Source: Moniliella sp. 'wahieum' | Lineage: Eukaryota | DNA length: 64,000 bases | Reading direction: 5' to 3' | Assembly: GCA_003971905.1 (NCBI GenBank) | Contig: RSEE01000050.1 | Location: forward strand, 124,001 to 188,000 | Shown: piece by piece, positions 1 through 64,000 of the stretch | How the letters are laid out: each line of letters starts with the position of its first letter | Numbering within the stretch: position 1 is the first letter of the stretch | The notes under the pieces: generated by a model | What the model was told of the DNA's origin: nothing | Seen by the model: the letters and a program-made list of their open reading frames with translations, nothing else | Databases searched by the model: none | Translations under genes and position numbers: made by a program

Positions 1-3000
1 TCGCCTTGTCGATGTGGACCCACAGCAGCGATACATGAAGTTTGACAAGATCAACTGGGAGCGTGTCTTCTTCAAGAATTACCGTGAGTCCCGCTCTTGG
101 GGACACCTTGTCGTCAACTTCAACCGCATTTGGATCTTCCACTTGTCGGCCTTTTGGTATTACACAGCGTACGTTTCATTTTATCTTCCATTCTCGTCCC
201 CTGTTCCGTGTGTTGCCATCTAACCAACCTCACACCTTCCGTTAGAGCAAACGCACCCCGGATCTACACCGCTGATAATACACCCACACTTCCTCAAAAA
301 TTGACGTTTGCGGGACTGGGTGGGGCAGTGTCGGTGATGCTGATGCTGCTTGCGACCTTTTTGAGTGGGAGTATGTGGGAGGAAACAATCACAACAATGC
401 TCACCTTCTCTCCCGGACATTATTTTTGCTCGTCTGCCTTGCGCTTACAGTCGCCCCCGCGGTGTATGTCCTCGGCTTTTCTCACAAAGGGACGGTACCG
501 ACCATCATTGGGTTGGTTCACATTGCTGTGGCAGGCACAATCACCGTCTTTCTCTCGATCGTGCCCAGTGGGCGTATGTTTGGCGATCGGGTACGTGGGA
601 AAGCCCGCAAGTATCTTGCTAGCCAAACGTTTACCGCTTCTTACCCCTCGCTACCTGCGGGCCAACGAGCAACAAGCATTGCGCTCTGGGTTCTCATCTT
701 TGGCTGCAAGTTGACCGAATCGTACTTTTTCCTCGCCCTCAATTTTAGCGAGTCCCTGTCGATCCTGGTGCGGATGCAGGTGCAAAACTGCCGGGACCGG
801 TACTTTGGCTCGGCATTGTGCAAAAACCAGCCCATCTTTACCCTGGCCATTATGATCCTCATGGACTGTGTCCTTTTCTTTCTCGATACTTTCCTATGGC
901 ATGTCGTCTGGAGCACCGTGTTTAGTGTTGCCCAGGCCTTCCGTGTGGGAATTCTGTTTGGACGCCCTGGAAGGAGATGTACCATCGCTTGCCTGGGCGA
1001 ATCTACACCAAACTGCTCTGTCACGCCGGGAAGGAAGCCGGGTACAAACCAAAGGTGCTTGTCTCCCAAATTTGGAATGCGGTCGTCATATCCTTATACC
1101 GCGAGCACTTGCTGAGCATCGAACATGTTCAGCACCTGCTCTACCGCCAAGTCCAATCCGACACGGGGCAGCTTCTCTTAAGTCCTCCCTCCTTTTTTTA
1201 CCCCAAAGCCGGACGCCCTCCAGAGTTCTTCCCAAAAGGATCGGAAGCGGATCGGCGGATCAGCTTTTTTGCTCAGTCATTATTGATTGACATGCCTCCT
1301 CCTATCCCTGTGGCAGCCATGCCTACTTTTACCGTGCTCACCCCCCTATTCGGAGAAGATTTTGCTGTCTTGCGGGAAATCATCCGAGTAGAGGACGAGA
1401 GCACCCACATCAGTCTCATTGATTATCTCAAGAAGCTGAATCCCCGGGAATGGGACAACTTTTGACGGACACCAAGCTCCTAGCGGAAGATGAGGACGAG
1501 GAGGTAGTTCATTCCACTCCCAACATGGGCGGCGGAGACAAGCACCGCAGCAAACGATTCAGCAAGAACAAGGTGGAAAACGAAGACGATCTGCCCTTCT
1601 ACATGGTGGGGTTCAAGTCGGCCAAGCCCGAGTACGTGCTTCGGACTCGGATCTGGGCCTCACTTCGTGCTCAGACGGTTTACCGCACGGTTTCGGGATT
1701 CATGAACTATACAAAGGCCATCAAGCTTCTTTATCGAGTCGAGAATCCCGACATTGTGGAGCAATACGCTTCGGATCCTGAGGCACTGGAACGGGAATTG
1801 GAACGCGTCAGCCGGCGCAAGTTCAAGTACGTGATCACCATGCAGCGCTACACCAAGTTCAACAAGGAGGAACGAGAAAACGCAGAGTTTCTCCTCCGCG
1901 CTTACCCCGATCTTCAGATTGCCTACTTGGAGGAGGAACCTGGTAAGGAAGGAGAGGAGGCACGCTGGTTCAGCTGCCTAATTGATGGGTACAGCCCGCA
2001 GCTCGAAAATGGAAAACGGAAGCCCAAGTTCAAGATCGAGCTCCCCGGAAATCCGATCCTGGGCGATGGAAATCCGACAATCAGAACCATGCAATTATCT
2101 TTCATCGTGGTGAGTACCTGCAAGGCATTGATGCCAACCAGGACAACTATCTCGAGGAGTGCCTTAAGATTCGTTCGGTGCTGGGCGAGTTCGAGTCGTT
2201 CAATGTCCCCAAAGTCGATCCATACGGAGTAAATCACCAAGAGCATGCCCAGGCTCCAGTCGCTTTCCTCGGAGCACGCGAGTACATCTACTCTGAAAAC
2301 ATTGGCATGTTGGGGGACAATGCGGCAGGAAAGGAACAGACGTTTGGTACCCTCACTGGTCGAGGCTTGGCCCATATCGGAGGAAAGCTTCACTATGGGC
2401 ATCCCGATTTCCTCAATGCCATCTTCATGACCACCCCTGGTGGCGTGTCCAAGGCCCAGAAAGGCCTGCACCTCAACGAGGACATCTACGCTGGTATGAC
2501 CGCATTCTCGCGCGGGGGCAGGATCAAGCACTGTGAGTACTACCAATGCGGAAAAGGGCGTGATTTGGGTTTTGGTACCATCCTCAACTTTACTACCAAG
2601 TTGGGAAATGGGATGGGGAGCAACTCCTCTCGCGCGAGTACTACTATATGGGAACCCAATTGCCCATGGACCGTTTCCTCACGTTTTACTATGGTCACCC
2701 CGGCTTTACGCTCAACAACTGTATGGTTATCTTCAGCATGCAACAACTTCTCATCCTCTCTCTCGTCTTTTTGGGAACGCTTAACAGCACGATTGATGTG
2801 TGTCAAATCAACTCGCGACAACAGGTTATAGGAGCGATCGGTGCTACTATCTTGAGCCTGTTTTTGCCTGGGTCAAACGCACCATCATCTCCATCTTCCT
2901 GGTCTTTGCCATTGCCTTTCTGCCTTTGTTATGACGGAGCTGTGCGAGCGTGGGGCCTTATCCGCAATCCTCCGTATATCCAAGCAGGTCATCTCTCTCT

Positions 3001-4401
3001 CGCCCTTGTTTGAGGTGTTCACTACTCAAATCTATTCCAACTCCCTGATCTCGAACTTGACCTTTGGTGGGGCACGGTACATTGCCACTGGTCGTGGGTT
3101 CGCCACAAGCCGACAGAGCTTCAGCTTGCTCTTCTCCCGTTTTGCCGGGCCATCCATCTACACTGGGGCTCGGCTCACCTTGCTGTTGGTGTACGTGACG
3201 CTAACTGTTTGGATGTGGCACTTGATCTAGTATGTCCCCTTTCTTCCTCTTCCTCTCCATCTCCTTTCTCTCTTCGTTTTTTGTGCACCTCAGGAATATT
3301 GACACGCCAGTTTCTTTCCCGCCCCAATAGTTTCTGGATTAGTATTACGGCCCTGTTGCTGGCCCCTTACGTGTTCAACCCGCACCAGTTCTCCATGTGG
3401 GACTTCTTTATCGACTATCGCGAGTTCCTCCGCTGGATGAGTCGTGGCAACAGCCGTGCCCACGCCAACATTGGGTAGGCTACTGTCGTCTGAGCCGAAC
3501 CAAAGTGACGGGATACAAGAAAACGCAGTTTGGGCGCGTCGGGGGACAAGTTTGTCAGGCGACCTTCCGCGCGCGGGTGGCGAACCATCTTGTTTGCCGA
3601 ATGTCTGTTCCCGATTGGGACGGCAGTGGTGTTTACAATTGCGTATGTATACGTCAAGTCCTTCCCTACCAAGTACCCCCCCGCCCATGGTGCGATTGTT
3701 CGGGTTGCTTTTCTTGCCGCCGCACCGATTGGGTGGAACGCTGTGGTGCTCATCACAGGTTTTCTTATCAGCATCGTGGTGGGTCCGATGCTGAGCAAGT
3801 GGACCAAGTTCCCCTCGATCATCGCCTCGGTCGCTCACTTTCTCTCCATCTTGGGCTTGGTGGGAATTGTGGAGTTTTGGTGGTTGCTAGAGATGTGGGA
3901 TGCCTCGCACGCGGTGCTGGGACTGATTGCAATGATTGCAATCCAGCGCGCGCTGTTCAAGCTTCTCATTGCCCTCTTCTTGACACGAGAGATGCATGTG
4001 GACGAGACAAACCGTGCGTGGTGGTCGGGGCGGTGGTATGGGCGCGGCCTGGGCTGGCACGCATGGAGCCAGCCGCTACGCGATTTGTGGTCAAGATCAC
4101 CGAGATGGGCGCCTACTCTTGTGACTTTTTGTTGTGCCACCTCATCCTCTTCACCCTCGCGCTGCCCATGCTCTTGCCCTATGTCAACACGCTCCATTCC
4201 ATCGCCCTCTTCTGGCTGCACCCGGGACACCAAATTCACCACCGATCCCTTCTCCCGCACCCAGGAGAAGCAACGCCGCTCGGTTGTTGTCCGGTACGGT
4301 GCACTGTTCCTTCGGGCACTCTCTTAGTGGCGTTGCTCGTCGTGCCGCCTGTGCTGAGCTCCAAGCTGCATGTCAACTTTGACTTTACCAAGTACATTTA
4401 A
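1..4401 (+). CDS. FKS1: 1,3-beta-glucan synthase catalytic subunit (5' part lies before the window; multiple apparent indel errors; introns 169-245 and 3230-3330)
   Basis: Consecutive ORF fragments carry FKS motifs: [106 protein letters not shown]. Removing the GTATGT...AATAG intron at 3230-3330 restores LIYFWI. Confidence 0.97.
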
Positions 4402-5025
4402 CCCTCCGCACCCCCACTCTCACCCTCGCCTCGCCTCCTGCCAACCACCAAAGGCTCATCTGCCCCGTTTATCCTCCTGCCTTGTACCTTATACCACCCC
4501 CTAGCTATTTTTTGTCCACCCTTTTTTTTTTACTCGCATCCTCTCTACACCCTATAGGCCCTGCAATCACACAAGAATGCCACACAGACACTTATTTACT
4601 CATGCATGCGACCCCATTCCCTTACCTCTTTTGATCTACGTGGAGGGAGTGGACAGGGGGGCAACACAGAATAAAAGGATACTACTACTAGAATGTACAA
4701 GTGCTCTCTCTCGTGTGCGTGCGATCGACGCGGCGGAAGGGGTCAGCTGGAAGGCCAAGGGGTGGTGAGTCCAGCACCAAAACATCCATTGGATATCAAC
4801 AGCAGAGTACAGCAACTAAGAGTAGCACAATACAACGCAACACGCAAGACAAGATGCAACAGAAAGGGGGGGTGTATGTACCCAACAGGTGGAGAGTACA
4901 CGGTCAATGTTATGTAGATGAGTAGAAACCCTGTATCGAGAAAAAAGGAGCCGTCGCGGTGTAATGGACGGGCTCACCAGGCCCACTTCTAGAGCGTTTG
5001 TCACAGCTAGGGGAGGTGAGGGGGG

Positions 5026-5666
5026 CTAGAGACGAATGTCGCCACGTAACTCGGCCGCGGCTTGTTGGACCTTATCGGTATCATGGAAAATCTTGCCGCG
5101 GTAGTAGAGCGCATTGGCTTTGACTTGCTCTTCAAATGACAACCCTTTCACGGGCGGAATGCCAAACCAAGGCGCCTCCTTGGCACTAGCAGGGATGATG
5201 GGATCGTTGACGACTAGTACTCAGCAGCGGCACAAGGACGAACGAGCAGTCAGCGCCACGTCCAGATCTATATAGCGGCACAAAACGGTACATGACCAAG
5301 GGAGGGGGAGGGTGACCTACCTGTTTCCGCTTGGCCCGCGTGAAGGGGCTTGATGATCCTGGTGCTGCCCGCCAATCCGGCGGAAGTGGCATCTCTTTCG
5401 GCCTCTTGCACCAGCTGCGCTTCGTCCCCACGATCGATTACTTGGGGGGGAGGGGCAGGTGGTCGTCGTGTAGGTCATTGTGGTGGTGCTGGGAGTGGGA
5501 AGAGGAGGCAGAAGGGGCAGACGCGGCAGACGCGGAGGTTGTGGTGCCGCCGTCCGGGTCGTGCTTGGTTCGAGCGTGCCGGTGGGATGCTGGGCCATCG
5601 CGTAGGGAACGTCCGATGCGTGGAAGCCGAGGGCCCGGTCGTTTGTGGTGAGCCGGAAGAGGTCAT
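5026..5666 (-). CDS. Small hypothetical protein, two exons (intron 5186-5320); first-exon frame uncertain
   Basis: GTAGGT donor at 5320 and CTAG acceptor at 5186. The last exon reads cleanly as AKEAPWFGIPPVKGLSFEEQVKANALYYRGKIFHDTDKVQQAAAELRGDIRL*. A pyrimidine-rich leader precedes the ATG at 5666. Confidence 0.55.
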
Positions 5667-7023
5667 GGTGGTGATATGGGATAGGGATGGGACGGTGGTG
5701 TGTTTGGGTGGGGAAGGAAGGAGGAGGAAAGAGAAATGATGAAGCTAGGAAAACCGGGGCGGACGGGGGGGGGGGGGGTAGGTGCAGTCTGCGGCTCAAT
5801 GAGAGTTGCCCCAGTTATCCTGATGAATGAATGTTGTGAGCGCACCCACAGTACCTATGGGAGGGCCTGGGGCAGTGGCGGAAGGCGTGCCTGTGGCAAT
5901 GAACTGTGCACGGGCCCAACACCCGCTGAGAAGGCGCGATGGCTGGGAGTAGCCACAGTAGCTGTCTGTCACGGGAGGACCATCAATAGACCGAGGTCTG
6001 AAGATCTGAGAAGACCTGCGGATTCGACAAAAAGTCTTCTCATCTTAGTTTTCGGTGCGTGCCTGGGGAAAGGAGACACGCTGCAAGCGCAGTCTGATGA
6101 TGGTTGGGGGCATTTTAAGCTCACGTTGAGTAGGTGGGGAGACTACCCCGAACTGCTCGAGAGAAGGCTCTCCTCAAACGCTTCCAGATTCAATGGACAG
6201 TGGCACTACTCGTACTACTTGCCGTGCGCTGAGGCGAAGCACAGACCACACACTACTTGGTATAGTCGTCACTCGATAGTCCAGCTAGGCCGTCTCTGGT
6301 GGCCATACTCCGTCTCCGTCTGGCAGATGATCTGATCGGTCTGAGATCTAAGATCTGAGATCCAGAGAGAGACAGCGCACCTGGTCCGTGTCCTATTGTT
6401 GAAAGTTGTAACGCCACCGCCCGTCTTGCATCATGCATCATGCACATCATGCATCAGAACTTAGATTCATCAGCCACCGCGTTCTACAGATGACGTCATC
6501 TGAGCCTGCTATGTTCACAACAGGCTAATGCGGAACTGAGAACTGTGGAGCCTTCGGTTGCTGATGGCGCGCTAGGCCTCTGGCCGAAGAACAAGGCGAT
6601 ACATGCGGATGCATCAAATGACAGAAGACAGCTTTTCAGACTATGAGAGCAGCAACCGATAGGTTGGCACGTTCGGGTGCCAGACACTACTGTCTACAAG
6701 GCACCGCAAGCGTGCGAGGAGAGAAAACCACAATCTTAATACGATACGAGATACAAGTATCCACAGTAATACCACCACCATTTTTCTTGTTTTGTCCTCT
6801 CTGCAGTGGATGGGACGGGGAGGAAGGACTTAGGTATTAACATGGCGGGCCGAAGGCCCGGGAACAATCCGGGGCCAGCACAGGCCACAAGCCACAAATG
6901 GTTACTGGGCAATACGCAAGAGGACGGGAAGGAGGAGAGGGGCGTCAGTGTGGATGACGTTTTCGACTGAAAAAAGCGGGATGCGAGATGGGCAGGGAGG
7001 CATGGAAAGAGAGGGGGTGTGGT

Positions 7024-8346
7024 TCAATAGTTGTCATCGAACCGAGGATCATAGCGAACATCTTGGCGATCATAACGATCGTATCGAGCACTTTGGGCCT
7101 GCGCGTCCCGTGCGTCCCGCGCCTCGTACCGCGTGTACGCTGAGACGCGTGCATTGGTCTGCGACCGGACTGAATTGGTCCGGACGGGAACATAGGCTTG
7201 CGTCACACCGGGGGCGGGAATGACTTTGGAGGCGGAGGCGGAGGCGAAGCCGGTCTAGGAGTAGGGCTGGATAAGCAGTTTGGGCATAGGCAGTATCATA
7301 CGCCTCTCCACGTTGATAGCTCCCGTGGGAGGGCTTGCCGACCGAGTTGGTGGTCGGGTTGGAAAGGGAAGTAGAGCGTGTGGTAACGTGTCGTGCTTCG
7401 ACGTCCAGTCCGGATCGAGAGGGGTAGGCTCGTACTTCCTCCTTCGAAGACCATAGCAAGATCGGCCTGGTTCGCAAGCGGCCACAAGAAGAGAAAGATG
7501 CTGACAAGCGCACAACTAAACGCAGCCCAACTGAGCCAGACGGCATTTCCGTACTCAAGATCAAACAGCTTGTTAATCCGAGCGGATTTGAGTTCATCAC
7601 GAAGGATGCCCACCATCGCCGTCCAAATTGTCGCACCGATGCCGAGTAGCACAACAGTAACGAGGCCAACCAAGGAAGAGAGAAAAGAGCAAACGCTCCC
7701 CGTTGAGCAAACTCAGGAGCCAGGACACGCCAGCCAAGATGGTGCTAATGAAGAAAAGATAAAAAGTAGCGCGAGAAAGGTTGGCAAGCCAGGTTGAATT
7801 GGTAAATTTGGTTAGCTTTCCCGGATTGGTGACATTGGATGAGCCTTCATTCGAAAAGATATGGGCCAAGGGGTACTCAAGCTGTCGTTTGATCCATCAT
7901 CGGCACCCAGCGTCTGCGCTGGCTCGAGCGGGTGGCCAAACTCGTTGGAAGAACAAGACCGGTTGGAGCTACCAGGACCTGCATCGCTCCCGCAGACGCT
8001 GTACATTCCCCACCAATAGTTATACCGTATTCCGTTGCCGGCGAGGAGCGCGGAAGACTGATTGGAGGCAAAAATTTGTCGCACCTCGCTGGAATCTCCA
8101 AGGCTGGTAGCAAACCCAGTAAGATTGAGGTGAGCGAGGTAGATATGACGCTCGACTGGGCCGGTGCCGATCTGACCAACATTGACAAAGATCATGAGCA
8201 CCATGGCGGCGCACATGAGGAAAGAGCCTGCGACGAGATAGGTCCATACGATGAGAGAGGAGGGGGAGAGAGGTTAGCGCCTGTTGTCTGTTCAATGTGG
8301 GCCCACAGAGATACGCACCCAGCCCGCAACAGACACCTCGCGGCAT
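7024..8346 (-). CDS. SUR7/PalI-family multi-pass membrane protein with low-complexity C-terminal tail (probable short first intron; frameshifts)
   Basis: N-terminal TM segment (CAAMVLMIFVNVG), claudin-like YNYWWGMYSVCG...C loop motif, three further TM helices and YGNAVWLSWAAF, followed by a Pro/Arg/Asp/Tyr-rich tail. Confidence 0.8.
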
Positions 8347-9843
8347 TGTGGAGGTGTGGAGGTGAATGAGTACTGAGTAATGATGGCAGTGTAACTGACT
8401 CCCGTCGAATCTTCTTCTTTGGGAAAGGCAGAGTAGCAGATTCAGGGGCCTCAGGCCTCAGACAGAGACCATGTCGCAGTCCAAGTAGAATCCACCAGAT
8501 AGCTTCACAGAATCGGAAAACCGCGTGAATGTTTCAACAGGTTGATTTCTACCCCAGATCTGGTCAGAGTGGGGGTATTTTCACACACATGTGACACGCG
8601 ACGTCACACACAAGGTATCATATCATGCATCATGCACATGCATCAACGCCACTGGAGAGGCACGCCTGCCGGTTGCTGGGTGCTGTGGCTGCTCCGCTGT
8701 GCGTCTATCAGGTCTACCTGGTCTACCCCAGTGCTACCCCAGTTTCTATAACAAGCTGAGGCCCCCGACGCAGACACCGGTTTATGTATTCAGGGCGATC
8801 CCATATCCCCCCGCTTGTTCGCACGCGCTGCGGCCAACCACATCATGGCATTCGCCTACGGCCTGCTTGTTCGGCATCAGTGAGTCAAACTCGCCAATGC
8901 CGTCTCGTATATGATGGTCTCGGCGATGCCCACGCCCGCATCGTCCTGGGGCCTTCGCAGCTTCCGCAGGTGCGCTGCGAATACATACCTGGCTCTGGAG
9001 ATGGTGGCGCGCATACCGGCTTCCCACCGCACAGCCCACCTTAGATCCGCGGCAGTGGACCATTGTGCGCAGTATCACATTCAATTTGGCCTGCGTGCAT
9101 GCAGCATGCAGCATGCAGCATGGAGGACCCTGGGTTGGGGTACACTGTCCCCATGCTGCCGCCCCTTGCGCCCACTGCCCCAAGAGCCTCTTCAGTCGCT
9201 CAGGTGCAGCGCCTCGCTGAGCCTCAGGGAGCATCATGCATCCAACGCCGTGCATCACCGGTCAGCTCGTGTTTGGCGCTGACGGCTGACGTCCGTGCGC
9301 CCGCCACCGCCTCGTATACTGGCGTGTTGCATGGCAGGCCGGCCCGCGGCCACCGCTATCGCCGGCGGTCGACAGGAGAGCCGACTGGGTGCAGTGGCTA
9401 GTGGACTATGGAGCACCAGCCCCCCGGCGCCCCATCTGCTGAGCGCCTCACAGCGCCCAGTCTCATCATCGTCAGCGTCAGCGTCATTACCAGCATCAAA
9501 ACGTCCTGCACGCCCTCACTTAAAACACAGTAGCCCCACAGGCAGTCAGCGCAGAAGGCCAGCGGGCCCCAGCAATTCATTCCTCAACTGCACATATGCA
9601 TCCTGAATCATTCCCTCTTGCCACCTCGGCTTTCTCTGTTGCCCCCCGTGCTGCCTGAAACAGCAAGACATCCTGCGCCCAGCCGCTCTTTGGCCGCAAA
9701 TGGGTCCCGCCATGAATTCGTCCCTGATTGCTCGGCCCCTCACTGTAGCCTTATAGGCCTTAGGCCTCGCCCTGTTTATCCTCGTCCTTGTCTTCCCACC
9801 TGAACCTCACCCCCCGCCTCACCCCCTCCACCACCACTATCAT

Positions 9844-11534
9844 ATGAGCCAGCAGTCCCCACTCCCTGGCAACGGCAAGCTCGCATCCGAGGTCGTCATT
9901 GTCGTGCTCGGCGCCTCGGGCGATCTGGCGCGCAAAAAAACATTCCCGGCCCTGTTCAATCTGTACCGCCTGGGCCTGCTTCCTGCCAACACGAGCATCA
10001 TTGGTTACGCTCGCACCCGGCTTGACCAGAAAGCCTTTCACGACCGCATTTCCAGCTGTTTCACTAACGTCGGTTCTCCCCAGGGGCAAAAGGCCGCCCA
10101 AGCCTTCCTCGAACTCACGAGCTACACTCCCGGCTCGTACGATGACGATGCGGCATTTCAAGTGCTGGAACAGCAGATTCGTGCCATTGAGACCGAGCGT
10201 GGCGTGAGCCAAGGAGGTTCTCATCGTCTCTTCTACATGGCTCTTCCACCTAGCGTGTTCATCAAGGTGGCAAGCCACCTCAAACACAACAACTATTCTC
10301 CTACTGGCTCCAACCACATCATCCTCGAAAAGCCATTTGGAAAAGACCTCGAGTCCTGCCAGGCAATGCTGGGCGCACTCAAGCCGCTCTGGAGAGAGGA
10401 CGAAACATTTCGTACGTATTTTGGGTGCACTTCGTTGGTGATGGTCTCGTTCCTGCATTTTCCCTCCTTCCGCCTACCCTACCATGAACTGACCAGCGCC
10501 ACACCTCTCTCCTATATCAGGTATTGACCACTACCTGGGTAAGGAGATGGTCAAGAACCTGATGACTGTTCGCTTTGCCAATCCCGTCATCGAGGCGACC
10601 CTCAACAACAAGTATGTTTCCAACGTACAGATCACGTTCAAAGAGCCCTTTGGCACCGATGGTCGGGGTGGGTACTTTGATGAGTTTGGTATCATCCGCG
10701 ACATTCAACAAAACCACCTCTCTCAAGTCTTATCGCTCTTTGCCATGGAACAACCCAGCTCGCTTAGCGCCAAGGCGATTCGGGACGCCAAAGTTGCCGT
10801 TCTGCACGACATTCCGCCCGTCACACAGCAAGACGCGCTGCTGGGGCAGTACGTGGCGGCACAGGGCAAACCTGGGTACCTAGATGACGCCACCGTGCCA
10901 GACAACAGCAATTGCCCTACGTTTGCAGCGGTGGCATTGTGGGTGAACAATGCACGGTGGCAAGGAGTTCCGTTTATCCTCAAGGCGGGCAAAGCACTGA
11001 ACGAGGCCAAGGTGGAGATCCGTGTGCAGTACAAGGACCCCGACAGCAACCTCTTCTCTGGCCCCCAAGCGGAGGAGCTGATGCGCAATGAGCTTGTCCT
11101 CCGGATCCAGCCAGGCGAAGCCGTATATGTCAAGGTGAACGCCAAATCCCCAGGACTGACGTATGACCTGGTCAACGCCGAGCTGAACTTGACGTACAAG
11201 GACCGTTTTAGCTGGTGTGCGCATCCCCGAGGCGTACGAAACCTTGCTTTACGATGCGTTGGCAGGAGATCACAGCAACTTTGTTAGGGACGACGAACTA
11301 GAGGCCAGTTGGTCCATCTTTACCCCGCTTCTTCATGCCATTGATCGGGGTGAGATCAAGCCAGAACCATACGCGTACGGGTCAAGAGGACCCAAGGCAC
11401 TCAACGACTGGATCGCCAAGTACGGTTTCAAATACGAAAATCAAAACTACGATTGGCCTACAACCGACGTTCGTCGCCGCCGCACCTCCTCCCTGGCTGC
11501 CAACCACTTACCTGCGCATTGGGCGCCCTTGTAA
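9844..11534 (+). CDS. ZWF1: Glucose-6-phosphate 1-dehydrogenase (intron 10412-10520; one frameshift near 11215)
   Basis: GASGDLARKKTFPALF, EKPFGKDL, spliced RIDHYLGKE, GRGGYFDEFGIIRD, PEAYETL, FVRDDEL. Confidence 0.98.
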
Positions 11535-12779
11535 TTCTCGTTTTGTGCTACACGATGTGCTCATGTTGACCATGCGTAGGAACCCCTTGTGGGCCACCCT
11601 TTTAGCCGTATAGCGAAAGCATCCCCACCGGGTGGTGGGCACCATCTTTGGCGAGCACTAGAGCGAGAAGTGGATCTTCCATTGGTATAGCAGTCCGCCT
11701 ACAAGAAGGACGCGCCACGGAATTGGAGAGGGACCAAATTGTGCGTCTTCTTGGAAACGACACACACCCTTTCGTCCTTTCCCAACCCATGACCAGGGGA
11801 CTTGAACGGATGAGTCCCTTCTGTAGTGATGATAGAATGCTATACCTGGATGAAATGGCCCGGAAAAGAGTGACTGCCAGGAATCGGAACCAAACCCTCC
11901 ATGCAGTGGCTTCGCCTCTTGGCCAGAGAGGCGGAACCGCACTACACTGTTGAGAGCCGGGATAGGAGCAACAGCCCTGGTGTATCACTCTGGCACTGTA
12001 CTTTCGAACAGTCCCCGCAACGACATCCTTGACTGGACGTAGGCTCTATAGTAGGCCGGTTTAGCACGGAAAAGTCCTCAACCAGGCTGGCAGGACGCGG
12101 GCGGGACCAGGTTGCCAGTCTCGCTCGTGAATACATCGGAGCATGTCAGTCGGAAAGGACAACCGATGTGTGGGATTGGGCCATCTACCGCATGCATCGC
12201 ACGGAGAGAAGAGTGTGTTCGACACAAGCGGTGGATCAATGACTAGCTCATGACTATCGATTAGACCGATCATCGATCATCGATCATCGCTTATCGAGCG
12301 ATCCCTGATGTGGGATTAGTCATGTATCACGCGCCACGCATCCTGTGTGTAGCAAAGGGGGCAAGTGTGGGGCGTATGAGACGCGGCGCCCTTCAGTTGT
12401 GTGTGGGGTAGTTCTTATTAACTACTGGGAGTAGTATTGAGCTCAGGTGCAGGCACCGAGACAGTGTTACGCCGTGCGTAGCCGCTGGCAGATGTCAAAA
12501 GTCCAAGTTCAGGCTGGCACATGTCCCGTCGCCCACTGGCTGAAAGAGCTAGGAAGGGCCTCCGGAGCAATGCCGAAGCGGGATCGATTGGGGAGACATG
12601 AGAGGGAAAAGCGAACGTAGAAAAATGTCCCCAAAGGCGCAGGCAGCCGGCGCGAGGCTAATCTCCACGTCACAGGTCACACCAGACTGCAAGAGCCGCT
12701 GGGCAAAACGCTCACCACATGGCCACAGGCCGAGTGTCCCACCGCATCTCTTGCCTCCCCACCACCACCAACGGAAACA

Positions 12780-14300
12780 ATGTCCGCCAATCCGCCGGGG
12801 TCGCTTTCACCAGTCCCGGACTATGTCTTCCAGGCGGTGGAGGCGAAGCAACCGCCACGCCATCTGCTCACCTTCCTCGTGCGCCTTGTGGTCCTCTACC
12901 TCCTCTTCCTCATCACGATGCCATTTCTGCTGCCCGTGACCTTGATTTCCAATGCAGTCCCCTCGCTGCGCGCCACAAGGAGTTTTCTTACAAGACAGCT
13001 GTTCTAACTGCGCTCCTCCGCCATCTGATGCCCTACTTCCTCGTGAGCCGCTTCTTCCCGCTACCCTACGAGGAAGATGAAGGGTGGACGTCGACCTTGT
13101 TGGGTGCCTGGTTCGAGCCTTTCTTCCGCCTGATTACGTTGGGAAGTGTCGGTTGGCCACTATGGAGTACTTCGTGGGGCCTGATTCCCGTCGCGCGAAG
13201 GGATCGGGTATGGGTCGAACCGCCCCCGTTAGAATGGATGCGGGGCTTCCTGACCGTTCGGGATCCTACACGACCGGCAGAAGAGCAATGGGTCACTTCG
13301 CCCTTGTACTCGGGCCCGCCGTTGGTTCGGCCAGCCTTTGCCCGGCGCAAGGTGGCGTGCTATTGGTACTTGTCTCGTTCCACCACCCTTCCGCCCAATC
13401 CAGGCCCGGCAGTGATGCTCTATGCGCACGGGGGCGCAGGGTTGTTATTCGCCGCTGGAGATCCGTTTATGGGGTGGACGCTAGGGCGGACATTGGCGCA
13501 AGAGGCTGGGATTGATGTTTTTTCGGTGGACTATGATGTGGCGCCGTTTGCTACCCACCCAACGGCGGTTGTGCAGTTGTTTGCAGCGTACCTCTACCTC
13601 TTGCGGGTAGGCTACCACCCGTCCCAGATCTTTTTAGGGGGCGATAGCTTTGGTGGTCTCCTAATCCTCCACCTCCATCGCTACTTGACTGACGTTTGGC
13701 CCCACCTCAACGTCCCTTCCAGCTCCTCCTACCTTGCTCTGGACCCGAAGGCCTCAAAGGCAGCAATCGACGCCAAGGCCGAATCAGACCGGCGCCTGCT
13801 TAGCTCTAACCCACACGTGAACGTGCCAGGCATCTTGCTCCTCAGCCCATGTCTCCACATTGGGGATACCGGCGTCCTTTCCCGTCCCGCCGACCGCGAC
13901 GCACGACTACTTGGTTGCTAGTGTCATGCGGATGGGGGACGAGAGTGTTCGCAAAACGATTCCGGTCGAGGTGGGGAGCAGTGCTTGGGTCTCCCCGCTG
14001 CTGCTTCCGGAGAAGGAGGTGGCGCGGTTACCGCCCTTGTGGATTGGCAATGGTGGGGTGGAGCAGTTGTTGGATGAGGGACTGAGCTTAGCAGACAAGG
14101 TCAGGTCAGTCAAAGGCTCGGTCGAGCATCATCTCGCTCCTGGTATGCCGCATGATTTTTACTCCTTCCCTACCGAGCGAAGCATGGCCGTGCGCCACTA
14201 CCGCTTGATCCATGCTTGGCTAAACAAGTGCTCGGCAGCTGCCAAAAGCTCCGCCGAAACAGCAGCTTCCAGACATTTACCAGGATCTGTTAATGCTTGA
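12780..14300 (+). CDS. Alpha/beta-hydrolase of the hormone-sensitive-lipase-like family with an N-terminal membrane segment (frameshifted)
   Basis: LYAHGGAG oxyanion motif, SVDYDVAP, nucleophile elbow GDSFGG, LLLSP, and a C-terminal GGVEQLLDE / GMPHDF region containing the catalytic His. Confidence 0.88.
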
Positions 14301-15066
14301 GCACAAGAACCGATTTTTTGGCTTATCTATCCCAGGAGAAGATGGAGTATATAGGTGCACTGTGAGCATTCCGTTCCAAAGGACAACAGTTGTACGAACC
14401 AGGTGGGAGCCCATGGTACTAAGGTGACAGGGTCGAGAATGCACCCAAAAGAAAAGTGTCCCTCCACGTCCCCTTCCATCATCAGTCTCTTCCCTGATCT
14501 AGCATCTGTTTTGTATGTCGTAGACTGGATCTACTTTCCCCTGCCCTCTTTGGTCACAGCTATATATGCTTCCCTCGAAGCGCTACTCCTGGTATAGACC
14601 CACTCTGACAGCTCTGCCATTGTGCATGCCGCACTCAGTACAATGTGCCAATGATGACAATGTCTACGCATCCATCTAACCCACTTCTATATGCCTGTGC
14701 CCGACCGACCCGGCCCAGGTGTTTGCTACTGCCCCATATCACACGGATCTGTGCGGCGTGAGCTACTAAGCGGTATTTTGCATTTGATGCGGTCGACATG
14801 TGATAGCGGGCATAATATAACCCTTCCACAGCAGCATCTAGTCATGTGCCCCGCCTGAAAGACACCCTCAATACCAGCCGCTCTCACGCCCTCATGCTTG
14901 CCCCCCGTCTCGTCTCTCCAACCACGGCGCTCGCCTTTCTTCCCTCTCCCGCTCAGACCACCGCGCGCACGCCCCACATCCCGTTACTATATATACTAGA
15001 GTCCTTCTTTTTCTTCCACGCGCTCTGCTCTGTCGAACCGCTCTCCCCCCCACCCGACGCTGAACA

Positions 15067-17806
15067 TGTCGTCGACGTCCGAACCATTGCTTACGCTCCA
15101 TGCCCCCTCTCCTGTGGGGATCCGTCTGTGCGGCCAGTCCCATTGACAATCTTCGCGCTGAACCCAACCGAGGCAGTCCAGGTGCGCATCGCATCCGACA
15201 TCCGCTTTTCGCTCCAAGCCGTCGACTCTTCATCAGATGGCTCAAACGTACTCTTTACGAGTCAAACTGCTGCTCAGCTCAATGCGTTTCGTTCCCTCTG
15301 TCGCTTTTTCCTCCATCATGACATGCTCGTCCTTCACTCCTCTCCGGCTACGTGTGCCGATATCCAGCTCGCCCTTGTTCGGGGGCAGGCGCGGGATGCA
15401 CAACCCACTCCCCCCCCAACACCATCCATCAGTATGTACCCCTTATCAACGTAATACTTGTGATCTTGAACTTGAGACTGATCAGCACTACCAGGCCAAT
15501 TGTGGTACAACAGCAAGCCATTCACCTTTCCGGCCGCGGTGGTTCCCTTTTGTTGAGTGGACATTTCCAGGTGTCGTAACCTTACACTTGACCCCAGTAG
15601 CAAATGAAAACGAGCACGGCGCGCTGCTCACCCGCTGGACGGAGCAGGTCCCGGCTGCTACTTGGCCTCCCCGCTCTATCCCACTGGACCAGGGAGGGTC
15701 ACAGCCGTGGCGCGCATGGGCCATGCAAGCGCCCATCCTCCTCTTGGGATGGGTGGTGGCCTGGTTCGCAAGTCCGGGTCCGTTGTATGCACTGGCATTT
15801 CCTTCCGACCGTGTGCTACCCCAAGCTGAAGACAGCCCGTTCACCCCTCCTAGTCCAAATGGAGAGGGCATCCAGAAGCCGGGCCTCCTCACTCGGTTGG
15901 TTCATAGTGCACTGAAGGCCTTGTGCGCGATCGCACTCGGGTGAGGTTCCCACGCGTCCGCCCCAGTAGGGGGGTTGGCCACAAATGTTTTTCCATCTCC
16001 CCTTGATTTCCCGGCAAAGTTCAGCAGAGGAACGAGCGGCCGAATATGCAGCCAAGATGGGTTTGACCCGTCCAAAGATGCAAGAGAAGGCTTCCAATCG
16101 CTCCCCTCCGAAACCTTGGTTGCGGATTCCAGCCCCAATTCAGGTGTTTCTGTCACCTCCAAGGAGCCCCCTTCGCCTGTGGGTGTGGTGCAATTGCAGC
16201 AGGGGTCGATCCCAACGGTTTCACTAGCGTCCTCTGGTCCAGAGGGCACACAGAACCAAAACGAGCAAACACAAGAAGAGCAATTTTTTCCTCCTACCTT
16301 GTCGTCCATCACGAAGCAGACGGGGGAAGAAGGTGGTGATGAAATTCAGCAGATCGTCCCTTTGGGCGTGCGGGGTCGTCACTACTTGAGGACAGTCCTG
16401 CCACTCTTCCTTCAAGCATGGAGAAATAGACGGATCAAAAAACAGGATGAATGCGCCCCCGTCTCATCCTTCATTTGGCTGGAAGGAAGCAGCCGTACGG
16501 GACTGGACACCTCGCGTACCCTTGGGTGTAAAGAATGATCGGATTTGGGGGTATATACACAGCAAGACCGACCCTGCTCAACAGGTGAAAGACGATGAAT
16601 TTCCTCCCGGTCCAGTTCAAGTCAAACAATTCCCTCGTCTCCCCTTTCTGAATCCCTATGGTGATGAAAGCTTTCAGGACAGTTGCAGCATCACCCCTTT
16701 AACTTCTGCAATGGCACAGGAACGACATTTGCCCCTGCTTCCTCTGTCACACGTACATGCGAGGAAAGCAAGCTATTTGGCCGTTGTACCTCACTACTAC
16801 CCATGGTGGAAACAGAACCAACCTTTGTCCTTCTTCTAATGGCATAAGAAGGCTTTCTTCCTGCCAAGGGACAGGGACCCAATGCCATTTTCGTACTGTG
16901 CGGTGATCCATCCACTTTTGCTCCAGCGGCTGGCTCGCCAACGGCGGTGGACCCCTTTGTTGGTCATACGAATGGCGGTAGTACACCCGCTAATACCAAG
17001 GCAACTGCGTCTGATACGTCTTTTACATCCACTACGTCTACCAAAACGGAGCAAAGCTTCAACATCGAAAACTCACCCACTCTGTCTGGCTCAACAGTTG
17101 ACCAGAGGAAGTGGCGGGGAAGAGTACGTCGGTTCCTTGTGAAGGATGGATTAGTGGCCGCAAAAAGAGACTAGCGCCTGCTCTCATCGCAGAGGGTAAA
17201 CGGTATTGGGCCCTCCACCAGCCCGTACAACAGACGGACTGGAGGGCACCCTTATTTTCCCTGTCGAGTCGCGCGTGGCCCACGTATTACCCCTATGCTA
17301 TTGGTGGTTGGTGCACGCCAAGTCGGGGCCGCACCTCCGCCTGCCGAGGAGAAACGCGTTCATATGACTAAGATGAAGTGGAAGAGGGCTATCTCGACCA
17401 TGTGCTCGCCAGCACTAAGCAGCCAGAGGAGGCAGTGGTTTCGGTTTGCTTGACGTCCTCATCTCATCCAGATTTAGACTCTATTGGTCCCATACGGACG
17501 ACTGTGGCTTCATCGGAAATAGGGTCACCACCTCAAGTGGAGAAAACCCAGCGTGATACGGCCGGTACGCTTTCCTCGCCCGTTTTGGATGGCTGCGCTA
17601 CGGCAGGAGAGCAAGAGGCCACTGAAGCCGGCCCGGACACTCATGGGGGTGAACATGGGCCTGGCCATCCCCTCTCCACGGCTGGTCCACCGCCTACATA
17701 TACCGGACTAAGCCGTTCATCCAAAAGGGAAAGAACCGGTCTGGGTCTGGCGGACGAAAGGGCAAGAAATCCCGTGGGAAGCATTAAGGAGATCGTTACA
17801 CCGTAA
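15067..17806 (+). CDS. Hypothetical protein(s), largely Ser/Pro/Thr-rich; boundaries and gene number uncertain
   Basis: Chain of same-strand ORFs (14846-15454, 15237-15944, 15975-16538, 16447-16839, 16947-17174, 17378-17806) with a plausible GTATGT...CTGATCAG intron near 15432-15485. No family motif recognised. Confidence 0.45.
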
Positions 17807-18842
17807 TTTAGCTTCCTCAACAGGCGATTATCGATCTGAGCCTCGGGCCCCATAAGACAGTTCCTTTTGTTCCTAACTCTCTTCTTGACTCCCTTTCACC
17901 CTACCCTATCATTCACACGCCTCGACCGTGCGTCTAGATTCGTTCGCCACTGTGATATACCTGCCTGTTTATTGAAGATTGTTGATTCTCGTACCTGTAT
18001 CTTCCGAAGTAGCTTGTCCGGCTCTAATTGTGCGAAGCACACACAGATGGGCCCGCCTTGCTCGCGTGATTGATTGTTCTGTGGATGCTGTCTCCCAGAG
18101 GGGCACCTACCTTTATCCCAGCATGAGAGCAGCAGCAGCCCTATAAACGGTATTAAACGTCCGCTCCTTTCTTCGTATCTCGTCTGAACTGGGTAGTACC
18201 CCCAGACGCCTTGGCTGATTGGGTAGTGTCCTTTAGCATAACGTGAATAGCAAGCGTCCCTGCGCTAGGGCTGAAAACGTGACCTCCCTGTAGACCATCC
18301 CGCACACATTTCACAACAGGAGATTGTATATACACTTGCGCCTAATTTTTTTGTCAGTGTGTTCCTCCATTGGATGGCCTTTTACAATGCACAAACAGGT
18401 GGTGGTCGGAGTGTGTTTTGGCCGCTACGTAATAGCCACCCCCCAAAAACTGCTTGTACGGCCTGGCCTCTTTTCTCCTCCTCACACTGTTGTGTATATC
18501 GCAGGTCACACACGTGAGAGGCAGGTTAAAGTACAGCACACGTCGATCTTTGATGGGTGGGCTTGAAATTTGAAGGATGATCGATGATGCAGATTGATGC
18601 AATAGAGAAGGCAGTCGCAGAGCCAGAGGTGGCGGGGCATGGGGGGGATATATAAATTCGTAAGACGGCTGGTTGGGTCGACTGCAAAGCTCTCAGCTTG
18701 GCAGCGTGATTTGCTGTTACATGGTATCGATTATCGATCATGCCCCCGCCTCTTCTCTCTCTGCATGTGGCCGACAGGGCGACGAGGATGGTCCATGATT
18801 GATTCGATTGAATATTGATGGTGGTGAGTTGCATGAGTCAAG

Positions 18843-19590
18843 CTAGTCACTAGTCACTAGTCATGATGCATGTCGGTCCGATGATTGAGATGATCAATGA
18901 CGCTGACGTCGATGACATGTGACATGTGACAGGTGCCAATGTGACATGGACCTCTCGACGACACGATGACATGCGTTGGCTGACCAGCTGACTCGACCGC
19001 ATACCGCAGGAAGCAACGAGCCCATTGCCCCGCCTGGGCGCCAAGCGCCGAGACAGGTGCCTGAAGCGTAATGCACTACTGCCAAATCAGTCTACGGACC
19101 TATACCTGGGTTAGATCTTAGATCCTAAGCCTTACAAATTCAAAGCAAATGGTTCAATTCAACGTTCAACGTTCAGTTCAAGTTCAACGTTCACGCTCAC
19201 GCGTCACGTTCAACGTGTATATGCAGGCCCCACGCTAGGACAAGCAAACAGGCTGGGACCTCCGCCTGAGGCCGGAGGACTTGGCTCAGGCGCTCAGGCC
19301 TGCTGATCCCGGTGGCAGGAAGTACAAAAAGTACTGAGACCCAGTGCTCAATATGCATGCTTGGCGTCCCTGTCACGTGTCACGTCACAGGCCACATGTC
19401 ACAGGTCACATGTCATACTGCTTGATGCTCAATAGCATTGAGGCCAACATTTGCCCCAAGGAGGCACACGAAGATGGATGGAAAAGGGGTGCAGCAAGCC
19501 ACAACAGCCACGCCGGGGCTAACCAGCAACTATAGCTAACTACTTGGATCAATCGATCAGGCCTGAGCGCCTGAGCCTCAGGATCAAATC
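18843..19590. repeat. Cluster of heptamer micro-arrays with different cores
   Basis: (CTAGTCA)3 at 18843-18863, (TGACATG)2 at 18913, (TCAACGT)2 at 19159, TCA-CGTG/CATG/CAGG at 19372-19415, degenerate GGCC/GCGC units at 19260-19300 and 19557-19582. Confidence 0.8.
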
Positions 19591-20161
19591 AGAAGTGGAG
19601 AAGACGCATCTAGTCGTAGGCAAAGAAGCACTAAAAGTACAAGATCATCGATCTGGGAACAGTTTGAATTGAGACCACACAGGTCTTCGGGTTCGTTCGT
19701 TTTCGTGACGCGGACAACTGGAGCCATCCTATCAGTGTATCAGGTATCTGGCCTCAGGTCTTTCCTTGTTCCTTGGAAGGTTGGCCTTATTAGTTGGAAT
19801 GGAAAGAGTCCGACCAACGATGATCGATGAGGACCCAAAAGCAAACGTCTTGGTACGAGGTGATCCACATGACATAGGGTGGCAGGCGCGGCACGCATCG
19901 AAAGGGGCTTCAGAGCATATCGTGTTTATGATGCTCTTTGACAGCCTAGACGCTTGACCAGTTGGACCAGCTTCAGCCTGACCGCCAGCTCCTCCACCCT
20001 TCCTTGCGCGTCCGTGCCCCAAACGATGCGCATGCATGGGGAATTGTGTCGCAGACCCGAGTCCGTGAGGCTCCAACCAACGGCGAACGAGAATAGCGGA
20101 ATAGTGGACAAACAGGGTTGGGCCTCTCGCTTGCCATGAACAACACGACTGCATGACAAAC

Positions 20162-21132
20162 CTAGATAAGCCTGGCGAGCATTGGGGTGCAGCCAGATGG
20201 GTAAAGCAATGAGGCGGGCTTAAGGCTTCGCCGTGCGCGGACATCCACGATCCGTTCCACCCAGTCCGTAGGCGCACCTTCACGGATGATATGGAGACGG
20301 TAATGCCTGCGGGCATCGTACTTGCGTGCGAATGCCTTGTGGCACGACGCATCGGGACAAACAAACGGCCGCGGATGGTCGGGCTCATGGACCGTCTCGT
20401 GTGCCAGGCGGTTGTAGTTGCGGGTAAACACTTTGCCACACTTGGGCACGGGAAGCGTGCGTCCTGGTTCCGTCTCCGAGGGGGCGAACGCCGCACCTTG
20501 CTCCGTCGTGCCGAGATAAGCCAGTTGCCTTGCTCGACGCTGCGCTCCTTGTACGCCCAGCTGTAGAGCCAGGACTACTGGGCGCAATCGATTTGCCCTC
20601 GGTCAAGCTCGGCGTCGCCGCCGTGACCGTCGCATCCTCTCCACTCTCACAGAGAGAAGGCTCTAGCCCCTCCTCCTGCGTAGGCGATTCGATGAGATTC
20701 AGGGTTGAGACGGAGGCATTGTCCGATGTGCCTGGGAAGGTAGCACTGGTAGGTGTCATGGTGGTAACCGAAGATTCATCCACCGTCTCTGCCAGGGCTA
20801 AAGAAAGGTCAGCTTCGTGTCGTGCACAACACTAGACACTCAAGAACGTACCGCAGCCAACTCGTTCAATGCTGTACCGGTAAGCGGGGAGAAGCAACTG
20901 CTCGAAAGGGGCGGTACGGTAAAGGCCGAAGGGGTGCAGCGCACGACTCGCCGAAACCGAGGGCAGGGGGGAGTAGGAGGGAAAAGCACTGATGGAACGG
21001 CGGAAATTATAGGCAACAGCAAATCAAACATGCTTGCATTGGTATTCTGAGGAGGTTGGTTGGGGTGGGCAGGAAAGAGGTGTTGGATTGGAGGAAAGGG
21101 TTGAAAGACGAGGTGGTCGTCGGTGCTTGCAT
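20162..21132 (-). CDS. C2H2 zinc-finger transcription factor with two fingers (start codon uncertain; intron ~20798-20851)
   Basis: CGKVFTRNYNRLAHETVH-EPDHPRPF-VCPDASCHKAFARKYDARRHYRLH, preceded by a Ser/Thr-rich region. GTACGT donor and CTGAC...TTTAG acceptor are present. Confidence 0.85.
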
Positions 21133-24100
21133 GCCCAAGTACGTTTCATCCCCCGAGCGGCGGGGACATGTCGGGCAGCGTGGCAAACAAATCGGGGCTC
21201 ATGTTGCTCAGGCTAGTGGAGCTGGACAGGCCGGGGGTGGAGTGCGGCGAGGCGTAGCCATCTGGTCCTTATTCGGCAGGCGGTCCGAGAGGGCGAGAGC
21301 CAGCCCATCGAGGTGGGGGGAGTGGATGGTTGACAAGGGTGTCGGGCGTGGATAGACTGTCGGAGCTGCTGGAGCAGATGAAGTTGAGTGGAGAGATGGG
21401 ACAGAGACGGGCGGGTGGCGCGCATGGACGGGGAGCAAGACATGGCCTAATAGCGCGGGCGAGGGCGAAGGCGAGGGCGACACGGATGAAGGGGTGTAGA
21501 GGGAGAAGCGAGACAATCCAATGAGCACAGGCCCGACGAAATCCTCGTGGAGCGTCTGGGAAGCAGAACGGGAGGCAGGAGGTGGGGCGGGCCGGCGGCT
21601 GGGAGGGTGGGGCGGGCTGCGATATGCAGTTTTCTCACCCCGTGGGAGTAGCTTATACTCGTTAGCACCGAAATGGCCGGCACACACGCACCTCCGTGGA
21701 CCACCCGGGCGGGGGGGGGGGGGGGGGCACGGGGCCAGTCAGGCCCCAGCGTGTCCTGGCGGCCGACAGACGACGCATGACCGGGATCAGGCGCCCCATG
21801 GGTGATCTACACAACCGCTGATTCGGAGGAGGCAAATGTAATGACTGATTGGTCATTGGTTCTCGGTCAGCCTGACCGGCCCTACCGGTGAGCGTCATCT
21901 CTCTCTCTGCTGCTCCGATCATTTCGATCATCCGGTCACTGGTCACCGGCCGGTCACCGGTCACTGAAGAGGCCATCTGGGCACGCGTCCCGCATCACGC
22001 GGCCGTGCTCGCGACTGTGGCAGGACGCACCGGTCCTCCGCCCTCGACCGCCGACCACTGTGGCCATCGCGGTCATCCATCCTCGATCCTGATGCTCTCG
22101 GTCATCAGCGTGACGAACGAACGGCTCGGCCAAAGTCGCGTCACATGTTCATGTCATCACACATCGTGTGGGCCATGCCCCCGGCCTGCGAGCAAGACCT
22201 GGGCATTGTCGCTGACATCCCGGCCGGGGAACCCACGGACGGCAGGGGGCAGTCAGGCAGAGAGAGAGCAGGATGGCTGCGGTCGCCCGTGCCCCTGACC
22301 GGTGACCGGTGACCCAGGTGTAGAGTTTGGAAGGCCTCGGGCCTGCCTCTGATTTTTTGCTCGTTGACATTTTTGACATGGACCGTTGGACATTACTGAC
22401 TGCTGTTTTCGAAATGAGACCGACATCAGCCACGCGAGAGCGCGGTGCACCGCGCCATGGTGAAGAACCCAATGGCTGGCACTGCCTTCGATTGACACGC
22501 CCGCTCCGTCAATACGCCAAGTGCATCACGGATACCAGGCGGGAATTATGCACCGTCTGCATATCATGGAAATGATTCTTCACCATCCCGCATTATATGC
22601 AGTTCCCCGGGAAAAATTAAACGCCACATGCCACTCCCCGCTTCCCAACAAGGAGAAATAGGATGCGTGTGTCTTTGTCATCGATCGCGAATATCGTAGT
22701 TGGTATTAAAACCGAGACCAGCTCTCCACGCAGTCCACACCTCGTTTGCTTCAAAAACCCGCTGGCAGGTGCGATGCGATATCCGTCTCCTTGCCAGTGA
22801 CACGCCATTAAACATTAAACATTGTGAATCTTGCGACCAGATACTTCCGAACGCGTCGAACTCGACTCAATCTATAGCTCTGATTACGATTAGGCAGGGG
22901 CACACGAGAACCACTTCGACCAACAGACTCGCCCATCCACCACGAGAACCGAATAGATGGTGTTTTAGTACCGTAGCTAATCATATGCTGTGGTCATTGC
23001 ATTTACAAAGCTTTTAAGGGTGGGAAAAAAGAAACGCGCTCTATTAAAACCGAGCGCGTGTATTATGGTGCCTAACGCCGATTTACCGAGGAAGGCGCCA
23101 GACGGCAACTCGGCTGCCCACCTAAACCCGATGGGCTTGGGTGCGGCGCCAGGCTACGAACTGTAACATACAAAGCCTTCTGAAGGCTTGAGAAGCTTGG
23201 AGCTCTTGAAGTAGGTGATGCATGATGCGCTCTTTGAAGCTCCAAGCTTCAAACGGAACAGTGCATTGAGTTTCAGTCTCTTTCTCGGGCCGCGGCGCCA
23301 CGGTGACGCGTCAGCGCTCGGCGAGCATAATAGCCGCGTGGTATCTAACACGCAGTAGCGCATCTATCGCCTATCTGCCTTCCTCATCCTTAGTGAACTT
23401 CCTCCCCCTCGCACTGCGCCACTCGATGCGAGTGTGAGCGATGGTAGCGTCAGCGTCCGGGATGCATGGGTACATGAGAAAACCAAGGAGCGTGGCCAAT
23501 AGGCTCACTTAGTAGTTGGTTTGGATAGGGTCTGGAGAAAAAGAGGTGCAAGATCCAAGACGGAGAGCCTGGAAGAGCCAAAAGTCCGTTACCCGGTTTC
23601 GTGCCAGATGAGATCTAGATCCAGGTCTCATCGACTTCAAGCTTCAGTCCTCGTGTGTGTCTCAACAACAACGTATCATAAACTAGGTACAACGGGGACA
23701 ACGCGACAACGATCAATGGTCCCAACAGACGCTCTGAAAGCCACACAGTCAGAGAGGTCATCGATTTCTCGGCCCGAGCGGCATATACCGGCCTGCATGA
23801 CATGCATGACCTGCGTCATGTGACTAGTGACTAGCACGACATACACGTCCTACGACCATTATGACGTACACGACCAGCAAGACGTACAACCAGCATGACC
23901 TACACGGCCCAGCGTAATGCATAACCTGTGCATGATCTGCTTGTGGCAAACCGTGGAGAAAAGATGAGGCCATTCTAGGAGAACTGTGATCATGCGTGAT
24001 GTGGAGTACGAGATCCCGATTGGGCATGGACGTGTGGGGCTGCCCGCGGGGGGAGCCCGCGCTGGTAGTGACTAGTGACTACTGAGTGTACGCAGTGGCA

Positions 24101-26120
24101 AGTCATTCAGTCAGTATTCAGTTGACTACTCAGTTACTCAGTAGTGAACAGGGCGGGTTTCAGACCAGGGAGGACTGTGGGTCGCTATATATATGCACGA
24201 GGAGACCATCGGGCCTCCGGCACGGTCAGTTAGGGCTTCGGTGATAGATGATGGACGGAACGGTGGCAGGCTGTGGCGCAACAGACCACAGGCTGCCAGC
24301 CCGCAGCTCGGCGGGGAAGACCTGGAAGACCCACTGGTTCAAGGTTCAAACGTAGTTCAAGCTCAAGCCCAGTTCATCTTTACCGCATGAAGGGCAACAC
24401 CGCGGAGGGGCATTCCGTGGTTTCAATGACACGGACGGGTGTTGTGGGAGGTAGAATAGTCAAAAAGTCTATATTCAGTACTGAACTCAGTGTGTAATCA
24501 GTACTCCCAGAATACTGGAGGGTGTGGCCCTTTGGAGAGATCAAAGACTTCCTTTTTTGGACGTTGGACGTGGCACTTCGTATGTTTTATTATCCTTGGC
24601 TGTGGACATTGAACTTGTGGGACTGATACATTAGCAGTGGGTTGAACGTGTTGGAGACGTCCTCGAAGCGTTGAAGCTTGAAGCTTGAAAAGCGTCTTCA
24701 AGGAGAGCCGCATAAATGGATTGTTTAACCCGCCGCGGGTGCCAGATATGTGTGCCTCCCAAACGACAACCCCATTGTGTGTCGTGTGGGAAAATGCGCG
24801 TTTTTTTGCGCGACCCCAACTAAGGCTAGTATAACCGCGGTGCCTCCACCCCCAAAGTCAGAGAGTTGAGGAAATCAACGATGAAACAACTGGATAGCCC
24901 AAAAACTTGAGAACAGTCAACGCGCCCGTGAAGGTCGTATAGCCACAAAAGCCACAACCCAATGCCTACAACAGTCCTCAGGCCTCACAGCAGCCCACAC
25001 GTGTGTGTAGTTCCCCCCCGGGGCTAGGCCCTAGGGTTGTCGGTTAGGCTGCTGATGGCGCTGATGCTGATGACCTGCATCAGCGCCATTTGATGAAAAC
25101 GCGTAATCACAGTGTAGTTAAGCGCGTAACGTGTATTAACACGTACACGTAATAAAACACCACACCACAGAAAATGTCATCGGTTGAGCATTGTGATGCA
25201 CATGTGACCGATCCTCGCGGGCAGGGTCCGAGATATGAGAATTTCAATGGACCCCTAATTGCGCGAGGGGTTGATACTGCAGTGCTGTTTTTCTTCGGTT
25301 GGAGAGTGGAACAGATATTGCGCGCACAACACAGCAAGACGAGTTCGTAATACCGTGCAAAGGGTGAGCGCGGCAAAAAATGCTCTACGACCGTAGGGAC
25401 CCAAGGATTTCGGTGGAGAACCTCTGGAAATGTAGATGGCAATGCAATCGCGGTGGGGGCTGTCAAGGCCTAAAGCCTTTTGCCCCTAGAGGAGACTGTG
25501 GTGTTGGAACAAGCCGACGGAGTATAGGCGTGAGGCTTCGGAGGCCAAATTGGACAAATAAGGGGAAAAGGGTGATAATCAACAAGGCCTACGGCCTAAG
25601 GCGCCTTGGCCAATGTAACCAACCCGGCCAGGCACGCTTATCATGATGGAATTACATGGACAGATCCACATCTACAGCCATCTAGAGCTGTTGAATTGAC
25701 GGATACTGCATGATGCGTGATGCGTGATGCATGATGATGATCATATTGTCGCTGCCTGTCTCAAAACATCATCGTGTCATCGAGTCTGCCACCACGTATC
25801 ACACATGCCATTGACAGACATCCCCACACACAGACGCCATCAACGCATCCCCTTTTCCAAGATACACGCGCACGATAAACGGAAAGCCTCTCCAGTGCCT
25901 TGACTCGCTGATTCTTCGAGGCTGACGCTGACCGCTGAGAGACTCATCGGCCGACGTTCCCCGTTCAGCCAAACACTGGCCCAGAGCGCGCTGCATTCCC
26001 ACAGACAATTGCTATACGAGGTTTGAAATTTGATCATCTCATCGATCCTCTGAATCTGATTGATCATCTCAAAAGATCTCAGATCCCAGAATCGCCTACC
26101 AGAGATCTCAAGTTGAGACT

Positions 26121-26160
26121 TCAAGCTTCAAGCTTCAAGCTTCAAGCTTCTCAAGCTTCA
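26121..26160. repeat. Heptamer array (TCAAGCT)n, the longest example of the intergenic T(C/G)A + 4-mer arrays
   Basis: TCAAGCT x4, TC, TCAAGCT, TCA read directly from the sequence. Confidence 0.9.
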
Positions 26161-26351
26161 AGTCTCAAGAGCGTGTCACCACACGTCACGCCGAGCGTCA
26201 ACACAGTCGCTCCTGCCAAGCCAATTGCACTCCAACTCCGACACATCGAACGCCACAGGCGTCTGAACGAACTGAACGGAGTACGGAGCCCCTGGCATCA
26301 GAATGATCAAACTCAAAGGAGTGATTGATTCAAACCACACATCCCCCAATC

Positions 26352-29300
26352 TTACACCACTTGGACATTCAGGAAAGGGATCTCCACGTCCTCCCCATTC
26401 TCATCGTCGGCCATCACCTCCACAACCACCCAATGGACGTGAGGCGGGATGGGCTTCTTAGACACGTGCTCAATGAGCTGCCGCATCGTCATCCCTAACC
26501 GCTCTTTGCGGTCCTTGGCAAAGGGGAGAACAGCATTGACACACCCGACGACACCATCGAGATCTCCAATTTCTCCTTCTTCTCAAAGTCATCAATCAGC
26601 TGTTGAAGGGTAGGATTACCGGGAATGGTGAACCGATCCCACAGCGTCCACTCATTGTCGTAGTACTTGTTCTTTGGTGGCGCAATCGGCTCTGAGGAAG
26701 CGACAAAGGGCAGGGCCAAGTTGACAAACGTGTTCTTGTAGTCCTCAATGGTACGGCGGCGCTTGCGCGGGTCGGAGGAATCATCAGCGACCCCATCATC
26801 AATCAACTTGTACAGCTCCACCGACACCAGACCCGAGGCTACACTGGTGCTCGTGATCAGAGCCGGGATGATCTTGCCAGCAATCCCCTTGATCTTGAGC
26901 CGGTCTGCGATCGGGATGCTGTAGTTTTCGGCGCGTAGGTTGGCCGCTGCAGCGATAAAGTCAATATGGAAGTTTTCATCCACATCCTTCTCAAAGTCGG
27001 CGGGGGTCAGACGGTAGCCGGCCAAAGAAGCGGAAGAGGGAAGTTGACTAGCGATTTCAACAATCTCCTCTTCTGTGGATCCTCTCCCTCTCCCCCTGCT
27101 GAGGGGCCGGATCATTGTCACTCGTCTGGACCTTGACGTTGCTCTTTGGCTCAAACGCGGGGACATGCACGTCAGCCAAGATGCGCTTGAACACCTCGGG
27201 GTCCTCTCTCCCTTGAGGCCATAATTCTCTGCGTGGAGATTGGCTGCGGCGATCACATAACCAAGGTGAAGATCATTGTTCGGATCAAACTGGAGTGCCT
27301 TGGGGGCACGTTTGGGGCCCGACCAGAACAATTGGCCCGTGCTAGTCCGAGCGTCAGGGGGAAGAGAATAGAGAAGCTGCTTGATCGTGTTGGCATAATC
27401 CTCCTCAAACTTGAACCGGGCCCACTTGACGCACGCTGCAAACGAAATGGGCTTTCGTCCACAAGGAAAGCCTTGATTTGGGAGATTTGCTCCTTCTGGC
27501 TGATCACGCTGCCCGATGAAGAAGGGTCGAATTAACATAGTCTGGTGTCGTGAGGTATGGTTCACGTTCTGCGCAGGCTTGACAAAGAACTCGTCAAACT
27601 TCTCCCGCGCCCAAGCAATCGTGTGTTCAATGGCGTTCGGGAAGTTCTTGAGGGTACACATGGGGATAGACTTCTCAGGCGGGTCTTGCGAAGAGGAGTA
27701 GCTTTCCGTCAAATGGGGAACAACAACTTGTGTGTTAAGTTGAGTACCCAACGTGCCCGATTCAAGAAGCGGTTTCTGGTAGTACACACACCGACGGTCC
27801 ATGTACTGCCGCGCCTGGACATTGTCCAAAGCATTCGTCACCCGTCAGACGGGCAAAGAACTCATCCCCATATACATCCTCCGATTCAGGCCCCACCCGC
27901 TCCTCGCTTGCTTGAATTTTCCCTTGAGATCTGGGTTCATCTCGATCACAGCCGCCGCCGCTGTCTCGGCTTTGAACTTGCCCACGTCCTTAGGACGGAA
28001 GAGGAATTGACGGTTCAAGTTGGACTTCTCAATCTGGTCGTTGTCTGTCACGTGGATGGCGCCCTCCGGTCCGGTCGCAAGGCCCATCATGGCCCAATTC
28101 TTGAGCATCTCGCACCCAATGGCCCCTGACCCACTAGGAATGGCGAGCATTGCTAAGTTTGGTTTGGAACGTCTTACCAAACACACCAATTGGGAGTCAT
28201 ACCTCGTGCCGACAGGTTCAAACTCCGACTCGGGCAGCTCGTCAATGTTGAGCGGAAGAGCCTCGAGTGTCAATGTAGAGGTGCTGGACCAGCGGGTGGA
28301 ACTTCCCGCTCACCGCCTTGAGCACTCTTGCCCGACAAAACCACCAATAAACGCCACAATGGGAGACAAGTCTCCACGGGCCTGTTTGGCAAGTTCAAGG
28401 ACAACCTTCTCTTCCAACTCATCTTCACGCCCGGCCTTGGCCCAAATGTTCTTCGCTAGGCTAAGGACTGCTTCAGCATCTGCTGAATTGCGGGGAAGGG
28501 GCAGACGGCCCTGCGTATCTTGGAACGCTCCCAGAGCTTGGAAAGCCGTGTGGATCGTGTTGGGTCGCTCAAATTTGGCAAAGTCGGTAACGAGAAACTC
28601 GGGCTGCTTAATGCTCTCGTTCAAGGGCTTGAACTGGATCGTCTCGGGCATCTTGACCTGTTGGAAAATCCCTTCTCGTTCGTACTCGCCCTCAAACCCA
28701 GTCGTATCGCCAATCTCGAACGTGTAAGGGCCAACAACAGTCACCTTGAACGGGCCGGCATTGTTGATTCCCTCAAGGCCTTGTACTTCGGAGAAGGCCA
28801 CATAATCACCATCCGACAGGCCATGTCGCGTTTCGTCCAACGTTGTTACCAGACCTTTCTTATCCTTGTCAATCGAGGTAATCATACCCTGCAAGGGCGG
28901 CTGGCCATTCGTGTCGTTGCAGACAAAATTGGGGCCAAAATCGCAGAATACCGAGCCAAACAAACCACGGGCGGCCGCAATAAATTTTGCCCACTACGGG
29001 CAACATTGTTGAGCTCAATTTGTCGCGAAAGCGGCGCGTCAGTCAAGACAATCACCTGCACACTTCAAGTCAGTACCACACATGGAGGGTGAGGCCAGGG
29101 CGGTTGCGGGGGAGGGGAAGGAAGCGTACCTGGAACTGGCTCAGGGCGGAAGCATCTAGAATTGGCGCTTCCAGTACGCGCACTGGAACGTAGCTGTTGA
29201 GTTCGGCGAGGCGTGGGGCAGTGGCTTCGGCTCGGGACTTACCCGTGCCCACATCCGAGAGGCGGAGGAAAAACTGAGAGGCCAAGTCCTGGATCGTGAT

Positions 29301-29570
29301 GGGGGTCGGATCATAGATTGTCACCGATTTGACGCCGGCAAGGGCAACATTTTTGGCTGGCAATCGTGGTCAGACGCCGGCACACAGGCTGCAGCAGAGA
29401 TGCGACTCACCAATTTCAGCTCCCAGCCCCTTGAGGCCGATAATAAGGACATTGCTGGCGGCCATGCGCTGCATGGCCTCGCGCCCCAGAACATAGAGTT
29501 GGCGGCTGTACAAGCCCTCGTCGATACCGGCAGGTACTGGCGAAGGCGAATCGACGCTGATGGCGCTCAT
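26352..29570 (-). CDS. UBA1: Ubiquitin-activating enzyme E1 (introns 29357-29410 and 29056-29129; frameshifts)
   Basis: [67 protein letters not shown], active site [11 protein letters not shown]-terminal GEDVEIPF. Confidence 0.98.
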
Positions 29571-30756
29571 TTCAAACGCTGGGTGGTGGTGGGGATGGCA
29601 GTGGGGATGCAGTGGGGATGGCGGTGGCAGTCGGCTGCGGAGCAACGCAAGCGCATGCGTCAGCGTGGAGTAAGGTGGCCCCTGCGTCATCTTACGTCAG
29701 CCATTCGTGCTTCCCCGGATTGCATCACGACAGCTTGCCTCAACGCATCATGCACCCACAAGCCCCTCGCTCGCGCCGCCACCGGCCGCTTCGGATGACT
29801 GAACAGGGGGCACGCGGGCGGGAGTAGGTGCTCGCCAGCACTTCACTCTCAAACCAATTGTCAGCCAGGGAGTGGGGCGCGTCCTGCTGAGGCCTCCTGA
29901 AGCTGGGGCCCGAACACCAAGAGCGAGCACGGGGCATGGCAGGAGAGGATATGTGAGGGGAAAAGATGGCAGGAGGCCACGTGTGGGATTCGTTGGACTG
30001 AGATCGACAGCGCTTGATAGAAAGGGCCAGGTCGATGTGCGCCAAACGTGGCCCAGATTGGAATACGGAATACGGACCTGGGTTGCAAGCAACTGCTGCT
30101 ACGGCTCGGGCAAGGACAAAACGCACATGTTGATCAGAGTACCACCGCATTGCATTGTCTGCATCTTTCCGTGTCAGACCCTGATTCGCTCCGCAGTCAA
30201 GCCGTCCATGCGTCAGGCAGGGACAGCTAGCGATGCCTGGAGGACTCTTCGCATGATTGGATTCCTATAGTATGCTGTACACTCGTGCCAGCGTGCTCTC
30301 AGAACCGTGCCCCCGCTCGGGCTATGTTGTGGTGCGCCGGTGCACTCGGTAGCAGCAGGGAAGAGGAAGACGGTAGGAAGGTCTCGCTTCCAGTTGGCCT
30401 CCATCTGTGGCTTTGCAGACGGAAGGGTGCCTTCTGCGTCTCGAACCGGGTCGGGCCGTCGGCCAGGCAGCGACGGTGATTGAGGGGTGACACGTGATGA
30501 GGATGAGATGGCAGCGCGGGGCCAGTGCCGCTTCGGCCTGAAGCGCGAAGAATGAGGGCGCGCTGGCTCGGCGCTCTGTGCTGAACGAACAGAACGAACA
30601 TGGGGCTTCGCCCAGATTCTAAATGCGTGGACACTGGCGCTGTGCCCCGGCCAGCTTGGCCCCGTGCAGATGGCGTCTCCCTATGCGCTTTAAAAACGCT
30701 TCGCCCGGCATTCACGCACGTCTTCTCTCTCACCACCGACTCGTCGTCTTGCTGCC

Positions 30757-32829
30757 ATGTCGTCGTCCAACTCGGAAACGTTCGGCTTTGCCGCTGATAT
30801 CAGCCAGCTCCTGGACCTGATCATCAACACTTTCTACTCCAACAAGGAGATCTTCCTCCGTGAGCTCATCTCCAACGCCTCGGACGCCCTGGACAAGATC
30901 CGCTATGCGCGCTCACCGACCCTACCGCTCTGGACGAGGAGAAGGAGCTCTACATTCGCATTACCCCCGACAAGGAGAACAAGATCCTCTCCATCCGCGA
31001 CACGGGTATTGGCATGACTAAGACGGACCTGATAACAGCATTGGTACCATTGCTCGCTCGGGCACCAAGGCATTCATGGAGGCACTTTCCTCTGGTGCCG
31101 ACATCTCTATGATTGGCCAGTTCGGTGTGGGCTTCTACTCGGCCTACCTCGTTGCCGACAAGGTGCAGATCATCACCAAGAACAACGACGACGAGCAGTA
31201 CATCTGGGAGTCGGCTGCTGGTGGCACCTTCACCATCACGCAGGACACTGTCAACCCTCTATTGGCCGCGGACGGAGCTGCGTCTGCACATGAAGGATGA
31301 CCAGCTTGAGTACCTTGAGGAGAAGCGGATAAGGAAATGTCAAGAAGCACTCTGAGTTCATCTCGTACCCCATCCAGCTCGTCGTCACCAAGGAGGTCGA
31401 GAAGGAGGTCGAGGTGAGGAGGAGGCTGCCGACGATGACAAGAAGCCTAAGATCGAGGAGGTCGAGGACGAGGACAACAAGAAGGAGAAGAAGAAGGTTA
31501 AGGAGATTGTCAAGGAGGAGGAGGAGCTCAACAAGACGAAGCCTCTCTGGACCCGGGATCCCAAGTCGATTGAGCCGGAAGAGTACAACTCCTTCTACAA
31601 GTCTCTGACCAACGACTGGGAGGACCCTCTGGCTGTCAAGCACTTCTCGGTTGAGGGCCAGCTTGAGTTCAAGGCTCTTCTCTACATTCCCAAGCGTGCT
31701 CCCTTTGATCTCTTGAGAACAAGAAGAAGCGCAACAACATCAAGCTCTACGTCGTCGTGTGTTCATCATGGACGACTGTGAGGACCTATCCCCGAGTGGC
31801 TCTCGTTTGTCAAGGGTGTTGTCGACTCGGAGGACCTGCCGCTCAACATCTCGCGTGAGACCCTGCAGCAGAACAAGATTCTGAAGGTGATCCGTAAGAA
31901 CATTGTCAAGAAGGTCCTCGAGTGCATTCGGAGATTGAGGAGGACGAGGAGAACTACAAGAAGTTCTACGAGGCCTTCGGAAAGAACATAAGCTTGGTAT
32001 TCACGAGGACTCGACCAACCGCAACAAGCTCGCCGAGTTCCTTCGTTTCAACTCGACCAAGTCGGGCGATGAGCTCACCTCCCTCAAGGACTACGTGACG
32101 CGCATGCCTGAGGTGCAAAAGAACATCTACTACCTCACTGGCGAGTCGCTTCAGTCGATCAACGACTCTCCCTTCTTGGAGGCGCTCAAGAAGAAGGGCT
32201 TTGAGGTTCTCCTCATGGTGGACCCGATTGACGAGTACGCGGTTACCCAGTTGCGCGAGTTTGACGGCAAGAAGCTGGTCTCGGTCTCCAAGGAGGGGCT
32301 TGAGCTTGAGGAGACGCCCGAGGAGATTGCCGCGCGTGAGGAGGAGGCGGAAGAAGTTCGAGGGTCTGCTCAAGGCTGTCAAGGACATCCTCGGGGACAA
32401 GGTTGAGAAGGTGGTTCTTTCGAACCGCCTTGTTGGCTCGCCCGTTGCTCTTGTCACTGGCCAGTTTGGCTGGTCGGCTAACATGGAGCGGATCATGAAG
32501 GCGCAGGCGTTGCGGGACACTAGCATGAGCTCCTACATGTCTTCCAAGAAGACGCTTGAGGTCAACCCCAAGAACCCCATCATCAAGGAGCTGCAGGCTA
32601 AGGCGGACGCTGACGCGGCCGACTCGACTGTGCGGGACTTGACGTGGCTGCTGTACGAGACGGCGCTGCTCACTTCGGGCTTCAGCCTGGACCACCTCAA
32701 GACTTTGCCAACCGGCTGTTCAAGCTCATCTCGCTCGGTCTCTCGATTGACGAGACGGAGGAGGAGCCCGAGGAGGAGAAGGCTGCCGAGCAACCCGAGG
32801 GGGAGAGCACCATGGAGACTGTTGACTAA
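30757..32829 (+). CDS. HSP90: Cytosolic heat-shock protein 90 (frameshifted in the assembly)
   Basis: [61 protein letters not shown], and C-terminal METVD, a MEEVD-like motif. Strong codon bias. Confidence 0.98.
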
Positions 32830-32951
32830 GCGTGGGACTTGCTGTACGAAAATATGATTGATTGCGCTTGGCACAGTGCTTGCAGTTTGCGAGAAGCGAT
32901 TTAGATAAACAGAGCTTAGTTTGTGCGGAAACCGAGGTACACTTCCAGAAT

Positions 32952-33719
32952 CTACGTCCTCTGCAGCCCATCCAGGGTTGCCGAAACGTGCTGCTGCATC
33001 GCGACGAAGAGTGGGTCGAGCTTGGTGAGGTGGAGGTGCAATTCCTTGGCGACACTGAGCGCATGATCGAGCACAAGCGGGTCGCGGCGCTCCATGGCAA
33101 TAAAAAGGAGAGTATGCATCGGAGTCGCCAGGGAATGAAGTGTGCGCATGAGGGGCGTGACGAGAGTCATCTCGTACGCAGTATCGGTAGTGAGCAGCAT
33201 ATCGATGGGGGCAGGCAGATGTGCGTGGGCAAGGCGCTGCTGTGCCTGGACAGGTGTGTTCCAGTCCAGTGGCACAGGCGTGATGGCGGGTGTTTGGCTC
33301 TCAAGCACTGCGCTGTTGCGCGCTAGGTTGGGGATGGTGACTGCGGCAAGGGAGGCAGGTGTATCGGACACAAACCCGCCAGCCGAACAGGTGCGCGGCC
33401 ATCGAGGGCAAGGCCACTCCCGAGCCCAGTTCCCATACGGAGGGACGTCCGGGCGTGGGAGATGTCGTGTCCAACTGGGCGAGAGACCGGATGCGTTCCA
33501 AGCGAAAGACGGATCGGGGGGGCGTCGGGCGTAGCGTGTATGGCCTGTAGGACGGCAACGGCGGCCTGGGCGGCAGGCCAGAGGAGGCAGCTGTATCGTG
33601 CGACGCTTGGTCTTGTCCCAGCACAAGGCGGGAGTGCACAAGCGGAATCGGGTAGGAAGCTGAGAAATGTGCTTCGAATCCCATGCCAACGCCGGCAGTG
33701 TACTCGACGACGAGCTCAT
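32952..33719 (-). CDS. Seven-beta-strand protein-lysine methyltransferase, METTL21/Methyltransf_16 family (3' end uncertain)
   Basis: Motif I VWELGSGVALPS, post-I VSD, PLDWN, motif II LLTTDTAYE (DxxY), and IAMERRD across frameshifted ORFs. Confidence 0.82.
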   Translation of the reverse strand: MSSSSSTLPALAWDSKHISQLPTRFRLCTPALCWDKTKRRTIQLPPLACRPGRRCRPTGHTRYARRPPDPSFAWNASGLSPSWTRHLPRPDVPPYGNWAREWPCPRWPRTCSAGGFVSDTPASLAAVTIPNLARNSAVLESQTPAITPVPLDWNTPVQAQQRLAHAHLPAPIDMLLTTDTAYEMTLVTPLMRTLHSLATPMHTLLFIAMERRDPLVLDHALSVAKELHLHLTKLDPLFVAMQQHVSATLDGLQRT

Positions 33720-34239
33720 TCTGGTTGTGAGCCTTGGAGGGTTAAGGGGACGAGCACAGGGCAATTCAGCGCCGCCCTGTTCATCTTCTGTGTTAAGTTT
33801 TCTGCTGCAACACGTGATGTCATGGATGGACAAGCAAAGCACTAATTAGGCCCAAGCCCCAGAGCGGAACACGCGTAAGTTGCACCGACACAATGAGGTC
33901 TACATCCAGAGGGGCTAGTGCCTGTTGTACACCCCGCCTCCCATCCTCGTTTCTGATCTCTGATTTCTGATCTCACTCATCTCACAGGCTCAATCCGATC
34001 GATCTGATCCCTCCAGATCATGCCAGCACTGCCGGAAAATGGTAGCTCCCGCAATTGTGGATAAGAACGCTGGCGGGAGAGTTTGGGGGGGACAATGCGA
34101 GTTGCGCCTGTTGTCTATGAAAGTTAGGCGACGGACAAGCACGACCATCAAACCGCACCCGTCGGCGGTACCCCCCCTGCGCCAAAGAGAATGCAGGGAC
34201 ATCTCTGGGCTCAGTATAAAACGAAGGAAAACAGGCATG

Positions 34240-36287
34240 CATCAACCAACTAAGCAAAGCGAACGTGAGAGTGAGGAGGTGGGTCATTCGGTCCCGCGAA
34301 GTGTGTGCTCGTACCGTACGGAACATGGCAGCCTGCTGCTCCAGCGATGAGACGACGTGCCCTCGTCGGCTTGGCGGGCCAAGACACGTTCCGCCTCGGA
34401 AGAGAGGAAATCATGGACTGTCATGCCCTGTTGAATCGCACGCTCGATTCGTACCCGAACGTCCTCAGGGTAGCCCGCAAGAGATTGTTTTGAGTTTGGC
34501 CTTTCTCTCTTCAGCAGGTTCGCCTGAGGAAGCAGTTTGGCTGCTACTCCAGTGTGATCCCCCTCGCCAGGGACAGCACCTTTTGCGATGTTGCGGGGAC
34601 GGGTTTGACAGCCTCCACTTGGTCTGCCTCTGTTTGGCGGTCTCGTCTTAGTAGAGCGTGTGGTACGTGTAGCCGCAGTCCCTGTGGTGGCTTGGAAGGG
34701 ACAAAGCGGCGACGGACGGGGAGATGTTCTTCTTCTCTTCTTCCTCTTCTTCGTCTTCTTGTTCGTCTCTTCTCTCCTTCCCCCTCATTCTCCTTCTCTT
34801 CGTCTTTATCCCTCCTCTCCTTCCTCCCTCCCATCGTTACCTCGGCTTGCGCCTCTTCTGTTCTTGCTCTTTGCTCTTCCCACGGGATGCAGAGTCAGTG
34901 GCACGGGCACTAGTGGCACTGGCCGCGCGTGAGGCTGCACGGGTGATACGTGAGACGGAACGAGCACTAGGCGCGCGACTCACGTTGCCCACCATGCTGG
35001 CCCCACCGGATTCAGAATGATCTCCTTGAGGCGACGCTTGGAACCCACATCCATAATCTATCAGGATCTTGCGATTCTTCTTCGTCTGAGCCAGATTCGG
35101 ATTCGACACTTTGCCTCTTGGACCGCTTGGCACTGTGAGATTTGCCCTTCGTCTCGGATTGTTTCACCTTCGAATGAGCTTGGACTTCCACGCCTGTAGA
35201 GCGGGGAGGGGGAGCTTTCTCATCCTCTTCATCCTGGTCTTGCTCGGAACTTTGGTCTTGCTCTTCCTCATCGCTCTCCAGTTTGCGAAAGGGAGGCACT
35301 GGACCACTTGGGGACGTCTTGCCGGGGTTCTGAGGAGACGGCGGCCTAGATTTCCTCATCCTCAGTCTCATCTGGATCGCTTGTTTCCGAGCGGTGCTTG
35401 TTTCCGAGTGGCTCTCGGAACCTGCACTGGGTCCTCCGTATCGGAGGCAGCCGAGGCGGCATCCGGTATGCTCTCATTGGTCCTCATGAACCGATTCTTT
35501 CGTCCACCAACACAGCAGAGAAGAACGGGCAGGGACGTTCGCCTCGAAGTGCTCAGCCCTGGTAGTAGAAAGTAAGCATTTACCCACTCGAATCACGAGG
35601 GAGACACGTACTTGGGATCGTCCATTTTCTCCCAGCCCGAGAGGGTGCGGTCGCAATACGAGCACGTAGCCACATCGTCCCCTCGCTCGTGTGGGCGGCA
35701 TGAAATCCAGCCTGGGCGAGTTTGAGGGATGTAGGTTTCCATCCGCGCACTTGAGGTGGGTCGTGAGGCCAAGGAATTGCCTGAAACGTGGCAAGGCGGA
35801 CCGCAAGCATTTTCTCCCGAGTGGGAAAAGGGCTGGATCATCCCAAAGAGCCGAGGGTGGTCGGAAGCCAAGGATGCTCTGCGCGCCAAGAATCAGCATC
35901 GATTTGGGCGTTGACCGAGTCGGCAAGTACAACAGTCGGGCAAGTGGGGTTGGCAGCGCGTAGTCGGTCGAGTGGATCGTCACCAGGTTGCCAACTGGAG
36001 ACGGTGGTGGCACAGAGGTAATGCTGCAGACGATCGTCCTTCTTACGCGCGCCATCGGGCGTAGAAGAAGCCTGCAGATGCAAGTTGGGAAGGAGTGGGC
36101 ACATGGGCCTTCTTGCTGCGAGGGTTGTGTGGGTGGGGCCACTTGGGCACCGCCTTGGAGCTGAAGGTGGCGAGGCGGGCGTCGACGGTGGCCATGGCGG
36201 CAATGGCAGTGGAAAGTGCTGGACGCGGGGGGCAGAGGAGGCCTGCCCCACCGAGCTGGATGTCTGCAGCGTGCGCTTGGGGCCCAT
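34240..36287 (-). CDS. BIR1: Bir1/survivin-like IAP-repeat chromosome-passenger protein (3' end approximate; intron ~35559-35611)
   Basis: Two BIR repeats (ARLATF...WPH...LASAGFFY...WQPGDDPL...NPTCP and VRLATF...WPHD...LAQAGF...DVATCSYCDRTLSGWEKMDDP), a long charged linker, and a C-terminal MTVHDFLSSEAE helix near 34400. Confidence 0.8.
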
Positions 36288-36580
36288 GTTGTGTGGCGCT
36301 AGCGGTGTGGTGTGGTGGCGTGGCGGCGGCGGCGGTGGTGGTGGCACGCGGCCAGCAGAGGCGTTGCTGTGCCATTCGTGTTGCTTTGCCTCGGGCAGCA
36401 CGCGTGCGGGTCATCACGTGGGAGGCATCTGAGACACCCTTCGATCGGTGCAACCGGTATAAATCCGCCCTGCCCGCCAGCCGAAGGAAGGGGGCGGTGC
36501 CTCTAATTAATTAGCCTGCCTGCCCATGCGCCCCATCGCCGCATCGCCTAGCAGCGACATCACATTCGCACATGTCACGC

Positions 36581-38227
36581 TCACCTCGAAGCGCCGGGAG
36601 GGACCTCGGCAGGTACTACAGGGACAGGGGTACCATATGGAGCTAGATGGTAATGTACATTGAATATGGAAGTGGAACACTGCACACAAGGCCTCAACAA
36701 AAGCCCTCTGTCAGCGGTACAGCAACGGGTTTCGCCGTTCTCCCGCACCCGAGCTTCGTGTCCATAGAGCTGGGTCATGCGGTTGATCAACTCTTGATTG
36801 CCCGCCTCGAGAGTGCGCAACCACTGCTGAAGTGCATCAGTACGGGCCTTGCTCATCTCGCTCTCACACCAAGGGCCGTCCAGCTCCAACGTCTCGTTCA
36901 CTTGGTCGATCCGCCCCTGCAAGCGATGATCGAGAATGAGGGTGCGCACCAAGCTCTCAGCCACCTGGCCGAAACGTTGAGTTGGTTCGCAAGGTAGTGT
37001 AGGTCGAGACGGGTGTAGGAGCCAACCGTATCAAATGTACTGGTGGCGGAGGTACTTGAGCAGGAGCTCGATGTAGTCCGTAATGAAACTGTCGCCACGG
37101 AAGACGGAATAATTGTCTTTGATCACGTTCTCAGCTTGCAGCGCATCCTTTCTCCGATATGCCTCCGCCAACTGGAGCATGGCCGCGATCTGAGGATCAG
37201 TTTGGTAGGGACGCATCTCACGGCTGTCAATGGGGTTGATAGGGCTGTCCATAAAGAGGACGGCGAGAACGAGATATTTGAGAACCCCAATCCGCGGGAG
37301 ATCCAGCCTCATCATAGGCATTAAACGCTTGATAAAAGTCCTGCTGTGCCGCAGTCCAGTTGCTCTCAGACATGTGCATCTTTCCCCCGCATTCGCGGAT
37401 GATACCCGAAATACGAGGATGAGGAATGGCGTTTTGACTTGAAGCGTGGCATTGTAGACCTCCTTGAGCTTCATATAGTCCTTCAGTTCCGAGAACATCT
37501 GGATTTCAGTCGCATAAACCTCCATGAGAATGGTGCCCTTGTTCTGATCCGCACTGACCAGGCCACCGGCCCCATCGTCGCCAGCGATCGCACCGAGCCC
37601 CGTACTGGCCGTTGCGAACCAAGGCAATACTCCTTCAGCCCGCGGATTGTCTTCTCAAGCCGATTCCACTCGCGCCGTGCAAGCCAGATCTGAGCCAGTT
37701 TAAGCTCAGTTTTGACACGAAGTCGCTCGTTGTTGGCTTCCTTGAGTGCCATCTTGGTGGCCTCGTAAAACTGCTCCATCATGACCAAGTCGAGGCTTGC
37801 GGACTGAGAGACGTAATCAAGGATTGTGTTGATCGATTTCTCCCTGAGATGCAGGTGTGAGCCTCCAACCTAACACAGAGAAGTGGTGACGCACGCATAG
37901 TTCCGGGTGACAGCACTTCTGGTGTAGGCCAACAATTCACGGTACGCTGCCAGGGCAGCATCGTACTTCCCCTGACGGAACTGGGCCTTGGTGATCTGCT
38001 TGAGTGACTTGAACCCAAACTCCCCATCGTCCTCCTTTTCGCGCTCCACAACATCGCGGAAGGCAGCTAGAGCAGCGGGCATGTCGTCAGTGCGCTTTTT
38101 GCGAGATAGTAATGTTTTTCGAGGTCGGCTGGGCTTCGTCGGGGTCATCTTCATCGTCTTCAAAATCAAAGTCGTACTCCTCGTCGTCGTCTCCGACACC
38201 GTCAAACATAAACTCCTCGTCCGACAT
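36581..38227 (-). CDS. CSN2: COP9 signalosome subunit 2, PCI domain (introns and frameshifts; 3' end approximate)
   Basis: MSDEEFMFD acidic N-terminus, FGFKSLKQITK, SAVTRNY, NNERL..KTELKLA, KGTILMEVYATEIQM, LKYLVLA, LILDHRLQGRIDQVNETLEL. Confidence 0.92.
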
Positions 38228-38865
38228 GCAGCGAGCAGCAGATGGGACAAAGGGCTGTGATGGACTGAGTGGACTGGTGGGACTGGTAGTCAGGCCAGCG
38301 GTTGTGGGGGGAAAGGGGGGGGGGTATGTGATTACATACACCCGCCTCCTGCGCCACCTGGGATAATCGATCAGTCGATCAGGGTAGATTAGAATTCATC
38401 TGTTGGCCAGGGGAGGTTGGGGCTGGTTGGGGGCATTTCGACCTTGATAGAATCCATCGTTTCTTGTAGACGACTTCCGCATATCCGCCGTCGACCGCCT
38501 GACGGCATGAACATAGCGACTACATCCTCGTTCTGAGTGCGGACCTTAGGCCCGTCGAGTTTGATACTCACCCAGAGCATCTACCACGCTCCCTTAAAGT
38601 TATCCTTCTGTGGTGATCAGAGGTTTTGTTTCTTCGCTATCTTGTTTCGTGGTATGTGAGACTATAGTAACCGTTTCCCAATTTCATCGATCGTCTCAGC
38701 GAGCCCGCGGTGTGGCTGAGATGGTTCCGTAGCCAGGCTATAACGTAATGGCACAGCCTGAGAAGACTGGTCGCACAGGGAATGAAGGACAAAACGAGAG
38801 TGTGATGAGGACAGGGTAGGATACGGAACACAGTAAAAAGAGTGGTATAGGGGGGAACGGAAAGC

Positions 38866-41277
38866 TCAGCCCACCGTCTCATCCCCCTCCTCTTCTGGGC
38901 GTGAGGAAGGTACAGTAGAGCCTTTGGTCCCCGTCTCATCGGATGAGGAACATGAGGAGGACAGCCCCACTGGGGGAGGAGCCGACTGCCAGTCAAACGA
39001 ATCAGGTAACCTTGTCTCCATCAAAGTCGGGCCGTCGTGAAGTGAGTTGGCAAACGTGGGCCCGCGGGGAACACTCATGCTCTCCCTCCAGGGGGAAGCA
39101 TCAGCAATGAAACTGCCCGCCTGCACTTGATCTTGTGGATAGGGCCGAGAATTAGATAATGCACTGTGGACAGGGAGAGAAACAGCGTGGCTGGACTGAT
39201 TCGCTTGCATCGTCCCTCTTCTTCCTCGGGCCGGCTTACCCGTCAATCCACCACTGTGCGAAAGAGGTTGGAGCATCGCTTGCGAAGGACCGGGGGAAAC
39301 GTGCTGCCCTGTCCCCAAACCAAGAGCCATGGCCTCAAATGCAAAAGACCCACCAACGCCACTAGCCCCGCGGTGTCGCTGGGGTGGAGAGACTGGGAGA
39401 CCAAGAGAAACCCCACCACTCAAACCAAATTTTGGATTCCTTGGCCACTTCCTTTGTCTTGGGAGGTCCGGAGCGAGGGAGAGAGCATCCTCCCTCTCTT
39501 GGCATAGGTCCTCAATCAACGACTCGGCCAGCTGGGTGCGATTGGAGAGAATCTTCGTTGCACGGAAGAACTCACCACGAATCGTGTAGAGCCCATCCTT
39601 GGTGACAGGGCGAGAGACGTTGGCATCCTTCGCAAAGGGGTCTTGGATACACAGCTCGCCAGCAAAGGTGATACCGTCCTTGGGAAACGGTCCGTGGGGC
39701 GTCCTAATGCTGAGCACGTCGTGAGCATAGGAAAATTCCTTGCTAAAGAAGGCGAAGAAACCCATCAGCAGACTGGCCACATTCTCCTTGTTCTTCGACC
39801 GCCACTCGGACCGCACCCGCGCAATGTCGTCGTAGAAATACACATCATTCCCCTGGAGGAAGTGGCTTGTCGGGCGGGCGGATAGATCCATGCGCTGCAG
39901 ATTGGGAAGTACAGGAGGATGCTTGACATGCATCAGGTAATAGAGCGCCATGAGTGTGTACCCGTACGACGAAAGTGTGCCCGTATAAGGGGAGTTGAGT
40001 TTTCGCCGCTTGGCCCATACCTTGAGGAAGAGTACCAGCGTCCTCACCCTTGGAGGGTCAACCATTGCGTAACACAGCAGCAGTCGCGTGTTCTCCAATG
40101 CCAGCCGGTTCTCGAACCCAATATCGCACGAAAGCTCATACGGCTGTGTGGCCGAGGCAGCTATGTGGAAGTTAGTTTATGAAACAGGGAGGGTAGAGCG
40201 GTGCGTACGTTTGTGGATCTTGATGATAGGGATCCGGGCCTGCGGAAGAGGCATGACTTGAAAATCGGTCTTGTCGCGGATGAGCTCGGCAAACTGTTCG
40301 ACCAATTCACTAGCACGTGCGGCGGAAAGGGGGGAGACATCAGTCCCTGGAGGGGCTGGAGGCGGAGCATCTCCGGGTTCATGAGCGTCAGGGTGAGCAA
40401 CTGCATCCGAGATGAGACAGCACAGGTCCATGTCCGAGTTGCGCAGGGCAAAGCCGTTAGCCATCGAGCCAAAAGCGAGAAGCGAGGCATGCGGATCAAT
40501 CTCTTGAGCCAGACGTTGCAATTGCCGTCGCAGAGCTTCCTTGATCCGATACTCCTCCTCGGTAGGCAGAAGGGGCGAGAGAAAGGAGACCATTGCATGG
40601 GTCAGATCGGCTTGGTGCTGTTCGAGCGCAGCATGCGAGCGCCCATTGGACGAGTGATTATACCCTGTCGTGCGTGGTATAGGGATTGAAGCCCCGCTCC
40701 TGCCGGCGGCTGAACGCCGAGTCAGGGGCACACTGGGTCCGCTGGGCACAGCGACGCCAACCACGGGCCGGGCCGGGTGCGGGAGGGTGAAGTGGGCAGG
40801 TGGCTGTGAGCTGTGGACGCGGGAGGTGCGGTGGCTACACTCTCCCCCGAATCAGAAGCATCAGAGCGTGCGGATGCCGGCGGGGGGGGGCTGCAGGCGT
40901 GGTATCGGACAGGGCGGGCGACGCGGTGGCTGGGAGGGTGCTGAGTCGCTGGGTGGCTGTTGGCGGCGGCGAAGACGCCATGGTGGCTGCTCTCAATCTC
41001 AGCACAGATCCTGGGGCTCAGGACCGGGTGGCGTGCGCAATAGAGGGAGGCTCGTTGGACTCGCAGCTCCACACGCCACCAGCGACGCTCGAGGCGGCGG
41101 GAGGGGGGCGAGAGAGGGTGGAGCTGGGCTTGAAGCCGGCGGCCCAGGCGGAGGAGGGGGTGGCGGTGTGGTGCCAGAGCGGATGGTCCGGCCACGCAGA
41201 CTGGGCTGGTACTGGGCTGGTACGTGCAGCCCCGAAGCCACCCCTGCGCTGGCTGCCCATCCCTGTTGAAATTGCAA
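38866..41277 (-). CDS. Cid1-family non-canonical poly(A) polymerase / terminal uridylyltransferase (intron 40161-40208)
   Basis: AFGSMANGFALRNSDMDLC nucleotidyltransferase motif, ARIPIIK, ENTRLLLCYA, KVWAKRRKLNSPYTGTLSSYGY, PPVLPNLQ, PAP-associated CIQDPF. Confidence 0.92.
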
Positions 41278-43628
41278 AAGACCATACCGGTTACGTACGC
41301 ACCCGCTCCGCCGCCTTTATCTGTTTTCGCTTCTGCCGCTTCCCGCCTACCAGAGAGAGAAGATTGTGCGGTTCGCCATGCCGAGAACGGTTGCTTCATC
41401 TACTCCGTACCACTGTTTGTATCGCTGGAACGGGAGAGAGCAGCCTCTTGAACTTGTCAGAACAGCACACCCATTACTTGCGTGTGTCCGCCGACGAACT
41501 AAAGCTGCGCGTTACTCGACTCTCTCCCTTAAAATAAAGTGTGGTTTTGGCCATTTGATGGCCGCCTCACACACGGAAAATGAAGCACGATCATGGATAC
41601 AACCGAGTATGTAATGGTAGTGGCATCTATTCTCTCGCTGAGGTGATAGATTCAATCATAAATTCCAGGCGGCCATGCTTCCTTTTTCTCCTTGTAGTAT
41701 CCCGTGATGTCCCTTTAATCCGTCGAACCGACGCGATTCTATTAGCAGTGGGGGGCAGTATAAAGAAAGGCGTCCCTACGGATAATATATGAAGTGAGGA
41801 CGGCATCAGTGTTTTGTGCCGACGGGCGCCCAAAGCTCAATGAGCTTACTTCAAACCATACAAACCCATATCAGGTCGAGAAATTTCGTTTTTGTGTTTG
41901 GAACGCACAGGAGAGAAGAGAGGAAACGGTTTGGGAGAGTGTATATATATGTGCCATTAAACAAGCGTATGTAAAAAGGGGATTGCTTTGTATTCCCATG
42001 GTATTCATTCAGGCTGCATGGATTGGTGCCCTATATACCAGAGGAAATGGAGAAGGAATCACACGGTAAACGAAGAGACACAAAGGGGTCTCAAGGAATC
42101 TAGAACAGAGGGTCATTCGCTCAGTCGGTGGATATGTGTGTATGACATATGTTGACCGTTGACCCGTCAGCGTATGCACCTTTTCTCCTCAAAAAGAAAG
42201 ATCAAGTCGCAAAGAAGAGGGATGAGCTTCCCTTTCGTGTAAAATCTCTCGTCATCATCTTCCGCCAATGATCGATGTACCACACCATTCGTCTTTTCCA
42301 GAAAAATCGAGTGTCCATTTCCTACAACACACACACATGCGTTTATTGATCGAAAGCGTGGACGCCCTCTGATGTATGGCTGTCACATGTGGTGCCTTTT
42401 CCACCTGAATGGATGGCAGGCTCGCAACCTCTTGTCCTCGACGTTCAACTTATGTACCCGAGGTTTCTCCAAAGCATTGAAAGGATGCGTAAAGGGGTAA
42501 GGTAAAGAAGGAGAGTATACTTGGTGATTATAATCATGGAGAATCATCCCTTTCTCTTCGCCTTTTGTCAAGCATATCAATCGATCGAATGTTGCAATCG
42601 CTGAAAAAGCAGGTATAGTATAGGTTTAAGTTTTAGCCTCTCATAAGCTTTTTTTGAAGCTCTTCCTCTGTTCTGTTTTGTCTGTTTTCTGTGTTTTGTT
42701 TTCCGTGCAAGGGTTCCGCAACACGTTGGAACCTTGAACACATATTGAAAACATCAACACATCAATATCGAAATTCCCCTATTACGCGTTGTGTCGGCGA
42801 CTCTCTCCCCAAGGAATCACTTGTTGGGGCGCGGCGTTCCCCCGGGGACATGAGAGGAAGGGGGTTCCTAATTATATACAACACTCTCCCCACAGGATCT
42901 CGGCATGTACGCGCTTTGTTATTACGATGGCGAGATATTGGGGCGAGTGAACAGGAGGTTCGGTGGACTCCAACTGCTGCTGCGCGTACCCTAGCACTTG
43001 CTGGCCCCAGTGCGTCGGTTCCACAAGAAAGGACGAGCTACGCCAAACCATACCCCAGCCGATCCTATGCCCGACTTGGATTCGACGGGTCAAGCTTCAA
43101 GAAAGCGAGCGCGGTAATCTATGAAACAGAGCGGCGACTTGTGACGTCATTGGAGGAGACACTGTCCCTGTGCCTCTTGCTGTCGGCGACTGGGCGTTGG
43201 TATCGGGGATGCTGACGCATGGTGCCTGAGATCTGGTGGGTGATGCGTACGCCGTGCCGGCGATGAACTCGGTGGATCTATACCCTCCTACGCGAGGCGG
43301 TGGCCGACGCCAGAGGATGCAGCACCACACCACTGTGCCGCTGACCAATGCTCACCATTGGCCCATGCGGACGTCGATCTGGGGGGGACGATGGCCCGCG
43401 CAGATCTTAGATCTTCGTAGTCGCCGTGGCCCCGCCGCCACTGAAGAAGGCGTTTGATGCGACGGGGACCACAGACTGCCACAGCAGGCAAAGCGGCCCC
43501 TGCGGCCCCCCGCGCTGGCCGCCCTCACGCTCGCGTATTTATTCATCGCCTCTCCTTGGTTCCCCTCCCCTCCATCACACCCCAACCTTCCCTCCTCCCC
43601 ACACCAGCTGCCCCAGCAATCACTAGCC

Positions 43629-45195
43629 ATGCCGTCCCAGGAAGTCTTCAACGCAGGCCCCGAAAAGGTGCAATACACCACCTCTAATGGGCGTCCGTAC
43701 CCTGTGCCTTACGAGGCACAGGGTGTCGCTGCTACCGATGGTCTGGGCCACGTTTTGGCTCTGCAGGACTTCCACCACATCGATCTCCTTGCGCACTTTG
43801 ACCGGGAGCGTATTCCCGAGCGAGTTGTGCATGCCAAGGGTGCGGGCGCCCATGGGTTTTTCGAAGCGACCCATGGCATTTCCGACCTTTCGCTCGCTTC
43901 TGTCTTCAAGAGGGTACCAAGTCGCCAGTGACCATGCGGTTCTCGACCGTCGGCGGTGAGTCGGGCTCACCTGACACAGCCCGTGATCCGCGCGGATTTG
44001 CCGTCAAAATTCGCACGCAGGAAGGCAACTTGGATTGGGTCTTTAACAACACCCCGTCTTCTTTATCCGCGACCCCGCCAAGTTCCCGCACTTTATTCAC
44101 ACGCAGAAGCGGGACCCGCAGACCCACCTTAAGGATGCCGACATGACCTGGGACTACCTCAGCCAGAACCCAGAGGCGTTCCACCAGCTGATGATTCTTT
44201 ACTCGGACCGCGGCACGCCCGACGGATTTACGGACCAACACGGCTACTCGGGCCACACGTACAAGTTGGTGAATGATAAAAACGAGTTTGTCTATGTCCA
44301 GATCCACATTCGTGCGCCCGAATTCAAGACCCTTGACGGGCCCACTGCCGCACGTCTGGCCGGGGAGAACCCCGATTATGGTATTGAGAAGCTGTTCAAG
44401 CAGATCGAGGCGGGTGATTACCCTACCTGGAATGTCTTTGTCCAAGTCATGACTCAAGAGCAGGCGGAGAAGTTCCGTTACTCTGTCTTTGACTTGACCA
44501 AGGTCTGGCCGCACAAGGGTATGTGCCTACACCCTTCCTGCACTTGACAATTGCGCCTTGTATGTGGAAACTGACAAGTCTGCCCCCCCAGAGTTCCCGC
44601 TCCGCCCGATTGGCAAGATCGTGTTGAACAAGAACCCAGAAAACTACTTTGCTGAGATTGAGCAGGCCGCCTTCTCGCCCTCACACAGTTCCTGGATTCG
44701 AGCCGTCGATGGACCCTGTTCTACAGAGCCGTCTCTTCTCGTACCCCGACACACAACCGTCACCGCCTTGGCGTCAACTACCAACAGATCCCTGTCAATG
44801 CACCGCTGGTGCCCGTCGCCAACTTCCAGCGAGATGGGTTTATGACAGTCAATGGCAACCAAGGTGCGCGTCCCAACTACCAATCGACCATTCGTCCGCT
44901 GCAGTACACGACGCGCTCGACTGTGTCGGCTGCGCACGAGGTGAAGCTGTTGGGGGGCGTGCAAAACTTCCTCTCGCAAGTGAGCGACTTGGACTTTGAG
45001 CAGCCACGTGAGCTGTGGACGCGTGTGTTCGACGACACGGCCAAGCACTTTATCGACAATGTCTCTGGCCACATTGGCCAGTGCAAGTCAGCTGAGATCA
45101 AGCAGCGGACGCTTGACGTCTTTGGACGCGTCCACCCGGACATTCCAGTGCGCATTGCGAAGGCGATTGAGTTCGACTACAAGCCGTCCAATTAA
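43629..45195 (+). CDS. Small-subunit monofunctional heme catalase (intron ~44519-44591; frameshifts)
   Basis: [20 protein letters not shown] distal-His signature, [38 protein letters not shown] proximal-Tyr signature. Confidence 0.97.
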
Positions 45196-45527
45196 GTACG
45201 GGCTTGGTAGTAGGAAATGAACAGCGTATGGACACTGCATCATCTGGCGTGACGGGCATGACATAGGTGTATAGTAGGTGGTGGTGTAGGTGAGCATAAG
45301 GTGTTACAACAAGAGGTGGTTAAAAGTTCAACAGGTTTAAGGCTTAAGGCGCTAAGGCCTTAAGGCCTTACCTTTAAGGGCGGAATTTACTGCGTGGAAT
45401 CGGCCACGCGTCTGCAATTTAAATGAGCAGTGGATGGATTCTGGTGGGTACTGGGTATAGAGAGCGCGTCTAGGTTAGCCTGGCCCTCTTTGCTGCACCC
45501 ACCCCCTTGCTGCGCCCACCCACCACC

Positions 45528-47330
45528 ATGCGAGCATCGCAGCTGGTTGCAGGGGTCAAACGGCTCTTCCCCACCCTGCGTGCACTGTGTCCGGACGTCA
45601 TCGAGCCCCTTCCTCGCGGCTTGGCTGCCATCGCGGGACGCCGCGTAGCCATTGATGGCACACTTACAATCCTGCGCCTCGCCTACGCGCGCTAACCACT
45701 GCCCACGCCCGCCAAACCGAACGGGAGGAGGAATTAACCCTGGGCATTTTGCGGGAAAAGGCACTCTCCTCCTCTCCCGCTTCTTCACTTGACCCCTCTG
45801 ATCCACTCTGGGCTGTCAGGCCGCACGAGCCACGCACTGTTCTTGACTACTACCGCACTCTCTTTTCTCAACTGCTGCGCAGTCTCCTTTCTCATTCGAT
45901 TCGCACCACGCTTGTGCTTGACGATCCAAAACGCAAAATCGCCGCAAAGACCATCGAAGTAGAGCGACGAAGCCACCTCCGTGCTCTGCCATTTTCCGGG
46001 CCAAGGTGGAACAAGACCGCGCCTCCCGGTTACAGAAGCTCCACGAGCAACTTGCAAATGCCACAACACTTGACGATGTTCGGATTGCATTGCAGAAACA
46101 ACAACCATCAACTCCAGAAGTCAACGAGCCCGGAGAAATTGCTGAACCTGATCTCCAATGACAACAGGCCCCCTCCTTCCGTTCCTCCCCCACCCCGACC
46201 TCCGCAGGGGATGACCGAGACCCACACCCAAACAGCGATGACAGAGCGGAAAAAGGCATTTTAGAACACCTCTTTTCCGATACCCCAGCCCCGAACGCCC
46301 CTATCGCTCCCCCTTTCGATTCAACGCCCGGCTATCCCCCCAATGCTGCCCAATTGACGCCGACCATTGGACCTTCCTTTCGTCTGAATCACTTGAACAA
46401 TCTACCGCCCTCCAGGACGCGCCTAAGCTAGCCCGGGCTCGGGATGAGATCCGCTTTCTGCAACAGGAAAGTGATCTATTGCAGAAACAGTACATGCTTC
46501 GTCGCACCCCACCCATGAGCCAACTGGTCCAGGAGACGCTGCTCCTGTGTGAGCGATACAAGGTGCCTGTGCTTCGCATGTCGGAGGAAACGTCTTCTTT
46601 GGTGGAGGCCGAAGCACTCGCTAGTGCCCTCGTACACCGAGGCTGGTCCGACTTCGTACTGAGTGAGGATAGCGATGTGGTCGTCTATGGTGCGCCCCTT
46701 CTCCGGCTGAAAGGATCCCGCGCCGAGGTGGTGCATTCGTCCGAGGTACGAAAACGTCTCTTTCCCTCCTCGCCTGCCCCAGTGGAAGAGGTAGTGGACG
46801 AAGCCTGGCTCATGGCGGGCATGAGTGGCATGATCGATCTTCCTGAAGTGGAATCCCAGCCTCCTGAAGAGTCGGAAGCACAGCAAGCTGCTTCGCGCGA
46901 CAAGATGATCGATTTTGCCATTTTGTGCGGTTCGGATTTTTGTCCCACTTTGCCTGGCATAGGTCCCAAACGAGCTCTCGACGCTCTTCGCACCTATGGT
47001 TCCATCGAAGGGTTGGTAGCGGCCTATCGCCAAACTGGCAAGCCAAGGACCGGCATCCCAGCGGGGTCGGGGTCATGGGAAACCTACTTTGATCAGGTTC
47101 AAACTGCCCGGTCGATCTTTCTGCAATCGCCTGACCTGGGTCCATGGGAAGAGCTGTTGCGCAACGCTCAAGCGGAACCACTTCCTCTCGTCGAGAACCC
47201 GTTCCCCTCAATTAGTGAGCAGGAGGAACAATGGATGCAGTGGGCCGACACCAATGCCCAACTGGACGTCCAAGGTGATGCACATGGGCTGGCCGTCTGG
47301 CCTCCCCCGAAAAATAGATGTATACCAATT
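45528..47330 (+). CDS. XPG/FEN1-superfamily (PIN + H3TH) 5' nuclease; ends approximate
   Basis: N-domain GVKRLF...GRRVAIDGT, I-domain VEAEALASAL...VLSEDSDVVVYGAPLLR, H3TH IDFAILCGSDFCPTLPGIGPKRALDALRTYGSIE. Confidence 0.88.
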
Positions 47331-47564
47331 TTCTTGCACACTCCACTCCACTGCATGCATCTCATTGACCTCATCTGGCGGATATCAACCCATTACCTCG
47401 TCTCCTTCCAAATGGCTAGTATGCATGGCCCAGTGATGGTCCAATTGTATAGTCTGGTTCGAACGGAGAACAAAAGGTGGGCGGGTGTGCAACCCGGAAA
47501 AAGCAGGAAGATAGATTCCTCCAGCAGGTCTTGCAAGCATGGAGAATGAGCAGTTGAGGGGGGG

Positions 47565-47850
47565 TTACTGGGCCACATGGGGCTTGCCCATCTTCTCTTC
47601 CGGCGTGACCCCAAGGACTTCCTGTTTGGTTTCCTTCTTGGTTCCAAGGAAAACGCCGGTTCCGACCACCAAGAAGGAGATCCCCGCAATGAGAGCACGC
47701 TTGGTAGTATAGCCGTGTTCGGACGAAGGGGAAGAAGGAACAGGGCCGCCTGGAATGCCCTCCTCAGCCCAACGGATCGAAGAGGTGTGTAGGGTCCGTG
47801 AGCGCAGGGGTGTGATTGGGAGTAGGGCGTCGGAAGGCGAAGGAGGTCAT
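47565..47850 (-). CDS. Small (~94 aa) putative mitochondrial single-pass membrane protein; needs one 1-bp correction; absent from the ORF track
   Basis: Manual translation gives MTSFAFRR/LLPITPLRSRTLHTSSIRWAEEGIPGGPVPSSPSSEHGYTTKRALIAGISFLVVGTGVFLGTKKETKQEVLGVTPEEKMGKPHVAQ*. A TATATAAA box lies ~130 bp upstream on this strand. Confidence 0.6.
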
Positions 47851-48894
47851 GGCTTTCATAACGCGTTCGGTTAGACGCTTGGAAGTGCGAGGTAGATGTG
47901 GTTGGTGGGTGAGAGGCAGAAGGAACAAAGTATACAAAACGATTGTGGCATCTTGCCCAACAGTCGGTTCTCTCTCTCCTTTATATATCAGAGCACCTGA
48001 AGTTGTTGGTCGTTCACCTCATAACGACCCTCCCACCGTTACATCATAGTAGGTAGGATGGGATCGGCCCAATGGGAGGGCGGTGATTCTCGATCCATGC
48101 ACCATGGTCAACAACGCGGGCTGCGGTGAGGCCTGAGGACTCGGGCTGAGGCACGGCTGTGTGAGGCTTTTGAATTCAAGTGTGTTACCGTTAGCGTTGC
48201 CATAGGCCTAACGCGACTGCAAGGCATGTCTTGCGGCCGTGTGCGCGGTAGGGTGGATGGGAGATACGGCCCATGGCTACCCTGAGGCCAAACGGGCCCT
48301 CTGCCTCATCTTCCACATGAGTAATGCAGACGTCATGATGATGCAGTGATGACGCTGTATATACTGAGTGTACAGAAGGAAGCGAGCCGCGAGCACCCTT
48401 CAGACGGGAGTGTGGCGAGCAAGAGAGATGAGTTCATCGCTGGCCTCAGCACAGAGTGCATTGGGAACGCATCACCCCTCTTATCCGCCCGGACGCTCCT
48501 TCTGCTCCGCGGTACCCTCGGCTATGCAAGGCCCTACCTTTCTCTCACAGCCTCCTGTTCCTCTCCAGGCTCAGAACCACATCCTCCGTTCTTCTCCTTC
48601 CTCAGCACTGGGTGCTATGGGTCGATAAGACCCGGTGTAGCTGGGGGATCCTCAGCACCCTCCGTGTGGTTGATCGATCGACGCACCGTAAGCGGCCGTG
48701 ATGCACGTGATGACTGCTGGCTGCTGGCACTTGAAAGTTGCAACACGCGAGGCGGGGTGGTGCTAGGGTTGGGCGTCGGCCGCATCGGCGGGTGCTGGAT
48801 GCTCGCCGCCCGTACGTGCCGGCCGCGGCAGAAAGAGAAAGAAAGAAAAATTGCAGCCCAGCAGGCGGCCCGTCCTTCGCCATCCTCCACCACC

Positions 48895-50525
48895 ATGGGT
48901 ACGTGCGGCCCCCTCCTGCGCCTTCTCCCCGCTGACCCCCCCCCCCCCCCCCCCAGCACCCAAGAAGGGCAACAAGAAGGTCTCTCTCAACGACTTTCTC
49001 AACTCCAACGCCAGTCGGACTGGGCCGATGACGGCTTTGACCTCCCCACTGCTCCTGCTGCCAAGGAGCACTCGTTTGGCGGCAGCGGCCTCGACTTTGC
49101 CCCCGACCGCAAGGACCGCGATGTCGGTGGCTGGGGCTCCGGCGCAGCGGGTCGTGAGCCGCGCGAGCCCCGGCCGGATGTGCCGCTGCCAACCGAGCCT
49201 CCCTTCACTGCCTTTGTAGGCAGCATGAGCTTTGACTCGACCGATTCCGACTTGGAGGCCTTCTTTGAAGGGTTGCCCATCAAATCGATCCGCATTGTTA
49301 CTGAAGGCTTCTCGGAAAGAGCAAGGGCTTTGGATATGTCGAATTTGACCGCTGGACGCGTTGCAGGATGCACTGTCCCGGACGGGCGGCGTGGTGACCG
49401 GCCGCGCGGTGCGCATCTCGGTCGCTGAGCCCCCGCGTAACTCGGGTGGATTTCCTCGGCTGCTGACAGTGCTGACCAATGGCGCCGTTCCGGGCCGGCA
49501 GCGACGAGCACGCGCACCCCCTCGCGTGGGTTTGGGCTGGATTTGACGATGGGCCATCGGGCTTTGACTCGATGGATGTGTCGGGGGGGGTGCGGGCCGG
49601 ATTCGGGTCCAAGTTTAACCCGGACGCTGCTCCCCCGCGCTCGAACCGGTTTGGCGGGGGCGACTTTGATCCGCAAGCGGGGGATGATGCGTCGAACTGG
49701 CGCACCGGCAAGCCGATCGAGTCTCGTGCCCCGCCCACCCGACAATTCTCTCACGGCGCGTCTGCCGGGGAAGATGTGGTGCTGGACCGCTCGGCGTTTG
49801 GGCAGAAGGTCACCCCACCGCTGTGCCCGACGAGCGGGCGGAGCGGCCGGGTCGGATGGGCTTTGGCCGTCAACGGAAGGCGAGGTGACGCTGGACCGGT
49901 CTGCGTTTGGTTCCAAGATGCCCACCCAGGCGCCGAGGCGCTCGCCGTGGGTTCTTGGACCGTCGCACCAGCAGCCAGCACACCTCGCCTGGTGCTACGC
50001 CGGCCGAGGAGGCAGACCAATGGCGTCGCGCGAGCCCCGTCGCTCCCAGTGCCCCGCGTGAGCGGCAGCATCTCAAGCTGCAGCCTCGTAGCTCTGCTGC
50101 CCCCCGTGGGGAGCGAGGCGACGAGCAACAGCTCCAAGCCATCGCCTTTTGGTGCTGCCAAACCCGTGGACAATGCCGAGCGCGAGCGGGAGATTTCTGC
50201 CCGGCTGGAAGAGCGTCGTCGCCAGGAGCAGGAGCAGCACGGAGCGTCAGGCTTCCGAGGCCGCTGCTCCGGAAGTGGTGCCAGTGAACCGGCCCGAAAG
50301 AACCCCCCTACCAACCGTGGAAGTCCATGTCTAGCAAGAAGGCTTCCTCGCCGAGCAAGGAGGCTCCTGAGGCGAGCAAGACCTCCCGGCGAAGGAGGCT
50401 CCCCCTCAGCCCGCAAAGGCCCGTGCACCGGCTCCTACGGGCGCTTGGGGTGCCGGGCGGGCCCCTTCGGGCGACTGGCCACCAAGGAGGTGGAGCAGAA
50501 GCTTGAAGCTACCAAGTTGGCTTAA
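48895..50525 (+). CDS. TIF3: Translation initiation factor eIF4B (intron 48899-48956; frameshifts)
   Basis: Spliced start MAPKKGNKKVSLNDFL, DWADD, RRM LPTEPPFTAFVG...GRAVRISVAEP, DxxxNWR repeats, KPSPFGAAKPVD. Confidence 0.9.
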
Positions 50526-50939
50526 GGGCGGCGAGCCCTTTTGTCCCACGAGGTTCGGGCGATCTTATGAAGTGTTCCCCCCCCCTTTCAGCGCCCCTCC
50601 TCGAAAAAAAAGTCCCAGGTTAACTGGAGCGTAGGTGCCTGGCACCGCACCCTTCCCTACTCTTATCATCGTCCTCTACGACTACCCGCTCTGACTGTTC
50701 ATCCCGTGCGTTGTTCACCCCCTCTTCTGGCCTCCTATGCACACGGCTCCCGGGAACATTTGATTGGGAGCTTTGCGCTGTCCTACCCCACCTTCCTGAT
50801 CGATAATGGTTTTGCCCCTTTATGGTCTCTGTCGCTGCAGTGGCAGCTGTCTGTGCTTTGTCTCGCTCTGAAAGCCGTGTGCCATACAATGAGCATGCAT
50901 AGAACCAGTACACATGAACTGGAGTGCGGGAGGTAGGGT

Positions 50940-52541
50940 AAGAGAAGGGAGCCGCGCCTAGGCGGGAGGGAGGGATGCCGCTGCCCAGGCATCTTCAATC
51001 GCGAGTTCAGCAAACGTCAGGCCGCGTTCGGCCCATTGCTGCATCGGCAACTGGCTGAAGGAACGCGGAGGTAGGGCGAGGGTACGTTGGTCGGGGAAGA
51101 ACAGGAAGCTGGCACGGCCACCACACCGCGGTCGAGGGCGAAAGGGATGAGGCCCTGGCGTCGCCCTCTGCGACTCCTTGGTAGGCGGCAAGCTCAACTT
51201 GAGCCAGAGGAACATGCTGCCGCTGGGCTAACCAGGAGGCTAGTTGCTTCCCACGCTTGTCTCGCAGCACGGCGCTGGCCACCTGCTCAAACTCGTCCGC
51301 TGGTGCGGTAAAACAGAGCAGCGCGATCGCACGAGCGCAAGAAACCTTCCTCGCCCCAATACTGCAGCAGTGTACCGGTCATGGCCGCTGCAGGGCCATT
51401 GGGTTGCATGCTGGACGCTGTGCCGAGGTGGTGAGCGCATCAATGATCGGCTTGGGCCCCGTCGCGTACCCGACTCGCATCCCCGCCGAAACAATCTTGC
51501 TAAACGAGTCTAGTCGCACCACACGACCGTCGCCCCAGATCTCCACGTCTTCTTGTTCCAGGGCCAAATACGACGTGGGACGGGCCCGAGTAACCGGGTC
51601 CTCCACCCCCAAGCCCGAGCTAAAGTCAAGGTAGTAGTAGGGATCGTCCTCGATGATCAGCAAGCCGTATTTGCGAACGAGAGAGAGGATGCGACGCTTG
51701 CGCTCTGTCGTGGCAGAGGTACCAGAGGGATTGCCACCGACCGGGACTGTATAGATGGCCTTGGGAAACCGCTTGTGCATCGTTTCGGGCGCGCTGTGCC
51801 AGTGGCTCAAGGTTGTCTCTAACCCGGCGTTGCTGAGTCCCCCTTGGTCTGTGGGAACAGGGTGCGGGTTGGCCCCCAGGGTCACAATGCAAGGAAGCAC
51901 ACCACTAGAATACACGAGAACGTTAGCAAACTTCGAAAGCAGGTGGAACGCAACGAACGCAGGACGCAGGGTATGTGGGCGCCTCGACCAAGATGGTATC
52001 CCCTTTGTTCAGCAAGGTAGCGAACACTTTGTCAATGACATGTTGGGCGCCAGCACAAACGCGACCGCCCACGGTGTGTGGGGGGTGTACTGGCCCGGGG
52101 CGGAGAGACGTAGATGGGTCGGTTGTGAGCGAGGGAGGTGTGGGTGACCACCCACTCGTGAAGGATGGAAAGTCCGTTGGACGAGCCATATTGCAACGCC
52201 TCGTGAAGAACTTGGTCCTGGATAGCGAGTTGGGTGAGCGTCGATCCATTCTCTCGATCGGGGACGGAGATGGTGAGGCCCTTGAAGGCGAACGTTTCCA
52301 ACGCGGGCTTGCCGCCGGCAAAGGAAAGCTTCCCCTTGAGTTGCTCTGGCTTGTAAAACCCCCGGATTGAGCCGAGGGGCCAGTTCTGGGCCAAGTCCGA
52401 AATGTACTTGGCATAGCTGAGGTGCTGCACTGGTTCGTGCGGCAGCCCTGGCCCGGCCTTGTCAGGACCCACGCACGGCTTCTCGTCCTCTCCAACGAAC
52501 GGGAGATGGGGCTTCTCCCCCAATTGGCCGTCCGGGGCCAT
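50940..52541 (-). CDS. PLP-dependent class I/II aminotransferase, Aro8/2-aminoadipate transaminase-like (3' end approximate; intron ~51906-51970)
   Basis: LSFAGGKP, EALQYGSSNG, ILVEAPTYP, IYTVPVGGNPSG, IIEDDPYYYL, RLDSFSKIVSAGMRVG containing the PLP lysine, MFLWLKL. Confidence 0.92.
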
Positions 52542-53273
52542 TTTGTGCTTATTTGAAGTATAGGGGGAGGAGGGCAGAGGCAATGGGGGGCGCACAGGAA
52601 ACGGCGAGTCAGAGGCGTGCAGTCAAGGAGAGACGTTTGGCATCATATCGTGATAGCATGTCCAAGCTGTAGCCGTGTAAAGCTTGCATCATGGCAACAG
52701 CTGCAAGCTTCGAGGACGAAGCGCCTCTTATCTCTGTTGCGTCGACCGCCCGACATGGGGCAAAATACATCATCAATCGTGCGCAGACCTCGTAGCTCCA
52801 AGGGTCGCTGGTCACGTGATGCGTCACCACCCTGCGGGGCACTGGCACAGCCAAAGCGAGGCGGAATTGGCGAGGCACCAGGCGGGATCTGGCCTTGCAA
52901 TGGCTGGCAGGCGTGTGGGGACGTGAGCGGGGGGCCCAGGGGGGTGGGCGCGCGCTGGCACAGGGGCAGCCGGGAGAGCGCGAGTAGGGTGGGTGGGGAG
53001 CTGAGCGGCTGAAAGTTGAAAGGCAGATCGCAGCAGCGATCGTCACTTGCATCCCGCCCGTCCCCGCACAGCGCCAGACACGCCAAGCTTGGCGCACCCC
53101 AACAGTGTGTCCTCCAACCCCGCCTTGCAAAACCTCTTCCGGCTGACAGGCTCCGCCTGTCCGCTACCCTCCGTCACCATCACCACCCTCCGAGGCCCTG
53201 GTTCCCACCCCCCTCCATTCCTCCCTCGCAGGACGCACCCTCCCATCACCTCGGTTCTCCTCCTCCATCCACC

Positions 53274-54056
53274 ATGGGACGTGCGACCGACTTTTGCTGT
53301 TTCGTGTGTGCGCTGCCCCTTTGCCTTTGCCATGCGAGGCCAGCCGCAGGCGGGATGAGAAACTGACCCCTACCTCGTTCCTTTCCAGGCGCTTCCGCTC
53401 TTCAATAGCGGCACCTATGGCATTCTCCTTCTCAATTTCCTCATGGGGATTGCTGGTGTGGCATCGCCTTTGGTCCTCCCGAGATTGTAGCGCTGTCGGG
53501 GGTGTCCTTGGCCTGGACCAAGTACTTGATTGGCATCATCTCCATCCTCCTTGCCGTCTGGCAAGCCGTCGGTGCGGTCGGCATTGCTTCCGAGCGACCT
53601 AGTATCTTCCGTCTTTACCTCCTGGTTCACCGTATCGCGCTCCTTCTTCTGCTGCTGTTTTCGATTATCTTCCTGATTGTGGGAGGTGCGCAGCACTCCA
53701 AAGTCCGGTCTCATTGCCTCGCTGAATTTGGCTTCAACCCGCCTGTGGATACGTCGAACGTGTCGGACTTTCAGAGCGTCAGCGCCGACACGTTCCGGAC
53801 GGTCAGCTACAACTTGTGCAACAAGTTCATTTCGGCCCAAGTGGGATGCATGGCTGGCCTGATCGTCATTCTGACCGGGCTGGAGGTACGTGTTGAAAGC
53901 ATTTATTCCGATGGCTTAGCTTGTTTGCTTGGAGACTAACTCTTCCCATTTTCCCTCTCGTGGTATTTTCAGTGCTACTTTGTTTTCTTGCTCACTGTCT
54001 ACAGCCGCAAGATGTTTGACTCCTTGAGCACTTCAAGGCCTGATGTGTGCGCCTGA
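53274..54056 (+). CDS. Four-TM, tetraspanin-like small membrane protein (two introns, second 53886-53972)
   Basis: MGRATDFCC start, three hydrophobic helices, Cys-containing loop (SHCLAEF...NLCNKF), fourth helix spliced to CYFVFLLTVYSRKMF...DVCA*. Confidence 0.7.
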
Positions 54057-54689
54057 CACACGAAGCCTTCTTCGCGATCCCTTTGCTTCTGCACCTCCGT
54101 TTGCTTCGATACGGTTTCGTTGATTACCGTTGTCCTTCGTTCCTCTTCCCTTTTTTCGTGTAGCCTTTGTATTTTTGCCCTTCTATCTACACACTTAAGC
54201 ATCCCCTCTTGTTCGTTTTGGCAAGGTGCTAAAAGGATCGCTGGCTTCGACTGTACCCACGCAGACGCTCCCGTTGACTGAAACTGAAGAACCGAAAAGT
54301 GGGAGTAATGAACGTGCTTGCCCGAGATGGTGGCCGCGGTTGCCAGGTGCGACGGGAGTTCAGAATGGGCGAGGGTCGAGCTGGGCTAGCCCGTTCCGTA
54401 CTGTGTCCGGGCGAACATGCAGCCTTGCGTTGTAACATTGTGAGAGGCCACTGAAAGGAGAGAACTGTGGTTGAACGTTGAGAGTTTGTTGGCTGGCTTC
54501 AAGCTTGATTGCATTGCCCGGATTGACTTTTTTGCTAGATGAGATAAACAATACTTCTAACTTACAGTATACCTTGTCAAGTGACGAGTGCTAGTGACGC
54601 TGGACACACCGCCTGACATGCTGCTGACAGCTTGAGTATATATATGTTGGCCATCACGAATCATATCTCGGCACCTCTTTCCAAATAGC

Positions 54690-57400
54690 GAACTTAGCCA
54701 CCGTTCCCCGGTCCGCCGTCGCCACCTTAGCCACCGTTCCCCCGGTCCCCTTCGCCACCTTAGCCACCGTTCCACCGTCGCTACCGTTCCACGCTGGACC
54801 CCTTCCACGCTGGAGAGGGCAAATAATATCACCGATTCTCTGGCTGCGGTGGCTGGGGACGTGGCACCGGTCGGCACGTGCCTATGACGCAAAAGTGTGC
54901 AAAAATCGCACCGCCAATCTTATGGTCACCAAGGCCGACCGCCTCATTCGGGAGGGCTGTCTCAGCCGCGCAGCAAGTACCCTCGTCGGCCAATCCACCA
55001 TTGCCCCTCTCACCCCCGAGACCCAGGCAAGCCTGGAAAAGCTCCACCCCGTTGGAGAGGCGAACCCCTTCAGCCTCGGCCCGGGCACAGCCTTTGGCAA
55101 CACCACCCCGCACTCGTCCCACCCACACAGGCCGCGTGGTACCGCCGGGCACCACCCTCACCGACACGACGGACAGTGACCGCATCGTGGTGGACTTGGA
55201 CGAAATCGACTTTGTTGCTTTGATTGCCACATTCAGAATCGACGTTGGGGCAGGTCTATCCGGGTGGACCCAGCCCCTCCTAAGAACGGCCCTTGAAAGC
55301 AAGCGCTTCGTCGCCTTTCTCATCGCCCTCACCAAGAGTATTTACCACGGCACTGCCCAGGACGCGAGCTCCTGTTGGCCTCCCGCCTTACCCCCCTGGA
55401 GAAGGCATCGGGCGGCATCCGCCCCATCGCCTGTGGGGAGCTGATCTACCGCCTATGCGCCAAAGGCATCGCTCGAGCGATCTCCCCCAACAGCTGGCTT
55501 CTCCCCACCCAGTTGGGAGTAGCATCGCAAAACGGGGTGGAGCCTATCGTACGGATGGTCGAGCGCATGACAGCGCCAGGCGGGGAGAACGATGCGGAAC
55601 TGGGCGACTTCAGCCACGTCGCCATGCTCGACTTTACCAACGCCTTCAACACTGTGCGCCGTCGCACACTCGCCAAGGCGCTCCATGCTACGCCCCCCAT
55701 CTCCTCACCTTGGGCCGATGGATCTATGGTTCCCCCACCCAGCTTTGGGTCGCGTCGGCGGAAATGAGACCAGCGTCCTGTCGGCAGAGGGCGTACGGCA
55801 GGGCGACCCCCTCGCCCCCTTTTTTTCTCCATCGCAGTGCGGCCCACGCTAGAGAAGTTGAGCATTGCTCTGCCGGGACACCTGGTGATGGCATACCTGG
55901 ACGACATCACGATTTTCGGTCCAGAGCCAGGCATTACCGGCCTAGCCGCGGAGATTTTGGAAGACGACGCGTCAGGCCTCAAGCTCAACCTGCGCAAGTG
56001 TGTCGAGCGGGACCGGGATCAGATTCGGGAGGATGGTCTGCAGGTTCTGGGCACTTGTGTGGGAGGGGTAGACTGTCGTCGATCGTGGCTCCGGGCCCAA
56101 CTGGCCGGTCTGAGGGAGAACATGCCTAGTTTGATGGCATCACCCGCCAGGGACGCCTCTTACTGTGGCGGCTCAGCACTCAGACCAAGCTGCGCCACCT
56201 GCTCCGCACCATGCAGATGGAAGGAGAGCTCGACGACGTGCTGGCCGAGATTGTGCCTTCATCTGTACGGAGTTCAGACGGATCCGGGGCGACGAGGATC
56301 CCCAAGGTGCCAAGGACGACCACTTCGACATGCTCATGAGCCTGCCTCTCCGGCTGGGAGTGGCAGCCCGCTTTACTCGTATATCGCGCCCCACGCCCGT
56401 GCCGCGGCCACGAGGTCAACGACTATCTTATTACCACTTATGTTGACCGTTCGGGACCGCAAACGGCAAGGGCCAACGCATTTACGAAGCAACGCCAGCG
56501 CTGCCGCGAGATGTGGGAGCAAAGTCGACAGGAGCTGCTCCAGAAGCTGGACGCTGCCGATGGTCGCCATGTGGTTGAGCACAGCAACCCGCTGAGCCAC
56601 AACTGGCTCTCCGCCATTCCATCCGTCCGTACCTCAAGCTCTCTGACCAGCAGGTCCAGGTTGGTCTCCAGCTCCGCACGCTGTGCCGCACCACGCGCAG
56701 CATGTGCAAGTGGCGTCATGTCCTCGCTGGAACACATCATGTCCTGCACCCGCACCCAGGCCAAGTTTGGTGCGTTGCATGAGGCAGTGCGGGAGCCCAT
56801 TCTCCAGCTCCTACGCTCCATCCCCGACACCCACGTCCACAACGAACCTATGGTGGAGGAAGAGGATGGGACGAGGCGGACGGAAGGCACAGCGCACCGA
56901 CTACCGCGTGATGGGGCCCGGAGCCACTGGGAGGAACCGGAATGGAGGTAGACCATACGCTGCGACGACGGGATCGCAGGAGGCGCAGAGCGCGTACGGC
57001 GGGGGTGCATGAGAGCACTGCGTCGCCTTTGGAACGCCGGGAGAAAGGAACTGCTTCGGCTGCTTGAACAGCAGAATGCGACAAGAACGCCAAGTACCAG
57101 GGACGCACTCAAGAAACGTTTTCCCCCCTGGTTTTGACGACGCGAGGATACTACGGCACCAAGACGGCGGCAAGTTGTTTGCGCACTGGAAGGAGTTGGC
57201 TACTAAGTCTCAGTGGAAATGGTTCCTCGCTCGGATGTCAACCACGTTTCCGTGTCCACACGCGCTTCCTAGGGTACGGGACCGGATGGCGAGAGCCGGA
57301 GGGTCCTGATATCCTGGCGATCCCCTGGTTCCTTGACCTTAGTGGCGCTTCCAAGTTAACCCCCGCAAGATGAACGGTTCGGTTTAGACGTAGCGTTCCC
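54690..57400 (+). mobile_element. Non-LTR retrotransposon, CRE/SLACS-like clade (RT + CCHC finger + restriction-like endonuclease); ends not defined
   Basis: LEKLHP, RLTPLEKASGGIRPIACGELIYRL, QLGVASQNGVE, LDFTNAFN, GVRQGDPLAP, YLDDITI, GLKLNLRKC; then C..C...HIMSC, HEAV, EP, RTDYRV, KYQ. No APE domain and no LTRs were seen. Confidence 0.85.
54693..54793 (+). repeat. Three copies of a 33-bp tandem repeat (CTTAGCCACCGTTCC...)
   Basis: Units start at 54693, 54726 and 54759, just upstream of the RT ORF. Confidence 0.85.
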
Positions 57401-57668
57401 CTGTCCCAGCCTTAAGCTTTTGTCAATGAAATGGACGTGATATGTAACATGTAACATGAACCGCAGTAATTTTCGTTTTTCGATGACAGGCTGACGAAAG
57501 ATCGAGGGCAATGCAGATGGTTATCCCGGTGAAAGTGGCCGTCGATCTCGAGGTCATCCGCCATATCGCGCTCAGCCTCAGTCCTCGCTGAGGGGCTGAG
57601 CCCCAGCGGCGACCGGTGTCAGGTAAGGTGTGACCTGTGAGTGACGGGCACGCAGAAGCTGGAAGCTG

Positions 57669-57980
57669 GATGCTTCGTTACGTGTTACGTGGTAACGTTT
57701 CACGGTACTAAGCACGGTGAATATGAGATTCGAACGGCGACCATTGCGCCCTCGAGACTGTGTGCACCTGGGATGTGCGCTTGGCATATTCCCTTTTGGT
57801 GCGGAAGGAGAGGGAAGATGTGGTTCTGAGGAGAGGTATATAGGCTGTGAGAAGCGTAAGACGTTATATCGCTGAGGGTACGGGGCGCAGAGGGAGTGTA
57901 CGGGCGGATCTACGAGGGTGATGCCTACCATGCAGGAGGGGTGATTGAGCCGCCGTCTGGCATGGTCGCAACGCTTGCTG
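57669..57980 (+). repeat. Left copy of ~312-bp direct repeat, abutting the left TIR
   Basis: GATGCTTCGTTACGTG...GCAACGCTTGCTG matches 63345-63660, with 8 small differences by eye. Confidence 0.97.
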
Positions 57981-58463
57981 CATAGCTAATCGAAATTTCT
58001 AGCCCAGAACCTTGCCGGCCACACCACAAGCTTGTCTTTAGATTTGAGGGGCACAACTTGTCACAGCCCGCCAACACAGCTAGCCCCAACCTCTTGGACC
58101 ACACCGCGGCAAGGCCGCCCAGCGAGGTTGTCCCTAGATTGCGGCCTATAAAGCTCGTCGCAACCTTGTCCGTTATTCTAGTCGCAATATTTTGTGAACG
58201 GCGGCCAGCCTCGAGTCATCTTAAAAAAGGAGGCCGACCCACGAATTGAACCTGAGGTTTCTCCAGCGAATAGTAGGAATTGGCCGTTGCACCAATGGAG
58301 CCTAAGACCTCAGCAGCAATTTGGAGATCGTTGGGCAGCCACACGTGCTGTGTCCGCTTTCAGCCAAGTCGCTAAAAACTGATAGACTGTGATGGTGTAG
58401 AGTATACATCAACAGTGGTGACTACCATCATTAGTGGCCATTCGGGAAGGATCTAAAGGTTCA

Positions 58464-61400
58464 TTACGGATTGTACTGCCTCCAATACATCGTCGGCAGA
58501 AGGGACATTCTCGCCCTCGACCGCCCAGTCCTGGGCAAAAGCCAAGTCCCCAAGTCGCAGAATATCGGTGTGGGGAGAGAGACAGAGTTGACAAAGTGGT
58601 TGAGCAAGTAGCGCTGTACCGCCGACGTCGCAGACAAGTTGTGCTGGAGCCCATCGGACGTCAAGCCAGTGGTTGTATCCGTAATGCTGTTGGGGACAAC
58701 CCGGCACTTTTTGGCCTTCACGCAATTGTGCTGGACGTTAAGCGGGCCAAAGATGGTGTGGATCTGCGAAGCCGGAATGTAAGTCATGCGTCGGGCGGAC
58801 GCGCGCGGTAGCTCCAGGCCTCGCATGTCATATGCCGAGTCGATAGGCATGATGCGAGCCAAAGCGACATTGACCCAAAGCACAGGGAGCACAAGGTTGG
58901 AACCAGTCCTCGCTGCTCCCGACCCCATCGCAAGTCGGATTGGCCCGCCGGTGCACAGCAACCATATTAGGCCGTTGGGCGGCAACGTGTTCTATCCAGC
59001 CAATGGAAAAGGGCGGCGCATCATGATTCTGGGCATGGCGGGGTGGGGGGACGTCACCAATATCCTGTTGGGTAACAAGCACCCAGTCCCCCCTGGCACA
59101 AAGCTGGCCATGCTGTACGCGGACCAACGGCATGTCGACAATATCTTCGACCGGCCCAGTGGCAGAACGCCGCTCTGCTGTCATTGGTTCAGGAAGCCCA
59201 ACCTTGTCGTGCACCGATATGACTTTGGCCTTAGCCACAGTCTGGATCGAAGCCGGACACGATCCAGCGCTGGAAGGGCTGTTGCGGCCGGCACCGGGTG
59301 CGGGAGGGACTTGCCACACACTGCCGAGCCCTTGGCCCAAGAGCTGAATCGTCGTGCCAGCTTGAGGCGGTGTACCATTCAATTGCAAAGCTGCTCGGCC
59401 CCTGCCGATCCAGACCTCTGCGGACAATTTCTTGGTGTTCCCACCGGGCAGACCCTGTGTCACATCCTCCCCTTCATCGTCAGGGGTTGTATCGCGGGAC
59501 ACGAGTTTTGCACGCGGCATGTCGATTGCCCGCCCTCCACATAGCAGGTTTTGCAGGTTCTCCTGGGCTGCTACCTTGTAGTTCAAGTCGCAGCATATAT
59601 CTTTGCGGTTCGTAAATATTACCGCATTGCGCATGACGCGGACAAACTCCTCCTCACGCTGTGTGTCAGCGTTCTTGAGAGGACCCCACAACAGCGCCCG
59701 CTGGGAGGTGACTCAGAAGGTGGAACTTGGGGCGACGAACGAGCATGGCCGGGTCGATGGCAGCGATGGCCATGAAAATGTGAATCACCGCCTTGTCAAG
59801 CAGTTCCTGTGGGCACATCTGTACGGGGCAGAATGTAAGCTGTGAACTTGGACTAGCGAAGATGATCACGGGCCTAGGAGAGCTAGCAGTTTCAGACGTA
59901 CGCCATATGTAGCTCGGTCTTGAAATGCTAAGCTATCGATGTAGCAAAGCCACTTAATGCGGCGGCCACAATGCACTTGCGGACATTCTCCAGCCTCTCA
60001 ATCTTGCTCAGAAGTCTCTGTCTCGCCATTTCCGTGACGCCGGGCTTGGCGGAGTCCAACCGCAGAGTGGCCACCAACTTGGGCAGCACCAGAGGGAGAG
60101 TCTGGCATAATATCTTGCAGTCAACCCCCGTGATGACTGAGCGCATGCTGTGAACCACTTTAGTGCCATTGAGCCGTCGACCCACCGATTCCATGCCCCA
60201 CGAGTTGAACGAATCCAGCCACAGCGCTAGCGAGGGCCCCTTATCGAAGTTCGAGTCCGTCAGCAGCTCGATCGAGGCCTTGACTCGCCCAAGGAGAACT
60301 GTGTGCATGACGTCGATCGCCAGGCTCTTGCCGACCGAGAAACTCGAGCACCCCTGCCATTCGTGGACAGTCAAAAGGGGTTGAACACTTAGCCGTTGTT
60401 CTTGAACTCATCCAGCAGCTCACGAACGCCGGAGTCCAAATTGGAAAGCAGCCTCTTCCGCTTCTTGCCATTCGTCGCCCCGGCTGAGTCCTCCAGAGTC
60501 TTGCGGGACTTGAACAGGATAAAGGATACGTCTTTCATATACTTTTGTCGTTAACCCCGGTCTGGCTCGCCCGGTCGTCGACACGGCCGTCGTTCTTGAC
60601 GACCATGTCGAGTTATTGGTGATCGACTTCGCGCCTAGTTTCGACACTTGAACGTAGATCGCCTTTTCCGTCTTGATGTATCCGCCGGTTATATTCAGTC
60701 CCATTTTGATGCACAGCAGTAACACCAGTGGTGTCGTATACGCACAAGACAGTCAGCCACGTTCTCCGCCAACGTATTCGTTCCCCGTTGCCGTCCGCCA
60801 TCGCAAAAACGGCAGCACACGTGGGCAGTCATGCCCATAATGGAAGCCATCTCGTTCGCGGCCACGTTGTCGCCCTTTATCATCCGCAGCACGGGCTGTA
60901 CAGGATCCATCCCTCGGTGGTCGAATCCCAGACAGGGATGAGCTCTTCGTGATACTGCCTGCAAGTTCGAAAAAGACGTTAGCATGCTGCTTTTGCCCAG
61001 GAATCACGGCGACTTCAAAGGCAACTTGGCTTAGATTGCGATACTCACTTAGGGTTCTAGCGGTTTTACCAACTGCTCACACAACGGGAGGAGAGACTTG
61101 GCCGTTTCCGATGCAAAGAGGAAAAGGTTCCTTGCCCATCTAGACTGCGACCGTGAAACGTGCATGTTGCCAGCAGCATGCTGTTCAGAGAGCTTGGCCG
61201 ATTGGACACATTGTCTGCAAAACCATCAGCCCAGCCCACTAGCTGGAGACGGACCAGAGCTCGGCCACAGGCCTTGGCTCGAAGGGGATTGACGCTCTTC
61301 CCAATTTCCTCACCGTCCCTTGTTCCTGTGTCGTACCAGGATGTGGAAGTCATCAGTCAACCCGACAAGAATTGCCGCTGCGTGAAGAGCAAGAAAACTT

Positions 61401-62047
61401 ACTAATGGTATAGTCGTCGTAGAGGCGCAACTTGGTTATGTCCAACTGAGTAAGAATGAAGGCGCGTGTCCTGTTGCCGGTGAACTTCAGCAGGTTGGAC
61501 GTCTCGTCTTGGACCAGGTCGATTCCGATCCCGTGCCACGAGTCGCTATCAGCGTCGTGTTGCCATAAGACGGGAAAGATAGGCGCGAAATGCTGACCAG
61601 GTGAACAGATTCGCCAAGGTACATGTGAATGGCCAGATCGCGTGGATGCTTATTGAGCATGACCATCGGCTGAGTCCTTGTGCCGATCAGATCCCATCGT
61701 CCCTTGTGTGGTTCTTCAATGAACCCGTCCTTGAGGGCCTGGACAATCGCCCTGAGCGACCAGGGATTGGGATACTGACATCTTGGAGCGGATGGACGAG
61801 TTCGAGGACATGTATGAGGTGGAAAATGCGGTCTCGCCCGCGAAGGACCCAATGTATATCGTCTCCTGATACAACTGCTCGATACACACACGAGGCTGGC
61901 ACACCGTCTCGATTGCCTTTTAGTTTTGTTGAGCGAGTAAAGAGAGGCAATTTCCCTTCGCTCTTGACCGCGACTTGTGCGAATGCGGTCTTCTCTCGCA
62001 ACGAGACGGTTGGACTGGAGTATCGTGCTGTATATAGCTGCTGTCAC
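58464..62047 (-). CDS. Transposase, CACTA/EnSpm-related (fragmented by frameshifts and possibly introns; start uncertain)
   Basis: Ordered motifs NPLRAKACGR...WADG, IKGDNVAANEMAS...CCRFC, IDVMHTVLLGRVK, ITGVDCKILCQTLP, PKFHLLSHLP, WGPLKNADTQREEEF...FTNRKDIC, NVQHNC. Confidence 0.78.
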
Positions 62048-63021
62048 GACTATCTCAAGTGCGTAGCTTAAAAAAATCTATATATACTAAACGCTCAGGC
62101 TGCAGGTGGGCGCCTTGAGCTGGCGGTGGCGTGGGGGGGCAACACTGGCGCCATGCGGGTGGACCACCGGTGGGCCACCGGTGGTTCGCCTATAACCGCA
62201 CGCAGCTGCGCCGATGCGCTTGCCTCTCGACTACCACCACCACCGCCACCACCACCGCCTCTCTTCTCTCGTTGGCCACACACTACTACCAGAGCTGTTG
62301 CCGTGTGCACGGCTTGTACTAATCACCATGAATACGTGTGTGCTATCGCCGCCCACTGACGCCCCTGCCGTGCACGCGCCCGACCTCGGTACGTCCACGC
62401 CCCCCATGCTGTGATGCCTGCCGTCCTGACTGGCCTGTGCGCAGCCACCGGAACTGAGTCGGCCACGCCTGGCGGCACGGCCTTGCCTGATATCATTTGC
62501 GCCAAGATGCCGGTCATACCTCCCGAAGGCGAGTTGAAGATCAACGACGGGGGCGCTTCCAGCGGACGGTCGACGGCGACGGTTTCCCCGGCCAGGTCAG
62601 TACCTGCGCTTTGTCCTTATCCGCCCATATACTGACAACGCCTTTAAGCAGGATGATCGGAGAAGGCGCTCAAGTGCTGAGGAAACGACCACGGAACATA
62701 TGCAGGCTTGCACACAGATCATCGTTCGCCGTATGGTTGCGGGACTCATTCTCCCTCTCGAACGCGATGACGCTTCGTCCCCACGCCGCAATTGTATGGC
62801 TCTTGTATCTTTGCCCTTCGATCCCTATCATCTCCGTGTCCCCATGATGTTTTTGGTCTGCGATTAAACGACGAAGGCAAAGCTTCTGTGGTTGCCGCCG
62901 TCCTGAGGCTCCTCGAACAACCTGCCGTTGCCTTGGCGCTCCTCTACGTCTCTGTGTCTAAACAACCATGGCAATGTATGCTTTTAAAGATAATCCACTG
63001 CCTGATCTGATAGCATCGTGG

Positions 63022-63088
63022 CACCCTAGCCACCGCCCTAGCCACCACCTAGCCACCACCCTAGCCACCACCCTAGCCGCCAGCCTAG
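63022..63088 (+). repeat. Subterminal ~12-bp tandem repeat (CCTAGCCACCAC)n, about 6 units
   Basis: CTAG cores at 63026, 63038, 63049, 63061, 63073 and 63085, ~250 bp inside the right TIR. Confidence 0.85.
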
Positions 63089-63344
63089 TGAAAATATCTG
63101 TGGCTAGCCTTGCCACCAGCCTGCCAGCAAGGCTGCGGACTGTCCGGGGATAGGTGGGGGATAGCTGGGGGGGTAACCTGGGGCCAAGCTGTCGGGTATA
63201 GATTGTCTCGACCTTGGCGACCATCTTGCGCAGCTTTTCTTGTACAGGGTTGTGGCACTTCTAATCATAGACTCACGGTATCAATTTCTCACCTTGAGGC
63301 GAGATCGGCGGCAACGTTGTGACTAGAAATTTCGATTAGCTATG

Positions 63345-63660
63345 GATGCTTCGTTACGTGTTACGTGGTAACGTTTCACGGTACTAAGCACGGTGAATAT
63401 GAGATTCGAACGGCGACCATTGCGCCCTCCGAGACTGTGTGCACCAATGGGATGTGCGCTTGGCATATTCCCTTTTGGTGCGGAAGGAGAAGGGAAGATG
63501 TGGTTCTGAGGAGAGGTATAGAGGCTGTGAGAAGCGAAGACGTTATATCGCTGAGGGTACCGGGCGCAGAGGGAGTGTACGGGCGGATACTACGAGGGTG
63601 ATGCCTACCATGCAGGGGGGGTGATTGAGCCGCCGTCTGGCATGGTCGCAACGCTTGCTG
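63345..63660 (+). repeat. Right copy (316 bp) of the direct repeat, abutting the right TIR
   Basis: Begins at the base immediately after the TIR and matches 57669-57980. Confidence 0.97.
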
Positions 63661-64000
63661 GGAACAAATTGTGCAGCGGCGCAAAGAACTGTCGGAGATC
63701 TGCCCAGCGGTCTGCTACCGGTGAGGAGGGAGATGGTTGACTAAGGAATGAATTACTGGAGCCTCGGGAAGATCTGCTCCGGAATAAATCGGAGGCGGAA
63801 TGGGCTGGGCCGCAGGTGACGTCCACTCAACAAGAACAGAGGGCAATGGGTTAATGAGGTCGAAGGGGGCTTGCATGTTACACGTTCGGCGTTATGATGT
63901 CACGGGCATTGGTTGCATCAAGCATCGGGCCATCAGGCCATGATGGTGGGGTGTGTGCGTTGGGCTGGGCTGCGCTGGGCGTGTTCGGGCGAGTGTGGCG

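Follow-up and report, generated by a model that had tools for sequence, protein, structure and literature searches.

Why do unrelated intergenic loci converge on short tandem arrays of period 7 that share one architecture and differ in sequence? The window, a stretch of 64,000 nucleotides from Moniliella sp. 'wahieum' (contig RSEE01000050.1, positions 124,001 to 188,000), contains many such arrays, which a sequence-only reading had described as a T(C/G)A spacer alternating with a locus-specific, usually palindromic 4-mer. All 13 of the arrays listed in that reading are present, and the pattern is real and genome-wide; its apparent grammar is the by-product of a single insertion rule. Perfect period-7 tandems number 37 in the window against 4.1 in local dinucleotide shuffles, and in 21 of the 37 the unit is a 6-bp palindrome plus one base (0.5 in the shuffles), so that the claimed enrichment of arrays and of palindromic cores holds; likewise, 60 other 10-kb stretches contain 159 palindromic units among 362 period-7 tandems (5.0 of 47 after shuffling). 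The claimed preference for period 7 is borne out for palindromic units, with no comparable excess at period 5 (223/954 versus 161.5/628), period 9 (2/72) or period 11 (1/14) in the same stretches, but not for tandems in general, since period 6 is commoner overall (656) and 203 of the 362 period-7 tandems fall outside the rule (42 in the shuffle). Similarly, among 180 period-7 arrays that are self-complementary, T(C/G)A forms the centre of 143, as proposed, but T(A/T)A that of another 23; the true spacer is T-N-A (166/180), with N at the background base frequency and inherited from the site.

The rule was counted in 1.064 Mb of this genome. With x and y denoting the bases 5′ of TNA, a and b the bases 3′ of it, and cd the reverse complement of ab, the site xy-TNA-ab becomes TNA-ab-cd-TNA-ab, or the mirror product on the opposite side. 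Two neighbouring bases joined to their reverse complement make up the 4-mer, which explains why it is a palindrome and why it differs from locus to locus. In this smut-related fungus, non-coding DNA holds about 500 such small insertions per million bases at T-any-A sites (539 rule-following loci in the sample), which extrapolates to approximately 35,000 footprint sites in the whole genome. Maximal TNAab-cd-TNAab 12-mers occur 178 times versus 2 in the shuffle, and those with a start other than TNA 167 times versus 114. Left products (232) and right products (235) are equally frequent, with approximately 2 of each in the shuffle and at most about 8 at control centres. N is preserved across copies in 899 of 994 cases, the choice of N and ab is nearly free, and the repeat lengths peak at 12 and 19–20 with no 11-mer phase peak.

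In the window, the longest array is built of AGCT (26119..26169); it includes one 9-bp step (26142-26155), which would match a +9 junction for an original site TC-TCA-AG. Further arrays comprise a left-type array with xy = TC and GATC units, one TNA having a differing middle base (6340..6362), a TGCA array of two perfect loci (6429..6456; 6429-6442 and 6445-6456), a TCGA array (12268..12288), 19-bp arrays of CTAG (18845..18863, 5+7x2), CATG (18913..18931) and CCGG (22296..22314), a CTAG array (24067..24080), an AGCT array (24672..24688), and a CATG array at TAA, located at the end of an interspersed repeat (57443..57456). A three-locus cluster (19159..19208) combines an ACGT array (19159-19175) with ACGT (19182-19193) and CGCG (19197-19208) loci. 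Left-type products are found with GGCC (8449..8460, single; 24976..24987), TCGA (18576..18587; 19819..19830), CCGG (21952..21963), AGCT (23635..23646) and ACGT (54470..54481), and also with the A/T-only 4-mers ATAT (18807..18818) and AATT (26022..26033), which the sequence-only reading had not seen and which are depleted. Right-type products carry GTAC (8367..8378, single), TGCA (8623..8634; 23216..23227; 25725..25736), GATC at TTA (19111..19122), CTAG (23821..23832), AGCT (43090..43101) and GGCC (48127..48138). Three +8 products are also present: a full 7-bp duplication of GCTCAGG with one complementary base between the copies (19284..19298) and CC-TGA-GC-gc-c-TGA-GC, i.e., ab, cd, then y (19562..19576), both read from the sequence, and a minus-strand product (38369-38383) beside a 7-bp unit with a differing middle base (38362..38383).

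The footprints are clustered, individual sites are re-used, and exons and introns are depleted of them. Per 100 TNA, 0.16 footprints are found in coding-like DNA, 0.21 in intron-like gaps and 2.9–3.0 between divergent genes, where they are richest; coding-like DNA is thus approximately 18-fold poorer than divergent intergenic DNA. In agreement with the earlier impression of confinement to non-coding DNA, all 31 perfect loci in the window (31/31) lie outside coding-like segments. Rfam yields no match in the window.

Minor products reveal more of the original site. The +9 class, xyTNAab-cd-xyTNAab, comprises 50 of the 96 junctions that gained two further bases (6 by chance; 38 lack a following cd) and contains two full xyTNAab copies, pointing to a 7-bp target duplication, as deduced from footprints and not from an element. 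The +8 class accounts for 78 of 107 junctions. Per 10,000 strand-sites, the +9 rate is 6.5 at TNA versus 0.45 at GNC, 0.42 at CNG and 0.90 at ANT, and the +8 rate is 10.2 versus 0.6–1.1 at control triplets; control triplets are also enriched in y or xy suffixes as a fraction (GNC 15/26, ANT 7/10), so that only the per-site rate discriminates. These products, which retain part or all of the 7-bp duplication, occur at 7–15 times the control-triplet rate. TNA shows no enrichment of plain 7-bp duplications (19.6 versus 12–24 per 10,000), and longer junctions of this kind are rare (+10 in 3/19, +11 in 0/30). The low frequency of cd+N′A, 14 of 462 cases, rules out a 5-bp TSD whose two sides both keep P bases.

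At least three diverged copies of this genome region exist in one assembly, and paralogous copies provide both empty and filled alleles of footprint sites. AT-TGA-GC is empty in one copy and filled with an extra ATAT-TGA in the other; at GT-TGA-GG, a +7 product has been added on the left and a +8 product on the right; TC-TGA-CG acquires an extra GATC-TGA. The empty alleles possess the TNA and lack the palindrome, and footprint sites differ between copies just 2.5% apart. Of the 467 first events, 46 bear a second, different palindrome on the far side of the same TNA, and 38 of these begin with xy, in line with the prediction.

The arrays are probably the stacked excision scars of a cut-and-paste element. 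Its transposase would act on xy-TNA-ab, making a 7-nt stagger with N at the centre; we hold this reading with somewhat better than even confidence. Insertion would duplicate xyTNAab, as the +8 and +9 products suggest, and excision would close each flank as a flush hairpin, like RAG, to which the even-centred palindrome points. Each hairpin would be opened 2 nt 3′ of its tip, an observed geometry, probably by a Pso2/Artemis-type nuclease; one DRMBL match (the Pso2/Artemis family) exists in the genome. Pso2 and Artemis are described as cutting 2 nt 3′ of the hairpin apex (PMC3299998), and a 4-nt 3′ overhang as the main opening product (PMC2175297). Each end would carry a 4-nt 3′ overhang that is complementary to itself, ab-cd at the left and y′x′-xy at the right, with the duplex stopping at TNA on both sides. 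End joining would then retain one whole overhang plus 0 (+7, the main product), 1 (+8) or 2 (+9) bases of the other, which are the products observed. The footprint would keep two TNA sites, the newer one inside a 7-bp quasi-palindrome, so that a subsequent event either extends the array in register or creates another palindrome on the opposite side; slippage may lengthen the arrays further. Several observations count against an insertion–excision cycle. Two events occurred at one TGA within 2.5% divergence, a site preference that it leaves without explanation. Joining almost always drops the P bases of one side, which is more stereotyped than the Ac/Ds footprints, of which 28 types are described in 128 revertants (PMC5873905). 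The extrapolated 35,000 or so footprints are also set against two Transposase_21 matches, a lower bound.

Among known systems, Tc1/mariner elements such as Sleeping Beauty leave TA-C(A/T)G-TA, with a constant filler from the element ends. Such footprints share the duplicated target and short filler with those described here, but the present filler is copied from the flank and varies by locus, and the TNA pre-exists; the analogy drawn in the sequence-only reading, a constant element-derived filler between pre-existing target copies, therefore fails. The P-element superfamily generates 7–8-bp TSDs; it is rejected because the filler is flank-derived and not from element ends, and PF12017 has no match, the controls being silent as well. 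For PIF/Harbinger, the 3-bp target duplication is contradicted by 7 bp, and PF13359 has no match with a positive control genome. In junction geometry, the footprints resemble V(D)J coding joints, formed from RAG hairpins opened by Artemis: as far as these are set out in the accessible parts of PMC2175297 and PMC3299998, they share the even-centred palindrome, which joins the two terminal bases of the flank to their reverse complement, and the geometry fits opening 2 nt 3′ of the tip, a 4-nt 3′ overhang and two P nucleotides. However, here both flanks are copies of one 7-bp TNA-centred site, the footprints are heritable and genome-wide, and the junction is far more uniform, with P bases kept on one side, whereas most coding joints lose them.

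Ac/Ds (hAT) footprints are known from plants, budding yeast and Candida albicans, with Pso2 involved in yeast and a TSD of usually 8 bp, and they likewise combine a target duplication with a palindromic filler from hairpin-capped flanks (accessible part of PMC5873905). In that account, the hAT palindrome is odd, centred on the complement of the element-adjacent base, whereas here the centre lies between b and its complement; hAT-type chemistry is ruled out by cd directly following ab (178 versus 2). Two basidiomycete groups, hAT7 of rust fungi and Kyakuja of Laccaria, share the 7-bp TSD, but their description in the accessible part of PMC12730594 gives no TNA consensus or footprints, the word footprint being absent there, and this genome has no hAT dimerisation or KDZ match, controls also being silent. 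The CMCT clade (EnSpm/CACTA, Mirage, Chapaev, Transib, Plavaka and ESTA) comprises relatives of RAG1, for which flush hairpin chemistry is plausible, and the two predicted Transposase_21 domains of this genome would agree with it. The TSDs of 2–5 bp given for the clade in the accessible part of PMC12730594 count against it, since the duplication reaches 7 bp in the +8/+9 products. CACTA footprints are mentioned in PMC6379663, of which the accessible part carries no junction chemistry. Searches of the open literature, which leaves out most subscription papers and the reports in Repbase, returned no description of the pattern.

The 1.064 Mb yielded no TIR element flanked by an NN-TNA-NN duplication, nor one of EnSpm/CACTA type with CA..TG ends flanked by the duplication that the footprints show, which counts against the element; a TIR search with 5–9-bp TSDs there returned only solo LTRs with 5-bp TSDs and chance pairs. 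Transposase_21 has two matches in the genome, C17:557095-557541 over the cut-off and C34:514908-515195 below it, which is a lower bound. Seven other families lack any match in the genome, namely PF05699 (hAT dimerisation), PF18758 (KDZ transposase), PF12017 (P transposase), PF13359 (DDE_Tnp_4), PF13960 (examined alongside Transposase_21 for EnSpm/CACTA), PF18759 and PF10551, and controls are silent in five of the seven, including the first three; a control genome did match PF13359. As for candidate sources, the inverted-repeat-bounded element at 57981-63344 is rejected, the seven bases before its end misfitting NN-TNA-NN in the window and in loci L016 and L069, and a 5.5-kb segment that the C9 copy of the region has and the window lacks corresponds to an ABC-transporter-like gene rather than to an element.

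It is possible, though unlikely, that breaks with a 7-nt stagger and hairpin caps are made at TNA sites of open chromatin by an orphan host nuclease or a domesticated transposase, with no mobile element moving. Tens of thousands of footprints beside almost no detectable transposase, the lack of an element in 1.064 Mb, the clustering and re-use of identical sites, and the scarcity in intron-like gaps relative to divergent intergenic DNA all favour such an enzyme; a 7-bp duplication with hairpins at both new ends, however, would need prior gap filling, which an insertion–excision cycle would supply naturally. Slightly less likely again is template switching or snap-back synthesis in replication or break repair, in which a polymerase copies to ab, turns two bases backwards and re-primes at the upstream T. 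The product is indeed a direct plus an inverted copy of adjacent bases, and a minor class in which the middle base becomes its complement (C<->G 42 cases versus 10 for the four non-complementary transversions) shows that TNA itself is at times copied in inverted form. Yet analogous 1+1 and 3+3 palindrome products stay at or near chance (26% versus 25%; 2% versus 1.6%), the TNA requirement is strict, the +8/+9 products record both flanks of one 7-bp unit, and we know of no template switching with such fixed geometry.

Ordinary slippage, favoured by hairpin-forming self-complementary heptamers, is very improbable and as an origin already largely refuted. The arrays are near-perfect inverted repeats, and the excess of non-rule period-7 tandems (203 versus 42) shows that slippage is active and may extend arrays; but (TCAAGCT)x3 has 1049 overlapping matches genome-wide (reversed control 0) versus 0 for (CCGAGCT)x3, a non-TNA control that is equally self-complementary, 166 of 180 arrays are centred on TNA, empty alleles offer no palindrome to slip on, and what a first event adds is not a direct copy of neighbours but two reverse-complement bases that the empty allele does not have. 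Moreover, 120 listed metagenome loci chosen for one such array seldom hold a second type (1, 3 and 1 of 120, versus 45, 46 and 39 of 100 own loci); no second carrier appears among those listed (at least 120, approximately 0.43 Mb, three of 16 palindromes), loci that carry no taxon, so that uniqueness of the signature does not follow. Binding arrays under selection, in which a protein would recognise T(C/G)A half-sites at a 4-bp spacing, as once suggested, are more improbable still: the enrichment between divergent genes and the clustering would suit them, but two different palindromes flank one TCA at chance level (158 versus 151.8 expected) while the same palindrome does so 183 times versus 13.0, neighbours dictate the inserted bases with N and ab close to free, and sites differ between copies 2.5% apart. 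Single arrays may later have been co-opted for protein binding. A sequencing or assembly artefact is hardly credible, since neither the 18-fold coding-like deficit nor the decay of older copies by transitions and the allele differences between paralogues are expected of an error process. Practically no credence is left for the anatomy first offered, a 4-bp TSD element with TCA...TGA ends of which three terminal bases stay behind. Arrays of two copies do permit the spelling pal-TSA-pal, but 11-mers of this form and a palindrome in the empty site were predicted, whereas the length maxima lie at 12 and 19, any base can serve as N, and the empty alleles, which hold no palindrome, refute it. What survives of that proposal is the stacking of excision footprints, the best reading, and its alternative of hairpin-related repair supplies the right chemistry for the junction.

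Under the preferred reading of stacked footprints, the arrays represent a single readable mutational signature at an extrapolated 35,000 sites and predict a transposase geometry, a 7-bp TNA-centred duplication with flush hairpins, not described in the literature examined. A bolder version is doubtful and offered tentatively: a RAG-like (CMCT-clade) transposase with this stagger, domesticated or permanently active, may act as a promoter-directed mutator that revisits sites, adds insertions at approximately 1–2% of the substitution rate, is the main source of intergenic heptamer repeats and writes V(D)J-like junctions in the germ line. The presence of at least three diverged copies of the region in one assembly opens rate and timing to direct test. 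The footprints would offer a natural view, in a living fungus, of how hairpins are opened and ends are joined. They would also show that cut-and-paste elements that have disappeared remain countable through the scars they left and can give rise to an entire class of microsatellites at promoters.

Every array that the sequence-only reading had listed in the window is present at its place. The window contains 37 perfect period-7 tandems against 4.1 in local shuffles, and the unit of 21 of these 37 is a 6-bp palindrome plus one base (0.5 in local shuffles). In 600 kb outside the window, 159 of the 362 period-7 tandems possess such a unit, against 5.0 of 47 after shuffling, and no comparable class is found at periods 5, 9, and 11. 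Contrary to the proposed period-7 grammar, the other 203 of the 362 tandems fall outside the rule. The counts derive from the window and 100 stretches of 10 kb at fixed positions, drawn from 51 of the largest contigs, with a base of 664 kb (tandem, TCA-spacer, and run-length counts) or 1.064 Mb (12-mer, junction, location, and element counts). Among the self-complementary period-7 arrays, 166 of 180 are TNA-centred (664 kb). Two TCA triplets 4 bases apart enclose a palindromic spacer in 398 of 784 cases, against a background of 5.8%, and spacers of 2 and 6 bases are palindromic at chance level (664 kb). Genome-wide, (TCAAGCT)x3 yields 1049 overlapping matches and its reversed control 0; the self-complementary non-TNA control (CCGAGCT)x3 also yields 0. 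The period-7 TNA pattern is real, and wider than first described: the spacer, once restricted to T(C/G)A, has a free N in TNA, and the purely A/T 4-mers reported as absent do occur.

The same palindrome flanks TCA on both sides in 183 cases against 13.0 expected, and two different palindromes do so in 158 against 151.8 (664 kb); therefore, the pattern arises by copying. The distribution of run lengths has one maximum at 12, present in two phases (47 and 36 against 0.8 and 0.5), and another at 19 (664 kb). The 4-bp target site duplication (TSD) suggested earlier predicts 11-mers starting with the palindrome, which number only 14 against 4.5 and form no phase peak (664 kb), so that this length is not borne out. 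Instead, a site xy-TNA-ab is converted to TNA-ab-cd-TNA-ab, where cd is the reverse complement of ab, or to the mirror product (left and right types, +7). The 12-mer TNAab-cd-TNAab occurs in 178 maximal instances against 2 in shuffled sequence, and the same form with starts other than TNA in 167 against 114; its triplets, TCA (72), TGA (58), TAA (24), and TTA (23), are in line with triplet abundance, and the middle base of TNA is retained in 899 of 994 cases (all 1.064 Mb). At xy-TNA-ab sites without a prior quasi-palindrome, the junctions abcd and y'x'xy number 235 and 232; shuffles give about 2 of either, and GNC, ANT, and CNG centres no more than about 8 (1.064 Mb). All dinucleotides except TA are used; TATA (0 against 17), AATT (4 against 19), GCGC (17 against 37), GGCC (19 against 32), and ATAT (13 against 22) are depleted as products, and AGCT and TGCA are favoured (1.064 Mb). 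Two self-complementary repeats of the window do not obey the rule, namely, a duplication of 9 bp at 3924-3942, where FKS1 lies, and a CAG-centred (GCATGCA)n array (9097-9122).

The products with additional bases suggest the length of the duplication. One extra base between abcd and the second TNA equals y in 78 of 107 cases (27 by chance), and two equal xy in 50 of 96 (6 by chance), 38 without the following cd; three match in 3 of 19 cases and four in 0 of 30 (1.064 Mb). The +9 product is xyTNAab-cd-xyTNAab, containing the entire 7-bp duplication and two P-like bases. As a fraction, this suffix effect is also present at control centres, because ordinary duplications yield it; the per-site rate at TNA is higher than that of control centres, by a factor of 7-15 in the +9 class and 9-16 in the +8 class. 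No TNA enrichment is seen for plain 7-bp duplications (19.6 against 12-24 per 10,000), whereas P-type products are enriched there (122 against 1.5-5.7 per 10,000; both 1.064 Mb). The target duplication would be 7 bp.

Empty and filled alleles are found in two collinear sampled stretches, L062 (contig C13) and L079 (contig C30), which carry 246 substitutions over 10,030 columns. Three differences set the pair apart: a left-type +7 at AT-TGA-GC, 15 bases at GT-TGA-GG, readable as left +7 and right +8 events, and 6 bases compatible with a left event minus one base. Two copies of an LTR-like repeat show a further left +7 difference at TC-TGA-CG. In 118 repeat alignments, 7 seven-base indels are listed, 6 distinct by eye: 2 conform to the rule by script, 1 more given one transition, and 3 do not. 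The event rate is about 1-2% of the substitution rate, as calculated from 3-4 events per 246 substitutions in a single pair.

Events also stack. A different palindrome lies across the same TNA in 46 of 467 first events, both strands counted, and such a 10-mer exists at 2.1% of TNA sites overall (1.064 Mb); 38 of the 46 second palindromes start with xy, as expected from a second, left-type event. Merging gives 539 loci in 1.064 Mb, 31 of them in the window, which extrapolates to about 35,000 genome-wide, and a locus has another within 100 bp twice as often as under random placement (1.064 Mb). Per 100 TNA sites, loci number 0.16 in coding-like sequence, 0.21 in intron-like gaps, and 1.2-1.9, 1.4-2.6, and 2.9-3.0 in convergent, tandem, and divergent intersegments, respectively (1.064 Mb). 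The bias to promoters is indicative only, because the classification relies on a rough, self-trained codon model whose strand calls are noisy, and selection may contribute to it.

The window is located at C50:124001-188000 of a 69.5-Mb, 223-contig assembly and contains intron-bearing genes for FKS1, G6PD, UBA1, HSP90, catalase, and an XPG-family protein. The top named match of a UBA1 exon is Tilletiaria anomala (64%), followed by Jaminaea, Naganishia, Ceraceosorus, and Meira (59%), which makes a smut-related basidiomycete likely. The part of the window at 8000-27900 has two syntenic copies, on C9 and on C38, with 76-84% identity in coding parts, so that the region exists in at least three diverged copies in the assembly. 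Comparison of 8000-41000 of the window places them at about 64-110 kb of C9 and about 532-556 kb of C38. C13/C30 (L062/L079) is a closer pair, with 2.5% substitutions, and together the assembly looks polyploid or hybrid. The C9 copy (L035:1400-6900) carries an ABC-transporter-like gene, with Walker A motifs in translated frames, which is absent at the corresponding 38228-38858 of the window, reflecting a loss of the gene after the duplication. L052:1-3443 and 5847-9288 form a 3.4-kb inverted duplication with 99.4% identity.

No element flanked by an NN-TNA-NN duplication was found in the 1.064-Mb sample. Transposase_21 is matched at two places of the genome (C17:557095 and C34:514908) and seven other transposase families at none, although for five of these seven the control genomes also lack a match. 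Many scars would be compatible with few elements, because each move writes a scar without a new copy; less probably, a domesticated enzyme, rather than a mobile element, may be the source of the scars. Other repeats lie in the window or in the sample. Two near-identical 314-bp direct repeats (57667-63660) surround a segment of 5.36 kb whose 22-bp inverted ends are perfect (57981-58002 and 63323-63344) and whose long frames have no Pfam match; relatives occur in L016 and L085, with a 117-bp mini form in L069. An interspersed family common to L089 and L077 (87-93%) occupies 55772-57441, its end adjoining a CATG array, and 25386-25580 is a degenerate fragment of a many-copy repeat often paired 5.35 kb apart (LTR-like). 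Solo LTRs at L025:8975-9828 and L038:414-1281 have TGTCAC...GTGACA ends and 5-bp TSDs.

From the observed products, we infer an element, hairpins, and enzymes acting as follows. A 7-bp duplication together with flush hairpins on both flanks, opened 2 nt 3' of the tip, would give overhangs abcd and y'x'xy, with TNA as the duplex end on either side. Retention of one overhang would generate the two main products, and that of y or xy of the other overhang as well, +8 and +9. Pso2 and Artemis cut 2 nt 3' of the hairpin tip (PMC3299998), and Artemis opening leaves predominantly 4-nt overhangs (PMC2175297); DRMBL has one match in the genome. In a minor class, the second TNA has a complemented middle base (C<->G 42 against 10 for the four non-complementary transversions; 1.064 Mb), possibly from hairpins opened farther from the tip. 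A hAT-type footprint is odd-centred (PMC5873905) and incompatible with these products. Flush hairpins would suggest a relative of RAG from the CMCT clade, for which TSDs of 2-5 bp are described (PMC12730594), in contrast to 7 bp here; the same paper gives fungal 7-bp TSDs for hAT7 and Kyakuja, matching the length of this duplication.

Among the 120 metagenome loci in the matches listed, chosen for a CATG array, 12-mers are found for AGCT in 1, TGCA in 3, and CCGG in 1, against 45, 46, and 39 of 100 loci of the own genome, respectively; the metagenome loci are shorter, totalling about 0.43 Mb in the matches listed. A literature search, within the text available from its sources, found no published description of the pattern. 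The signature would represent hairpin-type excision footprints of a new form and of exceptional density.

Follow-up and report, generated by a model that had tools for sequence, protein, structure and literature searches.

A transposon-like element with terminal inverted repeats set flush between two copies of a 312-bp host segment in a Moniliella contig

Introduction

How does a DNA element bounded by terminal inverted repeats (TIRs) come to lie exactly between two copies of a host segment several hundred base pairs long, with no short target-site duplication (TSD) beside it? The question is raised by a locus of Moniliella sp. 'wahieum', in a stretch of 64,000 nucleotides of contig RSEE01000050.1 (positions 124,001 to 188,000 of the forward strand; hereafter the window, to which all coordinates refer). 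An earlier note, made from the sequence alone, had described this arrangement, placed the element with CACTA/EnSpm transposons and offered several origins for it, ranging from giant target duplications made by the element itself to a one-off rearrangement.

Results

The locus consists of a left repeat copy of 312 bp (57669-57980), a TIR-bounded element of 5364 bp with CA..TG termini that occurs once in the window (57981-63344) and a right repeat copy of 316 bp (63345-63660). An inverted-repeat search recovered the two TIR arms at 57981-58002 (plus strand) and 63323-63344 (minus strand), which are 22 nt long, 100% complementary and 5320 nt apart. When the arms are extended, the two ends of the element align at 89% identity over about 37 nt only, and a subterminal 12-bp tandem array of 5.7 copies (63022-63088), lying about 235 bp inward from the right end, has no counterpart at the left end. 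The direct-repeat pair, found by repeat search, local alignment and BLAST, is made up of six collinear blocks tiling 57667-57980 and 63343-63660. Because the TG that opens the repeat alignment is also the final dinucleotide of the right TIR, the length of the two copies is 312 and 316 nt, or 314 and 318 nt if this TG, which precedes the left copy and is shared with the TIR at the right copy, is counted. Both junctions between TIR and repeat are flush, with zero spacer: on the left GCTTGCTG is followed directly by CATAGC, and on the right GCTATG is followed directly by GATGC. Neither a 2-3-bp nor any other short TSD is present at the element, which is preceded by CTG and followed by GAT, and the composite of repeat, element and repeat likewise lacks a convincing TSD (GGAAGC versus GGAACA, 4/6).

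All five families of direct repeats that reach 40 nt (seed 14) in the whole window are pieces of the 312-bp pair (5/5), and the two arms are the only TIR sites in the 64 kb at up to 3 mismatches, with 0.00 expected from 100 shuffles. A chance origin of the repeat and TIR structure is excluded, and the reported structure is confirmed as real; repeat searches, junction sequences and flank sequences bear out both the anatomy given in the earlier note (312-bp repeat, 22-bp TIRs, 316-bp repeat, no spacer) and its statement that a 2-3-bp TSD is missing.

The coding-like region of the element extends over three frames of the minus strand (58831-62077), where the open frames outscore the off frames on codon usage and, in the central part, the opposite strand as well. 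Pfam returned no family at its curated cut-off for any of the 73 stop-to-stop segments, taken from both strands with a minimum length of 50 aa (73/73 searched), 11 of which gave chance-level rows (E 0.04-0.68), and none for 12 ORFs starting with ATG, GTG or TTG or for 2 fragments. Likewise, a HMMER search with the 294-aa frame of the element gave 0 matches among 1.84 billion representatives, word-indexed protein searches gave no scoring match for the 159-aa frame among proteins of near or greater length or for the 102-aa frame among longer proteins, and phmmer against the PDB with three fragments gave just kringle matches (E about 0.04), which we took as chance. In the ESM Atlas, the top matches of two fragments were unnamed clusters (0.90-0.93), and the named leads were weak: RAG1_ZnH2 at 0.89 and DUF6830, in a Basidiomycota cluster, at 0.89; a literature search for DUF6830 found no papers. 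AlphaFold single-sequence models reached pLDDT values of 44.4 and 31.5, too poor for a fold search. The DGF, GDxxA..CxxC and DxMH motifs read in the translation may resemble those of DDE transposases such as Tnp2/Transposase_21 or Plavaka; no Pfam domain of this kind was found in the 73/73 segments, and assembly frameshifts may conceal a remote transposase match.

The element ends in CATAG..CTATG, not in CACTA..TAGTG or the looser CAC..GTG, and shares with the wider clade just the CA..TG termini. With these termini, no Pfam transposase in 73/73 segments and a 312-bp repeat at this sole copy where a CACTA/EnSpm-type TSD of 2-3 bp (2-5 bp for the clade) would lie, the CACTA/EnSpm label of the earlier note is unsupported. 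As judged from sequence features, the CA..TG termini and the two Atlas leads are the only pointers, weak ones, to the broad CMCT clade, and it seems best to leave the family unclassified and to regard the CACTA/EnSpm label as unproven. The overall layout, with direct repeats of about 0.3 kb around 5.3 kb and a repeat that begins with TG, would also fit an LTR-type retroelement of 5.99 kb with the 312-bp repeats as its LTRs. However, the 73/73 frame segments gave no match to a reverse transcriptase, integrase, RNase H or gag domain, the repeat terminates in CTG and not in CA, and a perfect inverted repeat forms the inner borders, where a primer-binding site and a polypurine tract would be expected. 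An LTR retrotransposon, to which we give a negligible probability, is effectively refuted by these domain results and junctions.

We then turned to the duplicated segment. The 3' 180 nt of the repeat have a relative of 73% identity at 48409-48607 (blastn E 5e-15), with a local alignment score of 141-148 versus at most 78 in 30 shuffles, and apart from this relative the repeat is unique in the window. No TIR adjoins the relative, with up to 3 mismatches allowed, and this occurrence without the element indicates that the repeat is host-type DNA and not an element terminus. A tRNA-like sequence in the repeat was considered and dropped, as ARAGORN found no tRNA and no Rfam family was found there. 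The duplicated segment is non-coding host DNA, not element sequence.

We know of no TIR transposon family with TSDs of hundreds of base pairs. It is nevertheless conceivable that the structure is a property of the family, which would either make target duplications of hundreds of base pairs routinely or carry the 312-bp units as part of the element. The flush junctions and the absent short TSD would agree with this, an unusual integration mode is conceivable for an encoded protein that has no detectable relative, and some retroelements, such as Dualen and R9, regularly make very long TSDs according to the available part of PMC9977147. Against it, our literature searches for TIR families with giant TSDs gave just retroelement and retrovirus cases and papers on alternative transposition, TSDs in the clade to which the termini point measure 2-5 bp (available text of PMC12730594), and the relative that lies apart from the element argues against the repeat as element sequence. 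A giant-TSD element or one with external direct repeats is thus mildly disfavoured, and we regard the family reading as improbable. Slightly more improbable still is its specific form, an undescribed TIR family whose transposase has no detectable relative and whose ends would routinely integrate at points separated by hundreds of base pairs, possibly a span of one or two nucleosomes. When other copies were sought, the element matched only itself in blastn and tblastx searches of the 64-kb window, the exact TIR had 0 matches in a prokaryote genome collection, as expected, and 10-mers of the TIR had 0 matches among the cell text listed in Table S1 of PMC12730594.

The duplicated segment has GCTG^G as its native sequence at each border, a coincidence of 4-5 nt that staggered strand transfer does not predict and that speaks against the reading we favour below. 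Since GCTG both precedes and ends the segment, the borders carry the signature of a microhomology-mediated duplication, and a 312-bp tandem duplication might have arisen first through this 4-nt microhomology, with the element landing later on its junction. Such a sequence of events would require the element to hit one junction position of about 624, which is very unlikely, and a normal insertion should leave a short TSD, of which none is present; we give this order of events very little credence.

Local alignment of the two repeat copies (314 versus 318 nt) gave 313 aligned columns with 3 mismatches and 5 gap events (6 bases), in keeping with the roughly eight small differences noticed before (3 substitutions and 5 indel events), and BLAST gave 97.2% identity over 319 columns. 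To judge the share of assembly noise, we considered conserved host genes in the window. FKS1 has at least 5 frame changes without room for an intron between 1462 and 2931, and UBA1 and G6PD have one such change each, which corresponds to about 1.4-3.4 frameshifts per kb in these three conserved coding sequences. At this density about 1-2 indels are predicted over the 632 nt of both copies and 5 were observed, with a Poisson probability of at least 5 indels of about 0.002-0.06 for 0.9-2.1 expected; moreover, the five indels lie outside long homopolymer runs, in contrast to the errors in FKS1. Noise as the sole cause of the copy differences was rejected on the Poisson estimate. Thus, the view that the differences are comparable to indel noise stands insofar as frameshifts that no intron explains do break host genes, but the noise density accounts for only about 1-2 of the 5 repeat indels. 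The frameshifting indel errors of the assembly mean that neither gene models nor small repeat differences in the window should be trusted at face value. Because few of the differences are attributable to noise, a duplication with one template as its source would need to be rather old, and an old duplication sits badly with 312-bp repeats, which should recombine the element out. When the differences were polarized with the relative at 48.4-48.6 kb, the left copy was derived at 4 sites and the right copy at 1, with 1 site ambiguous and 2 outside the relative; this polarity favours none of the models.

A visibly noisy assembly, with its frame changes in FKS1, UBA1 and G6PD, and an allele-like difference of 2.5% between the copies raise the suspicion of an assembly artefact, in which the element sits at somewhat different places in the two haplotypes or nuclei and the assembly passes from one to the other inside the element, or in which some other mis-join occurred. 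However, both junction types must exist in real reads, so that two nearby insertions would still be needed, a simple heterozygous insertion gives no path from the element back to the repeat, and no further duplicated haplotype-like blocks are present in the window. We consider an artefact unlikely, marginally more so than a biological counterpart, in which two same-orientation insertions 312 bp apart on homologues or sister chromatids underwent a crossover inside the element, with a reciprocal deletion as the other product. Such a crossover would reproduce the structure exactly, and the short TSDs would lie concealed inside the repeat; the 8 copy differences would be allelic from the outset, and the shared GCTG^G borders could mean a target preference. 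Yet it requires two independent same-orientation hits within 312 bp followed by a crossover, and the 64 kb hold no further copy of the element, which would have pointed to high local activity. In addition, a TSD of 2-3 bp would shift the GCTG^G register between the two sites, and the registers agree only at a TSD of 0 bp. Although it explains the layout well, this crossover is in our estimate an unlikely origin of the locus.

Discussion

One-off events, be they alternative transposition or recombination of two nearby insertions, form the most likely class of explanation for this locus, and sporadic cases of like size and form have been published. Within this class, we put at about even odds (a probability of roughly 0.5) that a single aberrant transposase event joined the two element ends to positions 312 bp apart. 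Both junctions lie at the exact TIR tips without filler, which argues for element-end chemistry on both sides and not for random breakage, and the lack of a short TSD is expected if the junctions derive from two different target positions. Duplicated host DNA abuts intact element ends and the element is kept at the breakpoint, as in alternative transposition or hybrid-element insertion. The ends of a 5.36-kb element of the cut-and-paste type would thereby have become attached to the two strands of the target at points 312 bp from each other. By one route, the ends of one excised copy would integrate uncoupled and leave two 312-nt single-stranded gaps that repair would fill. By another, a hybrid-element or sister-chromatid-type insertion, an insertion already present nearby would supply, through its sister or homologous copies, a left and a right end that are used jointly; one chromatid would then gain the flanking duplication and the other the reciprocal deletion. 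If the ends came from homologous chromosomes, the copies would differ from the start, which fits the 8 differences. Hybrid-element insertion also predicts a footprint at the donor site, and none was recognizable, which is weak evidence against this route. The repeats now permit a homologous pop-out of the element, which would leave one clean 312-bp copy. Our inferences from this arrangement concern the chemistry of the transposase, the single occurrence of the event and the route taken.

Hybrid element insertion of P elements was reportedly described by Gray, Tanaka and Sved (1996) and by Preston, Sved and Engels (1996), papers cited in PMC3744419 and PMC3439972. It is said to involve an active P element in Drosophila, with products recovered genetically. 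The Moniliella locus resembles it in that one element is kept, that a host duplication (there, or a reciprocal deletion) lies adjacent to the element end and that there is no matching short TSD; it differs in being one static locus with an unclassified, fungal-type element and with no reciprocal product or footprint in view. The available text of PMC3744419 states that such insertion yields 'flanking rearrangements', and also that Ac/Ds alternative transposition makes tandem duplications, with examples of 116-1262 bp in the maize genome. Ac/Ds shares with our case a transposase-made flanking duplication with element ends at the breakpoints. However, in reversed-ends products each unit begins with a copy of the element and 8-bp TSDs are kept at defined junctions, whereas the present locus has a single element between two units and no short TSD visible.

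Flanking duplications of similar size are known from retroelements. In HERV-K(HML-2), a family with normally short TSDs, the available part of PMC5488345 gives TSDs of 111, 250 and a putative 450 bp; here too, rare members carry flanking direct duplications of hundreds of base pairs, the integrase belongs to the DDE type and the same doubt between a true long TSD and a rearrangement-derived 'pseudo-TSD' is expressed in that text. In contrast to our element, HERV-K(HML-2) is a retrovirus that integrates cDNA, and pre-integration alleles were sequenced there, as against one allele here. Among non-LTR elements, the TSD of Dualen-4b in Chlamydomonas has a median of about 900 bp and that of R9 is 126 bp (available text of PMC9977147). 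As at our locus, the duplicated target lies on both sides of the insertion, and according to the same text its length is the distance between two nicks; in these elements, however, the duplication is a regular family trait that arises by target-primed reverse transcription, whereas the present element has TIRs and no reverse transcriptase was found in it. The CMCT clade (EnSpm/CACTA, Mirage, Chapaev, Transib, Plavaka and others) is closest in general build: the available part of PMC12730594 gives 5'-CA..TG-3' termini and 2-5-bp TSDs for the clade and CATCA..TGATG termini for PlavakaB, and our element shares CA..TG termini, TIRs, a size of several kilobases and a fungal host. It differs in having no such TSD, in termini that read CATAG and not CACTA or CATCA and in that transposase similarity was not detected.

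If the event was a one-off, the locus would be a tidy natural case, apparently fungal, of a DNA transposon duplicating a few hundred base pairs of non-coding host DNA, with a built-in route to scar-free loss of the element; it would be a useful illustration and not a surprising one. If other copies showed long duplications of their own, a giant TSD would be seen for the first time in a cut-and-paste family. Such a family, if true, would challenge the rule that transpososome geometry fixes TSD length, and each copy, with its own giant duplication, would be cleanly removable by homologous recombination.

A 7-bp tandem (GAAGCTG, 2.9 copies) lies across the left border of the duplicated segment. 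We considered it as an excision footprint and dropped it, since the same type of tandem recurs nearby; with two similar 7-bp tandems within 250 bp, it is probably ordinary sequence of this region.

Results

The element, a TIR-bounded DNA transposon of 5364 bp between its TIR tips (57981-63344), ends in perfect 22-nt inverted arms at 57981-58002 and 63323-63344, which the repeat finder placed 5320 nt apart; similarity between the arms extends to ~37 nt at 89% identity. It is flanked by a direct repeat (left copy 57669-57980, right copy 63345-63660) that the repeat finder returned as six collinear blocks covering 57667-57980 and 63343-63660. Local alignment joined the two copies (314 nt versus 318 nt, 313 aligned columns); 3 substitutions separate them, along with 5 indel events that involve 6 bases in all, and BLAST gave 97.2% identity over 319 columns. 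This alignment opens with TG, a dinucleotide that also closes the right TIR, so the repeat can be counted as 312/316 nt, the lengths given in the earlier note, or as 314/318 nt. Both junctions are flush with the TIR tips (GCTTGCTG/CATAGC on the left and GCTATG/GATGC on the right), in agreement with the zero spacer described there, and the absence of a short, 2-3-bp TSD was likewise borne out, the immediate flanks being CTG on the left and GAT on the right. Across the window, every direct repeat of 40 nt or longer (5/5 families) is a piece of this pair. The repeat-element-repeat structure is real and is confirmed not to be due to chance. No further TIR copy was present in the 64 kb at up to 3 mismatches (0.00 expected), the exact TIR had 0 matches in a prokaryote genome collection, and the one supplementary table of PMC12730594 that was compared held no match to it.

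Neither a tRNA nor an Rfam family nor a convincing open reading frame lies in the duplicated segment. At 48409-48607, on the other strand, is a relative with 73% identity to 57797-57975, the 3' part of the segment (E 5e-15; local score 141-148 versus a maximum of 78 in 30 shuffles). No TIR lies near this relative, so the repeat is host-type or older dispersed sequence and not an element-specific terminus; the relative itself may represent a small dispersed repeat or a common regulatory module. A family-level origin of the arrangement, by giant TSDs or by repeats that the element carries with it, is very unlikely. Polarised against this relative, 4 differences are derived in the left copy and 1 in the right copy, while 1 is ambiguous and 2 lie beyond the alignment. 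An LTR retroelement, with the two copies as its LTRs, is exceedingly improbable: RT, IN and RNase H domains are absent, the repeat has CTG instead of CA at its end, and the inner borders form a perfect inverted repeat in place of a primer-binding site and a polypurine tract.

The minus strand of the element carries a coding-like region, from ~62077 to 58831, that is split over three frames. Its in-frame codon scores (-0.02 to -0.15, versus -0.4 to -0.65 in the off frames) exceed those of the opposite strand too in the central part, and are below the +0.23 to +0.27 of host genes, on which the score was trained. Across both strands, all 73 stop-to-stop segments of 50 aa or more were searched against Pfam; none reached a family cut-off, and 11 of them had chance-level rows only (E 0.04-0.68). 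An exhaustive HMMER search with a 294-aa frame had 0 hits among 1.84 billion representatives, word-indexed protein searches with the element frames found no relative, and PDB searches with three fragments returned nothing credible; AlphaFold single-sequence models were unusable (pLDDT 44.4 and 31.5). Weak leads came from the ESM Atlas, in which the 159-aa frame met a RAG1_ZnH2 cluster at 0.89 and the 294-aa frame a Basidiomycota cluster at 0.89, with DUF6830 in 19% of its members. The frames may also contain CACTA/Tnp2-like motifs. The termini of the element are CA..TG, which a recent survey (PMC12730594) reports to be shared across the EnSpm/Mirage/Chapaev/Transib/Plavaka clade; TSDs in that clade are 2-5 bp, and the ends of PlavakaB are CATCA..TGATG. 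The CACTA/EnSpm label first proposed stays a candidate assignment, as the element lacks the strict CACTA terminus and nothing identifies its protein; it is an unclassified fungal-type TIR element. Its interior also holds tandem arrays at 62158-62259 and 63022-63171: an 11-bp near-palindromic tandem (GGTGGACCACC x2.5), an (ACC)8 / 12-bp CCACCACCACCG array and, near the right end, 12-bp and 11-bp arrays. They might serve for transposase binding or be coding sequence of low complexity.

Pfam and PDB matches identified host genes for 1,3-beta-glucan synthase FKS1, glucose-6-phosphate dehydrogenase (G6PD), ubiquitin-activating enzyme E1 (UBA1), an XPG-type nuclease and a Cid1-type poly(A) polymerase. 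A canonical GTACGT..CAG intron (~10413-10521) lies within the coding sequence of G6PD. Over 1462-3563, the plus-strand FKS1 gene shifts frame at least 5 times (at ~1462, 2075, 2610, 2822 and 2928) and probably 7 times (with further sites near 3468 and 3540), between consecutive Pfam profile positions that leave no space for an intron. At 2075 (DNA GATGGAAATCCGAC) a conserved 11-residue stretch resumes in another frame, so one A is apparently missing from the run, and other sites also lie in G or T runs. Since Pfam matches to the fragments reach E values as low as 1e-109, we read these changes as assembly indel errors and not as a pseudogene. Single frameshifts, again with no room for an intron, occur in the UBA1 ubiquitin-fold domain (~26520-26528, minus strand) and in G6PD_C (~11220-11245, plus strand), while none is seen over a stretch of 449 aa in UBA1 or in two ~250-aa exons of G6PD. 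The UBA1 pieces 27848-28309 and 26498-27844 share a frame and are parted by a stop at 27845-27847. By our own count, the density of frameshifting errors is roughly 1.4-3.4 per kb; the fragmentation of the element gene is about what this noise alone would give, and the element may be intact. The earlier note was right that such noise exists and called the differences between the repeat copies comparable to it, but noise accounts for part of them only, because 5 indels were observed in the 632 nt of the two copies versus 0.9-2.1 expected (Poisson tail probability 0.002-0.06, own arithmetic), outside long homopolymers and with 3 substitutions besides. The window, at 52-63% G+C, probably belongs to a fungus-like eukaryote; its most G+C-rich stretch (0.62-0.63) is at 48000-52000, where long ORFs overlap on both strands; ORFs 48346-49428 and 49479-50525 had no Pfam hit. 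ARAGORN found a sole tRNA in the window, an 87-nt tRNA-Trp (CCA) at 23205-23291 on the plus strand, long enough for an intron.

Discussion

The structure most likely arose in one aberrant step of transposition or recombination, and events of this kind are known from flies, maize and human endogenous retroviruses. Because exact TIR tips stand at both junctions, element-end chemistry was needed on both sides, and since there is no short TSD, the junctions would have been made 312 bp apart, at two separate target positions. One excised copy might have integrated with its two ends uncoupled, after which two 312-nt gaps would be filled in; or a nearby insertion might have supplied a left end and a right end from its sister or homologous copies, a hybrid-element or sister-chromatid type of event that would yield the duplication and a reciprocal deletion. 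Together, these two routes are the best explanation, with a probability of about 50%, and are preferred because one event suffices and direct precedents exist. Two independent insertions and a later crossover within the element, an unlikely course, would leave the same arrangement, as would two such insertions joined by the assembler between two haplotypes, which we consider quite unlikely. All four routes end in an identical final sequence, and a single locus cannot separate them. The 2.5% difference between the copies fits two-homologue routes or an old event, and counts mildly against a recent fill-in from a single template.

Among the precedents for a single aberrant event, hybrid element insertion of the P element reportedly leaves flanking duplications and deletions beside a retained element. 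Ac/Ds alternative transposition produces de novo tandem direct duplications, with cases of 116-1262 bp in the maize genome; in the accounts of PMC3744419, the element heads each unit and 8-bp TSDs are kept, whereas here there is a single element and no short TSD. Sporadic TSDs of 111 bp, 250 bp and a putative 450 bp are described for HERV-K(HML-2) in PMC5488345, where true TSDs are debated against pseudo-TSDs, as they may be at this locus. Among retroelements, PMC9977147 describes regular long TSDs for Dualen (median ~900 bp) and R9 (126 bp). The open-access literature that was searched yielded no TIR family in which a giant TSD, a target duplication of hundreds of bp, is a regular property; such a reading of the element is highly doubtful and, if true of other copies, would be of high interest.

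The native sequence at both borders of the duplicated segment (57665-57669 and 63657-63661) reads GCTG^G. In tandem-duplication terms, the GCTG represents a 4-nt microhomology, as might befit an older tandem duplication; the element must then have inserted exactly at its junction, and we hold this history to be highly improbable. Viewed as two strand-transfer reactions, the target sequences that were joined differ from each other. The 4-5-nt coincidence is predicted by no staggered-cut model, and the right junction has its 2-nt overlap, TG. Across the left border of the duplication runs a 7-bp tandem, GAAGCTG x2.9 at 57655-57674; we do not take it for a footprint, given two further 7-bp tandems within 250 bp, ATGTAAC at 57442-57458 and GTTACGT at 57677-57691 (and 63353-63367). 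The units of these last two are near reverse complements of each other.
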